Assembly (NCBI GenBank): GCA_902800055.1
Contig: CADCCW010000001.1
Coordinates: 14,932 to 78,931, forward strand
Source: an uncultured bacterium
Lineage (GTDB): Bacteria > Verrucomicrobiota > Kiritimatiellia > RFP12 > UBA1067
Length of the DNA stretch: 64,000 nucleotides
Direction: 5' to 3'
Positions 1 through 64,000 of the stretch are shown here, piece after piece (the first letter of the stretch is position 1; every line of letters starts with the position of its first letter). The notes beneath the pieces are model-generated. The model was not told where the DNA came from. It searched no databases and worked only from the letters and a program-made list of their open reading frames with translations. The position numbers were made by a program, and so were the translations under genes.

Positions 1-865
1 TCGAGAAGCGGATCTCCGGGAGCGACCGCTCGTCGGTCTCGGCGATCCAGCGGCCGTCGAGCTTTCGCGCGTGGATCTCCGGGTTGACGAACTCGACGCG
101 CTCGCGCTCGCTGGGGAACTGGCGCCCGGGGCGGCCGTCGAGCGAACGGAGCGCGACCATGGCGGCGGCGAAGCGCTCCTTGGAAAAGCCGTGCGCCTTG
201 CAGATCGCGTCGGTCCGCCCGGCCTCGATGTCGGCGAGGTGGCCGGAGACGATTTTGCGGACGTCCTCGCGGACGGCAGGGTCGGCGATCGACTCGAGCT
301 GGGAGAGGAGGCACTCCTCCACCGTGCGCGAGCCACAGCCTGGCGGGTCGAGGTCGCGGATCTTCGCAAGCACGGCAATGACCTCGTCCTCGCTCTTGCC
401 GAACGCCATCGCCACGTCGGCAAGCGAGCCTTTGTAATACCCCTTCTCGTCCAGGTCGCCGATCAGCACCTCGGCCATCGGGAAGTCGGCCGGGTCGATG
501 TCGGAAAGCGGCAGCTGCTCGACGAGATGGCCCTGCAGCGTCTCCTCCTTGACCAGGTTGTCGAAGAACGCCTGGCGGCGCTCGGCCGCCTCCTCGTCGT
601 GCCCGACGGTGGGCTCGTAGCCGTCCTCGGGGAAGTCCGGCTCGTCCTGCTCCCGCTCGCGGTCGAGCTTGGCCTCCACCTCGGAAAGCGGCGTCTCGAG
701 CGGATGGTCCATGTCCTCGATCGCCGGGTTGGCGCTCATCTCCGCGGCGATTTCGGCGCGCAGCTCCGGCAGCGACATCGCCAGCAGCTTCAGCCCCTGC
801 ATCTGGCGGCCGGAGATCGCGAGCTTCTGCTGCTGCGCGGCGGTCATGGACATGGACTGGTTCAT
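1..865 (-). CDS. rpoN: RNA polymerase sigma-54 factor, N-terminal ~288 codons (rest lies beyond the window edge)
   Basis: Absent from the ORF track because it has no stop inside the window. My translation of the minus strand from ATG 865..863 gives MNQSMSMTAAQQQKLAISGRQMQGLKLLAMSLPELRAEIAAEMSANPAIEDMDHPLE... This is a Gln/Leu-rich region I followed by an acidic region II, as in sigma-54. The frame is open to position 2 with G/C-dominated third positions. ATGA start/stop overlap with the upstream gene. Confidence 0.85.
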   Translation of the reverse strand, partial: MNQSMSMTAAQQQKLAISGRQMQGLKLLAMSLPELRAEIAAEMSANPAIEDMDHPLETPLSEVEAKLDREREQDEPDFPEDGYEPTVGHDEEAAERRQAFFDNLVKEETLQGHLVEQLPLSDIDPADFPMAEVLIGDLDEKGYYKGSLADVAMAFGKSEDEVIAVLAKIRDLDPPGCGSRTVEECLLSQLESIADPAVREDVRKIVSGHLADIEAGRTDAICKAHGFSKERFAAAMVALRSLDGRPGRQFPSERERVEFVNPEIHARKLDGRWIAETDERSLPEIRFS

Positions 866-1764
866 CTCTCGGGCGGCTCCAAAATCCAGCGCTTGTTGTA
901 CCAGTACCAGTCGCCGGGGCGCTTGCGCACCTCACGGTCGATGAGCGACATCGCCTCGCGCGTGATCCGCTCCGCCTCGGCGCGTGGGTCGGCGGCGGCT
1001 GGGTCGGGGCGGAGGGTGGCGATGTGGTTGAAGACGTGGCGGGAGCCCTCGCGCATCATCTGCGCCACCACCACCGGCGAGCCGCAGCGGACGGCGAACA
1101 TCGCGCCGGCGCGGCTGACGTTGGCCTTGCCGCCGAAGAAGTCCGCCTCGACGTCGCGCTTGCGCACCCTGAGGTCGGGCAGGATGGCGAACACGCGCCC
1201 CGCCTCGAGCCCGGCGCGGATCTTCGCGAGCGTGTCGCGGCAGTCGCGGTCCAGCACCTCCACCGCGCCGTACTGGCGGTTCATCCACGCGTCGATCTTC
1301 GGGTTGCGCTGGCGCGCGGCGATGGCGAAGAGCCTGAGCCCGTAGACCGCCATCGACCACGCCGCCATGTACCAGTTACCGGAGTGGGGCACCATCACCA
1401 CCACGCCGTGCCCTTCGTCGGCGTAGGACTGGAGGCGCTCCTTGTACTTGAGCCCGTCCAACACATGACGGTCCATCCACCTGCGGCCGAGCTTCGGCGC
1501 GCGCATCATCTCGACCGCGTTGAGGAGCATGTTCTGGAGCGAGCGGACGGCGACGCGGCGCACCTCGCGCGCGGACATCTCCGGGAACACCGAGCGGATG
1601 CGCCCCTCGGTGCGGCGGCGCTTGAAGGCGAAGACGCGGACGAGGGTCCAGCCCGCGGCGCGGGCGAGCGCCGCGGCGCAGCAGTAGGGAAGCGCGTTCA
1701 CGAGCCCGCACGCGAGGCGCAGCCCGGCGTACTCGGCGTTTACCGCAGCTCTTCCCTTGGCCAT
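862..1764 (-). CDS. Lipid A biosynthesis (Kdo2-lipid IVA) lauroyl/myristoyl acyltransferase family protein
   Basis: 300-aa ORF of normal composition. It has an N-terminal membrane anchor, a VVMVPHSGNWYMAAW acyltransferase H-box region and a PGDWYWYNKRW C-terminus typical of the LpxL/HtrB family. Confidence 0.75.
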   Translation of the reverse strand: MAKGRAAVNAEYAGLRLACGLVNALPYCCAAALARAAGWTLVRVFAFKRRRTEGRIRSVFPEMSAREVRRVAVRSLQNMLLNAVEMMRAPKLGRRWMDRHVLDGLKYKERLQSYADEGHGVVVMVPHSGNWYMAAWSMAVYGLRLFAIAARQRNPKIDAWMNRQYGAVEVLDRDCRDTLAKIRAGLEAGRVFAILPDLRVRKRDVEADFFGGKANVSRAGAMFAVRCGSPVVVAQMMREGSRHVFNHIATLRPDPAAADPRAEAERITREAMSLIDREVRKRPGDWYWYNKRWILEPPER

Positions 1765-1769
1765 CGCGC

Positions 1770-2234
1770 CTACTGCGCCTCGGCGAGGTTGCGCCGGGCG
1801 TCCTCGATCGCGCGGCAGACGGCGCGCGAGGTGATCGTCGCGGCGGTGATCGCCTCGATGTCGCCGCCGTCCTTCTTCACCTTGAGCGAGGTCGCGTCCT
1901 TCCCCGCGAACTGCCCTGCGAACTCGGGCGTCTTCAGCTTCATCCCGAGGCCGGGCGTCTCCGACGCCTGCAGCACCTTGTAGGAGATGACGGTCTTCTT
2001 GTCCTTTTTGAAGCCGACCATCAGCACGATGTCGCCGCCGTAGCCGTCCTTGCAGCGGCCCTCCGCGGTGAAGCCGTCCTCGCCGCAGAGGACGGCCGCC
2101 TTCGCCGCCTCGCGGGCCTTCGCGGCAGTGGCCTTGATCGGCTCGGCGGTGATGCCGTTCACGTACGCAAGCACCGCGGCGCAGACGCCGCTGATGAGCG
2201 TGAGGCTGACGACGAGACTAAGTATCTTCTTCAT
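1770..2234 (-). CDS. rnfG: Rnf electron-transport complex subunit G (FMN-binding)
   Basis: MKKILSLVVSLTLISGVCAAVLAYVN anchor. The FMN_bind region reads GYGGDIVLMVGF...ETPGLG...IEAITAATITSRAV. I chose the start at Met 2234 (the track starts at 2249) because it leaves a 1-nt gap after the rnfD stop. Confidence 0.85.
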   Translation of the reverse strand: MKKILSLVVSLTLISGVCAAVLAYVNGITAEPIKATAAKAREAAKAAVLCGEDGFTAEGRCKDGYGGDIVLMVGFKKDKKTVISYKVLQASETPGLGMKLKTPEFAGQFAGKDATSLKVKKDGGDIEAITAATITSRAVCRAIEDARRNLAEAQ

Positions 2235-2235
2235 A

Positions 2236-3237
2236 TCACTTCGCTCCAAAAGGCTTCGGCTGGGTCCAGCGGTTGATGAGGGGGCAGACTGCGTTCATGA
2301 TCAGGATCGCGAACGAGCAGCCCTCGGGATAGGAGCCGAACTGGCGGATGAGCATGCAGACGAGTCCGCAGCCGCAGCCGAAGATCAGCTTGCCCTTGGC
2401 GGTGATCGGGCTCGTCACGTAGTCCGTCGCCATGAAGCACGCGCCGATCATCACGCCGCCGGTGAGGACCTGCATCGTCGCCGGCGCGCCGCCCGCGATC
2501 AGCGAATAGACGAACACCGTCGCGATGAAGGCGACCGGGATGTGCCAGGTGATGACCTTGCGGAAGAGGAGATACGCCGCGCCGATCGCGATTGCAATCG
2601 CCGACACCTCGCCGATGCAGCCGGGGATGTTGCCGATCGCCATGTCCCAGAGGCCGGGCACGCCCTTGCAGGCGGCGTTGCAGAGCCCGTGCGGCGTCGC
2701 CGACGACATCGCCTCGGCGCCGAACCAGGTCTTCATCACGGCGAGCGGCGTCGCGGTCGTCATCGCCTCGGGCGTCTTCCACCAGAACGGCTTGAGCCAG
2801 GTGGTCATCGGTCCGGTGAAGCTGATGAGCATGAACGCGCGCGCGGCGAGCGCGGGGTTGAACGGGTTCATCCCGAGCCCGCCGAACACCTGCTTGGCGA
2901 CGCCGATCGCGAACACCGAGCCGACGACCGCCATCCAGAGCGGCAGCCCCGCCGGCAGGTTAAGCGCGAGGAGCAGGCCGGTCACGACGGCCGAGAGGTC
3001 GCCGATGGTGTTCTCGCGCTTCATCGCGAGGCGGCACAGCGCCTCCGTGACGATGCAGGTCGAGACGCAGGTCGCGATCGTCCAGACCGCCGGCATCCCG
3101 AAGAACCAGATGCCCGCGGCGGTAGTCGGCAAGAGCGCGATGATCACGTCGAGCATGATGCGCGACACGCTCGCGCGCCCGTGCGCGTGCGGCGACGAGC
3201 TCAGTATGTAGTGTTCCGCTGTTTCCTTCGGTTTCAT
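2236..3237 (-). CDS. rnfD: Rnf electron-transport complex subunit D
   Basis: 333-aa polytopic membrane protein with LSSSPHAHG near the N-terminus and the GACFMATDYVTSP motif characteristic of RnfD/NqrB. Confidence 0.9.
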   Translation of the reverse strand: MKPKETAEHYILSSSPHAHGRASVSRIMLDVIIALLPTTAAGIWFFGMPAVWTIATCVSTCIVTEALCRLAMKRENTIGDLSAVVTGLLLALNLPAGLPLWMAVVGSVFAIGVAKQVFGGLGMNPFNPALAARAFMLISFTGPMTTWLKPFWWKTPEAMTTATPLAVMKTWFGAEAMSSATPHGLCNAACKGVPGLWDMAIGNIPGCIGEVSAIAIAIGAAYLLFRKVITWHIPVAFIATVFVYSLIAGGAPATMQVLTGGVMIGACFMATDYVTSPITAKGKLIFGCGCGLVCMLIRQFGSYPEGCSFAILIMNAVCPLINRWTQPKPFGAK

Positions 3238-3285
3238 AGACTACCTCTTCGGTTTTCTCCTTTTTCTAACATTCTGCGTTTCAGG

Positions 3286-4587
3286 TCATTTACCATGACC
3301 CCTAAGAGCTGCTCCGGCACGGCGCATGAGGGGACTTCGCCTAGAAGGGAAAGGACACGGCGACGACGACCTCAACCACTCATCATATTTTCTATTCGCC
3401 TCTTCAAGCGACATTCCCCTTCCTTCCGCCCACTTGGTTCTTAATTCATCAAGGCGTCTTGCTTCCTCTTCTTTGAACCACTTGAGTTCCTCCAAATCCT
3501 CTTCTCGCGAGGTCCATGTAACGATCTTCCCATCAGGATCAATTTTGCAATACCTATCATGTCTCCAGTTGCCAGTGATACCAACGATAAGCGATTTGTC
3601 ACCGCCACATATCCAAACATTCATAAAATCACCCGAATTATCAATCACACAATTAAACTTCTTTTCCGCTTCCAAAACAAGTTTGTCATATTCTTCACCA
3701 AGACCATTCGGCCATGTACTCCAATACTCCCATTGTTTCTTACGCTCCTCCTCTTGGCGCTTGCGTTCCAATTCCGCCTGGCGCTCGCGCTCCAATTCCG
3801 CTTGCCGGAGAGCCAACTCCTCTTCCTTTGCCGCCTCCTGTTGTCGAGCCTCCTCAGCCTCCTTGTTGGGGTCAACCAACAAATTTAGCGCGGCGGCGCT
3901 CCTGGCACGCTCCTTCTCCCTTGCCTCTGCTCTAGCCGCAATGCGTTCGCGACATTGAGTAGATAATAGTTTCAGCCGCGCAATGTCGTTCGTCGCATAA
4001 GTCAAACCTCCATTCACAGCCGTCAAATACAGATCGACAACATACCCGCTAGCAACATCATTCGTGTATGAAAAATGCCCACTGCCCAGATCAGAAACCA
4101 CACCATCTGGCATCTTCAATGCCGCCAAATTAATATAGTTTAATGTAAGCACCATGGCGACATCATAAATACTTCTCCGCATATTCTCCGGCAAATGCGC
4201 ATAGCCTCCTTCGAACAGATCATTCTCATCACGAAGAGCATAGACCTCGAAATACAAACCTGCAAGGTAACACGCATTCGGGTCCTTGAGCCCTACCGCT
4301 GTCTGCAAAAACTTTCCGCCCGCCACTGCGTCCCGCTCCACACCATCACCATTAAAGAAATAATACGACAACCAATAATACGCCTTTGGATCGTTCTCCT
4401 TCGCACGTTCAACCGCGTCTTCGAATTTGATTTTGTCCTTTTCAGGGAATGGAATGAACGCTGCCGTCATATCTGGAATACTTCCTTCTCTGGCGGCACT
4501 TTGCGACAAGGCCTCGCCCGCAAAAATGGCACAGACAAGAACTACAAAAATCAGTTTTATCTTCACCGTTTCTCTCCTTCCCCGCAT
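3286..4587 (-). CDS. Secreted Sel1-like repeat / coiled-coil protein of unknown function
   Basis: Signal-like N-terminus KIKLIFVVLVCAIFAGEALS. Sel1-like units are AYYWLSYYFFNGDGVERDAVAGGKFLQTAV and ACYLAGLYFE. The central charged coiled coil (EEARQQEAAKEEELALRQAELERERQAELERKRQEEERKKQ) is encoded by a 24-nt tandem repeat at about 3757-3810. The C-terminal domain is Trp/Cys-containing. Lies in AT-rich DNA. Confidence 0.6.
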   Translation of the reverse strand: MRGRRETVKIKLIFVVLVCAIFAGEALSQSAAREGSIPDMTAAFIPFPEKDKIKFEDAVERAKENDPKAYYWLSYYFFNGDGVERDAVAGGKFLQTAVGLKDPNACYLAGLYFEVYALRDENDLFEGGYAHLPENMRRSIYDVAMVLTLNYINLAALKMPDGVVSDLGSGHFSYTNDVASGYVVDLYLTAVNGGLTYATNDIARLKLLSTQCRERIAARAEAREKERARSAAALNLLVDPNKEAEEARQQEAAKEEELALRQAELERERQAELERKRQEEERKKQWEYWSTWPNGLGEEYDKLVLEAEKKFNCVIDNSGDFMNVWICGGDKSLIVGITGNWRHDRYCKIDPDGKIVTWTSREEDLEELKWFKEEEARRLDELRTKWAEGRGMSLEEANRKYDEWLRSSSPCPFPSRRSPLMRRAGAALRGHGK

Positions 4588-4976
4588 TTGCCTTGCCGCG
4601 TTACCTCTTTCTCGAGGGCAAGAAGATAACGGTCGTAGTCAATCTTGAAACCGAGAGCGATTATGACTTGCAGATTGTAGTGGTTGACAGCGTATCTCTT
4701 GCCATCATCGGCAGTTATTAAAATTTCTTTAATAACTGCGCTCTTGTCCAGCTCGGCATCTGCAAAAAGCTTGCGCAAGTGATATGCGATATTCGGCACC
4801 TCCACCCCATACACCGCCGCGAGCATCTTCTGGCTCATCCAGATGTTCTCGTCCTCGTAGCGGATTTCGTACTTCTCCCCGCCAGTTCCCGCGGAGGCAA
4901 TGTAGGTGAGGAACTGCGCCGCAGACGACTTCTGCGGTTCCAGCTCCAAATTCACCTTTTTCTGCTTCTTTGCCAC
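4563..4976 (-). pseudogene. RhuM-family (virulence/mobile-island associated) protein, N-terminal fragment only
   Basis: AQFLTYIASAGTGGEKYEIRYEDENIWMSQKMLAAVYGVEVPNIAYHLRKLFADAELDKSAV...HYNLQVIIALGFKI follows the conserved RhuM N-terminal pattern. The ORF ends after about 115 homologous residues in an unrelated tail and overlaps the next ORF. From memory, full-length RhuM proteins are much longer. Confidence 0.6.
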
Positions 4977-5000
4977 GGGTTGACTCGGTGTCTTTGCTCT

Positions 5001-6386
5001 CTACTTTGCGGCCGCGGCGGCGGCCTTGGCCTTCTCTGCGGCGATGCGCGCGCGGATGGACGCCTTCGCGCGGCGGCAGCTCTGGGTGATGGTGCGGTAG
5101 GCCGGGCAGCCGAAGCTGCACGCGCCGCATTCGATGCAGTCCATCACGTGCGCGTCCTCCGCCGCCTTGACGTCGTTCGCGTCCACGACCCGCGAGATGA
5201 GCGCGGGGTTGAGGTTCATCGGGCAGGCGCGGACGCACCGGCCGCAGCCGATGCACGCGCCCGACGCGTACTGGAAGACGCGCTTCTTCGAAAGAAGCAG
5301 CAGCCCCGAGGTCGTCTTGGTGGTGCCGATCTCCAGCGTCGAGACGGCGAAGCCCATCATCGTGCCGCCGGAGATCACCTTGGCCGGCGGCTCCTTCTCG
5401 CCGCCGCAGAACGCGACCAGGTCGGAGTACTTGGTGCCGCTCGGCGCCAGCACGTTCTTCGGCTCCGCCACGGCGTCGCCCGAGACCGTCGTCACGCGCT
5501 CGAGGAGCGGCTCGCCCTTCTCCACCGCGTCGGCTATCGCCGCGACGGTGCCGACGTTCTCCACCACGCAGCCGACGTCGATCGGCAGCGCCGGCGGCTC
5601 TGGGACTACGCGCCCGACCGTCGCGTAGATCTGGTGCTTTTCGCTTCCCTGTGGATAGAGAACCGGGAGGACGACGATCTCGACGTTGCCATCGATGTCG
5701 GCAAACGCCTTCTCCATCGCGGCAATCGCCTCGGGCTTGTTCGCCTCGATCGCAATGCGCACCGCCGGCCCGCCCAGGACCTTGCGCATGATCTCGACGC
5801 CGACGCGGATGCGGTCGGCGCGCTCGAGCATGACACGGAAGTCCGCGGTCAGATACGGCTCGCACTCCGCGCCGTTCAGGACCAGATACTCGCAGCGCTT
5901 CGCCGGCGGCGGATTGAGCTTGACGGCGGTCGGGAAGCCGGCGCCGCCCATGCCGCAGATGCCCGCCTGCTCGACGCGCTTCAGCAATTCCTCCCTCGAG
6001 GCCGTCTTCCAGTCGAGCGGCGCAAGAACGGGCGAAACGCCCGGAACCGCGCCCTCCGGCGCCTCTGCCGTCGTGTCCAGGATCACCGCGTCGGCCTTGG
6101 CGCCGGTCGGTCCCGGACGCTTCTCCACCGCCTTGACGAGGCCGTCCGCCGGCGCGCGCACGAGGACGGAGATGAAGCCGTTCTTCTCGCCGATCACCTG
6201 GCCGCGGCGCACGAAATCGCCCGCCTTCACGACGCACTTCGCCGGCGCGCCGAGGTGCTGGCTCATCGAGACGACCAGCTCCGCCGGCACCGGCATCCGC
6301 TCGATCGCCTTGCCGCGCGCGAGTTCCTTGTTGTAGTCGGGGTGGACCCCGCCCTTGAACTTAAACGGACTTTTGACCGTCTTCAT
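5001..6386 (-). CDS. rnfC: Rnf electron-transport complex subunit C (NADH/FMN-binding, 2x[4Fe-4S])
   Basis: KFKGGVHPDYNK N-terminus, GICGMGGAGFPTAVK, LNGAECEPYLTAD, and two ferredoxin motifs CIGCGRCVRACP and CIECGACSFGCP. Confidence 0.92.
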   Translation of the reverse strand: MKTVKSPFKFKGGVHPDYNKELARGKAIERMPVPAELVVSMSQHLGAPAKCVVKAGDFVRRGQVIGEKNGFISVLVRAPADGLVKAVEKRPGPTGAKADAVILDTTAEAPEGAVPGVSPVLAPLDWKTASREELLKRVEQAGICGMGGAGFPTAVKLNPPPAKRCEYLVLNGAECEPYLTADFRVMLERADRIRVGVEIMRKVLGGPAVRIAIEANKPEAIAAMEKAFADIDGNVEIVVLPVLYPQGSEKHQIYATVGRVVPEPPALPIDVGCVVENVGTVAAIADAVEKGEPLLERVTTVSGDAVAEPKNVLAPSGTKYSDLVAFCGGEKEPPAKVISGGTMMGFAVSTLEIGTTKTTSGLLLLSKKRVFQYASGACIGCGRCVRACPMNLNPALISRVVDANDVKAAEDAHVMDCIECGACSFGCPAYRTITQSCRRAKASIRARIAAEKAKAAAAAAK

Positions 6387-7639
6387 CTTGTCTTCTCCTT
6401 CCCGAGGCCGATCTTCTTGCAGACGTTGTCATGGATGCGATATCCGTCTGGCAGCGACTGCCCTTGGCCATTATGCGCATTGCAATAGACGAGCCCGTGG
6501 GGCGCCTCCTCGAAGACATTGCCCGAAACGTCAATGTCAACCGAATCGGTCTCCATGGCGTAGACGAGGAGCGGCGTCGCCGCCTTCCGGCACGGACGGG
6601 CCGTCTCGCCCCAACCGCCGCCAACACGCAGGGTGCGGTTTCCCGTAAAGGAACAGTTCGCGAAACCCACGCCATTCGGAGCATTCCGGCACCAGACCTC
6701 AAACGCCTGGCTGCAGTCCGTCATCGTGCAATCGCGGCACAGTACGTTCCGCCAGCCCTTCTTCGGATAGCCCTGCATCGTAAAGGCCACGTCGTAGACG
6801 CCGCGGAAGGAACAGCGCTCGATGATGACGTTCTCGGCGTCGCCGCCCAGTTCGACGCCGTTGCCGAAGCGAACGCGGAATCCCCGTTCCTTCTCGAACC
6901 CCGGCAGCTCCGATCCGCCGATGTTCTCGAGATCGCAGTCCGCGATGCGGACGTCGCGAACCGAATTGCCCCAGCCGGCATGCATGCCGTGCGCGCCCGT
7001 CGCGCGGACCGCGATGTTGCTGATGACGGTGAACGAGCCGAACTGGACGCAGTATACGCGCAGCGCCACGCGGATGTCCTTCGCCAGCTTCGCCGGATTC
7101 TCGTCCGCATGCACGCACAGCCAGCCATCCGTGCCACAGAAATCCCACGGCGAGACGAGATCAGCGCGGCAATACCGACGCCACGGCTTCAGCGCGCCAT
7201 CCACCAGCAGGAAGCCTGGATTGCAGTCCGTCGAGACGAGTCCCTCGTAATTCGAGGGGTTGGAAAGGTCGATCCGCCAGAAGCAGTGCGACAGATCCTC
7301 CCAAGCGGACGGATCGTTTCGCAGGTTCTTCGTCGCGGAAATGACAGGCTTCGGCCCCTCTCCCCAGCTCGTCACCACAGTCGGACGCCGCGCATCCAGT
7401 CCCGCTGCCGGACGCAGCTGTCCGTAGAAGACGTCCCCGCTCTTCAGACACAATGTCGCGCCCCCCGGCAGCTCCGCGGAGGCCTTCGCCAAGGTGCGCC
7501 ACGCCGTTGCCGGCGTCCGCCCGTCCGCCGCGTCGTCGCCGGCGTTCGCCAAGTAGCGCGTCTCGACCGCGACCCCGCGCGCACCTGCGCACGCAAGAGT
7601 CGTCGCCAAGGCCAGCGCCACTCGTGTCAAACCGCTCAT
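6383..7639 (-). CDS. Secreted right-handed parallel beta-helix (pectate-lyase-fold) protein
   Basis: The real start is Met 7639 (MSGLTRVALALATTLACAGARG, a signal peptide). The upstream part of track ORF 6383..8434 is an Arg-rich shadow of rnfB. Repetitive beta-helix-like segments are present (NIAVRATGAHGMHAGWGNSVRDVRIADCDLENIGG..., VIIERCSFRGVYDV, CRDCTMTDCSQAFEV). ATGA overlap with the rnfC start. Confidence 0.65.
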   Translation of the reverse strand: MSGLTRVALALATTLACAGARGVAVETRYLANAGDDAADGRTPATAWRTLAKASAELPGGATLCLKSGDVFYGQLRPAAGLDARRPTVVTSWGEGPKPVISATKNLRNDPSAWEDLSHCFWRIDLSNPSNYEGLVSTDCNPGFLLVDGALKPWRRYCRADLVSPWDFCGTDGWLCVHADENPAKLAKDIRVALRVYCVQFGSFTVISNIAVRATGAHGMHAGWGNSVRDVRIADCDLENIGGSELPGFEKERGFRVRFGNGVELGGDAENVIIERCSFRGVYDVAFTMQGYPKKGWRNVLCRDCTMTDCSQAFEVWCRNAPNGVGFANCSFTGNRTLRVGGGWGETARPCRKAATPLLVYAMETDSVDIDVSGNVFEEAPHGLVYCNAHNGQGQSLPDGYRIHDNVCKKIGLGKEKTR

Positions 7640-7641
7640 TC

Positions 7642-8451
7642 TCAGTGTCCGGTTTCGAAGTGGGGGTCGACCGACATGCACTTGGCCGGGCATTTGGCGA
7701 CTATCTGCTCGTCGTCCGGCGGGTTCGCGTAGTTGACCTTGGCGAGGAAGCCCTGGAACTCGAAGTGCCCGGCCTCCTTGCCGCCGGAGTTCTTCTCGCA
7801 GAGATGGCAGCCCATGCAGCCGACGCCGCAGACCTTGCGCACCGCCGGGCCCTTGTCGGGATTGGCGCAAAGGACGTGGATCGTCGCCGACGCGGGGACG
7901 AGCTCGATGATGTGCTTCGGGCACGCGGTCACGCACTTGCCGCAGCCGATGCAGAGGCGCTTGTCCACCTTGGCGAGGCCGTCGTGGATCGAGATCGCGC
8001 CCTTGGGGCAGACGTTCGCGCACGCGCCGTAGCCGAGGCACCCGTAGGTGCAGCCCTTGTCGCCGCCCGCCGTCATCGCGGCGACGCCGCAGTCGCAGAT
8101 ACCGTTGTAGTCGCCGACGCGGATCGCCTCCGAGCGCGTGCCGCAGCACTTGACGAGCGCGACGCGACGCTCGGTCGCCGTCGCCTCCACGCCGAGGATC
8201 TTCGCAATCTCCTTCGCGCAAGCGTCGCCGCCGGCCGCGCAGGCGCCGTTGGGCGCGGTCCCCGCGACGAGAGCGCGCGCGTAGCCGTCGCAGCCGGGGA
8301 AGCCGCAGCCGCCGCAGTTCGCGCCGGGGAGCGCGGCGGTCACGAGCCCGATGCGCGGGTCCTCCTTGACGCTGAGGTAACGGTCCGCCACGGCGAGCGC
8401 GACGGCCGCGACGAACCCCACGCCGGCGATGCACACTATTGCGATGGTCAT
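7642..8451 (-). CDS. rnfB: Rnf electron-transport complex subunit B (polyferredoxin)
   Basis: N-terminal anchor, then the CGGCGFPGCDGYA cluster motif and several ferredoxin motifs (CLGYGACANVCP, CIGCGKCVTACP, CMGCHLCEKN). Confidence 0.9.
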   Translation of the reverse strand: MTIAIVCIAGVGFVAAVALAVADRYLSVKEDPRIGLVTAALPGANCGGCGFPGCDGYARALVAGTAPNGACAAGGDACAKEIAKILGVEATATERRVALVKCCGTRSEAIRVGDYNGICDCGVAAMTAGGDKGCTYGCLGYGACANVCPKGAISIHDGLAKVDKRLCIGCGKCVTACPKHIIELVPASATIHVLCANPDKGPAVRKVCGVGCMGCHLCEKNSGGKEAGHFEFQGFLAKVNYANPPDDEQIVAKCPAKCMSVDPHFETGH

Positions 8452-8472
8452 ATGGCAGTTTGTCCTTTTCGA

Positions 8473-8506
8473 GGTGTCTAGGTGTCTAGATTTCTAGGTT
8501 TCTAGG
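8473..8506. repeat. 8-nt period tandem array (GGTGTCTA x2, GATTTCTA, GGTTTCTA, GG..) in the rnfA-rnfB spacer
   Basis: Read directly from the sequence: ggtgtctaggtgtctagatttctaggtttctaggagac. Confidence 0.8.
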
Positions 8507-8517
8507 AGACTGGGATT

Positions 8518-9105
8518 TTAGTAGGGGAGCTTCACGAGACCAGAGAAGCCCATGAACGCGAGGCTCAGGAGGCCGCCGGTGACGAGCGCGATCGCCATGC
8601 CGCGGAAGCACCGCGGCGGATCGGCGTAGGCGAGCTTCTCGCGGATGCCGGAGAAGATGACGAGCGCGAAGCCGAAGCCGACGGCGGCGGAGAAGGAGAA
8701 GAAGACCGACTCGAAGAAGCCCGTGCCCTGCTTGCAGTTGATCTCCGCCGCGCCGAGGACGGCGCAGTTGGTGGTGATGAGCGGCAGGAAGATGCCGAGC
8801 GCCGCATGGAGCGGCGGCAGGAAGCGCTTCATCGCGATGTCGATGAACTGCACCAGCGAGGCGATCACCAAGATGAACGCGAGGGTGTGGATGTAGCCGA
8901 GGCCGAACGGCTGCAGCAGCCAGTGGTCGATCGCCCAGGCGACGGCCGAGGCCGCCGTCATCACGAACACCACCGCGCCCGACATGCCCAGCGCGGTCTC
9001 GGTCTTCTTCGAGACCCCGAGGAAGGGGCAGCACCCAAGAAACCGGCTGAGGACGAAGTTGTTCACCAGCACGGCGCCGACGAGAATCATCAGATAGTAG
9101 CTCAT
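8518..9105 (-). CDS. rnfA: Rnf electron-transport complex subunit A
   Basis: [46 protein letters not shown] and [22 protein letters not shown] follow the RnfA pattern closely rather than the RnfE pattern. Confidence 0.9.
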
Positions 9106-9112
9106 GGCATGT

Positions 9113-9121
9113 ATTATACCA
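9113..9121 (-). promoter_or_regulatory. Extended -10 box TGGTATAAT, 7 nt upstream of the rnfA ATG (predicted leaderless transcript)
   Basis: The minus strand reads ...TTGATT-(17 nt)-TATAAT preceded by TG, then ACATGCC, then ATG. There is no room for a Shine-Dalgarno sequence. Confidence 0.5.
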
Positions 9122-9124
9122 TAT

Positions 9125-9155
9125 TTGCCGCGGGGAAATCAAAGTTCCGCGGCAA
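9125..9155 (-). terminator. Hairpin downstream of rsfS (9-bp perfect stem, 13-nt loop); weak U-tract
   Basis: TTGCCGCGG (9125-9133) pairs with CCGCGGCAA (9147-9155). On the transcript the hairpin is followed by AUAUGGUAUAAU, so it also abuts the rnfA -10 box. Confidence 0.3.
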
Positions 9156-9186
9156 AATCGCTTCGGCCGGAAAAGGCACCACAGCC

Positions 9187-9489
9187 CTATGGCTGAGCCC
9201 AGAGCTTCTCGAGCGCGTAGTAGGCGCGGGCCTCGGGCGAGAAGACGTGCACGACGACGTCCACGTAGTCCGCCACGATCCAGCCGCTCTCGGGGTCGCC
9301 GGAGACGCGGTACGCGCCCCTGGGCAGCGCCTTCACCAGCGCCTTCAGGTGCGGGGCTGCCGCGCCGGTCGCGACGACGAAGAAGTCCGCCAGCGACGAC
9401 TTGCCGCGGACGTCGTAGACCTTCACGTCGACGGCCTTCGCGTCCTCCAGCGCCTTCGCCGATTCCCTTGCCTGCTCCTCCGAAGTCAT
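9187..9489 (-). CDS. rsfS: Ribosomal silencing factor RsfS (iojap family)
   Basis: 100 aa. The sequence KAVDVKVYDVRGKSSLADFFVVATG...WIVADYVDVVVHVFSPEARAYYALEKLW matches the RsfS/iojap pattern. Confidence 0.85.
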   Translation of the reverse strand: MTSEEQARESAKALEDAKAVDVKVYDVRGKSSLADFFVVATGAAAPHLKALVKALPRGAYRVSGDPESGWIVADYVDVVVHVFSPEARAYYALEKLWAQP

Positions 9490-9499
9490 CGCCCCTCCT

Positions 9500-10993
9500 T
9501 CACTTCACCAGCGGACGGTCGAGCATCTTCTCGTAGAGCTCGATGTACTTCTTCGCGCACTCGGCGTGGTTGAAACGCTTGAGCGACTCCGCCATCACGC
9601 GCGCGATCTCGCGCTCCTTGACCTCCGGCGGCAGGTGGTAGAAGTCCATCGCCCGGTCCATCGCCCAGAAGAGGCCGTTGGAGTCGTAGGTGTCGAAGAT
9701 GAACCCGTTGCCGGTCGAGGCGTCGGGGTCGATCATCTCCACCGTGTCGTGGAGTCCGCCGGTGTTGTGCGCCACCGCGAGCGAGCCGTAGATCGGCGCC
9801 TGCATCTGGGGAAGCCCGCACGGCTCGAAGAGGGACGGCATCAGCGTGAAGTCCGACGCCGCGAAGCCGAGCTGCGAGAGGCGCCCGTCGAAGTCGTGCA
9901 CGCCGATGCGGGACTGCAGCCCGTGGAACTCGCGGATGTCCCAGAACGGCTGCTGGAACGGGCCGTTCGCGATGATGGCGAGCTGCGCATCGGGGTGCTT
10001 GTCGAGGAAGCGGTAGGTGATGTCGGTCAGGAGCTGCGGCCCCTTCTGAATCGGGTCGAGGCGGCTCGGCCAGAAGAAGAGCGCGCGGTCGGCGTTCTCC
10101 TCCAGCCCCAGCGCGTGCTGGAGCGCGAGCTTGTTCTTCCGCTTGGCCGCGGCGTGGTCCTCGGGACCGTACTTGAACGGGATCTTGTCGTCCGTCGCCG
10201 GGTTGTCCGCCGAGTCCGGCGCGTTGAGGATGCCCGCCGCGCAGCCGGCGTTGTACTTGTTGCGGATCTCGCTGCGGATCGAGTCCGGCACGAACGAGTG
10301 CCAGCCGTTGACGATCTCGGTGAGGAAGGTCGGCGAGACGGTGTTGATGAAGTGCGCGCCGAAGACGCCGGACGCCTGCAGGTCGATCTGGTTGCGGTCG
10401 CGCGACTCGAAGTAGTTGTACGGCGGATAGGAGTAGTAGAGGTGCATCCAGAACTCCGCCGCGTCGATGCCGGCGTCCTCGATCTGCGCGAGGGTGAGCT
10501 TCTGGGTGTGGATGTTGTGCACCGTGAAGAGGCACGGGATCCCCTCGCGCCGGGCGGCGGCGGGGACGAGGCCGGTCATCCAGTCGTTGCAGTGCACCAG
10601 GTCCGGCTGCACGCGGGGGATGATGTTGTTGATGACCTCGCGCTGGAACGCGAGCGCGAGCTTGATGTTGCCGTCGCCGCGCGAGTAGACGGTGTCGCGG
10701 TAGTAGAAGCAGCGGTCCTCGGCGAGGTGGATGCGCTCGTCGGGGAGGTGGCTCTTGTACTTCCGCAGCTCGTCGGCGACCAGCTGCGCGGTCTCGACGT
10801 GGAACATCCGCCGGTAGTGCGGCAGCGCCACGTGCACGTCGGCGCCGAGCTCGTGCAGCGCCTGCACCAGCGACGCCGAGACGTCGGCCATGCCGCCGGC
10901 CTTGGCGGACATCTTGCCGGCGAGGTTGCCCATTCCCTCCGGAAGATAGGTAATCTCCGGGGTGACGATCAGGATTCTCGGGTTCTTGGCCAT
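9500..10993 (-). CDS. glgA: Glycogen/starch synthase (GT5 family)
   Basis: The real start is MAKNPRILIVTPE at 10993; upstream track residues are a shadow. The KAGGMADV motif is the GT5 K-x-GGL-x-DV box. It is followed by HCNDWMTGLVPA and PSLFEPCGLPQM. Confidence 0.8.
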   Translation of the reverse strand: MAKNPRILIVTPEITYLPEGMGNLAGKMSAKAGGMADVSASLVQALHELGADVHVALPHYRRMFHVETAQLVADELRKYKSHLPDERIHLAEDRCFYYRDTVYSRGDGNIKLALAFQREVINNIIPRVQPDLVHCNDWMTGLVPAAARREGIPCLFTVHNIHTQKLTLAQIEDAGIDAAEFWMHLYYSYPPYNYFESRDRNQIDLQASGVFGAHFINTVSPTFLTEIVNGWHSFVPDSIRSEIRNKYNAGCAAGILNAPDSADNPATDDKIPFKYGPEDHAAAKRKNKLALQHALGLEENADRALFFWPSRLDPIQKGPQLLTDITYRFLDKHPDAQLAIIANGPFQQPFWDIREFHGLQSRIGVHDFDGRLSQLGFAASDFTLMPSLFEPCGLPQMQAPIYGSLAVAHNTGGLHDTVEMIDPDASTGNGFIFDTYDSNGLFWAMDRAMDFYHLPPEVKEREIARVMAESLKRFNHAECAKKYIELYEKMLDRPLVK

Positions 10994-10995
10994 GT

Positions 10996-12687
10996 TCACT
11001 CCACCGCGGCGACTACGTCGCCCTTGACTACCTGGGCGCCGTGCTTGGCGAGGAACGTGATCCTGCCGGACGCGGACGCCTTGATCGGGTTGAAAAGCTT
11101 CATCGCCTCGACGACGCACACCGCGTCGCCGGCCTTGACCTGCGCGCCGTCCGCCGCCAGCGGCGGCTTGCCGGGGGCGTCGCTGCGGTAGAAGGTGCCG
11201 TTGAGCGGCGCGAGGACCGGAGTGCCCTTCGCCGCCGCCGCGGGCTTCGCGGCGGGAGCGGCGGCAGCCGCGGTGGGCGCCGCGGCAGGCGCGGCGTTCG
11301 CGGCCTCCTCCTGGTCGGCGGGAATCGGCCCGCCCTCCTTACGCCACTTGAAGTAGCCGAGCGCGACCTCGGGGAAGAGCGCGTAGGAGAGGATGTCCTC
11401 CTCGGCGCGGATCGTGTTCGGCGGCAGTTCCGCCGCGGCCTTCTCGAGCCCCGGCCCGAGCAGGTCGGCGGGACGGCACGAAATCGGCTTCAGCCCGCCG
11501 CAGAGGCGCTTCCTCAGCTTCGGCGCGATCGGCGCCGGCGTCGCGCCGTAGTAGCCAGCGGCGTAGCGCTTCGTCTCGTCGGTCACCATCGAGTAGCGCT
11601 CGCCCGAGAGCACGTTGAGGACGCTCTGCACGCCCACGATCTGCGAAGTCGGCGTCACCAGCGGCGGATAGCCGAGGTCGGCGCGCGCGCGCGGCAGCTC
11701 GGCGAGCACCTCGTCGAGCCGGTCGAGCGCGCCCTGCTGGGCGAGCTGCGAGCGGAGGTTGGAGATCATGCCGCCGGGAATCGCGTGGACGAGCACGCCC
11801 GCGTCCACCGGCTCCACGCCGCGGGACGACGCCGGCTGGCGCTTTGCCTTCAGCTCGCGGAAGTACGAGTTGATCTTCGAGAGCGCCGCGCGGTCGAGCC
11901 CGCAGTCGTAGCCCTCGGACTCGAAGACGGAGAGCATCGACTCCACCGGCGGCTGGGACGAGAACGAGGAGAGCGTCGAGATCGCGCAGTCGAAGCAGCC
12001 CGCCCCGGCCTCAGCCGCCGCGAGGTACATCGCCGCGGCCATGCCGCTCGTCATGTGCGAGTGGATCTCCACCGGCATCTTCGGCATCGCGCGGCGCAGC
12101 GCCTTCACCAGCTCGCGCGCCGCGCCAGGGGTGAGGATGCCCGCCATGTCCTTGATCGCCAGCGAGTCGATGCCCATCGCCTCCTGCGCCTTGGCGAGCT
12201 CGACGTACTTCTCGACCGTGTGCACCGGCGAGGTGGTGTAGCAGAGCGTGCCCTGCGCGTGGCCGCCGTACTTCTTCACGCTGGCAACCGCGGTCTCGAG
12301 GTTGCGCGGGTCGTTGAGCGCGTCGAAGACGCGGAAGATGTCCATGCCGTTCTCGCACGCAAGCGCGACGAACCGCTCCACGACGTCGTCGGGATAGTGG
12401 CGGTAGCCGAGCAGGTTCTGGCCGCGGAGCAGCATCTGGAGCGGCGTCTTCCTGCACACCGCCTTGATGCGGCGGAGCCGCTCCCACGGATTCTCGCGCA
12501 GGAAGCGCATGCACACGTCGAACGTGGCGCCGCCCCAGCACTCGAGCGCGTAGTAGCCGGCGTTGTCAATGGCCTCGGCGATGCCCAAGATGTCGTCGGT
12601 GCGCATCCTCGTCGCCCACAGCGACTGGTGCGCGTCCCTGAGCGTCGTGTCGGTGATGCGCAGGACTTTCTTCTTCTCTTGCTTCAT
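10996..12687 (-). CDS. Oxaloacetate decarboxylase alpha / pyruvate carboxylase subunit B-type carboxyltransferase with C-terminal biotinyl domain
   Basis: The real start is MKQEKKKVLRITDTTLRDAHQSL at 12687. It has the HMGL-like TIM-barrel pattern, an Ala/Pro linker and the biotin attachment motif VVEAMKLFNPI. Confidence 0.85.
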   Translation of the reverse strand: MKQEKKKVLRITDTTLRDAHQSLWATRMRTDDILGIAEAIDNAGYYALECWGGATFDVCMRFLRENPWERLRRIKAVCRKTPLQMLLRGQNLLGYRHYPDDVVERFVALACENGMDIFRVFDALNDPRNLETAVASVKKYGGHAQGTLCYTTSPVHTVEKYVELAKAQEAMGIDSLAIKDMAGILTPGAARELVKALRRAMPKMPVEIHSHMTSGMAAAMYLAAAEAGAGCFDCAISTLSSFSSQPPVESMLSVFESEGYDCGLDRAALSKINSYFRELKAKRQPASSRGVEPVDAGVLVHAIPGGMISNLRSQLAQQGALDRLDEVLAELPRARADLGYPPLVTPTSQIVGVQSVLNVLSGERYSMVTDETKRYAAGYYGATPAPIAPKLRKRLCGGLKPISCRPADLLGPGLEKAAAELPPNTIRAEEDILSYALFPEVALGYFKWRKEGGPIPADQEEAANAAPAAAPTAAAAAPAAKPAAAAKGTPVLAPLNGTFYRSDAPGKPPLAADGAQVKAGDAVCVVEAMKLFNPIKASASGRITFLAKHGAQVVKGDVVAAVE

Positions 12688-12696
12688 ATCGTGCGT

Positions 12697-12705
12697 ATTA
12701 TAGCA
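12697..12705 (-). promoter_or_regulatory. Extended -10 box TGCTATAAT, 9 nt upstream of the oadA-like ATG
   Basis: The minus strand reads AAATATGCTATAATACGCACGAT-ATG. This is an AT-rich 9-mer in otherwise GC-rich DNA. Confidence 0.45.
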
Positions 12706-12733
12706 TATTTCCGTCGAAATTGGATGCCGAACA

Positions 12734-12764
12734 CTGGCTGCTGGTTGCTGGCTGCTGGCTGTTG
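12734..12764. repeat. Heptamer array CTGGCTG/CTGGTTG (4 units) bracketed by GAACACT direct repeats, upstream of the oadA-like gene
   Basis: gaacaCTGGCTGCTGGTTGCTGGCTGCTGGCTGttgaacact. GAACACT occurs at 12729-12735 and again at 12764-12770. Confidence 0.8.
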
Positions 12765-12770
12765 AACACT

Positions 12771-12786
12771 TCCAGCGCATGCGCTG
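12771..12786. promoter_or_regulatory. Perfect 16-nt palindrome CCAGCGCATGCGCTGG between xerD and the oadA-like gene
   Basis: The sequence is its own reverse complement. It lies about 85 nt upstream of the oadA-like ATG and 14 nt after the xerD stop. Confidence 0.35.
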
Positions 12787-12799
12787 GCTGCTAGCCAAT

Positions 12800-13705
12800 T
12801 CACGCTCGCGGGTGGTGCTGGCGGTGGACGGCGCCGAAGCCGGCGGCGTCGACGTGGGTGTAGATCTGGGTGGTGGAGATGTCGGCGTGGCCGAGCAGCT
12901 CCTGGATGGCGCGGATGTCGGCGCCGTGCGAAAGCATGTGCGAGGCGTAGGAGTGGCGCAGGACGTGCGGGGAGATGCGCTCGGGCGCGATGCCGACCGC
13001 GGCGGCGCGCTCGCGCACGATCTTGAAGATGCCCTGGCGGGTGAAGGGACGTCCGAGCCGCGTCAGAAAAACGCGCGTCTCCGAGGAATTGCCGCGGGCG
13101 AAGGTGCCGCGCGCGCCTTCAAGGTAGCGCGCGAGCGCGCGACCCGCCGCGCCGCCGACCGGCACCAGGCGGTCCTTCGACCCCTTGCCGCGGATGCGCA
13201 TCAGCTCTCCGTCGGCCTCGAAGTCGCCGATGGAAAGCGCCGCCGCCTCGCTCACGCGCAGTCCGCATCCGTAGAGCGTCTCGAGGAGCGCGCGGTCGCG
13301 CATGTCGCGCGGGTCGTCGCCGGCGACGGCGTCGAGCATCGCCGCAACCTCGGCCTCGGAAAGGACGCGCGGCAGCGTAAGCCCCTTGCGCGGCGAGTCG
13401 AGGAGGTCCGCCGGGTTCGCCTTGATCGCGCCGCGCGCGGCGAGGTGGCGCAGGAACGAGCGGATTGCCGCGGTGCGCCGCGCGCGCGTGCGCTCGGCGC
13501 GACCGGCCGCGCGCAGGGCGGAGAGGAAGGCGACGATGTCGTCGCGGGTGATGGCGGCGACGGACGCGACGCCGCGCGCGGCGAGGAAGGCGCCGAAGTC
13601 GCGCAGGTCGGAGATGTAGGCCGTGCAGGTGTTGCGCGAAAGTCCGCGCTCGAGCAGCAGCGAGGACTCGAACAGCCCGAGCTCAGAGTCTAAGCACGAA
13701 GTCAT
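12800..13705 (-). CDS. xerD: Site-specific tyrosine recombinase XerD/XerC
   Basis: ERGLSRNTCTAYISDLRDF, LYGCGLRVSEAAAL, HVLRHSYASHML and LLGHADISTTQIYTH supply the R..HxxR..Y catalytic set and the XerD-like N-terminus. Confidence 0.85.
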   Translation of the reverse strand: MTSCLDSELGLFESSLLLERGLSRNTCTAYISDLRDFGAFLAARGVASVAAITRDDIVAFLSALRAAGRAERTRARRTAAIRSFLRHLAARGAIKANPADLLDSPRKGLTLPRVLSEAEVAAMLDAVAGDDPRDMRDRALLETLYGCGLRVSEAAALSIGDFEADGELMRIRGKGSKDRLVPVGGAAGRALARYLEGARGTFARGNSSETRVFLTRLGRPFTRQGIFKIVRERAAAVGIAPERISPHVLRHSYASHMLSHGADIRAIQELLGHADISTTQIYTHVDAAGFGAVHRQHHPRA

Positions 13706-14501
13706 CGATAAGGTCGGCCATGCGTGGCTTGGCGGCTTCGGCGGCGGCGATCACGTCGGCGTGGCTCAGCGGCGTGCGCGCGATGCCGGCGGCGAGGTTG
13801 GCAACGAGCGAGATGCCGGCGAGCTTCATGCCGCACGCCTTCGCCACCACCGCCTCTGGCACGGTGGACATGCCGACGACGTCGGCGCCCTGCGCCTTGT
13901 AGGCCTGGATCTCCGCCGGCGTCTCGTAGGCGGGACCGGAGTTGTAGGCGTAGACGCCGTCCATCATCCGCAGGCCGAGGCGGTTGGCGCCAGCGTGGAG
14001 CAGGTCGGCGAGGTGCTTGGAGTAGACCGAGGTCATGTCCGGGAAGCGCTCGCCCCAGTCGGGGTTGTGCGGGCCGATGAGCGGAGTGACGCCGGCCAGG
14101 TTGATGTGGTCGCGCAGGACCACGAAGTCGCCGGCGCGCAGCGCGGGGTTGATGCCGCCGGAGGCGTTGGTGAGGAGCAGCGTCTGGCAGCCCATGCGCC
14201 GGAGCATCTCGACCGGCAGCACCACCGGCTCCCAGCCCGCTCCCTCGTACCAGTGGCGGCGGCCGCACCAGGCGGCGACGAGCCTGCCGCCGCGGCGGTA
14301 GAGCACGAACTCGCCGGCATGGCCCTTCACGGTGGAAGCGCCGAGGCCGGGGATGTCGGCGTAGGATATCCGCGCGACAACCTCGTCGGTCCTGAGCGAA
14401 TCGCCCCAGCCGCTGCCGAGCACAATGCCCAGCGCCGGCGGCTCCCGGAAGCACGCGTCGGGGAAAACCGCCGCGGCCGCGTCGAATGTCTGTCTGTTCA
14501 T
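13683..14501 (-). CDS. Purine nucleoside phosphorylase (trimeric PNP/PunA family)
   Basis: The real start is MNRQTFDAAAAVF at 14501. Motifs: GIVLGSGWG, VKGHAGEFV, GRRHWYEG, LLLTNASGGIN, GPAYETPAE and GADVVGMSTVPE. Confidence 0.85.
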   Translation of the reverse strand: MNRQTFDAAAAVFPDACFREPPALGIVLGSGWGDSLRTDEVVARISYADIPGLGASTVKGHAGEFVLYRRGGRLVAAWCGRRHWYEGAGWEPVVLPVEMLRRMGCQTLLLTNASGGINPALRAGDFVVLRDHINLAGVTPLIGPHNPDWGERFPDMTSVYSKHLADLLHAGANRLGLRMMDGVYAYNSGPAYETPAEIQAYKAQGADVVGMSTVPEAVVAKACGMKLAGISLVANLAAGIARTPLSHADVIAAAEAAKPRMADLIDDFVLRL

Positions 14502-14508
14502 GGCGTGT

Positions 14509-14517
14509 AGTCTACCA
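14509..14517 (-). promoter_or_regulatory. Extended -10-like box TGGTAGACT, 7 nt upstream of the PNP ATG
   Basis: The minus strand reads GGTATGGTAGACTACACGCC-ATG. Confidence 0.35.
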
Positions 14518-14608
14518 TACCCCGCCGCCGCGCGCAAGTGCCGCGGCAGCGCCTGGCCATGCCCATGGCCTGACGCCAATGAGGACGGCAATACGCCTTC
14601 CGGCCTTT

Positions 14609-14617
14609 TGCTAAAAT
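14609..14617 (+). promoter_or_regulatory. Extended -10 box TGCTAAAAT upstream of the integrase (35-nt leader with Shine-Dalgarno)
   Basis: The plus strand reads TTTTGCTAAAATTCCGCACC...AAAAGGAATGAACAG-ATG. Confidence 0.4.
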
Positions 14618-14652
14618 TCCGCACCTACGGAAACAGCAAAAGGAATGAACAG

Positions 14653-15909
14653 ATGGCAAGGCAAAAAGGCACCGGAAACCTGCAGCGGGAAAAGAGCGGA
14701 CTCTGGACTGTCCGCGTTGGAATCAACGGGCGGCGGATCAGCCGCTCGAGCGGCACCGCCGACCGCGGCGAGGCGGAGCGCTTCCTCGGGCGGCTGCTCT
14801 TCCCGCTGGGGCTCGGCGACGAAAGACTACCGCTCGCCGAGGCGTGGCACCGATACGAGATGTCACCCAAACGGCGCGACATCGCGCGCACCACGTTGAA
14901 GTCCAAGCGGTCGGCGTGGATGCGCTTTGCGCGCTGGATGGAGGCAAACCACCTCGAAATCGGCAGCCTCTCGGAAGTTACCGAGGAGGCGGTCGCGGAA
15001 TACCTCGCCGAACTGCGCTGCCGCCACTCCTCCGCCACTTACAACAACCATGTCTGCATCCTCAGGGAAGTCTTCCGCCTGCTCGCGGAACGGGGCTGCG
15101 TGGGCGCGAATCCGTGGGACGGCGTAAAGCTGCTCGCTGGCGATTCCGTCAGCCGGCGCGAGCTCACCCTCGACGAAGTGGAACGGCTCTACGCCGCCGC
15201 CGCGGAGGCTGGGCCGGAATGGCGGCTCCTCGTAACGACCGGCCTCTACACCGGGCTCAGGCTCGGCGACTGCTGCCGCCTTACGTGGGCAAACGTCGAC
15301 TTCGGGCGGCGGACCATCCAGGTCATACCCGAGAAGACGAAGCGCCACATGCACGGCTGTCCGGTGACGATCCCCATCCACCCGCAGCTCCTCGCCGAGC
15401 TGAAGGCGCTTTACGCCGCGGCGGGTGCCGACGCGGACTACGTCAACCCGGCCGCCGCGGAAATGTACCTCAGGCACAACTGGGAAATCGACGACGGGCT
15501 GCGGCGGATCTTCAAGCGGGCGAACATAACCATGAGCGTCCGCATGGAAGGACGCAGCCGGCGAAGCGTCCTCGCCTCATTCCACAGCCTGCGGCACACC
15601 TTCGTCTCGCTCTCCGCCAACGCCGGAGTACCGCTCGCGGTGGTGCAGTCAATAGTCGGCCACTCGTCGACCGCGATGACGCGCCACTACTACCACGAGA
15701 ACGAGGAGGCGCTCCGCCGCGCCGTCGAGTCGATCCCGGCGATTGGCGCGGCATCGCCGGGGCCTGTCCCCGACGCGCCGACACGGCCAGCCGCACCAGC
15801 CGAATCGCCTGCGCGGCGGCTCAAGCGGCTCGCCCGCCTGCTCGCGCAAGGGCTGGTCAGCGACGCGGAATACGCCGCCGTCCGCACGCGCATCCTCGCC
15901 GGACTATAG
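14653..15909 (+). CDS. Phage-type tyrosine integrase with C-terminal SHOCT-like tail
   Basis: The real start is MARQKGTGNLQRE at 14653, preceded by an AAAGGAA Shine-Dalgarno. Catalytic pattern: GLRLGDCCRL, FHSLRHTF, GHSSTAMTRHYYH. The extreme C-terminus LKRLARLLAQGLVSDAEYAAVRTRIL resembles a SHOCT motif. Confidence 0.8.
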   Translation: MARQKGTGNLQREKSGLWTVRVGINGRRISRSSGTADRGEAERFLGRLLFPLGLGDERLPLAEAWHRYEMSPKRRDIARTTLKSKRSAWMRFARWMEANHLEIGSLSEVTEEAVAEYLAELRCRHSSATYNNHVCILREVFRLLAERGCVGANPWDGVKLLAGDSVSRRELTLDEVERLYAAAAEAGPEWRLLVTTGLYTGLRLGDCCRLTWANVDFGRRTIQVIPEKTKRHMHGCPVTIPIHPQLLAELKALYAAAGADADYVNPAAAEMYLRHNWEIDDGLRRIFKRANITMSVRMEGRSRRSVLASFHSLRHTFVSLSANAGVPLAVVQSIVGHSSTAMTRHYYHENEEALRRAVESIPAIGAASPGPVPDAPTRPAAPAESPARRLKRLARLLAQGLVSDAEYAAVRTRILAGL

Positions 15910-15936
15910 TTCCCTTCAGAATGCTCAGGAAAGCGG

Positions 15937-16272
15937 CTATGAGACCTTGGTGAGGAGTTCGCCGCCAAGGCGCAGGGCGGAGACGGCGAGCGAGAGGTTG
16001 TTCCCGGCCTGCTGCGCCTCGACGAGCAGGGTGTTGTAGTCGTTCTCGTTGAGCGCGACGATGGATTCGACCAGCTTCTTGTCCAGGAGCCCCATGTTGA
16101 GCGTCGCGTGGCGGACCATCGCGCCGGAGAGGTGCTCGCCCTCGCCGAGGTTCATCGCCTGCTCGGCCCGCGAGAGGTTGTAGGCGATGGCATCGAGCAT
16201 CGTGGCGCGCTTGGCCTTGACCGAGCCCCACTTCGGGTCGTTGTCCGGGCGCGGCGACGGCACGAGGAACAT
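15937..16272 (-). CDS. Hypothetical protein (possibly the 3' part of a frameshifted gene)
   Basis: Third codon positions are almost entirely G/C in this frame and the amino-acid composition is normal (N, K and E rich, helical). No recognisable family. See the finding on a possible frameshift near 16270. Confidence 0.5.
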   Translation of the reverse strand: MFLVPSPRPDNDPKWGSVKAKRATMLDAIAYNLSRAEQAMNLGEGEHLSGAMVRHATLNMGLLDKKLVESIVALNENDYNTLLVEAQQAGNNLSLAVSALRLGGELLTKVS

Positions 16273-16385
16273 CGAGGTGGCGCGCCATCGTCACCTCCGC
16301 GCCGCCCACCTTCAGCGTCTTCAAGGTGCCGGGCTTGGCGGAATCGAGTTCGCGGCGGGGCGGAAGGTTACAACACGGCGCGGGG

Positions 16386-16712
16386 CTATGCCTTCACGAT
16401 GAGCGCCATGAAGACGAAGTCCTCGGCGCCGGCGGAATTGTCCACGCCGTGGCCGGAGCCGGAGGGCGTCCAGGTCGAGTCGCCGGGGCCGATCCTCCGC
16501 TTCGCGCCGTTGTCGTCGTAGACCGCCTCGCCGGAGAGGACGAAGTAGCTCTCGCCTTCGCCATGGTGCTCGTGGAAGCCAAGCGTCGAGCCTGCCGGAA
16601 TCGTCACCTTCGCGTACAGCCTGCACTTGTCGCCCAGCTCCTCGTCGAGGATCAGTTCGAGCTTGAGCTCGCCCTTGCCGTTGCCGCTCGGCATCGTGAT
16701 CGTCTTCTTCAT
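16386..16712 (-). CDS. Cupin-domain protein
   Basis: 108 aa. GFHEHHGEGESYFVLSGEAVYDDNG...GPGDSTWTPSGSGHGVDN is the two-motif cupin signature G(x)5HxH...E / G(x)5PxG...H. Confidence 0.75.
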   Translation of the reverse strand: MKKTITMPSGNGKGELKLELILDEELGDKCRLYAKVTIPAGSTLGFHEHHGEGESYFVLSGEAVYDDNGAKRRIGPGDSTWTPSGSGHGVDNSAGAEDFVFMALIVKA

Positions 16713-16733
16713 GTTGATTCCCTTCCCGGCGCC

Positions 16734-17885
16734 TCACGCCGTTGGTTGTGTTTTCAAGCTGTGCGAAAGCTCCCTCCTCGCGGTTTCCAGCCGCGCGGTG
16801 AGCCGCGCGTACGCGGCGGCGCGGACTGATTCCCAGTCGCCGCGGTCCCTGAGCACGGCGAGCACGCGGCGCGTCACCCGCTCCCAGTCGCAGTCGTAGA
16901 CGCTGCCCTCGACGACCTGGCCGAAGTTGGCCAGCCAGTTGGCGAGCTTCGAGCCGCGCGCAATGCCGAGCCCCATGGTGCCGGCGTTCGCGGCGAGGAT
17001 CAGCAGATGCAGCCGGCTCGAGAGGACGACGTCGCATTTCGCCGCGGCTTCCACCACCGCCTCCGGCGTCGCGCCCGCGATGCACTCCACGCCAAGCCGT
17101 CCAAGGAGTGCGCGATCGGTCCTGGGGTTCATCGGGATGCCGAGGACGCGTGCGCCGGACGCGCGGACGTCATCAATCAGTTTGCTCAACCCAGCCAGGT
17201 CGGAAACCTGCCGCTGAGTCGAGATGCAGAGGCCGAGGGTGGGGGATGGGGAATGGGGAACGGGGAACGGGGAATGGGGAATGGGGGATGGGGGATGGGG
17301 GGCGGGGAGCAGGATTGCGGTGTCGGCGGCTACCTTGGCGCCGGAGAATCCCATCGTCGCCAGCATCGCCGCGCTCTCGGGGTCGCGCAGCCACACGCCG
17401 CGGCAGCGCGGCAGAATCGCCGCGATGCGCCGCGCGAGACGGGAACGGAGGCGCTGCTCGTACCAGTCGACGAGCCCAAGGCACTGGAGCAGCAGACGGC
17501 GCTTGCCGTGGGCCTTGAAGAAGACGGGGTTCAGTTCGTCGTCCATGCCGACGCCCCAGACGTAGGTCGCAACTCCCTCGCGCTGCGCGATTTCAAGGAG
17601 GTCAAGCGCGACGTCGGGATAGTCGGAAAGTCCTGTCGCGCCGCACCAGACGTAGGCATCGCGGCCGCGGACCGCCGCGGCAAAGCCGTCGAGCGGCGTT
17701 CCGGCGAAGCCGAACGGAGGTACCACCTCCACGCCCAGCAGCTCCGCAGTCGCCGGATCGGCCGTCGCCACCGCCAGCTCCACGCCGGGCAGCGACGACT
17801 TGAGCAACTTGACGACGCAGGCGACAATCGCCTCGTCGCCGATGTTGTCGCAGCCAAGCGGAATGCCCCCGAGCAGAACCCTCAT
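16734..17885 (-). CDS. Polysaccharide pyruvyl transferase family protein (carries an in-frame heptamer-repeat insert)
   Basis: N-terminus GGIPLGCDNIGDEAI, and a C-terminal half with VVLSSRLHLLILAANAGTMGLGI, typical of the CsaB/WcaK-like PS_pyruv_trans family. The insert reads PHPPSPIPHSPFPVPHSPSP. Confidence 0.7.
   Translation of the reverse strand: MRVLLGGIPLGCDNIGDEAIVACVVKLLKSSLPGVELAVATADPATAELLGVEVVPPFGFAGTPLDGFAAAVRGRDAYVWCGATGLSDYPDVALDLLEIAQREGVATYVWGVGMDDELNPVFFKAHGKRRLLLQCLGLVDWYEQRLRSRLARRIAAILPRCRGVWLRDPESAAMLATMGFSGAKVAADTAILLPAPHPPSPIPHSPFPVPHSPSPTLGLCISTQRQVSDLAGLSKLIDDVRASGARVLGIPMNPRTDRALLGRLGVECIAGATPEAVVEAAAKCDVVLSSRLHLLILAANAGTMGLGIARGSKLANWLANFGQVVEGSVYDCDWERVTRRVLAVLRDRGDWESVRAAAYARLTARLETARRELSHSLKTQPTA
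17241..17310. repeat. GGGGRAY heptamer array, about 10 units (G-quadruplex motif), in frame inside the pyruvyl transferase gene
   Basis: GGGGGAT GGGGAAT GGGGAAC GGGGAAC GGGGAAT GGGGAAT GGGGGAT GGGGGAT GGGGGGC GGGGAGC on the plus strand. Translated on the minus strand it gives PHPPSPIPHSPFPVPHSPSP. Confidence 0.9.
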
Positions 17886-18874
17886 TCCCCGCCTCCGTGC
17901 CAGGTGAGCACATCCGCCGCCGCGAGCCGCGGCGACGCAGCGACGTCGAACTCCTCCGGCGGCATTCCGCAGGCGATCAGCTGGACGATCGCCTCGTTCT
18001 CCGGAATGCCGAGCAGCCCGTGCGCGGCGCGGTCGGCCTCTGGCGCGACGCTCCAGTGTAGAATGCAGTGCGCAACGCCGTGGTAGTGGAGCGCGTAGCA
18101 GAGGTTCATCACGAACAGGCCGCCGTTCGTGTAGCAGTCGTGGCGCTCCCAGCTCCAGCGGACGGCCGAGAGGTCGGACGTGACCACCAGCACCTTGTCG
18201 GCGTCCTGTCCGAACCCGCGCGTCCCGCCCTGCATCTCAAAGAGCCGGTCGCGCAGCGCAGGCGAGTCGACTACGTGGACGCGCGCGTGCTGGCGGTTGC
18301 AGGCGCTCGGGGCGGTGGTCGCGAGCGCGATGGCGGACTCGACCGTCTCCCGGGGAACAGGCCCAGCGAAATGGCGGCAGACGTGGCGCGAAGCGGCAAA
18401 CTCGGGGAACGGCGCGTCCTTCGCGGCGAAGAAGTCGGCTCTGCGGACATGCGGCTCGCGCGCCGCGGGAACATCCGGCCGCGCGGCGAGGAATGCGTCG
18501 AGCCGCGGCATCGGCTCCGGCCAGTCGCGATGGAGCTCGCGGTAGGCGCGGAGCACCGCGACGGCGTGCGTGACCTGCGGGTCATCCGCGCCAAAGCGCC
18601 GCTCGAACGAGTCGACGAGGTTGACCAGGTGGACGACCGCGCCCCTGCCGAAGCCAAGCCGGCGATGTGGCATGGTGAGGCCCTTCTCCAGCACATGGTA
18701 GCCCATGACGATCTCGGCGCGCGCGGCGGACATGCGGTCGAGGTGCAGCGCCCCCGCGTTCGCCATGAACTGCCGCCGGTCGTAGCGGAACGCGCGCGAG
18801 GCCTCGCGCCGCATCTTCGCCCGTTCCCGGAAGGAAACCAGCGCCCGCTTGAGCCTTCTTAAGAACTCCATCAT
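17882..18874 (-). CDS. Nitroreductase-family protein with N-terminal helical extension
   Basis: The real start is MMEFLRRLK at 18874, where the ATGATG overlaps the upstream stop. The C-terminal half reads SRHVCRHFAG..., TAPSACNRQHARVHVV and VTSDL..., which is nitroreductase-like. Confidence 0.6.
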   Translation of the reverse strand: MMEFLRRLKRALVSFRERAKMRREASRAFRYDRRQFMANAGALHLDRMSAARAEIVMGYHVLEKGLTMPHRRLGFGRGAVVHLVNLVDSFERRFGADDPQVTHAVAVLRAYRELHRDWPEPMPRLDAFLAARPDVPAAREPHVRRADFFAAKDAPFPEFAASRHVCRHFAGPVPRETVESAIALATTAPSACNRQHARVHVVDSPALRDRLFEMQGGTRGFGQDADKVLVVTSDLSAVRWSWERHDCYTNGGLFVMNLCYALHYHGVAHCILHWSVAPEADRAAHGLLGIPENEAIVQLIACGMPPEEFDVAASPRLAAADVLTWHGGGE

Positions 18875-19422
18875 TCCCCGAGCATCCCCTCGGGCATGTC
18901 CCTGCCCCACTGCCGCCGGTAGCGCACCTCGGCCGCCCGGTTCTTGATCGTGTGGATCATCTCCTTCGAGACGAAATCCTCGTCTGGGACTTCCGAGAAG
19001 AAGCTCGCCACCATTCCCTTCCCCTCGAGCCAGTCGGCGTTGTCCTCGGCGTATGCCTTCAGCAGCGCCCCTCCTCGACCCTCGCCGATGAGTGCGAACG
19101 GTCTGCACGTCTTGTTATGATGCTTCACATACCACTTCACCGCGTTCTCGATGTCATCCTCGTTGGCGATCAGGGGGGAGAACACGCGGGCGAATCCGTC
19201 GAGCTTGCCTCTGCCGACGGCGTCCAGCGCAGTCGACTGCATCTTGGGCAGGGCAGTCATGTCGACATACAACTGGTCCTGGACGTAGATCACGTCGACC
19301 GGAACCGAGAAGGCCCGCACCGCGTCCTCGCGCACCAGCCAGTTCTCCATGTAGTCATACGGCGAACGGCAGCCGGACAACACGGCAGCGGCGACAAGCA
19401 GGGCTGGGATCGGATTCTTCAT
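18871..19422 (-). CDS. Lipoprotein, possibly a degenerate DUF3089/alpha-beta-hydrolase-like protein
   Basis: Lipobox-type signal MKNPIPALLVAAAVLSGC. PVDVIYVQ and PFALIGEGRGGALL resemble a hydrolase nucleophile elbow, but Gly replaces the Ser. Confidence 0.45.
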   Translation of the reverse strand: MKNPIPALLVAAAVLSGCRSPYDYMENWLVREDAVRAFSVPVDVIYVQDQLYVDMTALPKMQSTALDAVGRGKLDGFARVFSPLIANEDDIENAVKWYVKHHNKTCRPFALIGEGRGGALLKAYAEDNADWLEGKGMVASFFSEVPDEDFVSKEMIHTIKNRAAEVRYRRQWGRDMPEGMLGE

Positions 19423-20252
19423 TTCTGCTGGGCGAGCGGCATCGAGGACATGGCGTCAGAATCGGAGCAGGCGAGGCGAAAGCCGAAGATGCAGTTGCGC
19501 AGGGTGGGCTCGCGCTTGAGCCTGTAGGCGCAGCGGCAGTCGGTGCCGAGGAAGAACCAGCAGCCGCCGCGCAGCATCTTGAACGACCCGGAAGGAGGGC
19601 CCTTGGGGTTGACCGCGTCGCTCTTCGGATTGGAGAACCAGTCCGAGCACCACTCCAGGACGTTTCCATGCATGTCGTAAAAGCCCCACGCGTTCGGCTT
19701 GTTCGCCCCCACCTCGTGCGTGTGGTGCTCGCTGTTCTCGTCGTACCACGCCATCTCCGACACCACTCCGCTGCCCGCGAACGGCGCATCGCTGCCGGCG
19801 CGGCAGGCGTATTCCCACTCCGCCTCGGTCGGAAGGCGCGCCTTGCCGCCGAACGCCGGGTTCACGCGCTTGACAAACGCCTCGCAGTCGTACCACGAGA
19901 CGTTCTCGACGGGGCTGTCCCCGTTCTTGAAGCGGGAGTGGTTGCTTCGCATCACGCTCTCCCACTGGCTCTGGGTGACCTCGTACTTGCCGAGCCAGAA
20001 GCCCTTCGTGAGCGTCACCGAGTGAAGCGGCTCGTCTGAAACGCGCCCGTGCTCGTCGTCCGGGCTGCCCATCCTGAACGACCCGGGCGCGCACCATATC
20101 ATCTCCATCTTCGCGCCGCCGGGAAGCGTCACGACCCGCGTTTCGCCGGTCTTGCGCGTCTCGCCGGCGGCCGGCGGGGAATCGCCCCGCGCGCCGGAAA
20201 ACGCCGTTGTCGCCAGCGTCGCCAGCACCAGAATGTAGATTCGTGCTTTCAT
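19419..20252 (-). CDS. Formylglycine-generating-enzyme (SUMF1/FGE-sulfatase) domain protein, secreted
   Basis: Signal peptide, then FRMGSPDDEHGRVSDEPLHSVTLTKGFWLGKYEVTQSQWESVM, VSWYDCEAFVKRV, RLPTEAEWEYACRAG, NAWGFYDMHGNVLEWCSDW and MLRGGCWF. Confidence 0.85.
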   Translation of the reverse strand: MKARIYILVLATLATTAFSGARGDSPPAAGETRKTGETRVVTLPGGAKMEMIWCAPGSFRMGSPDDEHGRVSDEPLHSVTLTKGFWLGKYEVTQSQWESVMRSNHSRFKNGDSPVENVSWYDCEAFVKRVNPAFGGKARLPTEAEWEYACRAGSDAPFAGSGVVSEMAWYDENSEHHTHEVGANKPNAWGFYDMHGNVLEWCSDWFSNPKSDAVNPKGPPSGSFKMLRGGCWFFLGTDCRCAYRLKREPTLRNCIFGFRLACSDSDAMSSMPLAQQK

Positions 20253-20260
20253 AGAAGCGG

Positions 20261-20269
20261 ATTATAGCA
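20261..20269 (-). promoter_or_regulatory. Extended -10 box TGCTATAAT, 8 nt upstream of the FGE-domain gene ATG
   Basis: The minus strand reads GATATGCTATAATCCGCTTCT-ATG. It is divergent from the GT2 promoter. Confidence 0.45.
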
Positions 20270-20343
20270 TATCTCGGGCAAAAATGGTATATCAAACTGC
20301 CATGAAAGCGCTGGCCGCGGATTTGACACGCTGCGCCATTTTA

Positions 20344-20352
20344 TGGTAATAT
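20344..20352 (+). promoter_or_regulatory. Extended -10 box TGGTAATAT, 11 nt upstream of the GT2 ATG (20364)
   Basis: The plus strand reads TTTTATGGTAATATTCGCGCAGACG-ATG. Confidence 0.4.
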
Positions 20353-20363
20353 TCGCGCAGACG

Positions 20364-21437
20364 ATGACGAAAGAAAAGACAGAACCGTTTTTCTCGATAA
20401 TAGTTCCATGCTGCGACGTGGAGCCGTATGTGCGCGAATGCCTTGACTCCGTGCTGAGGCAGGACTTTAGGGACTGGGAGTGCCTGCTCGGGGTCGAAAC
20501 ATCCAAGGACAGGACGGAGGCGGTGGTGCGCGAATACGCGGCGAAGGACCCGCGCTTCAAGGTCTTCACCGGTCCGCGCTCCGGCTCCTGCTCCGCCTCG
20601 CGCAACGCCGGCATCGACCGTGCGACCGGCGAATACCTCATCTTCCTCGACGGCGACGACACGATCACCGAAGGCTCGCTCCAGCGCCTCCACGACAAGA
20701 TCTCCGCGCGCCCCGGCGCCGACCTCTACCCCTGCGCGGTTCAGGTCCTGGACGCGAAGGCGGGGAAGGTCACGGAGATCCGCGACAACTATCCTGCCGA
20801 CGCAAAGCCAGAGTTCACCGGACCGGAAGCAACGCTTTACATCGCCGGCATACGCAAGCATCCGCATCCGATGATGCAGCTGACGATCTGCCGAAGGGCC
20901 TTCCTGGTCGAAAACAAGCTCAGGTGCATCCACGGCCTTCGCGGCCAGGACAGGCAATTCTCGCCGCGTGCGCTGTATCTCGCCAAGCGGGTCTGCCCGC
21001 TGCACGAGCCATTCTACGTCTACCTGTACAACCGGACCGGCTCCGTAGTGACGTCAGTCAACAAGAAGGACCTGCTCAAGGACGAGGCCATAATCCACCA
21101 GACGCTTTTCGAATTCCACTCCTTGGCAAGCTCCAGCCCCGGCTTTGACCGGCGCCTGACGGCCTGCTGGGGAAAGAGCTGGATAAGCTGGATCGCCTAC
21201 ATGTGGTTCAGCCCACTGCGCATCAAGCACATACCGCGCGCGCGGCGCGTTGAAACGCTTGGCATCCTCTTCAAGAACGGCTATGCCGACTTCGCCCCCC
21301 TTCTCGGCAGCGTGTCCACACCGCTGCGCCTTGCCGGAAAGGCCATGTACCTGTATGCGGGGCACCCGCTCCTGCGCATCCCGATCGAGATGTTCTTCAG
21401 GCTCTACTTCCTGCTTGCGAAGATCAAAGCGTCATGA
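20364..21437 (+). CDS. Family 2 glycosyltransferase
   Basis: FFSIIVPCCDVEPYVRECLDSVLRQDF...ASRNAGIDRATGEYLIFLDGDD is the GT2 pattern. I chose the start at Met 20364 (MTKEK). The track start ATG 20343 lies inside a TGGTAATAT extended -10 box. Confidence 0.8.
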   Translation: MTKEKTEPFFSIIVPCCDVEPYVRECLDSVLRQDFRDWECLLGVETSKDRTEAVVREYAAKDPRFKVFTGPRSGSCSASRNAGIDRATGEYLIFLDGDDTITEGSLQRLHDKISARPGADLYPCAVQVLDAKAGKVTEIRDNYPADAKPEFTGPEATLYIAGIRKHPHPMMQLTICRRAFLVENKLRCIHGLRGQDRQFSPRALYLAKRVCPLHEPFYVYLYNRTGSVVTSVNKKDLLKDEAIIHQTLFEFHSLASSSPGFDRRLTACWGKSWISWIAYMWFSPLRIKHIPRARRVETLGILFKNGYADFAPLLGSVSTPLRLAGKAMYLYAGHPLLRIPIEMFFRLYFLLAKIKAS

Positions 21438-22597
21438 AAAGCGTCCTGCTGTACTACAACTTCAGCTACCCGCTCGGCGGCGGGGACTTCCTGCCGTTGA
21501 CCTTCGCGTCGTGGCTGCAGTCCAGATGCGAACTCACGCTGGCCGTCGACTCCGAGGCGGGATTCCACAAGGCGCTTAAGGCATTCGACGTGCCGCTCGG
21601 CCTGGGGCGAATCAAGGTCGAGCCGCTGCTTCCGGCCGGGATAGACTCCCGCTCGCACAATTTCTACTGGTCCTACCGGAGATCCCTGCGGCTGAAGCGC
21701 CTGGCGGCAAAGGCCGACGTCTGCATATCCGCGGTGAACGTCATCGACTTCGGGCGTCCGGCGCACCATTTCATCAACATGCTCTCCGGCGTGGACCACG
21801 CCTTCGCCGCATCGAGCGGCATCGTCAGGCCGAAGACCAGCGTCAAGCGCTTTCTGGTCGACGAAGTGATTCGCCCGATTGCCGGGATGCGGTCAAAGAA
21901 GCGCATCTTCGCCGACGGACGCGAGCGGTTCTACTCCAACTCGAAATATGTCCACGAGCGGCTGAAGGCGTTCTACGGCGACTTTCACGACACGATCTTC
22001 TATCCGCCGACGACATACGAGCCGGAGGTCTCCGCCGAAGTTCCGCCGCGCGACCCAATGCGCGTCATCTGCCTTGGGCGCATCAGCCCCCAGAAGCGCG
22101 TAACGGACATCATTGACGTGGTAGAACGAGCCCGCGCGCTTTCCGGAAAAGACATAACGCTGACGGTTGCCGGCCCCTGCGGCAACGGCGAATACGCGAC
22201 GAGGGTCAAGCATATCGTCGAGGCCAGGCCGTGGATCACCTTGGTCGACGGCGTCTTCGGGAAGGCGAAGGACGACCTCCTTCGTTCGGGGTGCTTCGCA
22301 GTGCATGCAAGGCGAGACGAGGAGTTCGGCATCGCCGTAACGGAGTACCTCAAGGCAGGGCTAATCACCGTCGTTCCCAACGAAGGCGGCTCCTGCGAGG
22401 TTGTCGACCAGCAGGAGCTCTCGTATTCAACCAACGATGATGCCGCGGCCAAGCTCGCCCGCCTTGTCTCGGACAGCGCGTTCGCGGAGGCCATGCGAAG
22501 CCACTGCCAGTCGCGGGCGCTGGAGTTCTCGCGCAGCGAATACGAGAAACGCCAAGGCGAGATCCTCGACAAGATACTGTCGGAAGCCTCCAAGTGA
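21434..22597 (+). CDS. Family 4 glycosyltransferase
   Basis: The C-terminal Rossmann half reads VICLGRISPQKRV..., EEFGIAVTEYLKAGLITVVPNEGG and SCEVV, the E-x7-E type GT4 motif. ATGA overlap with the preceding GT2. Confidence 0.75.
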   Translation: MKSVLLYYNFSYPLGGGDFLPLTFASWLQSRCELTLAVDSEAGFHKALKAFDVPLGLGRIKVEPLLPAGIDSRSHNFYWSYRRSLRLKRLAAKADVCISAVNVIDFGRPAHHFINMLSGVDHAFAASSGIVRPKTSVKRFLVDEVIRPIAGMRSKKRIFADGRERFYSNSKYVHERLKAFYGDFHDTIFYPPTTYEPEVSAEVPPRDPMRVICLGRISPQKRVTDIIDVVERARALSGKDITLTVAGPCGNGEYATRVKHIVEARPWITLVDGVFGKAKDDLLRSGCFAVHARRDEEFGIAVTEYLKAGLITVVPNEGGSCEVVDQQELSYSTNDDAAAKLARLVSDSAFAEAMRSHCQSRALEFSRSEYEKRQGEILDKILSEASK

Positions 22598-22631
22598 CCA
22601 GGTCCTGAGAACGCCGCAGAACGGCATTCCG

Positions 22632-23582
22632 TCAGAAAATGCGCTTGAGCCTTCTGACGACCTTGGGCTTGAGCGTCATCCACGGAATGAGCACGCGCAT
22701 AAGGCTTTTGCGCGAGCGCATGAGGCATCCCGGGATCGGACCGGGGAGCGCGAGCCCCTGCGACGCCGCCCATTCCACGACGGACACGTACTCGTCGAAA
22801 AAACGAAAGGCGCGCTTCGTCCACCCTTCCCACGGCTTCGGCCTGGCGATGAAGTGGACGAACAGCCGGCTTCTGTCCTTGTTCATCCTGTACACGTCCT
22901 GCACGCGCGGCGCATCGGTGACGAAGTTGAGGCAGGCGTTCAGCGTGCTTTCGTCAAGCTGGTGGTAGAAGCGGAGCGACCTGTCCTCCACCCCGACGTC
23001 GCGGTCGGGAAGAACCTTCATCTGAAGCGCATGCCACACCTCGGCGAACTTCCTGAAGCGCGCCATTGAAAACGAGCAGAAGGACGCGGAGCCGGAAGTC
23101 GCGTACCGCGGCTCGCCGCGGGCTTCGCCCGCCACTTCCTCGATGTCCTTTCTCCACGCCTCGAGAACTGCCTTCGGGATCGACATGCCGTCTTCGCCGA
23201 AAGTGTGCCCCCTGAACGCACCGGGCATTTCAAACGGAGCGCGAAGGCGAAAGTGAATTTCGTCGGGAGAGTCGGGGACCAGGATCTCCGAGACGTTTCC
23301 GGTGAAGAAGGCGTCAGAATCCGCCCAGGTCGCGTATTCCGTCTCGACGTCAAGCATCACGCGGGCCTTGAGGCACGTCAGCGAGCGCTTCTCCCCGTCG
23401 AGGTTAACGACCCTGACGCCGCCGAACTGCGTCAGGACGCGCTCGGCATCCGGCGTGAACTTCTTGACTCCGACGAGAAACGGCTCGTCCATGCCGGACC
23501 GCCGCGCGGAGGCTATCAGGAGGAATATCCCCCACAGATAGTTTATGTCGCCAATCGTGACAATGGTATTGTCCCTTTTCAT
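22632..23582 (-). CDS. Nucleotide-diphospho-sugar transferase (GT8-like)
   Basis: IVTIGDINYLWGIFLLIASARRSG N-terminus, WADSDAFF (a DxD-like motif), and FIARPKPWEGW near the C-terminus, as in GT8-type enzymes. Confidence 0.55.
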   Translation of the reverse strand: MKRDNTIVTIGDINYLWGIFLLIASARRSGMDEPFLVGVKKFTPDAERVLTQFGGVRVVNLDGEKRSLTCLKARVMLDVETEYATWADSDAFFTGNVSEILVPDSPDEIHFRLRAPFEMPGAFRGHTFGEDGMSIPKAVLEAWRKDIEEVAGEARGEPRYATSGSASFCSFSMARFRKFAEVWHALQMKVLPDRDVGVEDRSLRFYHQLDESTLNACLNFVTDAPRVQDVYRMNKDRSRLFVHFIARPKPWEGWTKRAFRFFDEYVSVVEWAASQGLALPGPIPGCLMRSRKSLMRVLIPWMTLKPKVVRRLKRIF

Positions 23583-25129
23583 CAGGCCCCCCTTTCCCCG
23601 GCAGGCGCCGCCTTGCGGCTATGCAGCAATGCGGATATATCGCGCCTGAACAATGCGAAAAGCAGCACGGACACTGCCGCGGCGGAGGCGGCGCCCTTCA
23701 GGGCCAGGCCGGGGATGCCGTCGACGGGAACGATCCGCGCCGTCCACCAGGCGACGACGCAGAGCGCGAACGTGCACGCCGCAAAGCCGAAGTAGGAGCG
23801 CCAGTAGGCGCGCGCCTCCGTCTTGCCGAAGAACGACGAGAACACGACGTGCGACTCCCACGGAATCTGAATGAACGCGAAGCCGATGATGGTCGAGAAG
23901 ATGACGCCGTCGAGCTTGTAGGCGTCCGGGAGGAAGAGGACGAACAGGATGTTCGAGCCGAGGTTCACGGCACCGGCGACGATCGGCTTCCAGCGATCCT
24001 GCTTCCACAGCGAGGCCGCCGACTTGAACGCGAGCAGCACCTGGCGCGACTGCATGATGTAGAAGTAGAACACCATCAAGGCCGGCGTAAGCGCGTGCCG
24101 CATGAGCGCGGGATCGCCCTTCACCCACACTTCCATAAACGGCTGGTAGAGCCCCGCCATCATGGCCGAGCAGAACACGACCACGACCATGGAGAGGCGG
24201 TTCATCCGCATGAAGAGCCTGAAGTTCTCCTCCTTCGACTCGGTGTAGATCTTGTTGCCGAAGCCGCCGGTCATCGAGGAGTAGACGACGGCGACAAGCC
24301 CCGCGACAGAGGTCACGACGTAGTAGTAGTTGCCGTACGCGGCGACGGCGACGAGCCCGAGGAACGCGGAGATCACCAGGTTGTCCGTCGAGTTCGTGAT
24401 GACGCCGCCCACCTTGTGCATGAAGATGGACTTCACGTCGGAGACGACCTTGCGCCGCACTTCCCGCGAAAGCGCACCGCGTGGCTCGATGTCCGGGAAG
24501 AGCCTGCGCGACGCCTTGACGAGGAGCACGTTCTGGACGACCGTGAACACGACCGTCGCGAGAACGTAGTGGTAGTAGTTGCGCGTCACGAGGAGTATGA
24601 GGAACACCACGATGTACTGGGCGATGGAGACGCCGGTCCTGATGTTCGTGACGACGTCGTTGCGGTGGTGCGCGCCAAGGACGACCCCGCGGTACGCGAA
24701 AAGGAAGTAGCTCGCGGCGGTGTTCACGAGGTGGATCACGTAGAGGACGTGCAGGTCTATGTCCGGCGGCACGCTGCCGTGCACGAGGCGGTCAAGGAAC
24801 GGGAGCAGCGCGAGCCCGCCGAAGAAGATGACTGCGCCGACGCAGCGGTATACGGTGCGGTAGAACTTCAGGTACGCGCACAGCAGCTCCCGGTCGTCGT
24901 CGGCGACGGGCTTGTACATCGAGCACACGACGGCGGTGCCGAAGCCGAGCTCGGCAAGCATGAGGACGCCGAGGATCGAGCCAAAGAGTCCGTTGAGGCC
25001 AAGATACGCAGGGCCGAGCAGCCAAAGGAACAGCGTACGGTTCAAGAACGGAAACAGCAACCTTATGCCGCTTGACGCGGCATTGGCGACCATGTTTCGC
25101 TTAACGTTCTTCTTGAAGTCGAGTTTCAT
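23582..25129 (-). CDS. wzx: Wzx-type polysaccharide flippase (MOP superfamily)
   Basis: 515-aa protein that reads as polytopic (about 12-14 hydrophobic segments by eye). The N-terminus KKNVKRNMVANAASSGIRLLFPFLNRTLFLWLLGPAYLGLNGLF is typical of polysaccharide biosynthesis/flippase proteins. Confidence 0.75.
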   Translation of the reverse strand: MKLDFKKNVKRNMVANAASSGIRLLFPFLNRTLFLWLLGPAYLGLNGLFGSILGVLMLAELGFGTAVVCSMYKPVADDDRELLCAYLKFYRTVYRCVGAVIFFGGLALLPFLDRLVHGSVPPDIDLHVLYVIHLVNTAASYFLFAYRGVVLGAHHRNDVVTNIRTGVSIAQYIVVFLILLVTRNYYHYVLATVVFTVVQNVLLVKASRRLFPDIEPRGALSREVRRKVVSDVKSIFMHKVGGVITNSTDNLVISAFLGLVAVAAYGNYYYVVTSVAGLVAVVYSSMTGGFGNKIYTESKEENFRLFMRMNRLSMVVVVFCSAMMAGLYQPFMEVWVKGDPALMRHALTPALMVFYFYIMQSRQVLLAFKSAASLWKQDRWKPIVAGAVNLGSNILFVLFLPDAYKLDGVIFSTIIGFAFIQIPWESHVVFSSFFGKTEARAYWRSYFGFAACTFALCVVAWWTARIVPVDGIPGLALKGAASAAAVSVLLFALFRRDISALLHSRKAAPAGERGA

Positions 25130-25144
25130 CTGACTTTGCCTCGA

Positions 25145-27286
25145 TTACGGCATCACCCAGTAGCCGGGCAGGTTGCGGACATCCTTCGCTGGCGCGGGAC
25201 GGACCGGCGGCGGCGTCCCGGTCGGCGTCAGGAGGTAGCCGCACACCGACGCCGCCGGCGCGATCGTCTCCCAGACGGTATACTCGCTCGCCGCGACGGT
25301 CTGGTTCTCGAGATTGCCCCAACGCCGCCAGATCGGACACTTCGTAGCCAGCGACTTGTCGCCGCCGTACACCATTTCCACCGCCTTCGCCGGCATGCCG
25401 TAGTTCCAGCGGTACGGCGTTATCCCCGGTACATACTCCGCGATTCCGTCGACGTACGACGGCAGGTCGAGGAACGCGACGGGATAGACGCGGCCGAGTC
25501 CGCTCGTCAGCGTCGTTCCCTGCGGATTGCATCCGTTGTGGAAGTCGAGCGCGGCAAAGGCGGCGTCAAGGTATTTCGCCTTCCCCGAAAGCGCGTGTGC
25601 GGCGATCAGCGTCTGCGCGCGGCGGAGCGGATGGCTCTGTCCCCAGCTCATAGCGTGGCACCAGCCCTTTCCGGGAAAGTACCACGGGCACCGGTAGGCG
25701 TAGGCGCCCTCCACTTCCTTCACCATGTCGTTGGCGCGGTTCTCGACCTTGCGCTTCCACTCCTTCGCCAGCCACTCGGCCTCGGACGGCAAACCCAACG
25801 CCATCTCGCCGGCGAAGGAAAGCGCCCCCCACCTCCATTCGTTCTTCTTGAAGTCCGCCTGCGCCTCGGACCGGCGCTTCGCGAGCTCGTCGAGATACGA
25901 CTTCTCGCCGGTAAGCGCGGCAAGGTTGACCGCGGCCTTCACCAGCATGTTCGCCGGGAGCGTCTTCGGCTCCTCCCATTCGACGGTGCGGCTTTCCGTC
26001 GAGAGCCATCCCTTCTTCTTCGTCAGGTGGAACGTCTCATTTGACGGCGGCGTGCGCATGACATAGTCCCACGCGCGCTTCGCGGAGTCAAGATACTTCG
26101 CCCGAAACGACTCGTGGCAGCGCGCGAGGAGCGCGGCGTGCGCGGCGTAGGCGAGGGTGCTCGAGCGCGTCGCGCACGAGACGGCGTACTGGAGTGCATC
26201 GTCCTCGGCGGACTCGCCGGGGCGCGGATGGCGCGTCGTCTCGATCCAGGTGCCGACGCGGCCGTCCTTCCACTGGACGGCGAGGAGATGCCGAAGCCCC
26301 CACTCCGCCTCGTCGAGGATGTCGGGGATGCCGTTCGCGTTCTCAGGGATCGCGAGCTGTCCGTCGCGGAAATTGTCCGGCTTCATCAGATAGACGGCGC
26401 AGAGGTCGTTCACGATCGCGAGGTGCGCGGGGCGACGGTCGAAGTCTGCCGCGTCGTGCCATCCGCCGGAGACCGCGATGCGCTCGCCGTTGGCCCAGTC
26501 CGTGTTCTGCGCGATGATATCGAACCAGCGGACGTCCTTGGGGAGCTTTCCCTCCTCCGGCGCGAAATAGCCGCGCACGACGCTGGTGTGGCACGCGCCG
26601 GAGGTCCAGTGGGTATAGGGCTCGGTCTTCGCGATGCCGCAGCGCTTCTGGTAGAGGCCGCCCATGTGGACGCGGAAAGCGTCCTCGACCGCGCCGCTTG
26701 AGATGCGGAAATTCTCGCTCCTGCCGACGCCGTCGACGCGGATGAAGAAGGTGCCTTCGTTGGTGACGGACGAGAAGTCCAGCTCGTAGGTGTACTCGCC
26801 AGTGAAAGGCGTCCCCTCCTTGGTGAAGCCGTCGTCAACCCTGTGGCGAAGCGGGGCAAACGGGACAGGCGGAACGACCGGGACGAGCGTGGCGGAGTCA
26901 ACCAGCTCCCACTTCTTCTCTTCCCTCTTCCCTCTTTCCTCTTCCCTCATTCTCCACGCGCCGAGCTTCGGGCCGAGCCATGCGCCCATGTAGGCGAACT
27001 TAGGCTGATCCGGGGCGTAGCCGACCTGGTTCAACTTGAATAGCGGGCTCGGCTTCGCGGGGTCGTATTCCGGAAACGGCTTTTCGCTCGTGCGGAACAC
27101 GTTGTACATTATCCTCGCCTCGGGATTCTTCGCGAGCGGGTCCTTCTGTCCGTTCGCGGACGCCCAGAAGCCGGGCTCCGCGGCAAACGCGCGCCCCGCG
27201 CGGTCGTCGTCGGTCTGGTAGAGCGACGTATACGGGTCGAGGAAGCGCAGCATCGACGCGGCGACGAGGACTGCGAGGCTATGCAT
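25145..27286 (-). CDS. Glycoside hydrolase family 9-like protein with N-terminal Ig-like (CelD_N-type) module
   Basis: FKLNQVGYAPDQPKF is the N-terminal module. GGWHDAADFDRR is a variant of the GH9 GGW-x-DAGD box. Also DILDEAEWGLRHL, FHNGCNPQGTTLTSGLG and ASEYTVWETIAPA. It carries an in-frame Glu/Lys/Arg insert from a heptamer array. Confidence 0.65.
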   Translation of the reverse strand: MHSLAVLVAASMLRFLDPYTSLYQTDDDRAGRAFAAEPGFWASANGQKDPLAKNPEARIMYNVFRTSEKPFPEYDPAKPSPLFKLNQVGYAPDQPKFAYMGAWLGPKLGAWRMREEERGKREEKKWELVDSATLVPVVPPVPFAPLRHRVDDGFTKEGTPFTGEYTYELDFSSVTNEGTFFIRVDGVGRSENFRISSGAVEDAFRVHMGGLYQKRCGIAKTEPYTHWTSGACHTSVVRGYFAPEEGKLPKDVRWFDIIAQNTDWANGERIAVSGGWHDAADFDRRPAHLAIVNDLCAVYLMKPDNFRDGQLAIPENANGIPDILDEAEWGLRHLLAVQWKDGRVGTWIETTRHPRPGESAEDDALQYAVSCATRSSTLAYAAHAALLARCHESFRAKYLDSAKRAWDYVMRTPPSNETFHLTKKKGWLSTESRTVEWEEPKTLPANMLVKAAVNLAALTGEKSYLDELAKRRSEAQADFKKNEWRWGALSFAGEMALGLPSEAEWLAKEWKRKVENRANDMVKEVEGAYAYRCPWYFPGKGWCHAMSWGQSHPLRRAQTLIAAHALSGKAKYLDAAFAALDFHNGCNPQGTTLTSGLGRVYPVAFLDLPSYVDGIAEYVPGITPYRWNYGMPAKAVEMVYGGDKSLATKCPIWRRWGNLENQTVAASEYTVWETIAPAASVCGYLLTPTGTPPPVRPAPAKDVRNLPGYWVMP
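26912..26955. repeat. TCTTCCC heptamer array (about 6 units) in frame inside the GH9-like gene
   Basis: cttcttc TCTTCCC TCTTCCC TCTTTCC TCTTCCC tcattct. Translated on the minus strand it gives MREEERGKREEKKWE. Confidence 0.85.
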
Positions 27287-28616
27287 GGCCGCCTCCCCGC
27301 GCTTCGGCCGCGATTCGCGCGGCGTTCTTGTTCAGGTGGTCGAGAACGGCGAAGAAGATCATGAGGAGGATGAGGTTCATCTGCTGCCTGAGCACCCATT
27401 CGAGGCAGCTTTGCAGGTAGCAGGCGACAAGGCCGCCCGCAAGCCCCGCCGGTATCGCGGCGTATGGCGTGCCCTTCAGTTTCTTCACCAGCCGGCACGC
27501 GATGAGGAGGTAGTAGAAGAACCACACGAGCATCGCCGCGAGCGCGGGGATGCCGCACTCGGCGCCGACGAGCAGGTAGACGGTCTCGACGATGCCGTCG
27601 CGGAATTCCTCGTCGCGGTTGGGGTTGCGCCCGGCGCGCTCGGCGTATTCGTAGGGCGGGTTGATCTTGATGCCCCAGTTGTTGATGCCGACGCCGCGCC
27701 ACGGCTCGTCGGCCATCATCTCCTTGGCGCAGAGGGCCAGTTCCAGACGCGTGTTCTTCGACGCCTCCGGCGCGCTTTCGAAGCGCTCGATGATGCGCGG
27801 CAGCATGGCGGCGAGCCCGATGAAGCCGACGGCTGCGATCGGCAGGATCCGCATGAAGACACGGCGCTTCGGGACGTCGAGCCCGGCGAAGAACATGAGC
27901 GCGAAGGTGACCGCGAACGACGGGGGGATCATCGCGAGCGCGCCGCGGGAATACGTCCTAACGATGCAGGCGGACGCCGCTATGAACGCGAAAGTGTTCA
28001 GCAACGGCCCGCGCCAGCCCCGGGCGAGGAAGCAGGCGAAGAAGAGGTTGGCGAAGAGGTGCATCCCCATCGCCAGGCCGTTCTGGTGGGGAAAGACGCC
28101 GTGCGGCTGGTAGACGCCGGAGAAATGGTCCTTGACGATCAGCAGGAAGTTGAAGACCGCGAACACGGCAAGGCCCTTCATCAGCGACTTGACGTCGTCC
28201 GTGAGGCCGAGATACGCCCGGACGGAAAGATAGGTCATGTAGAGCATGATCATCTTCCAGATCTCCATCCACGCGAAGAGCTTGCTCTCGGCGGTCGACC
28301 AGGACGGCAGGCAGAGGAGGAAGTAGACGACGAAAAGCGCCGCGCCGACGGAGGGGACGAGCTTCGGCAGCCGGCGCTTGATCGCGGCCGTGATCAGCAT
28401 CGCGGCGGCGAAGAGGTAGATGACGCTCACCTCCATGCCGCGCGAAGTGCCGCGGTACCACTCGTTGGAGAAGAAGTTGATCGCCGTGGCCTGGTACGCC
28501 GCGAGCGCCGCGATCATCGCCCAGATCGCGTACTTCATCCACGAGCGGTTGAGCGAGATGATGAAGGCGAGCGGAGGCACGCCCATCATGGCTATGGCGA
28601 AGACCGCGTACTTCAT
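27279..28616 (-). CDS. wzy: O-antigen ligase / Wzy-type polysaccharide polymerase family membrane protein
   Basis: 445-aa polytopic membrane protein. A large loop (ERFESAPEASKNTRLELALCAKEMMADEPWRGVGINNW) precedes the last TM segments, as in Wzy_C/O-antigen-ligase proteins. Confidence 0.65.
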   Translation of the reverse strand: MKYAVFAIAMMGVPPLAFIISLNRSWMKYAIWAMIAALAAYQATAINFFSNEWYRGTSRGMEVSVIYLFAAAMLITAAIKRRLPKLVPSVGAALFVVYFLLCLPSWSTAESKLFAWMEIWKMIMLYMTYLSVRAYLGLTDDVKSLMKGLAVFAVFNFLLIVKDHFSGVYQPHGVFPHQNGLAMGMHLFANLFFACFLARGWRGPLLNTFAFIAASACIVRTYSRGALAMIPPSFAVTFALMFFAGLDVPKRRVFMRILPIAAVGFIGLAAMLPRIIERFESAPEASKNTRLELALCAKEMMADEPWRGVGINNWGIKINPPYEYAERAGRNPNRDEEFRDGIVETVYLLVGAECGIPALAAMLVWFFYYLLIACRLVKKLKGTPYAAIPAGLAGGLVACYLQSCLEWVLRQQMNLILLMIFFAVLDHLNKNAARIAAEARGGGHA

Positions 28617-28620
28617 GCCG

Positions 28621-29679
28621 TCAGTTGCTCGGGCTTAGGCCGACCGCGGAGGCCCGGCCGGCGACGAGGCTGAATATCTGCGCCGACGGCATGAGCTTGT
28701 TGACGAACACGTTGTACTCCGACATGGTGTCCTTCGGCACGTAGACGATGTCGCCGGCCTTGAGCGGGACGTTGCGGCACTTCCCGGCGAGGATTCCGTC
28801 CACGTCGACCTTGTAGAGCTTCGGGTGCGCGAGGCCGTCCCTGATTATGATGACATGGCTCCAGTGGGTGTCCTTCATCCACCCTGCCGCCGTAAGGGTC
28901 TCTATAAGCCCCATTCCGGCCTCGAACAGGCGCTTGTGCGGATTCTTGACCTCGCCGCAGATTATGACCGACGCCTCCATGCGCTGGGCGATGAACACGT
29001 AGTCGCCCTTGCGGACACGGATGTTGTGGAGCATGTCGCCCTTGCTGATCGCCTTGATGAAGTCCACCGGCAGCAGCTCGCCCTTCCGGACGAACAGCGA
29101 GTGCTCGAGGTCCGCGACATCGACGTCGACGCCGTTGAAGAGCCTTTCGGCACTCGACCCGGCCATCGCGTAGAAGTCGGCGAGGCGCGTCGAGTTCGAG
29201 ATGCCGTAGACCCCCGGCTTCGCGCAGGCGCCGGCGATCGTCGCCGTCTCGCTCTGCACGTCGAGGATGGTTATGCTCACGACCGGGTTCTTGACGTACG
29301 GGGCGAGCCCCTCGCGTATGCACTCGGAGCCCTGGGCGATCGTCTGCCCGCTCAGCTTCACCTGGCCCATGAACGCCATGCCGACCATTCCGTCCGGTCC
29401 GATGCGCGTCCTCATTCCGAGGTCTGGGTGGTCGTAGACGCGGATCTCGATCTGATCGCCGGCGTTCATGTGGTAGGCGGGCTCCTCCTCCATCTCGAGC
29501 TCCATGAGGCGCTTTCTGACCCGCGCCTCGTCCTCCGCCGTGCGTCCGCTCTCGTCGATCACGGCGTTGTCGTCGTCGGTGTTGGTGATCTCGAACACGT
29601 CGTTGTAGTTCGTCGTCATCCGGTCGAAGTAGCAGCCGGCCAGCAGCGCGGCGGCGAGGATCGCGGCGATTAGCTTCAC
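28621..29679 (-). CDS. wza: Polysaccharide export outer-membrane lipoprotein (Wza/OPX family)
   Basis: Lipobox MKLIAAILAAALLAGC. The Poly_export-like core reads YHMNAGDQIEIRVYDHPDL...IGPDGMVGMAFMGQVKLSGQT, and SLBB-like repeats follow (GACAKPGVYGI..., VPLKAGDIVYVP). Confidence 0.75.
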   Translation of the reverse strand: MKLIAAILAAALLAGCYFDRMTTNYNDVFEITNTDDDNAVIDESGRTAEDEARVRKRLMELEMEEEPAYHMNAGDQIEIRVYDHPDLGMRTRIGPDGMVGMAFMGQVKLSGQTIAQGSECIREGLAPYVKNPVVSITILDVQSETATIAGACAKPGVYGISNSTRLADFYAMAGSSAERLFNGVDVDVADLEHSLFVRKGELLPVDFIKAISKGDMLHNIRVRKGDYVFIAQRMEASVIICGEVKNPHKRLFEAGMGLIETLTAAGWMKDTHWSHVIIIRDGLAHPKLYKVDVDGILAGKCRNVPLKAGDIVYVPKDTMSEYNVFVNKLMPSAQIFSLVAGRASAVGLSPSN

Positions 29680-31646
29680 AGCCTGGCCTCCATTTCCCTT
29701 CTGACGGTCTTGACGTCGCCGCCGGATGCCATCGCCATGATCGCCTTGCCCGACTTGGCGACGTGCCGGCGCACGTAGCCGAACACCGAGCGCGGCGTCT
29801 GGCCGGCGCCGACGTGGAGGATGACGGCGTCGCAGAGCCCGAGCAGCTGGTCGAAGAAGGTGCCGCCGATGCGGACGCCGCCTTCCATCCTGACGAAGAT
29901 GTTGCCGTAGGAGTTCTTCAGCTCCGCGAGGTCCGCCTGCAGGATCTGCAGCTCCGTCGGAGCCATCGCGAACCGGTTGGCCGTCGGGAACCAGCCGTGC
30001 GCGCCGCTGCGCATGACGCCGATCATCTGCTCGGCGTCCTTGGGCGGGTCGAAGTTAGCGCTGGAGACGACGTCGAGCAGAAAGGAGTTCACGCCCGACA
30101 TTAGCGCGGTGGCGTCCACGGTGTGCGAGAAGTCCTCGCGGATTTCCACGCCGGGCAGCCGGCACACGAGCACGACGGGCGTCTTTTCGGCGGAAAGGAG
30201 CATCTTCAGCGCCACCACGCCCATGACCTCGCGGTCCTCGTCTTCCGGCATGGCTCCGGGAATCGGCAGCGAACCGAGGAACGAAATGGCGGGATACGCC
30301 TCGATCTCCCGTCCGCTGCGCACCTTGCCGAACACCAGCTCCAGCGCGACGACCCACAGCATGGCGACGAACAGGCACACCCCGGCGGCGCCGAGGGACA
30401 GGACGAGCTGCTTCGTGCCGAACGGACCCTTGTCGCTCGACCCGCCCGCGTGCTCGATCTGCCTGAGGTCGTTTTTCAGCGCGCCGGAGAGGTAGGTGAT
30501 GTTGCTGAGCTTCTCCTCCAGCTCGCGGATCGACGCGGCGATGTCCGACCGGTGCGTCTGGAGCCGCTCGTATTCGGGAATCAGCGCCGCCAGCTCCGCC
30601 GCGCGCTTGTCGTTGTCGGCAAGCTCCTGCTCCACCGCGCGGCGCTTTTCGGCGAGCGCGGACATGCGCGTGAGGCACTCGGCGAGCTCGCCGGCAGACT
30701 TCTCCAGCTGGTCGAGATCGTCGAGGTTCAGGTCCTCCACGCCCTTGGCCTTCAGGAACTCCTGCATCTCCCTGACGTACTTCTCGCGCTCCTCCAGCTT
30801 GCCCGCCACCTTCGGGTTGATGTCGGTGTACTTCTCGCGCAGCGACTTCAGCTCCTTTTCGACCGCCGCTATCGCCTCCGCGCGCTTGCGGATCGCCTGC
30901 GCATTCTCGGTGATCACGGTCCCGGCCGTGCCGACGATCTGCTCCAGCCGCTTCTTCTTCAGCTCCTCGTTCGCCAGCTCCACGCCGATGGCAGAAGCGT
31001 TCTTGCGCTGGTCGGACATGAGCGCGTTGATGGCGACAAGTGCGTCCTGCGGAGCCATGACGCTCGTCTTCGCCTTGAGCTTGGTCTCGGCGGCATCGAT
31101 CTCGGAAAGCTCCTCCAGGAGCTTCGCCTTGCGGTCCCGGATCGACGCGCCCCAGGCCTCGAGGTCTTTCGCGCGGTATGCCGCGTATTCGTTGATCAGC
31201 GCCTCGGCGTAGGCGTTCACCTTCTTGACCGCCCCCTTCCACGACTGCGACGCGGCGGTCAGGGTGAAGAGGTTGGTCGGCTTCTTCTCCTGCTTGATCG
31301 TAATGTCAAAGGCAAGGCACTCCTTCTCCGCCTGCGGCATGTCGACCTTGCTGGCGATACCGCGCTTGAGCGAGGCTCGGTCGAGAATGGACATAATCTG
31401 CTTGTCGTTGATGGTATCGATGTCCGCCACCTTCCGAGGATTGTAGAGGAGCCGCGTGGTCGCCGTGAAGCGACCGACGCTTTTCGCGCCCCTGAAGGTA
31501 AGATACGCGGCAAAAGCGCCAAAGAGAAAGACGAAAAGCAGCGCGAACAGCCACGCCCACTTGAGCACGATGACAAACACAACCTTCTGCAGCGTCATTA
31601 GCCGCTGCATCTGTTCGCGTTCATTCTCTGTCAGTTCTTCGCTCAA
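29676..31646 (-). CDS. Polysaccharide co-polymerase (Wzc/GumC-like) with degenerate C-terminal P-loop domain; TTG start
   Basis: Two TM segments flank a roughly 380-aa coiled-coil-rich periplasmic region (Wzz/PCP architecture). The C-terminal 200 aa occupy the BY-kinase position, but I see no GK[ST] Walker A and no Tyr cluster. The start is TTG 31646. Confidence 0.7.
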   Translation of the reverse strand: MSEELTENEREQMQRLMTLQKVVFVIVLKWAWLFALLFVFLFGAFAAYLTFRGAKSVGRFTATTRLLYNPRKVADIDTINDKQIMSILDRASLKRGIASKVDMPQAEKECLAFDITIKQEKKPTNLFTLTAASQSWKGAVKKVNAYAEALINEYAAYRAKDLEAWGASIRDRKAKLLEELSEIDAAETKLKAKTSVMAPQDALVAINALMSDQRKNASAIGVELANEELKKKRLEQIVGTAGTVITENAQAIRKRAEAIAAVEKELKSLREKYTDINPKVAGKLEEREKYVREMQEFLKAKGVEDLNLDDLDQLEKSAGELAECLTRMSALAEKRRAVEQELADNDKRAAELAALIPEYERLQTHRSDIAASIRELEEKLSNITYLSGALKNDLRQIEHAGGSSDKGPFGTKQLVLSLGAAGVCLFVAMLWVVALELVFGKVRSGREIEAYPAISFLGSLPIPGAMPEDEDREVMGVVALKMLLSAEKTPVVLVCRLPGVEIREDFSHTVDATALMSGVNSFLLDVVSSANFDPPKDAEQMIGVMRSGAHGWFPTANRFAMAPTELQILQADLAELKNSYGNIFVRMEGGVRIGGTFFDQLLGLCDAVILHVGAGQTPRSVFGYVRRHVAKSGKAIMAMASGGDVKTVRREMEARL

Positions 31647-31675
31647 GGGCGTGAGATGTCCTTATAATTCAGTGA

Positions 31676-31684
31676 ATTTTAGCA
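31676..31684 (-). promoter_or_regulatory. Extended -10 box TGCTAAAAT upstream of the wzc-like gene (29-nt leader)
   Basis: The minus strand reads ATATATGCTAAAATTCACTGAATTATAAGGACATCTCACGCCC-TTG. It overlaps the stop of the upstream GT4 gene. Confidence 0.35.
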
Positions 31685-32980
31685 TATATTGGTGTAGAAA
31701 TCAACCAGTCTGGCGGCGAGGACAGCCCAGTCGTACTCATGCGCGGCGGCAACCCCGGCAGCGGACATCTCCGCGCGCTCCGCGAAAGCCTTGTCGACCG
31801 CCGCGTCCAGCGCCGCCGCATCGCCGGGTGCGAACACCGCCGCCGCGCCTGGATGCGCCGCGCAGAGCCTCCCGAGCCCGCCCACGTCGCTTGCCGCCAC
31901 CGGCAGCCCCGCCGCCCAGGCCTCGAGGACGACGATGCCGAACGGCTCGTGGCGGCTCGCGAGCACAAAGACGTCGGCGTTCCGGTACTCTGCGAGCAGC
32001 TCGGGGCTGCCCGGCTTCAGCGCGCCGACGAACGCGACGCGATCTGAGACGCCTAGCTCGACGGCGCGGCGCTCGAGCTCCTCGCGGTAGTCGGGCTGGG
32101 TGACAGGGCCAACCAGGCGAAGCGCGCGCCCAGGATGGCGCGACAGATGCTCGACGAGCGCCAGCTGGTTTTTCTGGCGGTCGATCCGCGCGACGCATAG
32201 GAGCGTGGCGGAGCTCCCGGAGTTTCCGGTTTCCCCGGAGTTGCCGGCGAAGAGGCGCGTGTCCACACCATTGGGCAGAAACATCACATGCGGGTGCTTC
32301 GCGCGATAACGCTCGTATTCGTCCTCGCCCACGCAGACGATGCCGTCCGCGTCCTCGGGGATGCGGCGGACCCAGCCCATCGCATAGTCGACGAGCTTTC
32401 CCCACGGCAAACGTCCGCGGGTCGGGGCCTTCAGGCTCTTCGCCTCCGCCGTCGGCACGTTTGCTCCGCCGCCGTGGAGGGAGATAACGGTTTTTGGTTC
32501 GGTAGTTTGGTGGTTGGGTGGTTGGGTGGTTGAGTGGGCAACCCTAAGGCACAGTTCCGCGATGCGCGCCATCGCGTGGCAATGGATGACGTCCGGCTGC
32601 CATTCACGGAGCGCCTTGCCAAGTCCCGGCACAAACGGGTTTCCGCCCTTGCGGTCGAGCTCGGCGACAAGCTGCTTCGGCATCGGCCACCAGGGATAGA
32701 CCGGCCTGAAGCGGAGGATTTCAATACCGTCGACAGTCTCTGCGAATTGTCTGTTTTTCCAACACAAAGAACACAGAGAGCGCAAAGAGCGCAAAGCCCC
32801 CAAAAAGCCCTTTGTGTCCTTTGTGTTCTTTGTGTTAAAATCTTTCCACAGCGCAGTTGTAGCGAAGATGCGCACTTCGTGCCCCGCTTCCTGCTGGGCC
32901 TTGGCGAGGTTCCACACCACCTGCTCGGTGCCGCCCCAGTCGTCGAACGAGAGCCGCCTCAGGACGTGCGCGATTCTCAT
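31679..32980 (-). CDS. Family 4 glycosyltransferase carrying two in-frame repeat-cassette inserts
   Basis: MRIAHVLRRLSFDDWGGTEQVVWNLAKAQQEAGHEV N-terminus. The C-terminal half reads LLCVARIDRQKNQ..., ASRHEPFGIVVLEAWAAGLPVAASDVGG. The inserts NTKNTKDTKGFLGALRSLRSLCSLC and STTQPPNHQTTEPKT interrupt the N-terminal domain. Confidence 0.75.
   Translation of the reverse strand: MRIAHVLRRLSFDDWGGTEQVVWNLAKAQQEAGHEVRIFATTALWKDFNTKNTKDTKGFLGALRSLRSLCSLCWKNRQFAETVDGIEILRFRPVYPWWPMPKQLVAELDRKGGNPFVPGLGKALREWQPDVIHCHAMARIAELCLRVAHSTTQPPNHQTTEPKTVISLHGGGANVPTAEAKSLKAPTRGRLPWGKLVDYAMGWVRRIPEDADGIVCVGEDEYERYRAKHPHVMFLPNGVDTRLFAGNSGETGNSGSSATLLCVARIDRQKNQLALVEHLSRHPGRALRLVGPVTQPDYREELERRAVELGVSDRVAFVGALKPGSPELLAEYRNADVFVLASRHEPFGIVVLEAWAAGLPVAASDVGGLGRLCAAHPGAAAVFAPGDAAALDAAVDKAFAERAEMSAAGVAAAHEYDWAVLAARLVDFYTNIC
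32489..32537. repeat. 8-nt period array (GTTGGGTG-type, about 6 units) in frame inside the GT4 gene
   Basis: ggtttttg gttcggta gtttggtg gttgggtg gttgggtg gttgagtg gg. Translated on the minus strand it gives HSTTQPPNHQTTEPKT. Confidence 0.85.
32761..32836. repeat. 76-nt hairpin-forming cassette built from 9-nt units (CACAAAG / CTTTGTG arms), in frame inside the GT4 gene
   Basis: AACACAAAGAACACA (32761-32775) is the exact reverse complement of TGTGTTCTTTGTGTT (32822-32836). The interior AGCGCAAAG x2 ... CCTTTGTGT continues the imperfect pairing. Translated it gives NTKNTKDTKGFLGALRSLRSLCSLC. Confidence 0.9.
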
Positions 32981-35841
32981 CTTCCCTCCATCGACAACGC
33001 CTCGGCAAGGCTGGCTTTTGTTATCGGCTTGAGGAGAAGGCTGTCAAACCCGATCTCCGCGAACTTCGCCCGGAACTCCACATCCGCCGTGACGACGACA
33101 ACGCGCATGTCTGAAAGCGCGGGATCGGCCCGGATGGCCTTTACGAGCCCCGAACCGTCGAGCCGCGGCATCCACATGTCCGTGAGCACCAGGTCGAACC
33201 GTCCCGCCGCCGGCGACCTGAGGACCTCGAGCGCCTCCTGTCCGTCCCCGGCCGAGACGACCTCGAACTTTCCGAGGTTCTTGAGCTGCGCCTTGAGGAC
33301 CATGATGTTCATCTTCGAATCGTCCACGATCAGGATGCGGCGGGGGGAGCCCGACTCGGACGCCGGATGGACCGGCGCGACATGCGCGGGCATGCCATCG
33401 GCATTCAGCCCTTCGGCCTCGCACGTCTTCACTCCCGGTATCGTTACCGAGAACGTCGAGCCCTTCCCGAGTTCCGATTCGACGTTGAGTCTCCCGCCCA
33501 TCGCCGCGGAAAGCTGCTTGCAGATCGCAAGGCCGAGCCCCGTCCCCCCGTTGCGCGACAGCTTGGAGCCGACCTGGACGTAGGCTGAGCCGATGCGCGC
33601 GAGGTCCTCCTTGCTTATGCCGCATCCAGTGTCCGCCACCTCGATGCGCAGCGTGCCCGACTGCTCGTCCGCCCTCACGAACGACGCGTATATCTCGACA
33701 TAGCCATCGTGGGTGAACTTGACGGCATTGCCGACGAGGTTGAACAACATCTGTCGGATTCGCTGCGGATCGACCATCATCGGGGGCATCTCGTCGACAC
33801 GGCACCGGACTTCGATTCCGGCTTTCCCGCTCGCAACCTTAAAGGCGTCGGTCACCTCGCGCAGCAGCTTCGTGCAGTCAGTCGGCTCCGGCAGTATCTC
33901 CATCTTGCCGGACTCGAGCTTGGAAAGATCCAGGACATCGTTGACGAGCCCGAGGAGAGTCTTGCCGCTGGCGATGATGGCGTCTTCCGCCTGGACGCGC
34001 TCCGCCTCGGTGCTGAAGCCCGACTTCAGCATCTCAGAGAACCCGATTATCGCGTTGAGCGGCGTCCTGATGTCGTGGCTCACGGTCGAGAAGAAATAGC
34101 TCTTGGCCTTCGCCTTCTCCTTCTCCATATCGAGCTCGCGCCGGCGGAAGAGCATGTATACGGCGATCATCAGCACGAGCGCGAGGACGGTAAGGACGCT
34201 CTGCACGTCGCTGTTCCGGATTATCGTCTCGCGGACGACCTGCAGGTCGCGGCGGAGGCGGCCGTGCCAAGACTTCTCGCGGGCGATCCCGACCTCGTCT
34301 TCTGCGCCGGCCCGGCGGAAGACCTCGCCGTGGCTTTCCACGATGCCACAGTACGCCCGGCGCACGGTCTCGCCCGCCGTCTGGCGCGCCCAGACGTGCG
34401 AAAGCGCCACGATCACCAGGAAAAGCGAGACCCACACGACCGAGGAACGCCCGAACCGATGCGATTCGTCCCGGTGGAACGCGAACAGGAAGAACACGAG
34501 TCCCGCGATGCACAACAGCACCAGCGCGAGATACGAAACCGTCCCCATCGAAACCGAAAAGGCGGGAAGGAGGAAAAGTACCGCTATCGCGGCGGAGAAG
34601 AGAAGTCCGACTATCCCGGTGGCCGCAGAGACGCGGTCGCCTTCGCCTTTCGCCAGCTTGAAGGCGGCGGCGGACGTGTAGGCGTACGCCACCGCCGTGC
34701 CGACGAGCGCGACGTCGACTATGATGTCGACCACGGTCAGGCCAAGGGTAGACGATGCGACGGCGACGGCGGCAATGACGAACCCGGCGTTCCTCGCTGA
34801 AAGCGCACCCTTCTCCCTGCCGAGCCAGAGCGGCATCGCCCCGTCGTCCGCCATCGCCGCGAGAAGCCTGCTGGCGACGATAGTGTTCCCCAGGAGATTG
34901 GTGAACAGGGAGCAAAGAAGCGTAATCGCGAGCACCGCCAGTCCCGCTCCGCCGAGGACGCCCTTGACCATGTCGAAGGCGCGGAAGTTCGCGTTGCCAG
35001 ACTGCGAGACCGCGGCGGACCATCCCGCGCCGTCGCCACCCGCCGCCAGAACCGGGATCAGCATGGCCATGACATACGCGGCGACGGACGCGGCGATTGC
35101 CGCCACCATTATCCAGAAGGACCTCCGGACCGGAAACCGGAACTCCGCGGATATGCAGGATATGGATTCGATCCCCACGAAAAGCCAGGGGGAGATCATG
35201 AGTATGCCGAGGATCTGGACAAGGGGCGGGCCGCCGGAGGGGGAGAAGAACGGACGCATCGACGCGAGCCCCCCCTCGTTGCACGCCACTGCGGCTCCGA
35301 AGCAGGCGACCAGCCCCGCAGCCAAGACCAGGGCTGCCGCGATCTGCACCGCCGCCGCGACCCGCCGCCTGGCAATGAGCGCGGCGACGATGCCCATGGC
35401 CACCGTTACCATGGCTATGTCGCCAAGGCAGACCCTGAACCCGGCGACATGGTACTTGAATCCGAAATGAAGCGGATTTCCCCCGAGCAGATAGCGGACG
35501 ATGACGGTAAGCATCTCCGCATCGGCCCAGACTATCGCCGCGTAGGCGAGGCACAGAAACCATCCGCAGATGTATCCGTGGTCGTGCCCGAACGCCTTTT
35601 TCGCGTAGGAATACACCCCGCCGGGACCGGGACACTTCACCATCATGTAATGGAAATTCCACGCGATCACCACCATGGCGAGCGCGGCGACGGCAAGACC
35701 CAGAACCGTTCCGGCTGGACCGGCCTTGGGCAGAAACCCCGTCAAAGGCAGGGAAAGCACGTCCCAGCCCACGGCGCACCCGAACGCAACCGCCCATGCC
35801 CCCAGCGCGGAGAAATGGGCAAGACCACTCCTGTTGTTCAT
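32977..35841 (-). CDS. Hybrid sensor histidine kinase with N-terminal APC-superfamily amino-acid-permease domain (APC-HisKA-HATPase-REC)
   Basis: Residues ~1-480 are a 12-TM permease-like domain. FSALGAWAVAFGCAVGWDVL...AGPAGTVLG...FHYMMVKCPGPGGVYSYAKKAFG matches the APC N-terminal signature. Then the H-box FFSTVSHDIRTPLNAIIGFSEML, N/G boxes FNLVGNAVKF and DTGCGI...GTGLGLAICK, and a receiver ILIVDDS...DLVLTDMWMPRLDG...KP. Confidence 0.85.
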   Translation of the reverse strand: MNNRSGLAHFSALGAWAVAFGCAVGWDVLSLPLTGFLPKAGPAGTVLGLAVAALAMVVIAWNFHYMMVKCPGPGGVYSYAKKAFGHDHGYICGWFLCLAYAAIVWADAEMLTVIVRYLLGGNPLHFGFKYHVAGFRVCLGDIAMVTVAMGIVAALIARRRVAAAVQIAAALVLAAGLVACFGAAVACNEGGLASMRPFFSPSGGPPLVQILGILMISPWLFVGIESISCISAEFRFPVRRSFWIMVAAIAASVAAYVMAMLIPVLAAGGDGAGWSAAVSQSGNANFRAFDMVKGVLGGAGLAVLAITLLCSLFTNLLGNTIVASRLLAAMADDGAMPLWLGREKGALSARNAGFVIAAVAVASSTLGLTVVDIIVDVALVGTAVAYAYTSAAAFKLAKGEGDRVSAATGIVGLLFSAAIAVLFLLPAFSVSMGTVSYLALVLLCIAGLVFFLFAFHRDESHRFGRSSVVWVSLFLVIVALSHVWARQTAGETVRRAYCGIVESHGEVFRRAGAEDEVGIAREKSWHGRLRRDLQVVRETIIRNSDVQSVLTVLALVLMIAVYMLFRRRELDMEKEKAKAKSYFFSTVSHDIRTPLNAIIGFSEMLKSGFSTEAERVQAEDAIIASGKTLLGLVNDVLDLSKLESGKMEILPEPTDCTKLLREVTDAFKVASGKAGIEVRCRVDEMPPMMVDPQRIRQMLFNLVGNAVKFTHDGYVEIYASFVRADEQSGTLRIEVADTGCGISKEDLARIGSAYVQVGSKLSRNGGTGLGLAICKQLSAAMGGRLNVESELGKGSTFSVTIPGVKTCEAEGLNADGMPAHVAPVHPASESGSPRRILIVDDSKMNIMVLKAQLKNLGKFEVVSAGDGQEALEVLRSPAAGRFDLVLTDMWMPRLDGSGLVKAIRADPALSDMRVVVVTADVEFRAKFAEIGFDSLLLKPITKASLAEALSMEGR

Positions 35842-37830
35842 TTACCTGTAGCCTCCTATCAAAGAACGAAACGACAGCCACGAGTATTTCACGAGGCCGT
35901 AGGCGTAGCGACGCCACAGACGGCCAGGCTCCTGGACGATGCGGTACACCCACTCGAGGCCCGTCTTCTGCATCCACTTGGGCGCGCGCTTCACGCGGCC
36001 GGCGAGAAAGTTGAACGTGCCGCCGACGCCAATCATCGCGCCGACGTCAAGCTTCGCCTTGTTGCGGCCCATCCACAGTTCCTGCTTGGGGTTGCCGAGC
36101 GCGACGAAGAGGATGTCTGGCTTCGCGGCGTTGATGCGCTCGACGATCTCGGGCTGTGGCTCGTCCAGCTTCACGAAGGCCGGGTCGATGCCGGCAACTC
36201 TCAACCCGCAACTCTCAACTCCAAACTTCCCGAACGCCTCTTCGACCGCGTCCATGTCGCCGCCCAGCACATACACCGACAACCCCTCCTCCGCGCATCG
36301 GCGCAGAATCGCCGGCACCATGTCCGCCCCGGTGACGCGCTCCGGCAGCGGCTGGCGCAGAATCCGCGAGAGCGCGACGATCGGCATGCCGTCGGCGGTG
36401 ACGAGGTCGGCGTCCTTCAGGTAGCCCCAGAGCTCGTCGTTGCCGCCGAACGGCCAGCCGCTCACGGCGTTGGCGACGAAGTCGACGTTGAGCGTAGCGA
36501 CGACGAATGGGGAACGGGGAACGGGGAACGGGGAATGGTGTTGCCGCGCCATCGCGATGATGCGCTCCACCGCCTCGGACTCGGTCACCTTCGCGACCGG
36601 GATCCCGAAAAGGCGAGAAACGCCTCGCTCCCTCAACAGCTCCACAATCCCCTTCGCATGGTCTTCCCAGGAGAAGCGCTTGATCCACTCGAACCCGCGT
36701 TTTATCCGTGCCTCGCGCTCCGCGGCGAATTCATCGAGGAGCCGCGCAAGCGCCGCGGCGATTTCGTCGACGCTCTCGGGATCGAAGGTGAGCGCGACGT
36801 CCCCCGCGATCTCGCCCAGGGATCCGTTGTTCGAGCAGGCGCACGGGATACCCTGCGCCATTGCCTCAATGAGCGAAAGCCCGAAGCCCTCGAAGAGGCT
36901 GGGGAAGACGTAGAAACCGGCCTCTGACCAGAGCCGCTCCAGTTCCGCGGCGGGGACGAATCCGACAAAGCGGATGAACTCGGCGTGCGGCGAGGCGGCG
37001 GCGGCGGCGTGGACCGCCTCGGCGTCCTTCCAGTCCGCGCCGGCGAGGACGAGCGGATGCGCCGCGGCGGTTTCGCGCGGCAGGCGCGAATACGCCTCGA
37101 TGAGCCGCACGTGGTTCTTGCCCGGATGCTCGATGCGGGAGATGTAGAGGATGGCGGAGGAAGAAGGGATATTAGCGATCGAAGAGGTAGAAGCGATAGC
37201 TCGCTCGCCCTCAACACCCCTTTTATCCTTTTGATCACTTTCATCCCTTCCCCTTGAAAGCCCATTATACAGCACCGTCACCTGGTCCGCGCGGCAGTGC
37301 CAGAACTTCACCATGTCGTCCCTGGTGGCGCCGCTCACCGCGACGAGGTGCCGCGCCTTCTTCGCGTAGTGGGGGAGGACATGCGCGAGGTAGAACATCC
37401 TGAGGCGCGAGTACTTGCCGGGGATGTGGAAATTCGCGAGGTCATGCACCGTCGCCGCCGTCGGCAGCGGGTAGAACGCGCAGACGCGGCGGTTGGCGGC
37501 GCAGATGAAGAAGCCGTCGAAGTCGCCGCGGTGCCGGCGGATCCAGAACGGCAGCACGAAGAGGTGCCAGAGCATCGACAGCGCCGGACGCCGCGTCCAG
37601 CGCGGGGCGGAAATCGATGGTATCTGACATGGGACATCAGACGCGAGACGAGAGGTTTTCCCGCGTCTATCGTCTAGCGTCTCACGCCCAAGACGGAGTT
37701 CTTCTCCCGGTTCGCAAAGGAGCGTCAGTTCGTGGCCCTGCGCCGCGAGCTCGCGCACGACCTCGCGCACGTAGACCGAAATGCCGCTCTTGCCGCCGTC
37801 GTAGGGGACGCATGAGACGAGCAGTCTCAC
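35842..37830 (-). CDS. Bifunctional glycosyltransferase: GT4 domain fused to WecG/TagA/CpsF (GT26) domain; GTG start
   Basis: GTG 37830 forms a GTGA overlap with the upstream kinase stop. The N-terminal half is GT4 (ISRIEHPGKNH..., PSLFEGFGLSLIEAMAQGIPCACSNNGSL). The C-terminal half is GT26 (ATLNVDFVANA..., ADLVTADGMPIV..., ILFVALGNPKQELW..., IGVGGTFNFLAG...RAPKWMQKTGLEWVYRI). Two repeat inserts are present. Confidence 0.8.
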   Translation of the reverse strand: MRLLVSCVPYDGGKSGISVYVREVVRELAAQGHELTLLCEPGEELRLGRETLDDRRGKTSRLASDVPCQIPSISAPRWTRRPALSMLWHLFVLPFWIRRHRGDFDGFFICAANRRVCAFYPLPTAATVHDLANFHIPGKYSRLRMFYLAHVLPHYAKKARHLVAVSGATRDDMVKFWHCRADQVTVLYNGLSRGRDESDQKDKRGVEGERAIASTSSIANIPSSSAILYISRIEHPGKNHVRLIEAYSRLPRETAAAHPLVLAGADWKDAEAVHAAAAASPHAEFIRFVGFVPAAELERLWSEAGFYVFPSLFEGFGLSLIEAMAQGIPCACSNNGSLGEIAGDVALTFDPESVDEIAAALARLLDEFAAEREARIKRGFEWIKRFSWEDHAKGIVELLRERGVSRLFGIPVAKVTESEAVERIIAMARQHHSPFPVPRSPFVVATLNVDFVANAVSGWPFGGNDELWGYLKDADLVTADGMPIVALSRILRQPLPERVTGADMVPAILRRCAEEGLSVYVLGGDMDAVEEAFGKFGVESCGLRVAGIDPAFVKLDEPQPEIVERINAAKPDILFVALGNPKQELWMGRNKAKLDVGAMIGVGGTFNFLAGRVKRAPKWMQKTGLEWVYRIVQEPGRLWRRYAYGLVKYSWLSFRSLIGGYR
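36509..36538. repeat. GGGGAAY heptamer array (GGGGAAC x3, GGGGAAT) in frame at the GT4/GT26 domain junction
   Basis: gaatGGGGAACGGGGAACGGGGAACGGGGAATGGtg on the plus strand. Translated on the minus strand it gives HHSPFPVPRSPFVV. Confidence 0.9.
37158..37254. repeat. AT-richer low-complexity insert ending in a 9-nt period array (CCTTTTATC CTTTTGATC ACTTTCATC CCTTCCCCT) inside the GT4 domain
   Basis: Read directly from the sequence. Translated on the minus strand it gives GRDESDQKDKRGVEGERAIASTSSIANIPSSS, lying between the two Rossmann halves of the GT4 domain. Confidence 0.7.
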
Positions 37831-40800
37831 GATGCCGCCACCTCCCCGAAGAGGGCGCGGAGCTTGTCGCCCGTCACCGGCTTCGAGATCACCTTCGCGA
37901 ACAGGCTCATGTCGTAGGTGGAGCCGACGTCGACGTCGGCGGTCACGGCGACAACCGGGATCTCGGCGAGCCTGCGGTCCTTGCGCATCGCCTCGGCGAG
38001 CTGGGTGCCATCCATCTTCGGCATCCACATGTCGGTCAGCACGAGGTCGGGGATCCACTCGCTCATCACCTCGAGGGCGCGCTCGCCGTTCTCGGCGTAG
38101 CGGATGTCCTTGATCTTCAGGTTGCCGAGGTGGATGCCGAGGATCTTGCGGTTCATCGTCATGTCGTCGACGACCAGCACCCGGTCGGGCATGACGGCGC
38201 GGATCGTCTGCTCGGCGGCGCGCGGTATCATGGAGATGTTCTGGACGAGCACGAGGTCGGGGATGTCGATAACGAAGGTCGTGCCCTTGCCGAGCTCGCT
38301 TCTCGCCGTGATCGTGCCGCCGGCGTTGTCGACCATGCGCTTGACGATCGGCAGCCCGAGCCCGGTGCCCTTGATCTCGCCGGCGCTCGACTGCATGCGG
38401 CTGCGGATGTCCTGGATGAACGGGTCGAAGAGCCGGTCCATCTTGTCCCGCGAGATGCCGCAGCCGGTGTCGCTGACCTCGAGGTGGAGGTTGCACCTCG
38501 CGCCGTCCCACGCCGCCCGGACCACGATCTCGCCGTGCTCGGTGAACTTCGCGGCGTTGCCGACGAGGTTGATGAGGATCTGGCGGACGCCCTGCTGCGC
38601 CAGTTCGACGATCGGCAGCTGGTCGGCCGGCGGGGCCTCGATGCGGAGCTTCACGCCGTGGCGGCGGACGCGGTAGCCGAATATCGCCGGCAGCTCCCTG
38701 AGGAGCTGGCCGATGTCGCAGACGCCGGAGCGCATCTGCATCGCGCCGGCCTCGAGCTTGGAGAGGTCGAGGATGTCGTTGATGAGGTCAAGGAGCGCGT
38801 TGGAGCTGAGGAGGATGCCATCGATGTAATCCTTGCGCTTGGCTTCGTCGAGATCGGGAGCGGACATGAACTCGGCGAAGCCGATGACCGCGTTGAGCGG
38901 GGTCCTGAGCTCGTGAGACATCATCGCGAGGAACCTGGTCTTGGCCTGCGCGTGATCCTCGGCGATCGCGGCCGCCCTGTTCGCGCGCTTCGTCTGCTTG
39001 ACGAGGAGCGCTATCATGACGGCGCCGAATATTACGGCGACCAGCAGGATCACGAATACGGTGACCGCAATCCTGCGAATCAGCTCCTCCCGCGTCAGCC
39101 CGAACACGCGGTGGACGACCTGGCGTTCGGCGGCGTCGGCCATGAACATCTCCTGGAACTGGGTCTGGTCGATGCCGGTCATCACCTTGTTGAGGATCGA
39201 GACAAGCTCCTTGGGGACGTTCGGGCGCGCGAACATCTCGAACTCCTGGTACATGTCCTCGGCACCGAGCTCCTGCGCGATGCTCTGCGGGACGGGGACC
39301 GCGAATACGGACTTGGCGCCGTAGGTCGCGGCGGACGCCTTCACCGGATAGGGAATCCACAGGTCGGTGTCGCCGCGCAGAAACTTGGCCTCCGCCGTGC
39401 TTATGTCGGACTGCTTCGCGAGCGAGAACTTGAGTCCCGTCCGTACGCCGAGCTCTTCAAGGAGGTCGGCGACGAACCCGGCGGGCTTGCCGTCGGCGTC
39501 AAAGAGCGGGAACGGCCACGGCGAGAAGTCGATCATCACCGGGCTGTCGTTCTTCTGGCGGCGGTTGAGCCATCTCGACTCCTCCAACGAGAGCGCCGCC
39601 ATGTCGCTGCGCCTGCCGTAGTGGTGCTCGCTGATCATTCGGAGGTACTTCGGGAAGTCGTCGCAGATCTCGTCCATCGCCTTCTCAAGCTCCTCGAAGA
39701 GATCCTTTCGTCCAAGCGAGGTGCAGATGTACATCGGGTGCGAGGCGTAGAGGTGCAGCGCCTTCTCGTCCTTGAGTTCCGGCATTTCGACGTCCACGCA
39801 TGCGTCGACGTCGCCGCGGAAATAGGCGGAGAGCATGTCGCGGTCGGACGAGAACTCGACGCACGAGATGGACTCGTCGCTCTCAAACTGGCGGCGGGCG
39901 CGCTGCGAGCTGATGGTGCTGGCGAGGAGGCCCACCTTCATGCCGTGCCAGGTCTCTGGCTCGCCGGGCATGTAGGGGCTGTTGGGACGCGCCCAGAGGT
40001 ACACGCGCAGCATGCCCATCGGCGTGTGCGGGTAGTAGAACTGTTCGCGCCGCTGGGCGGCGAAGCCGATGCCGCCCACGATGTCGAGCCTGTTCTTCAT
40101 CACGTCCGCAAGGCTCTCGTCGTAGTCGCCGTAGACATAGTCTATCGTCCAGTGGGTGTGGCCGACGATGGACTTGATCCAGACCTCGAGCGCGCCGGAG
40201 CGCTCGCCGTCCGGCGTCACCTCGAAGAGGTCGCCGCGGCTGTACGCGGCTACGCGCACGCGCTTCTGCGGCTTCGAGACGCCGAGGAACTTCTCGCGCC
40301 ATTCGTCGTACTTGTCGATGTGCGCGATGTAGCACTCGCGATACGCCTTGGAGAGCTTCTTCAGGAGCTGCGGACGGCGCTTGTTGACCGCGAAGTAGAC
40401 GTTGCGCGAGCCGATCGGCACCACCTCCACGACACCCTCCGGCCGCTTGCCGAACGGAGTGTAGAGGAAGAGCGCGTCGATCTCGCCGTCGTGCAGCGCC
40501 TGCACGGCGCCGGCGCTCGTCGGGATCTCGACGTAGGTCGGCGAAAGGCGCGCTTGCTCGAAGTACCTGATGCGGTCGTTGTTGGAGATCTGACCCTGCG
40601 AAACCGGAGAGTAGCCGATGCGCATCCGCGGCCACTCGGTGATCTTGGTGGACATGAGCTCCATCGCGCGCGACGGCGTCGCGTAGAGGGCGAAATGCAT
40701 GCGCCCGAGCGGCTGCCGGGGGAAGTCGAAGTTCTCCAGCAGCTTCTTCGTGCGGAACGCGGAGCAGATGACGTCCGCGTTGGTGACGTCGGCCAGGTGG

Positions 40801-41021
40801 TCGTCGCCGAACCCGATGTTCTCGGTCTCGACGCCGGCGGTCTGGAACACGTCGTTCATTATCGACACGCAGAAGTCGTTGTCGGCGGCAGCCCAGAAGT
40901 CGAGCTTAGGGTCGCGCTCGCAGTCCGCCACCTTCACCGTCTCGGCCGTGGCCGCGAACGCCGCAAGCAGCGCGAGAGCGAAACTTGCCGCCATAGAAGC
41001 GCTAGAAATTTTCTTCATCAT
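37827..41021 (-). CDS. Hybrid sensor histidine kinase with large periplasmic solute-binding-protein-like sensor (SBP modules-TM-HisKA-HATPase-REC)
   Basis: Signal peptide, then about 640 aa of periplasmic region with repeated PBP/SBP_bac_3-like segments (MRIGYSPVS..., VRVAAYSRGDLFE..., VMIDFSPWPFPLFDADGKPAGFVADLL). Then a TM segment, the H-box MMSHELRTPLNAVIGFAEF, LVGNAAKFT, DTGCGI...GTGLGLPIVK, and a receiver VLVVDDM...DLVLTDMWMPKMDG. Confidence 0.85.
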   Translation of the reverse strand: MMKKISSASMAASFALALLAAFAATAETVKVADCERDPKLDFWAAADNDFCVSIMNDVFQTAGVETENIGFGDDHLADVTNADVICSAFRTKKLLENFDFPRQPLGRMHFALYATPSRAMELMSTKITEWPRMRIGYSPVSQGQISNNDRIRYFEQARLSPTYVEIPTSAGAVQALHDGEIDALFLYTPFGKRPEGVVEVVPIGSRNVYFAVNKRRPQLLKKLSKAYRECYIAHIDKYDEWREKFLGVSKPQKRVRVAAYSRGDLFEVTPDGERSGALEVWIKSIVGHTHWTIDYVYGDYDESLADVMKNRLDIVGGIGFAAQRREQFYYPHTPMGMLRVYLWARPNSPYMPGEPETWHGMKVGLLASTISSQRARRQFESDESISCVEFSSDRDMLSAYFRGDVDACVDVEMPELKDEKALHLYASHPMYICTSLGRKDLFEELEKAMDEICDDFPKYLRMISEHHYGRRSDMAALSLEESRWLNRRQKNDSPVMIDFSPWPFPLFDADGKPAGFVADLLEELGVRTGLKFSLAKQSDISTAEAKFLRGDTDLWIPYPVKASAATYGAKSVFAVPVPQSIAQELGAEDMYQEFEMFARPNVPKELVSILNKVMTGIDQTQFQEMFMADAAERQVVHRVFGLTREELIRRIAVTVFVILLVAVIFGAVMIALLVKQTKRANRAAAIAEDHAQAKTRFLAMMSHELRTPLNAVIGFAEFMSAPDLDEAKRKDYIDGILLSSNALLDLINDILDLSKLEAGAMQMRSGVCDIGQLLRELPAIFGYRVRRHGVKLRIEAPPADQLPIVELAQQGVRQILINLVGNAAKFTEHGEIVVRAAWDGARCNLHLEVSDTGCGISRDKMDRLFDPFIQDIRSRMQSSAGEIKGTGLGLPIVKRMVDNAGGTITARSELGKGTTFVIDIPDLVLVQNISMIPRAAEQTIRAVMPDRVLVVDDMTMNRKILGIHLGNLKIKDIRYAENGERALEVMSEWIPDLVLTDMWMPKMDGTQLAEAMRKDRRLAEIPVVAVTADVDVGSTYDMSLFAKVISKPVTGDKLRALFGEVAAS

Positions 41022-41041
41022 TATTCTTTCTGGCCTAAGTC

Positions 41042-41368
41042 TTAGCTGAACTTCGCGTCTGCCACCGTGGGCACGATCTCGAAGACGCGGCTCACCTTGG
41101 TGATGTCGAAGACGATTTTCGGTCCGGGCTGGAGCGCCGCCAGCACCACCTTGCCGCCGCCGGCCTTCGCCTTCTGCAGCACCTGCACCAGCACGCCGAG
41201 GCCGCTCGAGTCGATGTGCACCATGTTCGAGAGGTCGAAGAGCACGTTCGTGCCTTCAGTCATCCTGCTGGTCACTTCCTCGCGCAAAGCCGGCGCGACC
41301 GCCGCGACCAGGCGCCCCTCGATCGCCACGTTGAGGATATTGTCCTTTTCCTTGATTTCCCAACCCAT
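41042..41368 (-). CDS. STAS-domain anti-sigma-factor antagonist (SpoIIAA/RsbV/HsbA-like)
   Basis: 108 aa. LNVAIEGRLVAAVAPALREEV...VLFDLSNMVHIDSSGLGVLVQVLQKAKAGGGKVVLAALQPGPKIVFDITKV contains the conserved phosphorylatable D-S-S-G-L motif. A good AAGGAG Shine-Dalgarno lies upstream. Confidence 0.85.
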   Translation of the reverse strand: MGWEIKEKDNILNVAIEGRLVAAVAPALREEVTSRMTEGTNVLFDLSNMVHIDSSGLGVLVQVLQKAKAGGGKVVLAALQPGPKIVFDITKVSRVFEIVPTVADAKFS

Positions 41369-41386
41369 TTTTTCTCTCCTTCTTTC

Positions 41387-42343
41387 TTAGTTAAATACCT
41401 GCCAGTCGCGCCTCAGGTCCGGCGTGACGGCCCATTTTGCGCGGATTGCCGCGGCGATGCGCCGCAGCACCCGCACCTCCGGCGGCAGCGCGAAGGTCGA
41501 AAGTTCGCCCAACGTCCGCCGCCGCGCCACCCAGCGCAGCGCGCTGAAGACGCTCCTCGAGGCGTCGGAGAGCGCCGACACCTCGTCGTACGCATCGAGC
41601 CACGCCTCCCGCGCCCGCTCCCAGTTCGCGACCGGCTCGGCCTGCGGGCGGAACTTCCACGCCACCGCGGCGGAATAGAGCCCGTCGCCGAGCCGGTCCG
41701 CTCGCTCGTCCGCCCGCCACGCGTAGCGCCCGCCGGCGATGAGCCGCGCGTCGCCCGCGCCGAGCACGCACTTGTTGAGGTTGCGCGCGACGAACCCCCG
41801 GTCGCTCGACTCGTCCGCGAAGAGCAGCCCCATGCCGCGGTTCATCAGGAGGCGCGCGGCCTCCGTCCACGGCAGTTTCGCCGCGGGAATCTTCTCAATG
41901 GCAGCGAACAGCTCCGCCCCCTTCTTCCCGACGACGTCGAGATAGCCGCGGATCAGCTCCTGCACCATCAGGCGCGACTCGTCGTGCTTGAGCCGCCACG
42001 GCGTCTTCACCGCAAAGTCCACGTCCACGCCCAGCCGCTGCGTCCACTTCTCGGCAATTGGCTTCAATGCCTCGCCAACGGCTGCAATCGTCTCAGCCTC
42101 GGGCACGCCGTCTTCTGTAATCGCAAAGAAATCGAGGTCGTTCGACAGCACCGCCGTTCCCCGTTCCCCGTTCCCCATTCCCCGCTCTATCGCCCCGCCT
42201 TCGCCGCGGCCATAGCCGCCGCCGAGGACGACGCCTGCGAGCCTTGGAACGGCAAGCGCGGCAATCTCGCGCCCGATTTCGGCGCAAGCGTCGTCAATGA
42301 GCCGGTCAAGTTCCGGGCAACTGCCTGCAACATGCCGTCCCAT
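41387..42343 (-). CDS. Nucleotidyltransferase-fold (Pol-beta superfamily) protein with C-terminal helical domain
   Basis: GVVLGGGYGRGEGG...(insert)...LSNDLDFFAIT fits the minimal NTase pattern hG[GS]x9-13Dh[DE]h. The rest is helical and of no family I can name. The GGGGAAY array inserts between the G-rich loop and the DxD. Confidence 0.6.
   Translation of the reverse strand: MGRHVAGSCPELDRLIDDACAEIGREIAALAVPRLAGVVLGGGYGRGEGGAIERGMGNGERGTAVLSNDLDFFAITEDGVPEAETIAAVGEALKPIAEKWTQRLGVDVDFAVKTPWRLKHDESRLMVQELIRGYLDVVGKKGAELFAAIEKIPAAKLPWTEAARLLMNRGMGLLFADESSDRGFVARNLNKCVLGAGDARLIAGGRYAWRADERADRLGDGLYSAAVAWKFRPQAEPVANWERAREAWLDAYDEVSALSDASRSVFSALRWVARRRTLGELSTFALPPEVRVLRRIAAAIRAKWAVTPDLRRDWQVFN
42156..42184. 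repeat. GGGGAAY heptamer array (reverse orientation: GTTCCCC x3, ATTCCCC) in frame inside the NTase-fold gene
   Basis: ccGTTCCCCGTTCCCCGTTCCCCATTCCCCg on the plus strand. The coding (minus) strand therefore carries GGGGAATGGGGAACGGGGAACGGGGAAC, giving ERGMGNGERGT. Confidence 0.9.
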
Positions 42344-42404
42344 CAGATATCTATCCCTTTTTCAGCCATAAATCTGTGTAGTATATCAAAATTCCGTGGT
42401 TTTG

Positions 42405-42704
42405 TCAGAGGCCAACGGTTACGAAGAAGGCGTCGAGGGCCTCGTGCGCGTAGCGGCACGCGCCCGCCGGACCCGGATAGGCCGAGACCATCTTGTGGTA
42501 GTTCCAGCCGATGACGGCCATCGCAAGCACGCCTACGGCCACACCGACGACCGTGCCGAGCGGACCGGCCAGAGGCAGAAACTCCGCGCCGGGCATGACG
42601 AACGCGCCCCAGCCGACGGCGAAGCCGAACGAAAGCCCCCACGCCGAAAGCATCGAAAGATGCTTCCCGGTTCCGCCGGCATTATCCTTGTCGGTTCCGC
42701 TCAT
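42405..42704 (-). pseudogene. Remnant: first ~99 codons of an APC-permease (sensor-kinase-type) gene
   Basis: From Met 42704, MSGTDKDNAGGTGKHLSMLSAWGLSFGFAVGWGAFVMPGAEFLPLAGPLGTVVGVAVGVLAMAVIGWNYHKMVSAYPGPAGACRYAHEAL is collinear with the N-terminus of the APC-kinase at 32977..35841 (FSALGAWAVAFGCAVGWDVLSLPLTGFLPKAGPAGTVLGLAVAALAMVVIAWNFHYMMVKCPGPGGVYSYAKKAF). It stops after about two TM helices. Confidence 0.6.
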
Positions 42705-42714
42705 CGTCCCATGC

Positions 42715-44580
42715 CTATCGCAGGGTGTTGGAAAACACCTCCACCAGCCTGTCATAGGTGAGCGGCTTCAGCAAAATGCCGGTGAAGAACCGGTTCCTGG
42801 CGTCGCGCCTGAACTCGGCGTCTGCCGTCACCGCATAGACCTGAAGCCGCCGGAAGCGTGCGTCGCCGCGAATCTTCTCGACGAGCTCGATGCCGTTCAC
42901 GTTCGGCATCCAGAGGTCGGCGAAGACGAAGTCGTACGCATCTCCCTCCTTCAGCGCGGCGCCGAGCTTCGCGAGCGCCTCGCCGCCGTCGCACGCCTGG
43001 CTGATCGAGGTGACGCCGGCGTGCACGAGCAGAGATGTCAGCACATCGCGGTTGACCGGCGAGTCGTCCACCACCAGCACGCGCCTCGGCAGCCGCTTCG
43101 GCGGGGCCGGCGGCTTAAGCCCGCCTGACGCGTTCATAGCGCGGACGACGCCGGGGATGCGTACGATGAACCTCGAACCGCGCCCGAGTTCGCTCTCGAC
43201 GGAAAGCTCGCCGCCCATCGCATCCACCAAACGGCGGCAGATGGAAAGCCCCAGCCCGGTGCCGCCGGAGCGGTCGGCGGAGTGACTCGGGTCCTGCGCC
43301 TGGACGAACGGGTCGAAGATGCGCGAGATCATGTCGGGCGCGATGCCGCAGCCTGTGTCGGCAACGGAGACCTCAAGGTCCTCGCCGGACACTGACGCGG
43401 AGACCGTCACCGAGCCCTTCTCGATGAACTTGACCGCGTTGCCGACCAGGTTGAATAGAATCTGGCGGAAGCGATGGCCGTCCAGAAGCGCCGTCGGCAC
43501 GCCGACCGTGCGGTTGACGAGCTCGACCCCCTTGTCCGCCGCGGTCTTGCGGAAGGAGGAGAACGCCTCGTCCGTCAGCTGCGAGATCAGCACCGGCCCC
43601 GGATTGAGCGTGAGCTCGCCGGCGTCGATCTTGGAGAGATCGAGGACGTCGTTCACGAGCTGGAGCAGGGTGGTGCCGCTGGAGCGGATGGCCTTCAGCG
43701 CCTCCTCCCTGTCGACCTCGCCCTCGCTGCCGAGCTGGAGCAGCTCGGAATAGCCGAGAATCGCGTTGAGCGGGGTGCGGATATCGTGGCTCACGATGCT
43801 GAAGAACATGCTCCGCGCCTTCTCGGCCGCGCGGGCGCGGTCGATCGCCTTCTCGAGCTCCACCGCGTGCTTCGCCGCCTGTTCGCGCTCGATGACGGCG
43901 CGGCGCAGTTCGTCGCGCTCCTCCTCGATGACGAAGACGTGGAGGAAGCAGTTGCCGACGAGGCAGCCGAGCGCGTAGTACGGCCAGAGCGGCCAGACGA
44001 TCTGGAAGACGATCGCGACCGCCATCGTGAGACAGAAGAGAAACACCATCAGGCTGCGGCGGCGCATCGAGTTGTGGTTGCCGAAGGACTTCACCAGCAC
44101 GAAGACGGCCATTACGACGTTCAGCGCCGCCAGCAGGAAGAAAATCCGGTTGCGGAGCGGAGTGGGCATGTAGTTGCCGGCCGCGTCGAAGCTGAAAAGA
44201 CAGCCGTTGAAGCTGTTGGCCAGCAGCAGCGCGATGAAGAGGGACAGGATCGCGTAGCCAAACCACGAGACCATCCGCGACGCCCACTTGCTGATGTCCA
44301 GGTAGGCCGCGGCGAAATGGCACCACAGGAGGACGGTCACCGCGATGGCGACAAAGAAGAGCACGGTGTCGACGTAGACGGCCTTCGTCCAGCCGAGCCC
44401 GGAGAACACCCCCCAGGCGGCGTCCGCAAGGTAGAAGACGAATATGCCCACCAGGTAGCCGCGGTACTCGCGCAGGCCGTGCGCGGACGCGTCGACCCGC
44501 CCGACGAGCAGATTGAAGTTGGTGATCAGGTGGATCACCATCGCCAAAAAGGCGATCACCGAGTATATGTAGTCTTGCAT
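42715..44580 (-). CDS. Hybrid sensor histidine kinase with polytopic (about 6-7 TM) membrane sensor domain
   Basis: N-terminal 230 aa are multi-TM (MQDYIYSVIAFLAMVIHLITNFNLL...). Then a coiled coil, the H-box FFSIVSHDIRTPLNAILGYSELL, LVGNAVKF, DTGCGI, GTGLGLSICRRL, and a receiver VLVVDDSPVNR...FVFADLWMPNVNG...KP. Confidence 0.85.
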   Translation of the reverse strand: MQDYIYSVIAFLAMVIHLITNFNLLVGRVDASAHGLREYRGYLVGIFVFYLADAAWGVFSGLGWTKAVYVDTVLFFVAIAVTVLLWCHFAAAYLDISKWASRMVSWFGYAILSLFIALLLANSFNGCLFSFDAAGNYMPTPLRNRIFFLLAALNVVMAVFVLVKSFGNHNSMRRRSLMVFLFCLTMAVAIVFQIVWPLWPYYALGCLVGNCFLHVFVIEEERDELRRAVIEREQAAKHAVELEKAIDRARAAEKARSMFFSIVSHDIRTPLNAILGYSELLQLGSEGEVDREEALKAIRSSGTTLLQLVNDVLDLSKIDAGELTLNPGPVLISQLTDEAFSSFRKTAADKGVELVNRTVGVPTALLDGHRFRQILFNLVGNAVKFIEKGSVTVSASVSGEDLEVSVADTGCGIAPDMISRIFDPFVQAQDPSHSADRSGGTGLGLSICRRLVDAMGGELSVESELGRGSRFIVRIPGVVRAMNASGGLKPPAPPKRLPRRVLVVDDSPVNRDVLTSLLVHAGVTSISQACDGGEALAKLGAALKEGDAYDFVFADLWMPNVNGIELVEKIRGDARFRRLQVYAVTADAEFRRDARNRFFTGILLKPLTYDRLVEVFSNTLR

Positions 44581-44587
44581 GGCTTAT

Positions 44588-46423
44588 TTACCGTTGGTTG
44601 AACACCCCCGCAAGCTTGCCGTAGGTGAGCGGCTTGAGGAGAATGTCGTTGAAGAGACTGGATCTGCAATCCTTGTGGAATTCGGTGTCGGCCGTCACCG
44701 CGAAGATCGGCAGCCGCGCGAAGCGGGGGTCGGCGCGCAGCCTCTCGACGAGCTCGAGGCCGTTCATGTTCGGCATCCAGAAGTCTGAGAAGACGAAGTC
44801 GTGGGGATCGCCCGCCCGGACCGCCGCGTCCATCTTCGCGAGCGCCTCCGCCCCGTCGCCAGCCTGGTCGATGCGGACGACCCCCGCCTTCTTGAGGAAA
44901 GCCGTCAGCACCATGCGGTTGACCGGCGAGTCGTCGACCACCAGCACATGCTTCGGCAGCCCTTCCGGCATGATTGTACCGGAGACCTCCGCGCCGGAAG
45001 GCTCCGCCTTTGCCTCGCAGATCTCGACGCCGGGAATGCGAATGGTGAACTTAGATCCACGCCCGGGCTCGCTTTCGACGCTGATCTCGCCGCCCATCGT
45101 CTCCGCCAGCCGGCGGCAGATGGAAAGCCCCAGCCCGGTGCCGTTGGCGCGGTCGGCCGCGTGGCTCGGGTCCAGCACCTGAACGAACGGTTCAAGGATA
45201 TGCGACAGCATGTCGGGCGCGATGCCGCAGCCAGTGTCGGCGACGGAGACGACAAGCGTCTTTTCGGCATACGAGGCGGCAACCGTCACCGACCCGCTCC
45301 CGGTGAACTTCACGGCGTTGCCGATCAGGTTGAAGAGGATCTGGCGGAAGCGGTGGCCGTCGACCATCACCGTCGGCACGCCGTCGGTGCGGTTGACGAG
45401 CTCCACCCCCTTCGCGGACGCGTCGCGCCAGAAGGACGAGAACACCTCGTCGACAAGCTGGTTCATGAGCACCGGCTCTGAGCGGAGCGTCATCATCCCG
45501 GCATCCATCCTGGCGAGGTCGAGGACGTCGTCGACGAGCTGCAGCAGCGTGACACCGCTGGCGCGGATGGACTTCAGGGCCTCGTTCCGCTCGGATTCGT
45601 CCTTGGCACCCCTCTGGAGCAGTTCGGAATAGCCTATTATCGCGTTGAGCGGCGTCCTGATGTCGTGGCTGACGATGCTGAAGAACATGCTCCGCGCCTT
45701 CTCCGCCGCACGGGCGCACTCGAGCGCCTTCTCGAGCTCCGCCGCGTACTTCGCCGACCGCTCGTCCTGGATCACGAACACCTGGAAGAAGCAGTTGACG
45801 ACGAGGCACCCGAGCGACGTGAACGGCGTGAGCGGCCAGGCCACCTGCATGATCATGGACACCGACATGGTGATGCCGCACAAAAGCACCATCGCGCCCC
45901 GGCGGCGGTCGAAATCCCGGCTACGGATCGTCTTCACGGCCACGAACAGCGACGTGAGCATCCCGAAGGAGACCATCATGTAAAACGCCGGATCGCGCAG
46001 CCAGCCGGTCTGGTAGACGCCCTGGTCGTCAAAGTAGAAGAGGCACCGGGTGAACGGATTGGCCGCCATCGCAACGAGGTTGAACGCCAGAAGAGCGCAC
46101 CCGCACCAGTCGAGGAAGCGCCGGGACGCCCTGCCGAACGAGAGATAGTCCGCGGCGAACCGGCACCACAGGAACACGAACGCAACCAGCGACAGGAAGA
46201 AGAACAGCGTGTCTATGTACCACGGCACCATCCAGCGGAGCCCGGCGAACGCTCCCCAGGCCGCATCGGTCGTATAGTAGGCGAGCACCCCGAACAGGAA
46301 CCAGCGGTAGCGCACAACGTGCGCGAGGTGGAGCCCGTGGCGGCCGGCCAGCAGGTCGAAGTTGAGGATCAGGTGGATTACGATCGCGGCGGCGGAAAAA
46401 ATCGAATATGCGTAGCCCTGCAT
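44588..46423 (-). CDS. Hybrid sensor histidine kinase, tandem paralogue of 42715..44580
   Basis: Collinear over its full length with the neighbouring kinase (MQGYAYSIFSAAAIVIHLILNFDLL..., FFSIVSHDIRTPLNAIIGYSELL, DTGCGIAPDM, VLVVDDSPVNR, FVFSDFWMPNMNG). Confidence 0.85.
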   Translation of the reverse strand: MQGYAYSIFSAAAIVIHLILNFDLLAGRHGLHLAHVVRYRWFLFGVLAYYTTDAAWGAFAGLRWMVPWYIDTLFFFLSLVAFVFLWCRFAADYLSFGRASRRFLDWCGCALLAFNLVAMAANPFTRCLFYFDDQGVYQTGWLRDPAFYMMVSFGMLTSLFVAVKTIRSRDFDRRRGAMVLLCGITMSVSMIMQVAWPLTPFTSLGCLVVNCFFQVFVIQDERSAKYAAELEKALECARAAEKARSMFFSIVSHDIRTPLNAIIGYSELLQRGAKDESERNEALKSIRASGVTLLQLVDDVLDLARMDAGMMTLRSEPVLMNQLVDEVFSSFWRDASAKGVELVNRTDGVPTVMVDGHRFRQILFNLIGNAVKFTGSGSVTVAASYAEKTLVVSVADTGCGIAPDMLSHILEPFVQVLDPSHAADRANGTGLGLSICRRLAETMGGEISVESEPGRGSKFTIRIPGVEICEAKAEPSGAEVSGTIMPEGLPKHVLVVDDSPVNRMVLTAFLKKAGVVRIDQAGDGAEALAKMDAAVRAGDPHDFVFSDFWMPNMNGLELVERLRADPRFARLPIFAVTADTEFHKDCRSSLFNDILLKPLTYGKLAGVFNQR

Positions 46424-46483
46424 TCCTCACCTCCCCCTTTTCGCGATGTCCGCCGCCGCGCCTGAAGAATGCCACTTCATGAC

Positions 46484-47413
46484 CTACCCCCTTCGGCCGT
46501 ACGACCTTCCTCGCAGAAACCGCCACATCGACCGCACCCATCCCAGCCCGGTCGGGATGCGGCGGGCGAGGCCCGGCTCTTCGAAGTCCACCCAGGTGCC
46601 GGTGCCGGCGTCGATGACGCGCCGCCCGACCACTATCTTGCCGATTAACTCCAGCCCCGCGCCGATGAACGTGTCGCGGCAGACGACGGTGCGGCGGAGC
46701 CGCGCGCCCTCGCTGATGTACGAGCCGCTGTCGACGATCACCTCGCCCTCGAGCTGCACGTTCCGGGCGAACCAGGTGTTGTCCTGCAGAAGCACCGGCG
46801 GCTTCACCTCCGTCCCGTGCTCGATGACGACGCTCCGCCCGATGTGGACGTCGCGCTCGGACGAATACCCCGGCACCGTGAACTCCTCGGGATGGCTGAG
46901 GACGACGAAGTTCAGCTCGTGCCACGCCTTGACGTTCCTGACCACGAGGCCGTGGGGAACGAGGCGCATCCAGCGGCCGCCACTGCGACGGTAGATTCCA
47001 GCCGGGGTCTCGACGCATTCCGCCTCGGAAACCGGCTCCATCGACATCTCCTCCTCCGCGTGCATCGACAGCGCAATCCCCCAGACCACGACGAGGTCGT
47101 CCGCGATGTTGGCGGTGAGCGGGCTCGAATATCCCTCTATGCCGGCAAGGCCCTTCGGCAACTCGCCCTCGCCCCTCAAATAGAAGATCGGCGCGCCCGT
47201 CCGGGTCATATCGGCGAAGTCGTCGGCAAGCCGCTGGGAGAAGCGCCAGTCCAGGATCTCGGTGAACATCGCGCCGAACTTCTGCGCCCGCTCGATGGCG
47301 TAGTCGATGACGCGCCGCCCGGCGACCGGCAGCTCCGCCGGGCTGGTGCCGGGAAGGAGCTCGTCCACCCATTCGGTCTCGCGTGTCGCGGGGATGAAGA
47401 CGACGTTGACCAT
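46484..47413 (-). CDS. Sugar-nucleotidyltransferase-like N-domain plus left-handed beta-helix (hexapeptide) C-domain protein
   Basis: The real start is MVNVVFIPATRE at 47413. ELPVAGRRVIDYAIE resembles the NTP_transferase LPV-x-G-x-P-hI-hh pattern, but the G-x-G-x-R box is missing. The C-terminal half has hexapeptide-like repeats (HIGRSVVIEHGTEV..., VQLEGEVIVDSGSYISEGARL...). Confidence 0.55.
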   Translation of the reverse strand: MVNVVFIPATRETEWVDELLPGTSPAELPVAGRRVIDYAIERAQKFGAMFTEILDWRFSQRLADDFADMTRTGAPIFYLRGEGELPKGLAGIEGYSSPLTANIADDLVVVWGIALSMHAEEEMSMEPVSEAECVETPAGIYRRSGGRWMRLVPHGLVVRNVKAWHELNFVVLSHPEEFTVPGYSSERDVHIGRSVVIEHGTEVKPPVLLQDNTWFARNVQLEGEVIVDSGSYISEGARLRRTVVCRDTFIGAGLELIGKIVVGRRVIDAGTGTWVDFEEPGLARRIPTGLGWVRSMWRFLRGRSYGRRG

Positions 47414-47415
47414 AT

Positions 47416-48132
47416 TCAGTACGCCCCCTTCCCGCCGATGATCGCGGGGATCGTCTTCATGAGGATCGCGACGTCCTTCCAGAACCCGCCCGCCATGATG
47501 TACTCCTTGTCGAGCCGCACCTGCTCGTGGAACGGGATCTCGCTCCTGCCCTTGATCTGCCAGAGGCAGGTGATGCCGGGGATCACGTCCAGCCGCTTGC
47601 GGTCCTCGAGCGTGTACTGCGCCACCTCGGAAGGCACCGGCGGACGCGGCCCCACCAGGCTCATGTCGCCGATGAACACGTTCCAGAGCTGCGGCAGCTC
47701 GTCGAGGCTCGTGCGACGCAGGAACCGCCCCACCCTGGTGATGCGCGGATCGTCCTTCATCTTGAAGATCACGCCGTCCTTCGACTCGTTCTGCGCCATC
47801 AGCGCCGCCTTGCACGCCTCGGCGTCTGTCCGCATGCTGCGGAACTTCCAGAAGCGGAAGTGGCGCCCGTAGCGCCCGACGCGCGTCTGGCTGAAGAACA
47901 CCGGCCCCGGGCTCGAGAGCTTCACCGCAGCCGCGATCCCCAGGAAGACCGGCGAGAGGACGAGCATGCCGACGCCGCTGCCGACGATGTCGATGAACCG
48001 CTTCGTCGCGTACGAGAGCAGCACCGTGAAGCGCCACGCCATCAGCCGCAGGCTCCGCCGCCTCACGCCGCGTGTGCGCGCGGCGAGCTCGTGGACGAGT
48101 TCGTCCAGCTCCTCTGGCTTCGCCTCCGCCAT
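47416..48132 (-). CDS. Undecaprenyl-phosphate hexose-1-phosphate transferase (bacterial sugar transferase, initiating enzyme)
   Basis: KRFIDIVGSGVGMLVLSPVFLGIAAAVKLSSPGPVFFSQTRVGRYGRHFRFWKFRSM...DPRITRVGRFLRRTSLDELPQLWNVFIGDMSLVGPRP is the classic Bac_transf (WbaP/EpsL C-terminal) signature. Confidence 0.9.
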   Translation of the reverse strand: MAEAKPEELDELVHELAARTRGVRRRSLRLMAWRFTVLLSYATKRFIDIVGSGVGMLVLSPVFLGIAAAVKLSSPGPVFFSQTRVGRYGRHFRFWKFRSMRTDAEACKAALMAQNESKDGVIFKMKDDPRITRVGRFLRRTSLDELPQLWNVFIGDMSLVGPRPPVPSEVAQYTLEDRKRLDVIPGITCLWQIKGRSEIPFHEQVRLDKEYIMAGGFWKDVAILMKTIPAIIGGKGAY

Positions 48133-48441
48133 TTAGAGCGCCGCCGTCAGATCCTTCAGCCGCGCGATCAGCCGGCCCGACTCGCCGGCGTCGTGGAGCT
48201 TCGCCGCCTGGCGGAGCGCAATCCCCGCCTCCGCCGTCTCGCTGTCGCCAGCCGCCAGGGCATTGCCCTTCACCGTGTGCGCGATCTTGTCCAACGCATC
48301 CCAATCGCCGGCCGCGAGCGCGGCCTCGGCCTCGCCGGTCTTCGCCTTCGCGGACGAAGCGTACTCGGCGTAGATTTCGTTGATGATGTCGGCGTCCCCG
48401 CCGAATTGCTCGTTAAGGTATGTGGCGCAGCATTCCTTCAT
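48133..48441 (-). CDS. Histidine phosphotransfer (Hpt) protein, HptB-like
   Basis: The real start is MKECCATYL at 48441, in an ATGA overlap with the upstream gene stop. It is 102 aa and all-helical, with the H-x-x-K-G motif in IAHTVKGNALAAG. Confidence 0.75.
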   Translation of the reverse strand: MKECCATYLNEQFGGDADIINEIYAEYASSAKAKTGEAEAALAAGDWDALDKIAHTVKGNALAAGDSETAEAGIALRQAAKLHDAGESGRLIARLKDLTAAL

Positions 48442-50120
48442 TTGACTTCCCCCTTGAAGTTGGTTTGCCCCCCGACCGCCTCCAGGTTCAGGGGGATGTG
48501 GTAGATGGTCTCGTTCAACTTGCCATAGCGGTTGCGTTCGATGCCGTCGCAGAGCTCGCGCACCATCATCCGCCCGCGCCCGCGCCCGCTCATCTCGCGG
48601 TTGGCGAGCTCGAAGCCGGTGTCGGTCGAGCCCGCGGCGACCGCGAGGCTCGGCTCGGGCGAGCCGCAGTCCCACACCGTCAGCTCCGCCGTCTTGTTCA
48701 CCAGCCGGAGCCGGATGCTCACCACCTCGTGCAGTCGCTCGCGGTCGGTGAGGCCGTGGTCGTGGATGTTCATCAGCTTCTCCTCGAGGACGAGCTGGAT
48801 GCGGTCGACGAGCGACTGGTCCCAGCCCTCGCCGGCGCACCAGGCCGCCATCGCCTGCGCCATCTGGTCCACCTCCGCCGGCGAGACCGGCGAGGTCGCC
48901 TCGAAGACGCCGGGCAGGTTCGCGCGCTTGCCGAAGACGAGGATGGTCACGTCGTCGTGCAGGGTGCCGTAGCCAATCTCCGCCGCCGCGCGCATGAACT
49001 TGTAGGGCTCGACCATGATCGAGCCGTCCGCGCGGCCATCGGTGATGAGCTCGTTGCGCAGCTTGGCCACCATCGCCGCCGGCATCTGCTCCATGCCCTC
49101 CGTGTCGCGCGACATGTCGAGGAGCCCGTCGGTGTAGGCCACCACCACCGAGTCGTCGAAGAGCGGAGTCGTCACCACGTCCTTCTCGGAGTACACCGTG
49201 TCGGCCATCAGCCCGATCGGCAGCCCGCCGCGCTTCTCGGGATTGACCTCGCACACCACGCCGTCGGACACCACCACCGGGTCCGGCGCGCCGCAGTTGA
49301 GCCAGACGACGTCGTTCCGAAGCGGACGGTGCAGGCAGAGGAGCGCGGTCATGTAGGAGACCTCCGCCAGGTTGTTCCGGAAGAAGCGCTGCAGGCGGTT
49401 CGCGATGTCGTAGATCTGCACCGAGCTCTGCAGCTTGCGGTTGGAGAGCTGCTTGATGAACGTCTGCACCGCCGTCATCGCGAGCGCCGCGCTGGTGCCG
49501 TGGCCCTGGATGTCGCCGAGCAGGTAGAGGTAGCACCCCTCGCCGAACGGCATCGCCTCGTAGAGGTCGCCGCTGACCATGTCCTTCGCCTTCCAGAACG
49601 CCGTGTAGAAGCCGCGCTCCGTCATCATCGCGCGCACCGGCAGCATGCTGCTCTGGATCTGGGCTGCGAGCGCCATCGACTGCCTCTGCTCCTCGATCTG
49701 CCGCTCGATGAACTGCTCGATCCTGCGCGAGGCGATGGTGCGCTGCACACGCTGGAGGAGGACGTCGGTGTCGACCGACTTCGGCAGGTAGTAGCTCAGC
49801 GGCTCGGAGACGATCTTCTTCAGGAACCCGCTCCCCTCCTCCGGATCGAGCGCCGTCAGGAAGAAGATCGGCATCGACCGGTCGATGCCGCGCACGATGT
49901 CGCGGAACACGAAGCCGTCCATCTCGCCCATCACGATGTCGGAGATGATTGCGCCGAAGTGCTTGTGCTCCTTCTTCAGGATCGCCACCGCCTCCTCCAC
50001 CGTCCCGACCGCGACAGGGTCGTACCCCACGCGCTTGAGGCGCGCGCTCATCGTAAGCCGAATCAGCTTCTCGTCGTCGACCACGAGAATCTTCGGCATT
50101 GTTTCCACATGCCCAGCCAT
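48438..50120 (-). CDS. Response regulator-PP2C(SpoIIE) phosphatase-GHKL anti-sigma-type Ser kinase tri-domain switch protein (HsbR/RsbU-RsbW-like)
   Basis: Receiver: KILVVDDEKLIR...AIISDIVMGEMDG...LPKS. PP2C/SpoIIE: QIQSSMLP..., SGDLYEA..., LLGDIQGHGTSAAL..., AYTDGLLD..., HDDVTILVF. C-terminal GHKL-like region: EEKLMNIHDHG..., LTVWDCGSPEP..., GRGRGRMMVREL. Confidence 0.8.
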   Translation of the reverse strand: MAGHVETMPKILVVDDEKLIRLTMSARLKRVGYDPVAVGTVEEAVAILKKEHKHFGAIISDIVMGEMDGFVFRDIVRGIDRSMPIFFLTALDPEEGSGFLKKIVSEPLSYYLPKSVDTDVLLQRVQRTIASRRIEQFIERQIEEQRQSMALAAQIQSSMLPVRAMMTERGFYTAFWKAKDMVSGDLYEAMPFGEGCYLYLLGDIQGHGTSAALAMTAVQTFIKQLSNRKLQSSVQIYDIANRLQRFFRNNLAEVSYMTALLCLHRPLRNDVVWLNCGAPDPVVVSDGVVCEVNPEKRGGLPIGLMADTVYSEKDVVTTPLFDDSVVVAYTDGLLDMSRDTEGMEQMPAAMVAKLRNELITDGRADGSIMVEPYKFMRAAAEIGYGTLHDDVTILVFGKRANLPGVFEATSPVSPAEVDQMAQAMAAWCAGEGWDQSLVDRIQLVLEEKLMNIHDHGLTDRERLHEVVSIRLRLVNKTAELTVWDCGSPEPSLAVAAGSTDTGFELANREMSGRGRGRMMVRELCDGIERNRYGKLNETIYHIPLNLEAVGGQTNFKGEVK

Positions 50121-50182
50121 TTTTGCGATCTCCTGCAGCCTGTCCCCCTATCTGCCCATTTTAGTTTGTGAAATTACGGTTG

Positions 50183-50191
50183 ATTTTACCA
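50183..50191 (-). promoter_or_regulatory. Extended -10 box TGGTAAAAT upstream of the REC-PP2C-kinase gene (about 60-nt leader with AGGAG Shine-Dalgarno)
   Basis: The minus strand reads GGGAAATGGTAAAATCAACCG...GCAGGAGATCGCAAAA-ATG. This is the candidate promoter for the long minus-strand gene string. Confidence 0.4.
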
Positions 50192-50255
50192 TTTCCCGCC
50201 CCAAAAAGCAAGGGGCGGCAAGAGGAAACGCGCGCGCTGCGCGGCGGGCAATTTG

Positions 50256-50264
50256 TGGTATAAT
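50256..50264 (+). promoter_or_regulatory. Extended -10 box TGGTATAAT, 11 nt upstream of the dinG ATG
   Basis: The plus strand reads ATTTGTGGTATAATATCGGCCCAAC-ATG. Confidence 0.45.
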
Positions 50265-50275
50265 ATCGGCCCAAC

Positions 50276-52360
50276 ATGGATGCCGCAGCTTTCATAGCGA
50301 ACCCCACCTGGGAAAACGTCGTTCCGCCGCGCCGCGCGCCGGGACCGGCCCGGCATCTGCCCGCGCACGAGGACTGCTCGCCCATCGACGTGGAGGCGGC
50401 GCAGGCGCACCTCCGCGCCGGCGGCACGCTCGGCGCGCGCGAGGGCTACGAGGAGCGCCCCGGCCAGATCGACATGTGCGGCGCCATCGCCGCCGCGTTC
50501 AACGCCCGCGAGCACCTGATGGTCGAGGCCGGCACCGGCGTCGGCAAGTCGCTCGCCTACCTGGTGCCCGCCGTCCTCTGGGCCGCGAAGAACGACACCC
50601 CGGTCGTCGTCTCCACCGCCACCCGCAACCTCCAGGGGCAGCTCATCAACTCCGACATCCCCAAGGCCGTCTCGGTGCTCGGCGACGGCGCCGCCGGCTT
50701 CAGGGTCGCCCTGCTCAAGGGCCGCGCCAACTACGTCTGTCTCAAGTCGGTGGCCGAGTTCTTCGAACCCGGCTACTGGACGATGTCCGAGGACGAGCAA
50801 CGGCTCCTGCCGGCATTCGTCGAGTGGCTCTCGTCCACTCCCGACGGCGACCTCGACACCTACGACGGCATCAACCGCGCGCTCCTCTCGCGCCCCGGTG
50901 ACGAGTGCACCGGCCGCAAGTGTCCCTACTACGGCCGCTGCTTCGTCCAGAAGGCCCGCCAAAACGCCGCGGAAGCGCACCTCGTGGTCGTCAACCACGC
51001 GCTCGTCCTCGCCGAGGCCACCTCGCCCGGCAGCGGCATCCTGCCGGCCTACGGACGGCTCGTCCTCGACGAGGCCCACAACCTCGAGGCAATCGCCACC
51101 GAGGCGTTCGGATCCGAATTCTCGCTGCCCGAGCTCAACCGCATCCTCCGCCGCCTCAAGCGCCACCGCAAGGAGTTCTCGCATGACGCCGACGCCGTCG
51201 CCAACGCCGCGGAGCGGTTCCTCGCCTTCCTCGGCAAGCTGCTGCCGCCGAAGACGGAAGTGCGGCGCTACGGCCGCTCGCGCCTCTACTGGGAGGACAC
51301 CGCCCGCCTCGCCGAGCTCCAGCGCGCCTTCGAGGCCCCGCTTATCGCGCTCGTCCACCGGCTCCACGACTTCTGCGCAGCCAGCGGCGACGACGACCTC
51401 GCCACCCTGCTCTCCGCCGACGCCGACCGGCTGCTTGCCTTCGCCAACGAGGCGGCCTTCGTCGTCGCCGGCGAGAAGGAGGACGACTACGTCTACTGGG
51501 TCGAGCGCGTGCGCGTCGACCGCCGCCGCGCCCACGTCCGTCTCGTCGCCGCGCCGCTCTCGGTGGCGAAGGAGCTCGCCGACGTCCTCTACGGCGCGAA
51601 GGACTCCGCCGTCCTCTGCTCCGCCACGCTGCGCGTCGGCAACGACTTCCGCTACATGGCGCGGCGCCTCGGCGCGGAGGAGCGCTTCCGCTTCCTCACC
51701 GCCGCCAGCCCCTTCGACTACTTCCGCCAGGCGCTGGTGCTGGCGCCGGACTACCTGCCCGACCCGGCGGCCGAGCCCGAGGCGTATGCGCCGGCGCTCG
51801 CCGAGACGCTCGCGCGCGTCTGCGCCGCGTCCCAGGCCAGGGCGCTCGTCCTCTTCACCAGCTACGAGATGATGAACGCCGTCGCCGCCGCGGCCGCCGG
51901 GCCCTTTGAAAAGGAGGCTCTGACGCTCCTCGTGCAGGGCGAGGGGATGTCGCGCGAAGCGATGACCCAGGCGCTCAAGGCTGGCGGGCGCACGGTTCTC
52001 TTCGGCGCGCAGTCGTTCTGGGAGGGGGTTGACGTCGCCGGCGAGGCGCTTTCCTGCGTGGTCATCGCCCGCCTGCCATTCGCGCAGGTCGGCGACCCGA
52101 TCGCCGAGGCGCGCTCCGAGAAGGTGCAGCGCGAAGGCGGCAGCCCCTTCCGCGACTACGCGCTGCCAGAGGCGGTGATCCGCTTCCGCCAGGGCTTCGG
52201 GCGGCTCATCCGCACCAAGTCCGACCGCGGCGTCGTGGTCGTCACCGACCCGCGGATCGTCACCAAGAACTACGGCGCGGTCTTCCGCAAGTCCATCCCG
52301 GCGACCGTCCACACCGTGACCGGTGCGGACGAGCTCGTCGGGAGGATTGCCGGTTTCTAG
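50276..52360 (+). CDS. dinG: ATP-dependent DNA helicase DinG (XPD/Rad3-type, Fe-S)
   Basis: Walker A EAGTGVGKSLAYLVPA. Fe-S Cys set: YVCLKS...ECTGRKCPYYGRCF. DEAH box VLDEAHNLE. C-terminal FWEGVDVAGEALSCVVIARLPF and QGFGRLIR. Confidence 0.9.
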   Translation: MDAAAFIANPTWENVVPPRRAPGPARHLPAHEDCSPIDVEAAQAHLRAGGTLGAREGYEERPGQIDMCGAIAAAFNAREHLMVEAGTGVGKSLAYLVPAVLWAAKNDTPVVVSTATRNLQGQLINSDIPKAVSVLGDGAAGFRVALLKGRANYVCLKSVAEFFEPGYWTMSEDEQRLLPAFVEWLSSTPDGDLDTYDGINRALLSRPGDECTGRKCPYYGRCFVQKARQNAAEAHLVVVNHALVLAEATSPGSGILPAYGRLVLDEAHNLEAIATEAFGSEFSLPELNRILRRLKRHRKEFSHDADAVANAAERFLAFLGKLLPPKTEVRRYGRSRLYWEDTARLAELQRAFEAPLIALVHRLHDFCAASGDDDLATLLSADADRLLAFANEAAFVVAGEKEDDYVYWVERVRVDRRRAHVRLVAAPLSVAKELADVLYGAKDSAVLCSATLRVGNDFRYMARRLGAEERFRFLTAASPFDYFRQALVLAPDYLPDPAAEPEAYAPALAETLARVCAASQARALVLFTSYEMMNAVAAAAAGPFEKEALTLLVQGEGMSREAMTQALKAGGRTVLFGAQSFWEGVDVAGEALSCVVIARLPFAQVGDPIAEARSEKVQREGGSPFRDYALPEAVIRFRQGFGRLIRTKSDRGVVVVTDPRIVTKNYGAVFRKSIPATVHTVTGADELVGRIAGF

Positions 52361-52385
52361 TCCGGCCGGCGCGCCTTGGCGATCG

Positions 52386-52853
52386 TCACTGCAGCAGCAC
52401 TTCGCGCTGCTCGTAGTGGCCAGGCTGCCAGACGCGGATCACCGTGCCGTTCGCCTGGACCTGGTCGACGTACCGTCCCTCGACCCAGACGTTCTGCACC
52501 GTCGCCGCGGGCGCGGTCACCACCGGCGTCGTCGTCACCACCGTCGGGGTCGTGACCACGGTCGGCGTCGTCACGTAGGTGGTGGGGCAGATCGAATTGT
52601 AGACGAGCCCGCCCACGACGCCGCCGACAAAGCCCGGCCAGAAGTAACGGCCGCCGCGTCCCCAGCCGCTGTAGTGGTGAATCGGCCGGTGATGGAAGCC
52701 TCCATGATGCATGACCGGCCGTGGTCCGCCACGGAACCCGCCAAAGCGGGGCCCGCCATGGAAGCCACCGTGGCGTGGACCGCCGTGAGGGCCAGCAAAG
52801 GCACCAATCGAAATGGCCGCGATGCCAACCGCAACTATGAATTTCTTGTTCAT
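52386..52853 (-). CDS. Secreted Gly/His/Pro/Arg-rich low-complexity protein
   Basis: Signal peptide MNKKFIVAVGIAAISIGAFA, then GPHGGPRHGGFHGGPRFGGFRGGPRPVMHHGGFHHRPIHHYSGWGRGG, then a TTPTVVTT repeat, then VWVEGRYVDQV...RVWQPGHY. A strong AAGGAG Shine-Dalgarno and an AT-rich upstream region are present. Confidence 0.65.
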   Translation of the reverse strand: MNKKFIVAVGIAAISIGAFAGPHGGPRHGGFHGGPRFGGFRGGPRPVMHHGGFHHRPIHHYSGWGRGGRYFWPGFVGGVVGGLVYNSICPTTYVTTPTVVTTPTVVTTTPVVTAPAATVQNVWVEGRYVDQVQANGTVIRVWQPGHYEQREVLLQ

Positions 52854-52956
52854 TTTTTGTCTCCTTTCTTAAGTTTTCGGCAAGGCTATTTTCCCTGCAA
52901 CATCAGGTTAGGCAAAATCCTTTCCTGAATCTGACAAAAATTATTCTAACGGATTT

Positions 52957-54231
52957 CTATCGCCGGCTAGACTTCGCCGCCCTGCGCTCCATGAAGAACA
53001 CCTTGTCGCCGACGCGGCAGCGCGGCGCGCGGAAAGTCGCCCACTCGCCCTTCCCGACCGACTCGAGCCGCTCGTCGTCGCGCCGCAGCTCGTCGACCAC
53101 AACCTCCACCACCCCGGTCGTGGGTCCGTGGATCTGCACCGTGTCGCCCACGGCGAGCGGATGGTCCTGGATCTGCACCTGCGCGATGCCGGCCTTGAGG
53201 AAGTAGTCGACCACGATTCCGGCGTGGCGCTTGACGAGCGTCGAGAGCGAGTCCTGCGAGTCGGCGAACTGGTCCACGCCCGGCCGCCCGAAGTAGAGCC
53301 CGCGCGAGAACTCGCGGTGGAACACCTTGGCGACCTCCGCCTCCAGCTCGGCGACGAGCTCCGGCGTATACTCGCCCGCGGCGATTGCGTCGACGGCGCG
53401 TCTATATGCCGCCGTCACCGTGTGCACGTACTCGGCATTGCGCGCGCGCCCTTCGATCTTGAAGCTCGCCACCCCGGCGTCGACGAGCCGGTCGAGGAAG
53501 GCGAGCGAGCAGAGGTCCTTGGCGGAGAGGATCGTGCGCGGCTCCACCACGAAGGCCGTGTCCGACTCGTGCACCGGCTTCCCGTTTTCGTCCTCGTAGA
53601 GGTCCACCGCCTTCACCTCGAACCGCCGCCGGCACGGCTGGCGGCACTCGCCGCGGCACGCGCTCGCGCCGAACGCGTCGTGGCTCATGAAGCACCTGCC
53701 CGACTCCGCCACGCACTGCGCGCCGTGGACGAAGCACTCGATCTCCGTCGGCGCCACCGCCGCGGCGATCGCCTTCACCTCTCCGAGCGTGCATTCGCGC
53801 GCCAGCACCACCCGCGCCGCGCCGTGCTCCGCAAGGAAGCGCACCGCCTCGGAGTTGGACACCGACATCTGCGTCGAGACGTGGAACGGCACCCCGCGCT
53901 CCCGACAGAGCGCGATCACGCCCCAGTCCGAGACGATCGCCGCGTCGACGTACGGCTTCGCCGCGTCGAGGACGCGCGCGACCTCGTCGGTCTCGCCCTC
54001 GAACATGATCGCGTTGAGCGCGAGGTACGCCTTCGCGCCGCGCGCGCGGCAGCGGCGTGCGATCTCCGGCAGGTCCTCCTCGCGGAAGTTCACCCCGCTC
54101 CGCGCGCGCATGTTGAAGGTGCCGAGCCCGAAGTAGACCGCGTCCGCCCCGGCGTCGAGCGCCGTCTGCAGGCAGGTAAAGTCACCCGCCGGAGAAAGAA
54201 TCTCCGGCCTGCGCGCCCCGTCTCTTTTCAT
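52957..54231 (-). CDS. Peptidase U32 family protein
   Basis: The real start is MKRDGARRPEILSPAGD at 54231, in an ATGA overlap with the upstream stop. Motifs: ELLSPAG-type start, GADAVYFG, FHVSTQMSVSN, ECFVHGAQCVAESGRC, SFKIEGRARNAEY. Confidence 0.85.
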   Translation of the reverse strand: MKRDGARRPEILSPAGDFTCLQTALDAGADAVYFGLGTFNMRARSGVNFREEDLPEIARRCRARGAKAYLALNAIMFEGETDEVARVLDAAKPYVDAAIVSDWGVIALCRERGVPFHVSTQMSVSNSEAVRFLAEHGAARVVLARECTLGEVKAIAAAVAPTEIECFVHGAQCVAESGRCFMSHDAFGASACRGECRQPCRRRFEVKAVDLYEDENGKPVHESDTAFVVEPRTILSAKDLCSLAFLDRLVDAGVASFKIEGRARNAEYVHTVTAAYRRAVDAIAAGEYTPELVAELEAEVAKVFHREFSRGLYFGRPGVDQFADSQDSLSTLVKRHAGIVVDYFLKAGIAQVQIQDHPLAVGDTVQIHGPTTGVVEVVVDELRRDDERLESVGKGEWATFRAPRCRVGDKVFFMERRAAKSSRR

Positions 54232-57200
54232 GGCGATCTGACCTCGATTGTCATTTCGTGGGTTCGGCTCTGGCCGGGCGCGAGCGAACGCGGGGCAAGC
54301 GTGCAGGGCTCGATGCAGTAGAAGCGCTTCCACTCGTCGGGACCGAGCGTTTTGCAGAGCGGCGTGCGGTCAACGCCGGGATTCCACACCATCCAGTCTT
54401 CGTTGTCGCTGGACTCAACCGTAATTACCCGCCCGCTGACGAGGTCGGTCAAGGTGCGGCAACGGCCCTTCTCCGCGGCAGTTGTGTGCACGAGGACGCT
54501 TGGACGCGGCTGGCGCTCGCCGTCCACCGCCACGCGCTCGGCGTCGGCTACGCGGAAATACGGATGAAATCCCCACGCCGACTCGAACGCCTCCTTGCCC
54601 GTGTTGGTCTCTGTCAGCCGCACAACCAGCCTGCCGTCACCATCCGTCCTGACTTCCACTTCAAGATGGAAGTCGTGCGGCCACAGCGCTCGCGTCGCGT
54701 CGTTGGAATCAAGCTCGAACACACCGTCGCGCGTGCACTTCCACGTCGCGTAGCGGGCAAGTCCGTGCTTGGGCAGCCCCTCCTTCGGCGGCGCGCCGAA
54801 CCAGGGCCAGCAGATCGGGATGCCGCCGTGGACCTCCTTGCCCCAAGGCGGATGCTCCTGCAAAAACAAGACTTCGCCATTCGCCTTCGTCGGCCGCCAG
54901 CTCCAGACGTGTGCACCCGTGCGCCGCGCCTTGAGCTCCCAGAATTCGACGACGTCGCAGTCCAGCCCCATGAACTCGGACCACGCGCCCTTCCGTCCGT
55001 CCTTGTAGACGCTCCGCACGCGGTAGACATGCCGCGTCGAAGGCGACGCCTCCGCGTCCTCGTAGCGGGCGTTGCGGTAGAGGACGCCTTCGTCCACGAT
55101 GTTCGTCACCGTCGCAAGCGGCAATCCGTCGCGGCAGATTTCGTAGTGGTCGAAGTCTGGCGCGTCGTCGGTTCCCCAGAGCAGATAGGTGGTGCCGTTC
55201 TTCCCACCGGGGAAGACGCGCGGACGCGTGAGGAGCCCCGTCCACGGCACCTTTTCCGCGGCAGTCTTGAACGGCGGCAGCTCGCCGGTCAGCCGCAAAG
55301 TAACCGTCTCGAACGGACGCAGCTCGAAGCCGTCTTCCGCGGCAGATTCGCCGCGCCACGGCTCCTCCAGCACGGTGACGCGCTCGATCCGCGCGTCCTT
55401 CACCAGCGACTGCACTACCTTCGCCCGCGTCGCGCGGCCCTCCGTCTCCCGGAAGCGCACAATCAGTCCGTTGCCGTCCTCGGCCAGCTTGAGCGCCGTG
55501 AGCTCGACGTTCGTCCGGTCCGCCCGGATGAGCGCGGCGATTCCGCGGTCGGCCGCGAGCGCCCCCACCTGCCGCGCCGCGAACGCTGGGATGTGCGCGT
55601 CGCGCCACGACCCGGCGTAGGACGTCAGGACATACCGGAAGCGGAAGGACGGCGGACGGTCGAGCTGGTACTGGAGTCCATCCGCGAACGCGAACGAATA
55701 GACGTGCCCGCGGCCCGGGCGCCCGGCGCGGCAGTAGGCGTTCGTCGTATGCAGCTCGCCGTATTCGACGATGCAGGTGTCGGGCTGGACGAGCGCGACG
55801 CCGAATTCGCCGTTCTCCACCGCGCACCAGTCGCGGATGCACGAATAGGTGTCCTGCACATGCGGCGTGACGCCGTTGTGCGCGTCGATGACGGGGCCGT
55901 TCAGCTGGGAAACAAAGCGCGGCGATTCGACCTTGAACGGGAAGGCGTAGTGGCCGTAGCGGTAGAAGCGGTTGGTGTTCCAGAGGTCGGCGGCGTCCTC
56001 GATCGTGTTCTCGACGACGATGCGCTTCTCGTCCGGATCCAGCGACACCTTCTGGACGATCTTCGCGCCCAGCGTCGCTGGATCGCTCCAGCTGCGGTAG
56101 CCGTCGCGCGTGTAGAGGAGGCGGTTGGCGACGCCGTCCAAAAGCTCGCGCTTCAGATCCTTGTCGTAGATGGAGGTTATCTCGCCGCGCGCATTGACCT
56201 CAACCCGATACCACCTGTTCTCAATGGTCTTGGGCAATTCCTCTTTGCGTCCTTTGCGTTCTTTGCGGCTAATAAAATCACTCCCCGCGATGCGCGCTGC
56301 GGTCTCGATCCAGTCGCGGTGCTGCGTCCAGGTGTCGTAGCAGCGGCGCCCCGAATAGCCGCTGAAACCATACGAGTGGTCGTCGTTGAGGACAAGCGCC
56401 GCGTAGCCGTGTTCGAGGTCGTCGCGCGGATACGGCGCGTTGCCCTTCACGGCGGCGACGACTGCGCGCGCCTCGGTGAGCGGCAGAGCGCGGTCGGCCG
56501 CAAGCTTGTCCGCCAGCAGCTCCGCCGCAGCCGGAAGCGTGCGGTCCCAGGCGCAGGTCAAGTCGCCGCGCACGACGGGTATCTTGTCCGCAAACTTGAC
56601 GCGCAGCCGCTCGAACGGCTCGTCCAGACGTCCGACGGTGCGGAAGACCGGCGTCGCCCATTTCGCGTTCCACTCCGCAAAGGAATCAGCCAGCCGCGTC
56701 GAGGGGATCTCGTCGTCGTGGTAGTCCGGGAAGAGCCACACGTCGTATGGAATCGCCTGTTCGAGCCACGCGAGCGTCCCCGCGGTCGCGCGCTCCATCT
56801 TCGCGAGGTCTGGCCGCCAGTTCGGGGACGGCACCTCGGCGATTTCAGGCTGGGGATGGGAGAGCCTGTCGATGAAGGCGGTCGCGAGGCCGAACCGCTC
56901 GCCGCCGATGTAATTCGAGCCCGACCAGACGAGCAGGCGGTTGCCGCTCGGCGCCTCCCACCAGAAGACCAGCGGATAGTCCGAGCCGGGCGCGAACCTG
57001 ATGCGCATGCGCCTGGGGTCGTTGCCGCAGTCGAGCTGCTTCAGCACCCAGCCGTTCGGCCAGAAGGTGAGGTTCTCGATGCCGGCCTCGGCATACGGAT
57101 CGATGACGGCACACGAGACGCCGGGGTTGTCCACCAGTTGCGAAGTATGGCCCCGGACGTTCCACTTCGCCCGCAGCTCGCGTATCGGATAGATCGAGCG

Positions 57201-57728
57201 CGCGAGTTCCTCGTAGCCGAAGACGTGTGTCGTGACGCCGCAGAGCGAAAGGCCGATGTCGAACCGCCCGCGCCTCAGCAGGTCGTCGAAGTCCGCGTGC
57301 GCCCGCTCCTCGTCGCGGTCGGCGACGAAGTTGAACCAGCCCCACCAGCCCTCCTGCACGTAGCGGAGCGCGGCGGGGTCGTCGTCGGGACGGCGGTCGG
57401 CGGCCATCAGCTCCTTGGCGAGCTCCAGCCGGCGGACCGTCCCCTTGCGCTGGACGTAGTTGGAGCGGTGGAGGCCGAGGTCGGTGTGGGCGGACTTGAT
57501 GCCGTAGATCGTCCATTCCCTGACCGGCGGCAGACCCGGCGGCAGCGCATTGGTCGCCACGAGCTCGAACACCGTCTCGCCGTTCTCGCTCCGCGAGACA
57601 AGCCGCCGTCCGTCGCGCGTCACCATCGAATACGCCGTCAGCCCGTCGGCTGCCTGCGCAACCGCCGCGGCCGCCAGCGCCGCCAAGGCCAAAGCCAGAA
57701 GTCGTCTCGTTTTCATGGTTCCCTGCAT
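54228..57728 (-). CDS. Secreted multidomain protein: large glycoside-hydrolase-like N-terminal region (GH38-like, tentative), Fn3-like module and C-terminal aldose/hexose-6-phosphate 1-epimerase domain
   Basis: Signal peptide MKTRRLLALALAALAAAAVAQA. IYGIKSAHTDLGLH resembles the GH38 H-x-D metal-site start. The Fn3-like segment runs YLLWGTDDAPDFDHYEI...YRVRSVYKDGRKGAWS. In the C-terminal 270 aa, HGGIPICWPWFG...LPKHGLARYATW...HPYFRV matches YeaD-type mutarotases. Confidence 0.65.
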   Translation of the reverse strand: MQGTMKTRRLLALALAALAAAAVAQAADGLTAYSMVTRDGRRLVSRSENGETVFELVATNALPPGLPPVREWTIYGIKSAHTDLGLHRSNYVQRKGTVRRLELAKELMAADRRPDDDPAALRYVQEGWWGWFNFVADRDEERAHADFDDLLRRGRFDIGLSLCGVTTHVFGYEELARSIYPIRELRAKWNVRGHTSQLVDNPGVSCAVIDPYAEAGIENLTFWPNGWVLKQLDCGNDPRRMRIRFAPGSDYPLVFWWEAPSGNRLLVWSGSNYIGGERFGLATAFIDRLSHPQPEIAEVPSPNWRPDLAKMERATAGTLAWLEQAIPYDVWLFPDYHDDEIPSTRLADSFAEWNAKWATPVFRTVGRLDEPFERLRVKFADKIPVVRGDLTCAWDRTLPAAAELLADKLAADRALPLTEARAVVAAVKGNAPYPRDDLEHGYAALVLNDDHSYGFSGYSGRRCYDTWTQHRDWIETAARIAGSDFISRKERKGRKEELPKTIENRWYRVEVNARGEITSIYDKDLKRELLDGVANRLLYTRDGYRSWSDPATLGAKIVQKVSLDPDEKRIVVENTIEDAADLWNTNRFYRYGHYAFPFKVESPRFVSQLNGPVIDAHNGVTPHVQDTYSCIRDWCAVENGEFGVALVQPDTCIVEYGELHTTNAYCRAGRPGRGHVYSFAFADGLQYQLDRPPSFRFRYVLTSYAGSWRDAHIPAFAARQVGALAADRGIAALIRADRTNVELTALKLAEDGNGLIVRFRETEGRATRAKVVQSLVKDARIERVTVLEEPWRGESAAEDGFELRPFETVTLRLTGELPPFKTAAEKVPWTGLLTRPRVFPGGKNGTTYLLWGTDDAPDFDHYEICRDGLPLATVTNIVDEGVLYRNARYEDAEASPSTRHVYRVRSVYKDGRKGAWSEFMGLDCDVVEFWELKARRTGAHVWSWRPTKANGEVLFLQEHPPWGKEVHGGIPICWPWFGAPPKEGLPKHGLARYATWKCTRDGVFELDSNDATRALWPHDFHLEVEVRTDGDGRLVVRLTETNTGKEAFESAWGFHPYFRVADAERVAVDGERQPRPSVLVHTTAAEKGRCRTLTDLVSGRVITVESSDNEDWMVWNPGVDRTPLCKTLGPDEWKRFYCIEPCTLAPRSLAPGQSRTHEMTIEVRSP
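56241..56267. repeat. 9-nt period array CTCTTTGCG TCCTTTGCG TTCTTTGCG in frame inside the glycosidase-like/epimerase gene
   Basis: Read directly from the sequence. It is followed by the AT-rich gctaataaaatc. Translated on the minus strand it gives ISRKERKGRKEEL. Confidence 0.85.
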
Positions 57729-59192
57729 TTATGCATTGCCTCCCTTGGCGGCGGCAAGCACCGCCTTTGCGACATCCTCCCCGACGCCGGCGCAGGCGGC
57801 GACCTCGTCGGCGGACGCGCGCGCAATCCCGCGCACCGACCCGAACCGCTTCAGGAGCTTCAGCTTCTTCGCCGCGCCGATGCCCGGCACCTCGTCGAGC
57901 GCGGACTCGCGGATGGCGCGCTCGCGCAGCGAGCGGTGGTAGGTGATGGCGAAGCGGTGCGCCTCGTCCCGCAGCCGCGTCAGCACGAAGAGCGCCTCCG
58001 AGTCGCGCGGCAGCAGGATGCTCTCACGGCCGTCGTCAAGCACGATCTCCTCCTGGCGCTCCGCGAGCCCGATGGTCGGGATGTCGGCGACGCCGAGCTC
58101 GGCAAACACCGCGCGCGCCGCCCTAAGCTGGGTGATGCCGCCGTCGCAGACGAAGAGGTCCGCGCGCGGCGAGGTGGCGAGCAGGGTCGAGTCCGGCCCG
58201 TAGCGACGGCGCACCACCTCGGCCATCGCGCGCGGGTCGTCCGCCCCCTTGAAGGAGCGGATGCGGAAGTGCCGGTAGTAGCGGCCGTCCGGCAGCCCGT
58301 CGCGCGCGACGACCAGCGAGGCGACGTTGTATTCGCCGAAGAGGTTGGAGATGTCGGCGCACTCGATGATCCGCGGCGGCTTCTTAAGCCCGATCGCCGC
58401 GGCCAGCTCCCCAAGCCCCCGCATGGCGTCCTCGCGGCGCATCTGCGGCGTGCGGCGGACGAAGTGCGCCTTGGTCATCTCCCGGAGCGCGGCGACGGTG
58501 TCGCGCAGCCGCGCGGCGCTTTCGTAGTCGCCCGCCTCGGCGCGCGCGCGCATCTCCTCCTCCACCGCGGCGATCTCCGCCGGGCGCTTCCCGTCGAGGA
58601 ACTCGCACGCCTCGTCGAAGCGGCGCCGGTACTCGTCCTGCGCGACCGATCCGAGGCACGGCGCGCTGCAGGAGCGGATCACGTTCGCGAGGCAGTGGCG
58701 GTGGGCGGCCTCGTCCGGCACGAGGCAGGCGCAGGAGCGGATGCCCCAGCGGCGCTCGACGAAGTCCTTGGCCGCGCGCACGACCGGCGCGGAGGGAAAC
58801 GGGCCGAAGTAGCGCGCGCCGTCGTCCCGCACGATCCGGCAGCAGGCGAAGCGCGGCCACGGCGAGGCGGCGTCGGCCTTGAGCGCCAGGTAGCGCTTGT
58901 CGTCCCGCATCAGGATGTTGAAGTGCGGCTTGTGGCGTTTGATGAGCGACGCCTCGGTGAGCAGCGACTCCGCCTCGTTCTTCACCGTCATGAAGTCGAA
59001 GTCGTGCACCAGCTCCACCATCGAGCGCACCTTCGGCGCCAGGCGCGCGTGCGGGCGGAAGTAGGACTGCACCCGCCGGCGCAGGTTCTTGGCCTTGCCA
59101 ACGTAGATGATTTCGCCCCGGCGATCTCGCATGAGATAGCAGCCGGGGCGGCAGGGCAGCGACTTGAGCCGCTCTCTGACGAGGTCGGTCAA
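57729..59192 (-). CDS. uvrC: Excinuclease ABC subunit C
   Basis: GIY-YIG motif (PGCYLMRDRRGEIIYVGKAKNLRRRVQSYF), UVR motif (AEAGDYESAARLRDTVAALRE), endonuclease core, and C-terminal HhH (VPGIGAAKKLKLLKRFGSV). Confidence 0.9.
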   Translation of the reverse strand: MTDLVRERLKSLPCRPGCYLMRDRRGEIIYVGKAKNLRRRVQSYFRPHARLAPKVRSMVELVHDFDFMTVKNEAESLLTEASLIKRHKPHFNILMRDDKRYLALKADAASPWPRFACCRIVRDDGARYFGPFPSAPVVRAAKDFVERRWGIRSCACLVPDEAAHRHCLANVIRSCSAPCLGSVAQDEYRRRFDEACEFLDGKRPAEIAAVEEEMRARAEAGDYESAARLRDTVAALREMTKAHFVRRTPQMRREDAMRGLGELAAAIGLKKPPRIIECADISNLFGEYNVASLVVARDGLPDGRYYRHFRIRSFKGADDPRAMAEVVRRRYGPDSTLLATSPRADLFVCDGGITQLRAARAVFAELGVADIPTIGLAERQEEIVLDDGRESILLPRDSEALFVLTRLRDEAHRFAITYHRSLRERAIRESALDEVPGIGAAKKLKLLKRFGSVRGIARASADEVAACAGVGEDVAKAVLAAAKGGNA

Positions 59193-59389
59193 GCCAGTTC
59201 CTTGGCCGGCTCTGGCTTCTTCTCGCCTTCGGCCGCCGCCTCTTCTTCCTTCTCGCCCTCGACGAGCCCCTTCTTGAACTCGCCCTTCGCCTTGCCGATC
59301 GAGCGCGCGAGCTCGGGGATCTTCTTGGCGCCGAAGAGTATCGCGATGATCGCGACGATGATCAGAATCTGCCAGAATCCAGGTCTCAT
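59189..59389 (-). CDS. tatA: Twin-arginine translocase subunit TatA/E
   Basis: The real start is MRPGFWQILIIVAIIAILFGAKKIPELARSIGKAKGEFKKG at 59389, with an AGGAGG Shine-Dalgarno 6 nt upstream. 66 aa with an acidic tail. Confidence 0.85.
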   Translation of the reverse strand: MRPGFWQILIIVAIIAILFGAKKIPELARSIGKAKGEFKKGLVEGEKEEEAAAEGEKKPEPAKELA

Positions 59390-59419
59390 GTTTTCCTCCT
59401 TAAGTTGCTGTGGGACTGT

Positions 59420-59428
59420 ATTATACCA
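59420..59428 (-). promoter_or_regulatory. Extended -10 box TGGTATAAT upstream of tatA (30-nt leader with AGGAGG Shine-Dalgarno)
   Basis: The minus strand reads GAATATGGTATAATACAGTCCCACAGCAACTTAAGGAGGAAAAC-ATG. It overlaps the last codons of queH. Confidence 0.45.
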
Positions 59429-59954
59429 TATTCCGCGAAAACTCGCAGCCGCAGTAGGACTGGCGGTAGAGGTTGAGCTCCTTGGAGCGCGCCACGGAGC
59501 GCTGGAAGCCGCCGTCCTTCTTGAAGTCGATCTCCGCGAACCCTTCGCCGGCCTCGCGTCCGGCGGCGAAGACCTGGCTCGAGACCTTGTGCGGCGAGAC
59601 GGTAAGCGAGGTCGTGAACTCGCCGATGCCGCGCGCGGCGGCGAACTCGGCCACCTTGCGGAGCGAATAGCGGAAGCAGCGCTCGCACCGCGCACCGTGC
59701 TCCGGCTCGCCCTCGAGCCCCACGGCGACTTCGCGCAGCCACTCCGCGTGGTCGTAGGGGACGACCTCGAAGGCGACGCCGTCGTGTTCCGCCAGCGCGG
59801 CGGCGGCGCCGCGGCGGCGCTCGAACTCCTCCGCCGTGTCGATGTTGGAGTTGGCGAAGACCATCGTCACCTCGCGTCCGTCGGCGACGAGACGCGGCAC
59901 GCACGCCGAGGCGCACGGTCCGCAGCAGACGTGGAGAGCGATTGCTTTACTCAT
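59421..59954 (-). CDS. queH: Epoxyqueuosine reductase QueH (DUF208)
   Basis: LHVCCGPCAS N-terminal Cys motif, CERCFRYSL, and the C-terminal YRQSYCGCEFS motif are diagnostic of DUF208/QueH. Confidence 0.85.
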   Translation of the reverse strand: MSKAIALHVCCGPCASACVPRLVADGREVTMVFANSNIDTAEEFERRRGAAAALAEHDGVAFEVVPYDHAEWLREVAVGLEGEPEHGARCERCFRYSLRKVAEFAAARGIGEFTTSLTVSPHKVSSQVFAAGREAGEGFAEIDFKKDGGFQRSVARSKELNLYRQSYCGCEFSRNMV

Positions 59955-60351
59955 CCGCCTCCACCTTCCTGCGCATGGCCTTCACCTCCGAATGCGCGTG
60001 CTTGTCGGCGAGCATCTTCTGCTTCTGGCGGCGACTGCGGCGGCGCTTCTGGCGGCGCACCTTCTCGCGCCGCTGCTGTTCCGCGGTCGCCCGCCCCTTC
60101 TCGCGCGCGAGGATCGCCTCGGCGAGCATCCGCCGCGCGAGCCAGCGGTTCGTCTCGCGGCTGCGGGTCTCGCCGCAGCGCACCGCCATCCCGCTCGGCG
60201 CATGCGCGAGCCTGACCACGCTCGAGGTCTTGTTGGTCTTCTGTCCGCCGGGACCGCCGCCGAGGATGAAGCTCTCCTCGAGGTCGTCCTCGAACACCGA
60301 AGCCTCGGCCATCAGCGCCTCGATGCGCGCGATCGTCTCCGGCGAGATCAT
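59947..60351 (-). CDS. RF-1-domain GGQ protein (ArfB/YaeJ-like peptidyl-tRNA hydrolase)
   Basis: [19 protein letters not shown] loop, followed by a long basic tail ([19 protein letters not shown]...[10 protein letters not shown]), as in ArfB-type ribosome rescue factors. Confidence 0.7.
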
Positions 60352-60800
60352 TCCGCGCCCGCCTTCAGCTCCAGCGAAAACGGCCCGTCGTTGACGAGCC
60401 TGACGCTCATCTCCGCGCCGAAGCGGCCGGTGCCGACCCGGTCGGCGCCGAGCGTCTCGCGGAGGCGCGCGACGACGCGCTCGTAGAGCGGCTCGGCGAC
60501 TTCCGGACGCGCCGCCGCGGAAAAGCCGGGACGCCGCCCGTGCCGCGTGTCGGCGTAGAGCGTGAACTGCGAGACGACGATCACCGAGCCGCCGGCGTCC
60601 TGGATGGAGAGGTTGGTCTTGCCCGCGGCGTCCTCGAAGATCCTGAGCGCGACGATCCGCGCGGCGAGCTCGTCGGCGTCCTTATCGGTGTCGGAGTGGG
60701 TAACGCCGAGCAGGACGAGATAGCCGCGCCCGATGGACGCGACCGTCTCGCCGCCGATCGTCACCGACGCCTCCGTCACCCGCTGTATCCACGCCTTCAT
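60348..60800 (-). CDS. dtd: D-aminoacyl-tRNA deacylase
   Basis: The real start is [13 protein letters not shown] at 60800. [28 protein letters not shown] and [16 protein letters not shown] follow the Dtd pattern, including the SQFTL motif. Confidence 0.9.
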
Positions 60801-60823
60801 CCGGTTTTCCTTTCCAATGCCCG

Positions 60824-61681
60824 TTATCGTCCGTCGTAGGCGGCGAGAAGCGCCGGGGTGACGTCGGCGAGCGAGGCAACGCGTTCGCGCAAAAACTCCT
60901 CCCCGGGGCCGTAGGCGACGAACGGCACCGGGTTGCGGGTGTGGCCGTGGTCGCCGATGGACTCGATGTTGCCGTGGTCGGAAGTGATTACCAGCGTGAG
61001 GCCCGCCGCTTCGACATAGCGCACCAGCGCGGCGAGGAAGCGGTCGTAGACCCGCAGCACCGCGCAGGCGCGGCGGTAGTCCATCGAATGGCCGGAGACG
61101 TCGGTCTGGAAAAACTCGAAGAGCGTGAAGTCGTGCTCGCGCGCGATGCGGAAAAGGTGCTCGGCGGCGCGCTGCGGCGGGATGACCGGGATGTCGGGGT
61201 AGCGGTCCTGGATCGTCTCGCGGGTGATGTCCTGCATCAGCGCCTCGTCGCGCACCAGGTCGTCGACGGTCGACACCGTCTCCGGCACGGTGAGCGCCAT
61301 CACGGTGGTAACGGACTTGAACCGCCGCAGCGCGAGCTCGTCCGCGCCGTCCACCAGGTACGCGTCGGCGAAGCGCACCGAAAGCCCGCGGCGCTTCAGC
61401 TCGAGGAAGAGGTTGCCGTCCTCGATGATCTTGCGGAGCGCGGGGCCGGGGAAGCCCTCGCAGTGCTTGCCCATCGCCTCGGCGCAGTTGCGGCCGGTGA
61501 ACATCGTCGCCTGGCCGGTGGCGGACTGCGGCAGCCCCTCCACGCCGAGACACGCGTCAATCGGACGCGAGTGGCGCTCGAGGAGCCGACACAGCACCGG
61601 ACAGACCTCGGGGTTGACCGGGTTGTCCGCGGCAGGCTCGCGGATGCCGAGCCCGTCGATGAATAGAAAGACCGCCTTCAA
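60824..61681 (-). CDS. Alkaline-phosphatase-superfamily metalloenzyme (phosphopentomutase / cofactor-independent PGM-like)
   Basis: (M)[11 protein letters not shown]..., [21 protein letters not shown] and [11 protein letters not shown]...GHTRNPVPF are metal-ligand motifs of the Metalloenzyme family. The start is inferred as TTG 61681, in a TTGA overlap with the upstream stop. The next in-frame ATG would delete the first metal-binding Asp. Confidence 0.65.
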
Positions 61682-63045
61682 TTCCTGAACGAGTGTATGG
61701 GCGCGGGGATGCGGCCGCGCCGCGCGACGAACCGTTCGCAGGAGAACGGCGACACCTTCATCACCGGCGCGCCGCCGAGGAGCCCGCCGAACTCCACGAA
61801 GTCGCCGACCTTCCTGCCGGCCACGGGGATGATGCGCACCGCCGTCGTCTTCTGGTTGACCATGCCGATCGCCGCCTCGTCGGCGATGACGCCTGCGATC
61901 GTGCTTGCGGAGGTCGAGCCGGGGACGGCGATCATGTCGAGCCCCACCGAGCAGACGCAGGTCATCGCCTCGAGCTTCTCGATCGAAAGCGCGCCGGCGC
62001 GCACCGCGTCGATCATGCCCTGGTCCTCGGAGACGGGGATGAACGCGCCGGAGAGACCGCCGACGTAGCTCGACGCCATCACGCCGCCCTTCTTGACCTG
62101 GTCGTTGAGGAGCGCGAGCGCGGCGGTGGTGCCCGGCGCGCCGGGATGCTCGACGCCGATCTCCTTCAGGATGTCGGCGACGGAGTCGCCCACCGCCGGC
62201 GTCGGCGCGAGCGAAAGGTCGACGATGCCGAACGGCACGCCCAGGCGCTTCGCCGCCTCCTGCGCGACGATCTGGCCGACGCGGGTAATCTTGAAGGCGG
62301 TGCGCTTGACGGTCTCGCAGAGGGTCTCGAAGTCCACGCCGCGGCAGGAGCCGGCGAGGACGCGGTGCACCACGCCGGGGCCGGAGACGCCGACGTGCAG
62401 CACGGCGTCGCCCTCGGTGACGCCGTGGAAGGCGCCGGCCATGAACGGGTTGTCGTCCGGCGCGTTGCAGAGGACGACCAGCTTGGCGCAGCCGATCGAG
62501 CCGCGCTTGCGCGTGCGCTCCGCCGTCGCCTTGACGATCTCGCCCATCAGCCGCACCGCGTCCATGTCGAGCCCGGTCTTGGTGGAGCCGACGTTCACCG
62601 AGGAGCAGACGCGCTCGGTGGAGGCGAGCGCCTCGGGGATGGAGCGGATGAGCATCTCGTCCGCCGGCGTCATCCCCTTCGAGACGATCGCCGAGAAGCC
62701 GCCGACGAAGTTCACCCCGAGCCGCCGCGCGGCGCGGTCGAGCGTCTTCGCGATCTTCACGAAGTCGGCCGGTCTGCGGCAGCACGCCGAGCCGACGATC
62801 GCCGCCGGCGTCACCGAGATGCGCTTGTTGACGACGGGGACGCCGAACTCGCGGCCGATGTCGTCGCCGGTGCGCACCAGCCTGCCCGCCAGGCGCATGA
62901 GCTTCGCCTCGATTGCCGCGCAAGTCTTCGCGAGCGAAGAGCCGGCGCAGTCGAGGAGCGAGATCCCCATCGTGATGGTCCTCACGTCGAGGTTCTCCTC
63001 GAGGATCATCCGGTTGGTCTCGATGACTTCGCTGAGGTTGATCAT
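61678..63045 (-). CDS. UPF0210 (DUF711) family protein
   Basis: 455 aa. The N-terminus [33 protein letters not shown]... and its pairing with a small upstream ACT protein are typical of the UPF0210/UPF0237 gene pair, as I recall it. Confidence 0.7.
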
Positions 63046-63055
63046 CGCCCTGCCC

Positions 63056-63328
63056 TCACACGCGGTGCATCTTCTCGAAGATCTCGGACTTCTGGCAGCG
63101 GATCTTGAGGCCCATCTCCGCGCCGATCCGGTCGAGGGCGGCGCCGAGGCGCTCGAACGACTTCGTGTACTTCGAAGCGTCCGCCACCATCATCATGTTG
63201 AAGTAGCCGCCGACCACGGTCTGGGCGATGTCGAGGATGTTCACCCCGTTCTTCGCGAGGTACGCGCTGACGCGGGCGATGATGCCGACGGTGTCCTTGC
63301 CGACTACGGTTATGATTACCTTTTTCAT
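63056..63328 (-). CDS. ACT-domain protein (UPF0237 family)
   Basis: The real start is [38 protein letters not shown] at 63328. 90 aa with an ACT fold pattern. Confidence 0.75.
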
Positions 63329-63338
63329 ATTATGTTGA

Positions 63339-63347
63339 ATTATACCA
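63339..63347 (-). promoter_or_regulatory. Extended -10 box TGGTATAAT, 10 nt upstream of the ACT-protein ATG
   Basis: The minus strand reads TTTTTATGGTATAATTCAACATAAT-ATG. It overlaps the ybeY stop. Confidence 0.45.
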
Positions 63348-63804
63348 TAAAAAGCGCCGCGGCGGCGCGCAGCCAGGCAAGTTCGCGGCGGCGCATGGCG
63401 GCGTAGCCGCGCGGGGTGTGGTCGTCCGCGCCGGAAAGGTGGTCCATCCCGTGGGCGACGTAGAGGAGCAGCTCCTTCGCCGCGCTCCAGCCGCGGCGGC
63501 GCGGCGCGGCGGCGAGCGCGCGCTCGGCGTTGACGTAGAGCTCGCCGTAGACGCCGTCCGCCTCGCCCGGCATCGCATCGTAGCGCTGGGTGGTGACGTC
63601 GGTCGGGCCGTCCGCGCCGTTGATCGCCGCGTGGGTCACGGCGGAGAAGGAGTCGTCCTGCAGCACCACCGCCACCTCGCGGAACGGAAAGCACGCGCGC
63701 GCCGCGGCCTTCGCGGCGAAACAAGCAGCGGCGCGGCGGAGCGCGGCGCGGTCCACGCCGATGCCGCGCGGCAGCCGCCCCTCGATCACGATTCGGCAGG
63801 ACAT
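63340..63804 (-). CDS. ybeY: Endoribonuclease YbeY (rRNA maturation factor)
   Basis: Start at Met 63804 (MSCRIVIEG). ...VTTQRYD... and LLLYVAHGMDHLSGADDH form a variant of the H-G-x-L-H-L-x-G-y-D-H zinc motif. Confidence 0.7.
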   Translation of the reverse strand: MSCRIVIEGRLPRGIGVDRAALRRAAACFAAKAAARACFPFREVAVVLQDDSFSAVTHAAINGADGPTDVTTQRYDAMPGEADGVYGELYVNAERALAAAPRRRGWSAAKELLLYVAHGMDHLSGADDHTPRGYAAMRRRELAWLRAAAALFMV

Positions 63805-64000
63805 GGCGCGGAATCCCTCGCTTCGCGGTAGAAGACGGTGCGGGCGACGATGCACCAGACCCCCAGATACACCATGGCCGCCACCAGCAGCGCGATGAAC
63901 AGCGACGTCGCCATCGCCGCGACTGCGCCGCCGAGCAGGCCGGCGAGCGACGTCGGGACGAGTGCCGCGAAGAGCGCCAGCATCGCCATGAAGACGAACG
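63786..64000 (-). CDS. C-terminal end of a membrane protein whose start lies beyond the window
   Basis: The frame is open to the window edge (..FVF upstream of the track Met 63989). The sequence is hydrophobic, TM-like (MAMLALFAALVPTSLAGLLGGAVAAMATSLFIALLVAAMVYLGVWCIV). Identity unknown. Confidence 0.35.
   Translation of the reverse strand, partial: FVFMAMLALFAALVPTSLAGLLGGAVAAMATSLFIALLVAAMVYLGVWCIVARTVFYREARDSAPCPAES

Follow-up and report, generated by a model that had tools for sequence, protein, structure and literature searches.

Three GGGGAAY arrays in the 64-kb window analysed here, a contiguous stretch of gut Kiritimatiellae DNA, are probably genuine heptanucleotide microsatellites of a G-rich, quadruplex-prone class, which sit in permissive protein loops, have been changed by slippage and are translated into passenger peptides. 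The sites would belong with the G-rich heptamers of Xanthomonas (GGGAATC) and Nostoc (GGGGAYT) and, more broadly, with the long simple-sequence repeats in which heptamers dominate. In this Kiritimatiellae lineage, they appear to occupy a few structurally permissive loops and linkers, together with intergenic spacers, alongside other 7-, 8- and 9-nt arrays and palindromic inserts. A heptamer array gives one 7-residue period in any frame, since seven and three have no common factor, and because GGGGAAY is stop-free in all six frames, it can be read either way, as G-E-R-G-T-G-N or as P-F-P-V-P-R-S. Slipped-strand mispairing presumably changes the length of the arrays. Of the changes in coding DNA, those of three units (21 nt, 7 aa) alone would persist, so that the genes stay open, and intergenic arrays show steps of one or two units; the translated peptide would be a passenger rather than a selected feature. 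Slippage alone does not explain the presence of one 7-mer at many unrelated sites per genome, or of both orientations in one loop. The unit may have spread to these sites by template switching, by short-patch conversion or because G-tract heptamers are intrinsically biased towards expansion.

The G-rich strand of the arrays is the plus strand at 17241-17307 (array 1) and 36509-36536 (array 2) and the minus strand at 42156-42183 (array 3). Their presence, first reported in the initial annotation, was confirmed with a 21-nt array pattern that, at up to two mismatches, gave 11 matches against 0.00 expected from 100 dinucleotide shuffles. The three host ORFs are minus-strand genes, as had been claimed, and each stays open through its array. 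Array 1 has about ten units of the form GGGGRAY, with ~10 G-tracts, and reads in order GGGGGAT, GGGGAAT, GGGGAAC (twice), GGGGAAT (twice), GGGGGAT (twice), GGGGGGC and a final GGGG; TRF describes it both as 8.7 copies of period 7 and as 3.2 copies of period 21. The mRNA is C-rich (CCCCRTT). The host gene (16734-17885, minus strand) encodes a polysaccharide pyruvyl transferase (PF04230) of 383 aa, in which the array peptide, PHPPSPIPHSPFPVPHSPSP, spans residues ~193-215 and falls in a low-confidence loop of the AlphaFold model (pLDDT <50, residues 189-212). Searching PDB sequences with the profile of the pyruvyl transferase yielded no match. Exact look-up of the window's protein also gave none, probably owing to a strain difference, and orthologues were gathered by homologue searches instead.

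Array 2 (three GGGGAAC units and one GGGGAAT, C-rich in the mRNA) lies in a gene (35842-37827, minus strand) for a fusion glycosyltransferase of 661-662 aa that combines GT4 with a WecG/TagA (GT26) module. It is translated as HHSPFPVPRSPF, at residues 428-439 of 662, with HSPFPVPRSPF falling in the loop that follows the first conserved helix of the GT26 module. The array had been placed at the GT4/GT26 junction, but it is slightly off that boundary, ~50 residues past the Glycos_transf_1 match and ~35 before the WecG Pfam match. Array 3 (one GGGGAAT and three GGGGAAC units, G-rich in the mRNA) encodes RGMGNGERGT, residues 53-62 of the 318-aa product of 41387-42343 (minus strand), between the motifs GGGYGRGEGG and LSNDLDFF. 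It is the sole array of the three near the 5' end of its gene, arrays 1 and 2 being mid-gene. The description of this host as a nucleotidyltransferase (NTase) needs qualification: the protein has no Pfam match, and its AlphaFold model matches nucleotidyltransferases of the ANT, AadA, KNTase and HalB types only moderately (E 1e-4, TM 0.4-0.55). No Rfam family reached its gathering score anywhere in the window, and the arrays are therefore free of overlap with known RNA.

Several other arrays and inserts occur in the window. The heptamer array noted earlier in the GH9 gene is present, although its unit is better given as CTCTTCC on the plus strand (sense GGGAAGA; 4.4 copies, 26918-26948, minus strand), and it lies inside the CelD_N domain; the same loop is occupied by GGGGAAC in locus L087 and by GAGTCAG in L023. 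A GT4 gene at 31679-32980 contains an octamer array, CCAACCCA (5.4 copies, 32495-32537, minus strand; peptide STTQPPNHQTTEP), and an inverted pair of 9-nt arrays, AACACAAAG (four copies) and CTTTGTGTT (three copies), that forms a hairpin (32761-32836, minus strand; z -6.2). Both are missing from the orthologue in L212, and in Kiritimatiellae RGIG6720 (L099) the loop of the octamer array holds seven GGGGAAY units instead. Five length-hypervariable hot spots were found among the GT4-GT26 orthologues, each matching a TRF array of the window. The array 2 hot spot measures 4-42 aa in orthologues; hot spot 5 holds an AGAGTTG-type heptamer array (36195-36221, minus strand), and hot spots 2 and 1 hold repeat-like inserts (37219-37246 and 37663-37682, minus strand), the last of which ranges from 0 to 50 aa. 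In L212, hot spot 2 is filled by a GGGGAAY array (GNGERGTGGGE). Two arrays, to which no strand is assigned, are intergenic: CTGGCTG, correctly described as such before (four copies, 12734-12761, upstream of an oxaloacetate-decarboxylase-like gene), and the octamer AGGTGTCT (4.4 copies, 8472-8506, between rnf genes). All nine coding arrays counted in the window are within polysaccharide-cluster genes (~19 kb), with none in ~37 kb of other coding DNA, a concentration that could reflect function rather than tolerance.

We compared ~120 orthologues of each host protein, ~360 proteins in all. The array loops are length-hypervariable hot spots in these families, filled by differing 7-, 8- or 9-nt arrays or by short hairpins. 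The loop of the pyruvyl transferase contains CCCCRTT in the window, L025 and L050, GGGGAAY in the reverse orientation at the identical site in L045 and L069, and CGAACCA, CCAACCCA, GCAGAGGC or hairpins in other orthologues. The insert of the NTase-like protein varies from 5 to ~55 aa, and GT4, GH9 and hybrid histidine kinase proteins are further hosts whose hot-spot loops hold variable repeats. Many orthologues are without any array. None of the ~360 proteins was a distant orthologue with the same peptide encoded by non-repetitive DNA. Since orthologue loops hold unrelated repeats or reversed GGGGAAY, the peptide is not the conserved thing; together with the low-confidence loop of the AlphaFold model, this bears out the earlier proposal of a DNA-level element tolerated in protein loops.

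The breadth of the phenomenon was assessed in 607 kb of Kiritimatiellae DNA, a sample biased in that the loci from relatives lie around the same polysaccharide gene cluster. Arrays of at least three copies numbered 49 for period 7, 28 for period 8 and 13 for period 9, against 3, 5 and 1 in a Markov control, and periods 3 and 6 were nearly absent. GGGGAAY was the commonest family, with 15 arrays at eight or more protein sites. Long ORFs contained 74 of the 90 arrays of periods 7 to 9 (~80%); in 58 of these 74 the units were stop-free on both strands, and stop-containing units were intergenic only. Outside this sample, (GGGGAAY)3 is present in cyanobacteria, Gemmatimonadota, Xanthomonadales, Verrucomicrobia, Chloroflexi and others, and GGGGAAY is found in frame within DNA polymerase III alpha, MetH and MenC-like genes of other phyla. 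Heptamers of cyanobacteria known as STRR sequences were reportedly described by Mazel et al. in 1990. Inverted pairs are formed by other units in the Kiritimatiellae and by GGGGAAY itself in Rhodanobacter and Longimicrobium loci.

That the arrays expand and contract is evident from strain alleles 21 nt apart. Array 1 occurs at 45, 66 and 87 nt, and array 2 has four units in the window and seven in L224 and P0242. Coding arrays of close strains differ by 21 nt (three units) only, and the A/G pattern within them is that of duplication of a 21-nt block. In intergenic DNA, the close strain L002 differs by 14 nt (two units) in the CTGGCTG array and has one extra unit (+8 nt) of AGGTGTCT.

The initial annotation had suggested that the arrays could be contingency loci, since one 7-nt unit more or less shifts the frame of a surface-polysaccharide gene. 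On this view, arrays one or two units longer or shorter would switch such genes OFF or ON in the manner of neuO in E. coli K1. Consistent with this idea, the unit length is not a multiple of three, the arrays lie inside polysaccharide-gene ORFs and the window's coding arrays are bunched in the polysaccharide cluster; slippage is active, with length alleles in two of the three arrays, and contigs of several assemblies break inside arrays, which could mean population heterogeneity. However, the assembled sequences from which frame was judged included no out-of-frame allele among 80 metagenomic pyruvyl-transferase orthologues and none among ~100 sequences overall, and the phase-variation reading is therefore unsupported. 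Neighbour-anchored strain samples, in which sampling is independent of an intact host gene, were also entirely in frame, with 45-, 66- and 87-nt alleles only at array 1 and 28 nt at the NTase-like array in 13 of 13 assemblies. By comparison, neuO is phase-OFF in 65.6% of 64 genomes and has 3-53 repeats (PMC13001214). Two of the three arrays are mid-gene, away from the 5' end, in other phyla dnaE-like and metH genes carry such arrays in frame as well, and phase variation was judged unlikely for the G-rich heptamer class by Rehm et al. (PMC4692102). We regard a contingency switch as quite improbable. Still harder to credit is selection at the protein level, in which the Pro-rich or Gly-rich peptides would serve as flexible linkers: the inserts are in loops and linkers, and their peptides are low-complexity and linker-like, but one site gives PFPVPRS, GNGERGT, mostly unrelated peptides or just a 5-residue loop, and the item common to different genes is the DNA repeat, not the peptide. 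A somewhat better case, although one we still consider unlikely, can be made for retention of the arrays for G-quadruplex (G4) or i-motif folding that would regulate transcription, translation or co-translational folding, or start recombination. The three arrays have G4Hunter scores of 2.07-2.64 and are the sole sites in the 64 kb with an absolute score of at least 1.8; a four-layer RNA G4 of -30.6 kcal/mol is predicted by ViennaRNA with its gquad option, and related heptamers fold into G4 in vitro (PMC4692102). Arrays 2 and 3 have exactly four G-tracts each, and they lie in the longest and fourth-longest exact-match tracts between the window and an 80.5%-identical relative. In the wider array set, however, no peak at four tracts was seen (three tracts in nine arrays, four in six, five in three, six in three, seven in one and ten in one). 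Hot spots are also occupied by the non-G4 units CGAACCA, GCAGAGGC and GAAAATG, and the many orthologues without an array likewise argue against this function. The G-rich strand is sense in eight cases and the C-rich strand in eight, and both orientations occur at one site; thus, the arrays are unlikely to act on mRNA or template in a strand-specific way. Single-strand folding found no hairpin in the GGGGAAY arrays (z -1.3 to +1.0).

The explanation that competes most closely with resident microsatellites, possible though doubtful, is that arrays and hairpin inserts are mobile or convertible copy-and-paste mini-elements, similar to Rickettsia palindromic elements (RPEs) or MITEs, that enter particular loops by insertion or gene conversion and pass from one co-resident species to another, with slippage acting only afterwards. 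An 84-nt hairpin insert is identical at 84 of 84 positions in four lineages, against 73-78% identity in their flanks, whereas a lineage with closer flanks (81%) has a decayed copy (69%), and other hot-spot inserts show 92-98% identity versus 75-80% for their flanks. We used these pairwise insert-versus-flank identities because an NJ tree of flanking protein sequence was too star-like for counting independent gains. Such greater conservation of some inserts than of their flanks, together with the long exact-match tracts around arrays 2 and 3, suggests that there was transfer or conversion in the recent past, or else constraint on the nucleotide sequence, and would not be predicted by a purely neutral-junk model. 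Rehm et al. speak of "increased genomic stability", which was considered as a match for this conservation and set aside, as it refers to gene order (PMC4692102). Also in favour of mini-elements, palindromic hot-spot inserts have dispersed copies within loci, identical repeat peptides recur in all three unrelated protein families, inserts are present in one and absent from the other of the window and L212, and a single site accepts either orientation of one unit. Against them, the GGGGAAY arrays showed no shared flanks, terminal inverted repeats or target-site duplication, no candidate transposase is linked to the arrays, and boundaries were blurred rather than clean in the one filled-versus-empty comparison (window versus L212). 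An intrinsic expansion bias would account for the occurrence of GGGGAAY across many distant phyla as well as transfer would. A related and similarly tentative proposal is that 30-160-nt inserts (heptamer and octamer arrays, hairpins) may form an active population in the Kiritimatiellae of rumen and gut, being copied or converted in frame into defined loops and moving between co-resident species, since inserts that are 100% identical occur inside genes only ~75% identical. Such a system would be RPE-like but smaller, microsatellite-based and horizontally spreading, and its conversion might be started by the G4 or hairpin structures themselves.

For the preferred reading, that of slippage-prone microsatellites in permissive loops, the class itself is already published, and what is new here is that the arrays live mostly inside genes, in frame and at hot spots. 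Rehm et al. (2015, PLoS One; PMC4692102) described dispersed G-rich heptamers (Xanthomonas GGGAATC, Nostoc GGGGA[C/T]T) on both strands and in inverted pairs, mainly intergenic, with length variation between relatives and G4 formation by CD. Like these, the window arrays are tandem heptamers with a G-tract and an A/T-rich 3-nt loop; GGGGAAY arrays are dispersed on both strands (three in the window, 15 in 607 kb of related DNA), four-unit arrays are frequent and inverted pairs occur, lengths differ between close relatives (45, 66 or 87 nt; four versus seven units), and in other phyla GGGGAAY is not tied to one gene class. The present arrays differ in their unit, GGGGAAY, and in their host, Kiritimatiellae of the PVC group. 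Whereas the published class has a strong non-coding bias, here ~80% of arrays are in ORFs and in frame, including all three GGGGAAY arrays of the window, and they use recurrent protein loops common to non-G4 arrays. The published class also prefers four units; here, four tracts are found in two of the three window arrays, and in the wider set six arrays have four tracts and nine have three.

Heptamers are the commonest long simple-sequence repeats, with polymerase slippage as the proposed cause, according to the summary of Mrazek 2007 in PMC4679880. As in the repeats of 5-11-nt units outlined there (Mrazek, Guo & Shah 2007), the heptamer period is dominant and a few families occupy many loci; in-gene repeats in those surveys, as outlined in the same source, are mostly multiples of three, whereas here non-multiples are the rule in genes and change in three-unit steps. 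The resemblance to neuO (AAGACTC, E. coli K1; PMC13001214) lies in a translated heptamer array within the ORF of a surface-polysaccharide enzyme, where full length needs a multiple of three; unlike the 5'-end array of neuO, with its 3-53 units and an OFF state in about two-thirds of genomes, the window arrays are short, imperfect and mostly mid-gene, with no OFF allele in the sequences examined. RPEs (Ogata et al. 2000, 2002), in the outline given in PMC10969869, are selfish palindromes of ~100-150 bp found in frame in unrelated genes. By that outline, the arrays share with RPEs a single sequence family in frame in many unrelated genes, surface tolerance and passenger peptides, but they are without a palindrome or fixed ends, and only the neighbouring hairpin inserts are RPE-like.

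A class of bacterial microsatellites so far regarded as mostly intergenic can live in genes at large scale; a period coprime with three, combined with stop-free units, lets the arrays be read through whatever their frame or orientation. The identity of some inserts across diverged genes suggests an undescribed process of transfer or conversion, which, if true, would be a new route for selfish DNA to shape proteins. For protein engineering, the hot spots flag permissive loops. For annotation, the arrays show up in metagenome-assembled genomes as low-complexity "insertions", and they cause contigs to break. Translational bypass, insert splicing and assembly chimeras were considered as sources of the inserts and rejected, as the inserts are always in frame, stop-free and recurrent in independent assemblies. 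Truncated NTase-like proteins of 249 and 263 aa, which were considered as frameshift products, proved to be contig-end artefacts, their contigs starting at or in the array.

The three GGGGAAY arrays reported by the initial annotation are real and highly non-random: a three-unit 21-nt pattern with at most two mismatches matched 11 times in the window (65.9% G+C), against 0.00 matches expected from dinucleotide shuffles. Array 1 (about ten GGGGRAY units, 17241-17307) and array 2 (GGGGAAC x3 plus GGGGAAT, 36509-36536) are G-rich on the plus strand, and array 3, the reverse complement of GGGGAAT plus GGGGAAC x3 (42156-42183), is G-rich on the minus strand. As also annotated, all three host genes are on the minus strand. 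Each is an open ORF, encoding a polysaccharide pyruvyl transferase (PF04230, 16734-17885), a GT4-WecG/TagA (GT26) fusion (35842-37827), and a 318-aa protein (41387-42343). The respective array peptides are PHPPSPIPHSPFPVPHSPSP, HSPFPVPRSPF, and RGMGNGERGT. The 318-aa protein has no Pfam match; its AlphaFold model (pLDDT 93) resembles ANT/AadA/KNTase/HalB nucleotidyltransferases with E about 1e-4 and TM 0.4-0.55, so that the label NTase-like seems reasonable but not firm. The interesting question raised by the arrays is how they spread.

Each host protein was compared with about 120 aligned orthologues. In the pyruvyl transferase, a hypervariable segment bounded by ..ADTAILL and TLGLCISTQRQV.. 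carries repeat peptides that differ by lineage, and in the AlphaFold model the insert (residues 189-212, pLDDT <50) sits between the halves of the fold. Across 80 metagenomic loci this hot spot spans 48-162 nt of DNA; it is filled by the CCCCRTT unit in the window and two other loci (L025 and L050), by the same unit flipped, i.e. GGGGAAY, in L045 and L069, and elsewhere by CGAACCA, the octamers CCAACCCA, CCTCAAAC, and GCAGAGGC, or short hairpins. The spacer between GGGYGRGEGG and LSNDLDFF in the NTase-like protein is 5 to about 55 residues long, and the GT4-GT26 family has five length-hypervariable hot spots, every one matching a tandem-repeat (TRF) array in the window. Further hot spots occur in a GT4, a GH9 (within CelD_N), another glycosyltransferase in which both orientations are present (GNGEWGTGN vs SPFPVP), and a hybrid histidine kinase, whose inserts occupy the HATPase_c loop and the linker between kinase and receiver. 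By these alignments, the peptide at these loops is not conserved among orthologues. The proposal that a DNA element is tolerated in protein loops is thus borne out, the same loops in orthologues holding unlike repeats or one unit in opposite orientations, and a protein-level role for the array peptides is excluded because of the orientation flips. In a GT4 gene, two 9-nt arrays arranged as an inverted pair (AACACAAAG x4 / CTTTGTGTT x3, window 32750-32845) form a stable predicted hairpin (z -6.2), translated as NTKNTKDTKGFLGALRSLRSLCSLC; the orthologue in the syntenic relative L212 lacks it.

A census by period of arrays with three or more copies covered 607 kb of DNA from the Kiritimatiellae, the group in which homologue names place the organism; the sample names indicate rumen and gut metagenomes. 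Periods 7, 8, and 9 yielded 49, 28, and 13 arrays, against 3, 5, and 1 in a Markov control, and periods 3 and 6 were almost absent. Long ORFs hold 74 of the 90 arrays, 58 of the 74 having units that are stop-free on both strands. Units with stops on both strands make up 7 of the 16 intergenic period-7/8/9 arrays, versus 3% of random k-mers; nearly all such units contain CTAG (e.g. window 8472-8506, L076 4839-4888, L070 5556-5612, and L042 4053-4100). GGGGAAY, the commonest family (15 arrays at no fewer than eight protein sites), has no stop in any of the six frames. Repeat peptides common to all three unrelated protein families include TNHEPRT, PVPRSPF, TTQPPNH, ESVKCKVE, KLESKVGVGE...LQLETPT, and GNGERGT.

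In close strains (93-98% nucleotide identity), nearly all indels of at least 3 nt relative to the window fall within arrays: -21 nt at 17261, +8 nt at 8490 in an intergenic octamer array, and -14 nt in the intergenic CTGGCTG array. Strain sampling anchored on the neighboring cupin and STAS genes, and hence independent of an intact host gene, recovered pyruvyl-transferase alleles of 45, 66, and 87 nt, GT26 alleles of 4 or 7 units, and, in 13 of 13 assemblies, an NTase-like array of 28 nt. Duplication of a 21-nt block (CATT-CGTT-CGTT) is evident from the A/G pattern across the units. Unit number therefore does change among strains, as the initial annotation had anticipated, but its suggestion of a phase-variation switch is not supported by these sequences. 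None of the 80 metagenomic pyruvyl-transferase orthologues is out of frame, in a set biased toward intact genes because the best tblastn matches were kept; in contrast, of 64 complete genomes, 65.6% carry neuO, a true heptanucleotide switch with 3-53 repeats, in the phase-OFF state (PMC13001214). Apparent truncations to 249 and 263 aa proved to be artifacts of contigs that start at the array. Several assemblies break within arrays: contigs of several independent assemblies end there (L221-L223, and L214 at 1-8), and a 100-N scaffold gap (L008 15563-15662) covers the arrays at window 36195-36782. The arrays are thus a practical cause of assembly breaks and truncated gene calls.

Some inserts are more conserved than their flanks. 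An 84-nt hairpin-type insert at the pyruvyl-transferase hot spot, encoding ENGKCRMENELDNSTFSILHSQF, is identical at 84/84 positions among four lineages (L016 3176-3259, L022 1236-1319, L028 6553-6636, and L034 3609-3692), whereas the flanking coding DNA is only 73-78% identical, with third-position differences starting within about 10 nt of the insert. In L023, the flanks are nearer to L016 (81%) and the insert copy has decayed (69%). The pattern suggests recent horizontal spread or conversion confined to the insert, or else nucleotide-level constraint. Three more inserts show 92-98% identity versus 75-80% in their flanks. The window and L212 are 80.5% identical over 18 kb; their longest exact-match run (95 nt, window 36509-36603) starts at array 2 and takes in its immediate flank, and the fourth longest (74 nt, window 42138-42211) spans array 3 and its immediate flanks. 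Conversely, L015 and L018 have 96% identical flanks and quite different arrays, and at least five hot-spot inserts present in either the window or L212 are absent or replaced in the other. Taken with the identical inserts, these differences show that turnover is fast at certain sites, and that recent sharing or constraint applies elsewhere. Palindromic inserts have extra copies in the same loci. L043 has three in-frame copies of a GC-rich mini-hairpin that encodes GRAGSPLPA, two of them in a hybrid histidine kinase and the third in the pyruvyl transferase (5241-5268, 5999-6027, and 10684-10712). The L066 insert contains a 54-nt palindrome with further copies at L066 6042-6095 and L043 12253-12307.

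Species-representative genomes contain (GGGGAAY)3 at no fewer than 120 loci; among the matches listed, most are cyanobacterial, the others including Gemmatimonadota, Xanthomonadales, Verrucomicrobia, Kiritimatiellae, Chloroflexi, and Streptomyces. Most arrays of low-GC cyanobacteria lie outside long ORFs. Clear in-frame arrays occur in a DNA pol III alpha gene (PHP domain), metH (activation domain), a menC-like gene, and a cyanobacterial pyruvyl transferase (L100, Gemmatimonadota; L166, Rhodanobacteraceae; L174 and L112, cyanobacteria). Rehm et al. (2015; PMC4692102) described heptamer repeats, GGGAATC in Xanthomonas and GGGGA(C/T)T in Nostoc, that are dispersed on both strands with many inverted pairs, vary in length between relatives, and prefer four units; their function was unknown, and phase variation was judged unlikely. 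Heptamers are the commonest long simple-sequence repeats, with slippage the proposed cause, according to the summary of Mrazek 2007 in PMC4679880. The best-supported account is that the arrays are DNA-level microsatellites of this known G-rich class. What is new is their intragenic, in-frame, hot-spot-bound setting: the published repeats are 89-93% and 68% intergenic, whereas those of this lineage lie mainly inside genes.

The G-quadruplex (G4) potential stressed by the initial annotation is high: |G4Hunter| reaches 1.8 or more in the window only at arrays 1-3 (2.07-2.64), ViennaRNA predicts four-layer RNA quadruplexes, and circular dichroism (CD) showed G4 formation by the Rehm repeats. Three results speak against a strand-specific G4 function: GGGGAAY arrays in the 607-kb census are split 8:8, without bias, between the two orientations with respect to the host gene, units unable to form G4 fill the same hot spots, and tract numbers across the wider set of arrays have no peak at four. 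Functional G4 may exist, but is unneeded to explain the data. Under the microsatellite account, arrays in this lineage would live mainly inside genes at permissive loops, be readable in any frame and either orientation, and change length by slippage, with only 21-nt steps passing selection. The route by which one unit reaches many loops, and the cause of insert identity across diverged genes, are what we infer rather than observe, which leaves room for a copy-or-convert process like that of Rickettsia palindromic elements, although we consider it less likely than not.

Two other strain differences were seen in the window. Five strain-level assemblies lack 82 nt (42441-42522) within a short minus-strand ORF (42405-42755) that seems to be what is left of the N-terminal part of an amino-acid-permease/histidine-kinase gene. 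Close strains L002-L006 have 24 nt in place of about 350 nt of the window (15980-16350); the replaced segment carries a minus-strand 111-aa ORF (15937-16272) adjoining a phage-type integrase gene (14425-15909).

Follow-up and report, generated by a model that had tools for sequence, protein, structure and literature searches.

In Pseudomonas aeruginosa, the HptB-HsbR-HsbA pathway (PA3345-PA3347) combines several hybrid kinases that lack an Hpt domain with a free Hpt protein, a response regulator that has PP2C phosphatase and serine kinase domains, and a single-domain STAS protein with a phospho-serine. The regulator, HsbR, has the domain order REC-PP2C-kinase, and in Shewanella and Pseudomonas the same architecture acts via FlgM or RpoS. 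HsbR acts both as a kinase and as a phosphatase (PMC5085249). The Pseudomonas genes sit within a flagellar region; the pathway has FlgM, the diguanylate cyclase HsbD and RpoS as its outputs (PMC5085249, PMC6482189).

The syp polysaccharide locus of Vibrio fischeri itself encodes a serine kinase/phosphatase response regulator (SypE) and its STAS substrate (SypA). The initiating Bac_transf enzyme of this locus is SypR, and the locus further encodes the hybrid kinase SypF, which carries its own Hpt, and SypG, a DNA-binding activator of syp transcription. SypA is a downstream component within the polysaccharide locus, and its target is not SypE and is otherwise unknown (PMC4517449, PMC10120452). 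In Anabaena, STAS is fused to a Bac_transf enzyme (All4160) that is controlled by a REC-PP2C phosphatase; in both HenR/All4160 and Synechocystis XssP such a phosphatase sets the phosphorylation of a STAS domain controlling the initiating Bac_transf enzyme (PMC13555669). Through this fusion, All4160 ties STAS to the class of enzyme that is encoded two genes after the switch protein described here.

We analysed a 64-kb stretch of DNA (the window) from the genome of an uncultured rumen Kiritimatiellia bacterium. It contains what is probably a Wzx/Wzy-type exopolysaccharide locus with a regulatory circuit of its own, which unites features seen before in Pseudomonas and in Vibrio. The explanation that we favour, with a probability of about 0.6, is that an operon-encoded relay of kinases, Hpt, switch protein and STAS protein would have its output on polysaccharide assembly after transcription. 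A preliminary description of this DNA overstated the novelty of the arrangement, because a STAS protein and kinase-phosphatase switch inside a polysaccharide locus are already known from syp (PMC4517449, PMC10120452), a precedent that it left out. The genes, in order of transcription, are:

48438-50120, minus strand: switch protein, 560 aa; REC, then PP2C (SpoIIE) phosphatase, then RsbW-type GHKL serine kinase (Pfam)
48133-48441, minus strand: stand-alone Hpt phosphotransfer protein, 102 aa (Pfam Hpt)
47416-48132, minus strand: small initiating polyprenyl-phosphate sugar-phosphate transferase (Bac_transf, PGT; Pfam E 1.6e-66)
46484-47413, minus strand: LbH (hexapeptide) protein, left-handed beta-helix, 309 aa (Hexapep and LbH_EIF2B matches)
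44588-46423, minus strand: HK1, accessory; multi-pass membrane N-terminus, then HisKA-HATPase_c-REC (Pfam)
42715-44580, minus strand: HK2, accessory; paralogue of HK1 (Pfam)
42405-42755, minus strand: truncated permease-hybrid-kinase remnant, 116-aa ORF (similarity to HK4)
41387-42343, minus strand: predicted Pol-beta-type nucleotidyltransferase-fold protein, 318 aa, with a helical C-terminal domain (AF2 and Foldseek)
41042-41368, minus strand: single-domain STAS protein, 108 aa (Pfam STAS, 77 bits)
37827-41021, minus strand: HK3; signal peptide, ~630-aa periplasmic region with SBP_bac_3, one TM, then HisKA-HATPase_c-REC (Pfam)
35842-37830, minus strand: GT4 and GT26 (WecG/TagA) fusion glycosyltransferase (Pfam)
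32977-35841, minus strand: HK4; APC-family amino-acid-permease domain (~12 TM), then HisKA-HATPase_c-REC (Pfam)
31679-32980, minus strand: GT4 glycosyltransferase (Pfam)
22632-31646, minus strand: export and polymerisation block (Pfam, TM topology), made up of the next six genes
29676-31646, minus strand: PCP-like coiled-coil protein without BY-kinase motifs
28621-29679, minus strand: Wza (Poly_export/SLBB; Pfam)
27279-28616, minus strand: Wzy (Wzy_C; Pfam)
25145-27286, minus strand: GH9 (Pfam)
23582-25129, minus strand: Wzx (Polysacc_synt; Pfam)
22632-23582, minus strand: 316-aa protein, no family assigned

In Pseudomonas the sensors are encoded at distant loci, whereas here they lie in cis and the module heads a polysaccharide operon. 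FlgM, HsbD and RpoS are all absent from the Kiritimatiellia locus, and sequence similarity to the HptB pathway is only at the level of domains (among solved structures, the Hpt family profile matches P. aeruginosa HptB best; 7c1i, E 1.6e-3). SypE has the order kinase-REC-phosphatase rather than REC-PP2C-GHKL, and syp is without a free Hpt, a permease or SBP kinase, or the pair of LbH and nucleotidyltransferase genes, all of which the present locus has. HenR/All4160 and XssP differ in having STAS covalently fused to the transferase and kinases as separate proteins; here STAS is free, a single polypeptide carries both kinase and phosphatase, and the input comes from several kinases through an Hpt relay.

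The gene string starts at 50120, since the DinG-like helicase gene upstream (50276-52360) is divergent. Coordinates and profile searches bear out the earlier view that signalling genes are interleaved with Wzx/Wzy-type polysaccharide genes at overlapping or near-zero junctions, which in gene order measure -4, 0, +2, 60, 7, ..., 18, 20, -4, 0, -4, 32, -4, 4, -8, 15 and -1 nt. The switch, Hpt and sugar transferase genes overlap or abut, with the Hpt start overlapping the switch stop (ATGA). The GT4-GT26 gene, correctly described as a fusion, has its start corrected to a GTG at 37830 that overlaps the HK3 stop (GTGA), and the GT4 start (32980) overlaps the HK4 stop (ATGA). We detected no convincing terminator inside the string and infer that it is co-transcribed. 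Two of its ORFs, 41387-42343 and 42405-42755, were left out of the earlier gene list.

Pfam profile searches recovered every signalling domain where the preliminary description had placed it, and the domain logic that it proposed (Hpt-less hybrid kinases, free Hpt, REC-PP2C-GHKL regulator, STAS) is right wherever sequence can test it. The switch protein matches Response_reg (E 1.8e-13), SpoIIE/PP2C (1.1e-27) and HATPase_c_2 (1.6e-13), giving it an HsbR-like domain order, and its PDB profile matches are RssB (3eq2, REC-PP2C) and Rv1364c (3ke6, PP2C and kinase). Invariant in 26 orthologues are the REC residues D15, D16, D61, T89 and K114, the PP2C residues SGD185, GD203, DG332 and DD390, and the GHKL residues E447, N451, H455-G456, D484-x-G486 and G514-R-G516. 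The GHKL G1 box, however, reads D-x-G-x-P rather than D-x-G-x-G, which counts against the favoured explanation. The Hpt protein scores 29.4 bits in Pfam against a cut-off of 24.6, and its H55-x-x-K58-G59-N60 is invariant in 24 orthologues. The STAS assignment likewise stands; the predicted phospho-site is S54 in the motif H-I-D-S54-S55-G-L-G, invariant in 19 of 19 aligned sequences, and STAS identity is 70-84% among window-type (Type A) orthologues.

All four hybrid kinases match HisKA, HATPase_c and Response_reg. None has an Hpt match, and each ends 5-8 residues past REC, leaving no space for an Hpt domain. Of the three sensor types named earlier, HK4 has the permease domain (AA_permease_2, E 6.6e-16; 12 hydrophobic segments) and HK3 the SBP_bac_3 domain (34 bits; TM segments 5-23 and 655-673); the 7TM-like type, in HK1 and HK2, has only a faint HisKA_7TM match, in HK2 (E 0.039). 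HK3 directly follows STAS in most window-type loci and appears from this gene order to be the cluster's conserved sensor. Permease kinases of the HK4 type are found in many orthologous loci; judged by these comparisons, conservation among the kinases is confined to the SBP type and, frequently, the permease type.

Profile matches also uphold the biosynthetic genes (Bac_transf, Hexapep/LbH, GT4 with WecG(GT26), GT4, Poly_export/SLBB, Wzy_C, GH9 and Polysacc_synt). The initiating transferase has a single hydrophobic segment (residues 54-72), scores 293 bits with NCBIfam EPS_sugtrans, slightly below the 295.55-bit cut-off, and is 70-84% identical in orthologous loci. Two earlier labels found no significant Pfam, NCBIfam or PDB-sequence support: the 'wzc' product (29676-31646) has no Wzz or AAA_31 match, and the 'GT8' product (22632-23582) has no GT8 match.

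Gene-neighbourhood comparison indicates that dozens of related species share this layout and bears out the embedding of the module in a polysaccharide operon. The head of the cluster (switch, Hpt, sugar transferase, LbH, nucleotidyltransferase) is kept in about 40 non-redundant loci, usually with STAS nearby; among the 40 non-redundant loci with enough flank, the switch, transferase and LbH genes each occur in 37, Hpt in 35 and STAS in 33. The order switch-Hpt-PGT-LbH-nucleotidyltransferase-STAS-SBP kinase-GT recurs in species-level genomes found via the switch protein and in loci retrieved independently via the nucleotidyltransferase. In distant loci the export and polymerisation genes directly follow the nucleotidyltransferase.

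Conservation of the head reaches 30% switch identity and contigs of 46-50% GC. This persistence of switch and Hpt beside the initiating transferase, together with the interleaving and the start and stop codons shared by signalling and biosynthetic genes, makes it very improbable that the signalling genes serve as a general regulator of lifestyle, next to the polysaccharide genes but without control over them. Such a reading would accord with the flagellar setting and pleiotropic effects of the homologous Pseudomonas operon (PMC5085249), and with a group of loci (L053-L059) in which switch, Hpt, STAS and a kinase occur without polysaccharide genes, so that the module can serve other outputs.

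On gene order, the LbH and nucleotidyltransferase pair belongs to the conserved head, a point that the preliminary description overlooked. It had called the LbH product an NTP-transferase/LbH protein: the LbH part holds and the gene extent is corrected to 46484-47413, but the 'NTP-transferase' half has no significant Pfam, NCBIfam or PDB-sequence support. That half, at the N-terminus, looks like a degenerate NDP-sugar pyrophosphorylase fold that escapes Pfam, and weak NCBIfam matches point to the LbH portions of GlmU, NeuD and mannose-1-P guanylyltransferase.

The 318-aa protein has no significant match in Pfam, NCBIfam or PDB sequences. Its AF2 model (pLDDT 92.5, pTM 0.88) finds HalB (9dbh), ANT(9) (6xz0), AadA and KNTase as best Foldseek matches (E ~1e-4), from which we predict a Pol-beta-type nucleotidyltransferase. 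It shares with these proteins a Pol-beta core and helical C-terminal domain, and their motifs (G-G/S...D-x-D and a third Asp) are intact; its invariant motifs are GGGYxRGEGG, N-D69-L-D71 and D107-V-D109. It differs from them in its wholly different genomic context and in sequence (10-17% identity at TM 0.42-0.58).

The intact catalytic Asp motifs and the place of this gene in the invariant head raise the idea that the pair is itself the output, or adds a layer of control, with STAS or the switch kinase domain regulating a nucleotidyl transfer that gates assembly; this transfer could AMPylate a protein (the sugar transferase or STAS, for instance), make a small nucleotide signal or nucleotidylate a sugar intermediate. 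The nucleotidyltransferase is fused to LbH in distant relatives (five representative proteins), and in three loci of non-polysaccharide context (L034, L044, L048), which lack the transferase and LbH genes, it stays with switch and Hpt (with or without STAS). We nevertheless consider this idea improbable: the fold matches are modest, the pair is absent near the module in L053-L059, and it could be merely biosynthetic, for example in precursor activation or polymer decoration. Against it, too, a crude mirror-tree analysis gave no co-evolution signal between STAS and the nucleotidyltransferase (partial r 0.02), nor one between STAS and PGT (-0.17) or LbH (-0.07). In the same analysis, STAS distances follow those of the switch protein and of Hpt, each with a partial r of 0.31, which favours the relay explanation.

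In the favoured relay, by analogy with HptB-HsbR-HsbA and SypE-SypA, phosphoryl groups would pass from the kinases through their own receiver domains to Hpt and on to the switch protein, whose phosphorylated receiver would flip it from kinase to phosphatase mode, and the mode would set the phosphorylation state of STAS at Ser54. In the weakest step, unphosphorylated STAS would act post-transcriptionally on the assembly machinery and not on a sigma factor, candidate targets being the always co-located initiating sugar transferase and LbH-nucleotidyltransferase pair. Among 146 loci examined, none has a STAS-transferase fusion; this counts against the favoured explanation, as do the lack of a co-evolution signal between STAS and the candidate targets and the occurrence of the module without polysaccharide genes in L053-L059.

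We think an output through transcription unlikely. In that case a canonical partner switch would operate, with the GHKL domain or STAS sequestering a sigma or anti-sigma factor from another part of the genome, and the locus would be under transcriptional control in the manner of HsbA-FlgM/RpoS in Pseudomonas. In its favour, anti-sigma factors of the RsbW/SpoIIAB type make up the HATPase_c_2 family, NCBIfam places the STAS protein among anti-sigma factor antagonists (64.7 bits), HsbR-HsbA control the availability of FlgM and RpoS (PMC5085249, PMC6482189), and L053-L059 carry the module without polysaccharide genes. However, profile searches of the 64-kb window, as previously described, and of the conserved loci and their flanks found no sigma-70-family, anti-sigma or GGDEF gene, from which post-translational control of assembly is suggested; the sole sigma gene is a partial rpoN ~40 kb away. 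An output of this kind would also not require so close and ancient a link to the initiating transferase, and SypA and All4160 are precedents for outputs other than sigma factors.

HK1 and HK2 are 56% identical paralogues, each with a block of 6 hydrophobic segments. The segment that holds them (42241-46497) is absent from the closest relatives (L005, L006, L014), and the pair is present at the same site in L036 and L040. This comparison marks the two genes as an accessory insertion of 4.25 kb, which left a fragment of a permease-kinase gene in its wake. The fragment overlaps the 3' end of HK2 by 41 nt; only ~75 residues of permease N-terminus are recognisable in it, 53% identical to residues 9-83 of HK4, and in L036 its place is taken by a complete permease kinase.

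Pfam searches recovered, one by one, all of the signalling domains that the preliminary description had assigned to the polysaccharide gene string.

48438-50120, minus strand, switch protein: Response_reg (11-126), SpoIIE (PP2C; 194-396) and HATPase_c_2 (412-534)
48133-48441, minus strand, stand-alone Hpt protein: Hpt, over the Pfam gathering score
41042-41368, minus strand, single-domain STAS protein: STAS, 77 bits
44588-46423 (HK1), 42715-44580 (HK2), 37827-41021 (HK3) and 32977-35841 (HK4), minus strand, hybrid kinases: HisKA, HATPase_c and Response_reg in each

These matches bear out the reading of the 48133-48441 product as an Hpt protein and of the last domain of the switch protein as a kinase that follows a receiver and a PP2C phosphatase. 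Across 26 orthologues of the switch protein, the receiver residues D15, D16, D61, T89 and K114, the PP2C metal-binding motifs SGD185, GD203, DG332 and DD390, and the kinase N-box (E447/N451) and G-rich motif (G514-R-G516) are unvarying; the kinase G1 box is present only as D-x-G-x-P. The Hpt gene overlaps the switch gene by 4 nt, and its family keeps H55-x-x-K58-G59-N60 throughout. The STAS family has an unvarying H-I-D-S54-S55-G-L-G, of which S54 is the predicted phospho-acceptor, presumably equivalent in alignment to Ser58 of B. subtilis SpoIIAA.

No Hpt domain was matched by Pfam in any of the four hybrid kinases at E ≤ 0.01, and all four end within 8 residues of the receiver domain, leaving no room for one, in line with the earlier claim that they lack their own Hpt. 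The sensor part of HK4 is an APC-type amino-acid permease (E = 6.6e-16) and that of HK3 is a long periplasmic region with SBP_bac_3. HK1 and HK2 are 56% identical, and their sensor block of six hydrophobic segments gives only a faint HisKA_7TM match (E = 0.039). Fusions of an APC permease to a hybrid kinase, forming a transporter-sensor like the 32977-35841 product (minus strand), recur in many related loci and are sometimes duplicated.

The gene string is densely packed and runs on the minus strand from 50120 to 22632, with junctions of -4, 0, +2, -4, 0, -4, -4, +4, -8 and -1 nt and a few gaps of 7-61 nt. Its upstream neighbour is divergent.

50276-52360, plus strand, DinG-like helicase gene

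Among the biosynthetic labels proposed earlier, Pfam confirms the Bac_transf sugar transferase, the hexapeptide left-handed beta-helix (LbH) protein, the GT4-GT26 fusion, GT4, Wza, Wzy, GH9 and Wzx. A Wzx/Wzy-dependent set is therefore present, comprising Bac_transf (initiation), Polysacc_synt (flippase), Wzy_C (polymerase) and Poly_export/SLBB (outer-membrane export). The labels wzc, GT8 and NTP-transferase, the last for part of the LbH protein, gain no support from Pfam (E up to 5), from NCBIfam or from sequence searches of the PDB. The product called GT8 (22632-23582) matches nothing in these three collections, and Pfam and NCBIfam detect no NTP-transferase in the N-terminal half of the LbH protein. 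The 29676-31646 product has a coiled coil between two transmembrane segments, a co-polymerase-like topology. It has no Wzz, AAA_31 or P-loop match in Pfam or NCBIfam, and in a motif check its C-terminal cytoplasmic domain proved to lack both a GK[ST] Walker A and a Tyr-rich tail. No Wzc-type co-polymerase bearing a BY-kinase was found in the locus, and this product may be related to Wzc in a degenerate or non-kinase form. Homologues of its gene (minus strand) adjoin Wza in distant loci too.

The switch protein is 98-99% identical to that of the rumen genome bins RUG11534 and RUG10963, and relatives, which carry the labels Kiritimatiellae, Verrucomicrobia or Lentisphaerae, were sampled from the ruminant gut. 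Across 61 loci compared by tblastn, the recurring gene order is switch, Hpt, initiating transferase, LbH, a 318-aa protein (41387-42343) that the preliminary description overlooked, STAS, the kinase with the solute-binding (SBP) sensor, GT4(-GT26), and then either a permease kinase or GT4. A second, independent retrieval, in which a profile of distant 318-aa homologues was run against metagenome contigs, yielded 80 more loci. Profile annotation of all loci distinguishes three layouts. Type A is the layout of the window, and among its orthologues the STAS protein is unusually conserved (70-84% identity versus 50-62% for the switch protein). Type B has a switch identity of about 30% and a GC content of 46-50%. 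Here the switch, Hpt, transferase, LbH and 318-aa genes lead straight into a PCP-like gene, Wza, Wzy, a 316-aa unknown and GH9; the STAS gene is divergent upstream with glycosyltransferase genes, or else downstream, and there is no kinase in the cluster. Type C (loci L053-L059, with Lentisphaeria or Victivallales labels) consists of the switch-Hpt pair, usually joined by STAS in divergent and a hybrid kinase in convergent orientation, with no polysaccharide genes within 10 kb, so the module also serves as a stand-alone signalling unit.

Co-occurrence was counted in the 40 non-redundant loci whose contigs reach 5.5 kb or more upstream of the 318-aa gene. The switch, initiating transferase and LbH genes are each present in 37/40, Hpt in 35/40, STAS in 33/40 (27 of them immediately downstream) and a hybrid kinase in 27/40, which indicates that the module has long been, and has stably remained, physically coupled to the initiating enzyme. 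The neighbourhood comparison thus upholds the earlier claim that the module is embedded in a polysaccharide locus: STAS and its kinase/phosphatase regulator lie inside a Bac_transf locus, with synteny kept.

The number of kinases is a different matter. All four are present in the window, as described, but a 4.25-kb segment (42241-46497) carrying the two 7TM-type kinases HK1 and HK2 together with a 116-aa ORF is missing from the closest relatives. These two kinases are thus accessory, and having four of them is a strain-level state; what is conserved among the sensors is the SBP kinase and, in many cases, the permease kinase. The 116-aa ORF (42405-42755, minus strand) overlaps the 3' end of the HK2 gene by 41 nt. 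What it encodes is a permease kinase cut down to an N-terminal stump, which shares 53% identity with residues 9-83 of HK4, and the ORF looks like the deletion scar of a larger kinase cassette. At the same site two related loci (L036 and L040) have the order LbH, permease kinase, HK1, HK2, permease kinase. The LbH protein next to the insertion shares 58% identity with its counterparts in the closest genomes, whereas the flanking switch and transferase proteins share 97-100%; the locus is therefore a recombination mosaic. A sequence scan of the region found 4 promoter-like sites versus 1.7 expected, and terminator-like matches that fall inside genes; taken together, promoter-like sites show no enrichment in this region. 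Scanning the window for Rfam families and tRNAs gave no match. A promoter-like site (CTGACA-17-TATACT, with TG before the -10) lies at 42380-42408 on the minus strand, in the 61-nt gap left by the insertion. The 318-aa gene and STAS follow it closely, and it may serve as an internal promoter.

The 318-aa protein belongs to a family of 1144 cluster representatives and has no match in Pfam, NCBIfam, PDB sequences or PADLOC, apart from Pfam NTP_transf_2 at E = 0.046. Its structural model (pLDDT 92.5) has a Pol-beta nucleotidyltransferase core and a helical domain, and is closest in Foldseek to ANT(9), AadA, KNTase and Hailong HalB, with modest TM-scores of 0.42-0.58 and a probability of 1.0 to ANT and HalB. 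The family motifs GGGYxRGEGG...N-D69-L-D71 and D107-V-D109 are unvarying. With the pattern G-[GS]-x(9-13)-D-x-[DE], a third acidic residue and the modelled fold, we predict that the protein is a Pol-beta-superfamily nucleotidyltransferase (NTase), a placement made through its predicted structure only. In five distant representatives the NTase is fused to an LbH homologue, and these fusions stand in the same Hpt and initiating transferase context. The AF2 model of the LbH protein itself, built on an alignment of 73-100% identical sequences, has a pLDDT of 44.9, too low to be of use. In three loci (L034, L044 and L048) the cluster has shrunk to switch, Hpt and NTase, with or without STAS, amid unrelated genes, so the NTase is linked with biosynthesis no more closely than with the signalling genes. 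The HalB fold match, together with GT4-conflict Pfam matches, prompted us to consider a defence system. We rejected this because there is no PADLOC match, canonical GT4 models outscore the conflict models, and the neighbouring genes make up a full set for export and polymerisation.

The proposed likeness to the P. aeruginosa HptB-HsbR-HsbA pathway is supported at the level of predicted architecture. Here too a receiver, a PP2C domain and an RsbW-type kinase are combined in one regulator, a free Hpt protein with the conserved His is encoded by the adjoining gene, a single-domain STAS protein has a putatively phosphorylatable Ser in DSSG, and the input kinases lack their own Hpt. The top PDB match of the Hpt profile, weak at E = 1.6e-3, is 7c1i, which is P. 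aeruginosa HptB (PMC7467158); no NCBIfam equivalog reaches its cut-off. The Pseudomonas outputs (FlgM, the GGDEF protein HsbD and RpoS), by contrast, are not linked here. The syp locus offers a likeness of placement, since there too STAS and its kinase/phosphatase regulator lie inside a polysaccharide locus bearing Bac_transf. Its SypG is sigma-54-dependent and its SypF is a hybrid kinase with its own Hpt. In our gene string Pfam matched neither Sigma54_activat nor any other DNA-binding domain, and none of the kinases bears an Hpt, so that the transcription arm of the SypG/SypF type, in which SypG is the DNA-binding activator of syp transcription (PMC4517449), is missing. The domain order also differs, being kinase-REC-PP2C in SypE (PMC10120452) and REC-PP2C-kinase here. 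In cyanobacteria, STAS is fused to a Bac_transf enzyme and controlled by a REC-PP2C phosphatase (PMC13555669). Unlike in such All4160/XssP-type systems, STAS and Bac_transf are separate genes here, and the profile survey of all fetched loci gave no STAS-fusion label. Finally, unlike RsbU/V/W and SpoIIAA/AB, the module has no cognate sigma gene in the window or conserved flanks. The system thus appears to work like HptB-HsbR-HsbA and is placed like SypE-SypA, yet departs from defining features of each family. Two aspects are new: a multi-sensor relay through a free Hpt, encoded in cis with a polysaccharide operon of the PVC group, and the invariant, uncharacterised pair of LbH and NTase. We found no account of this cluster in the literature on Kiritimatiellae polysaccharides or on partner switching with Hpt and polysaccharide.

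The domains, motifs and linkage of the parts are established at the sequence level. By analogy with HptB-HsbR-HsbA and SypE-SypA, signals would pass from the kinases to Hpt, on to the switch receiver, and from there to Ser54 of STAS. In P. aeruginosa, phosphorylated HptB flips HsbR from kinase to phosphatase (PMC5085249), and in V. fischeri it is the unphosphorylated form of SypA that promotes biofilm, by way of a partner not yet known (PMC4517449, PMC10120452). The preliminary description saw no sigma or anti-sigma partner for STAS in the window, and Pfam gives the same outcome: sigma, anti-sigma and GGDEF genes are absent from the window and conserved flanks, and no FlgM, GGDEF or sigma-70-family domain occurs in any window ORF scanned. 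This absence, the welding of the module to the initiating transferase, and the cyanobacterial precedent of a STAS-Bac_transf fusion under a REC-PP2C phosphatase (PMC13555669) lead us to favour post-translational control of polysaccharide assembly as the STAS output. The main rival is a sigma-factor target encoded elsewhere in the genome, and it draws support from the Type C loci, in which the module can operate away from polysaccharide genes. A mirror-tree comparison of 27 loci, which is crude and confounded by recombination blocks and non-independent pairs, gave partial r = 0.31 for both STAS-switch and STAS-Hpt and no signal for STAS versus transferase, LbH or NTase, and so lends weak backing to coupling of STAS to the switch and Hpt proteins. 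We put at roughly one in four the probability that the STAS/switch module gates polysaccharide initiation directly, without any sigma factor, and that the LbH and NTase pair is an unrecognised effector arm. Such an arm could, for example, transfer nucleotidyl groups, under the control of STAS or the kinase, to the initiating transferase or to some other product of the locus.

For STAS proteins that act on something other than a sigma factor, such as SypA, BtrV and HmpV, the targets are a long-standing gap. The present cluster is found again in dozens of genomes of Kiritimatiellia and relatives from rumen and gut. Because switch, Hpt, transferase, LbH and NTase travel together with STAS usually near, and no sigma factor is seen, the candidates for the STAS target are narrowed to a handful. 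Should direct gating and the LbH/NTase arm prove true, the loci compared here would reveal the target class that has been missing for 'orphan' STAS proteins of the SypA kind. The parts are familiar to a specialist, and since the architecture recombines known ones, its value is as a clean comparative test case rather than a new principle; with the compared loci, the binding partners of orphan STAS proteins can be tested for more directly. The permease-fused and solute-binding kinases suggest that uncultured rumen glycan degraders may couple nutrient sensing to production of a surface polymer.

Beyond the gene string, the polysaccharide locus probably extends further, into 16734-22597, and two tyrosine-recombinase genes lie just past the distal end of the polysaccharide region.

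20343-22597, plus strand, convergent GT2 and GT4 genes
19419-20252, FGE-sulfatase-family gene
17882-19108, nitroreductase-family gene
16734-17885, polysaccharide pyruvyl transferase gene
14425-15909, plus strand, tyrosine recombinase with a SHOCT tail
12800-13705, minus strand, tyrosine recombinase

The recombinase pair (12800-15909) may mark the boundary of a mobile element or island. Elsewhere in the window, a 433-aa ORF with no Pfam match (3286-4587, minus strand) has rnfD and rnfC as its neighbours, in an operon otherwise made up of Rnf genes and in a stretch of 59-60% GC versus 65-70% elsewhere. We considered this ORF and a second one of 433 aa (6431-7732) as repeated transposases and rejected the idea, as the two are unrelated to each other. 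Unrelated to the signalling locus, 54228-57728 (minus strand) encodes a 1166-aa protein with GH38 C-terminal domains and an aldose-1-epimerase domain, and adjoins a U32 peptidase gene.
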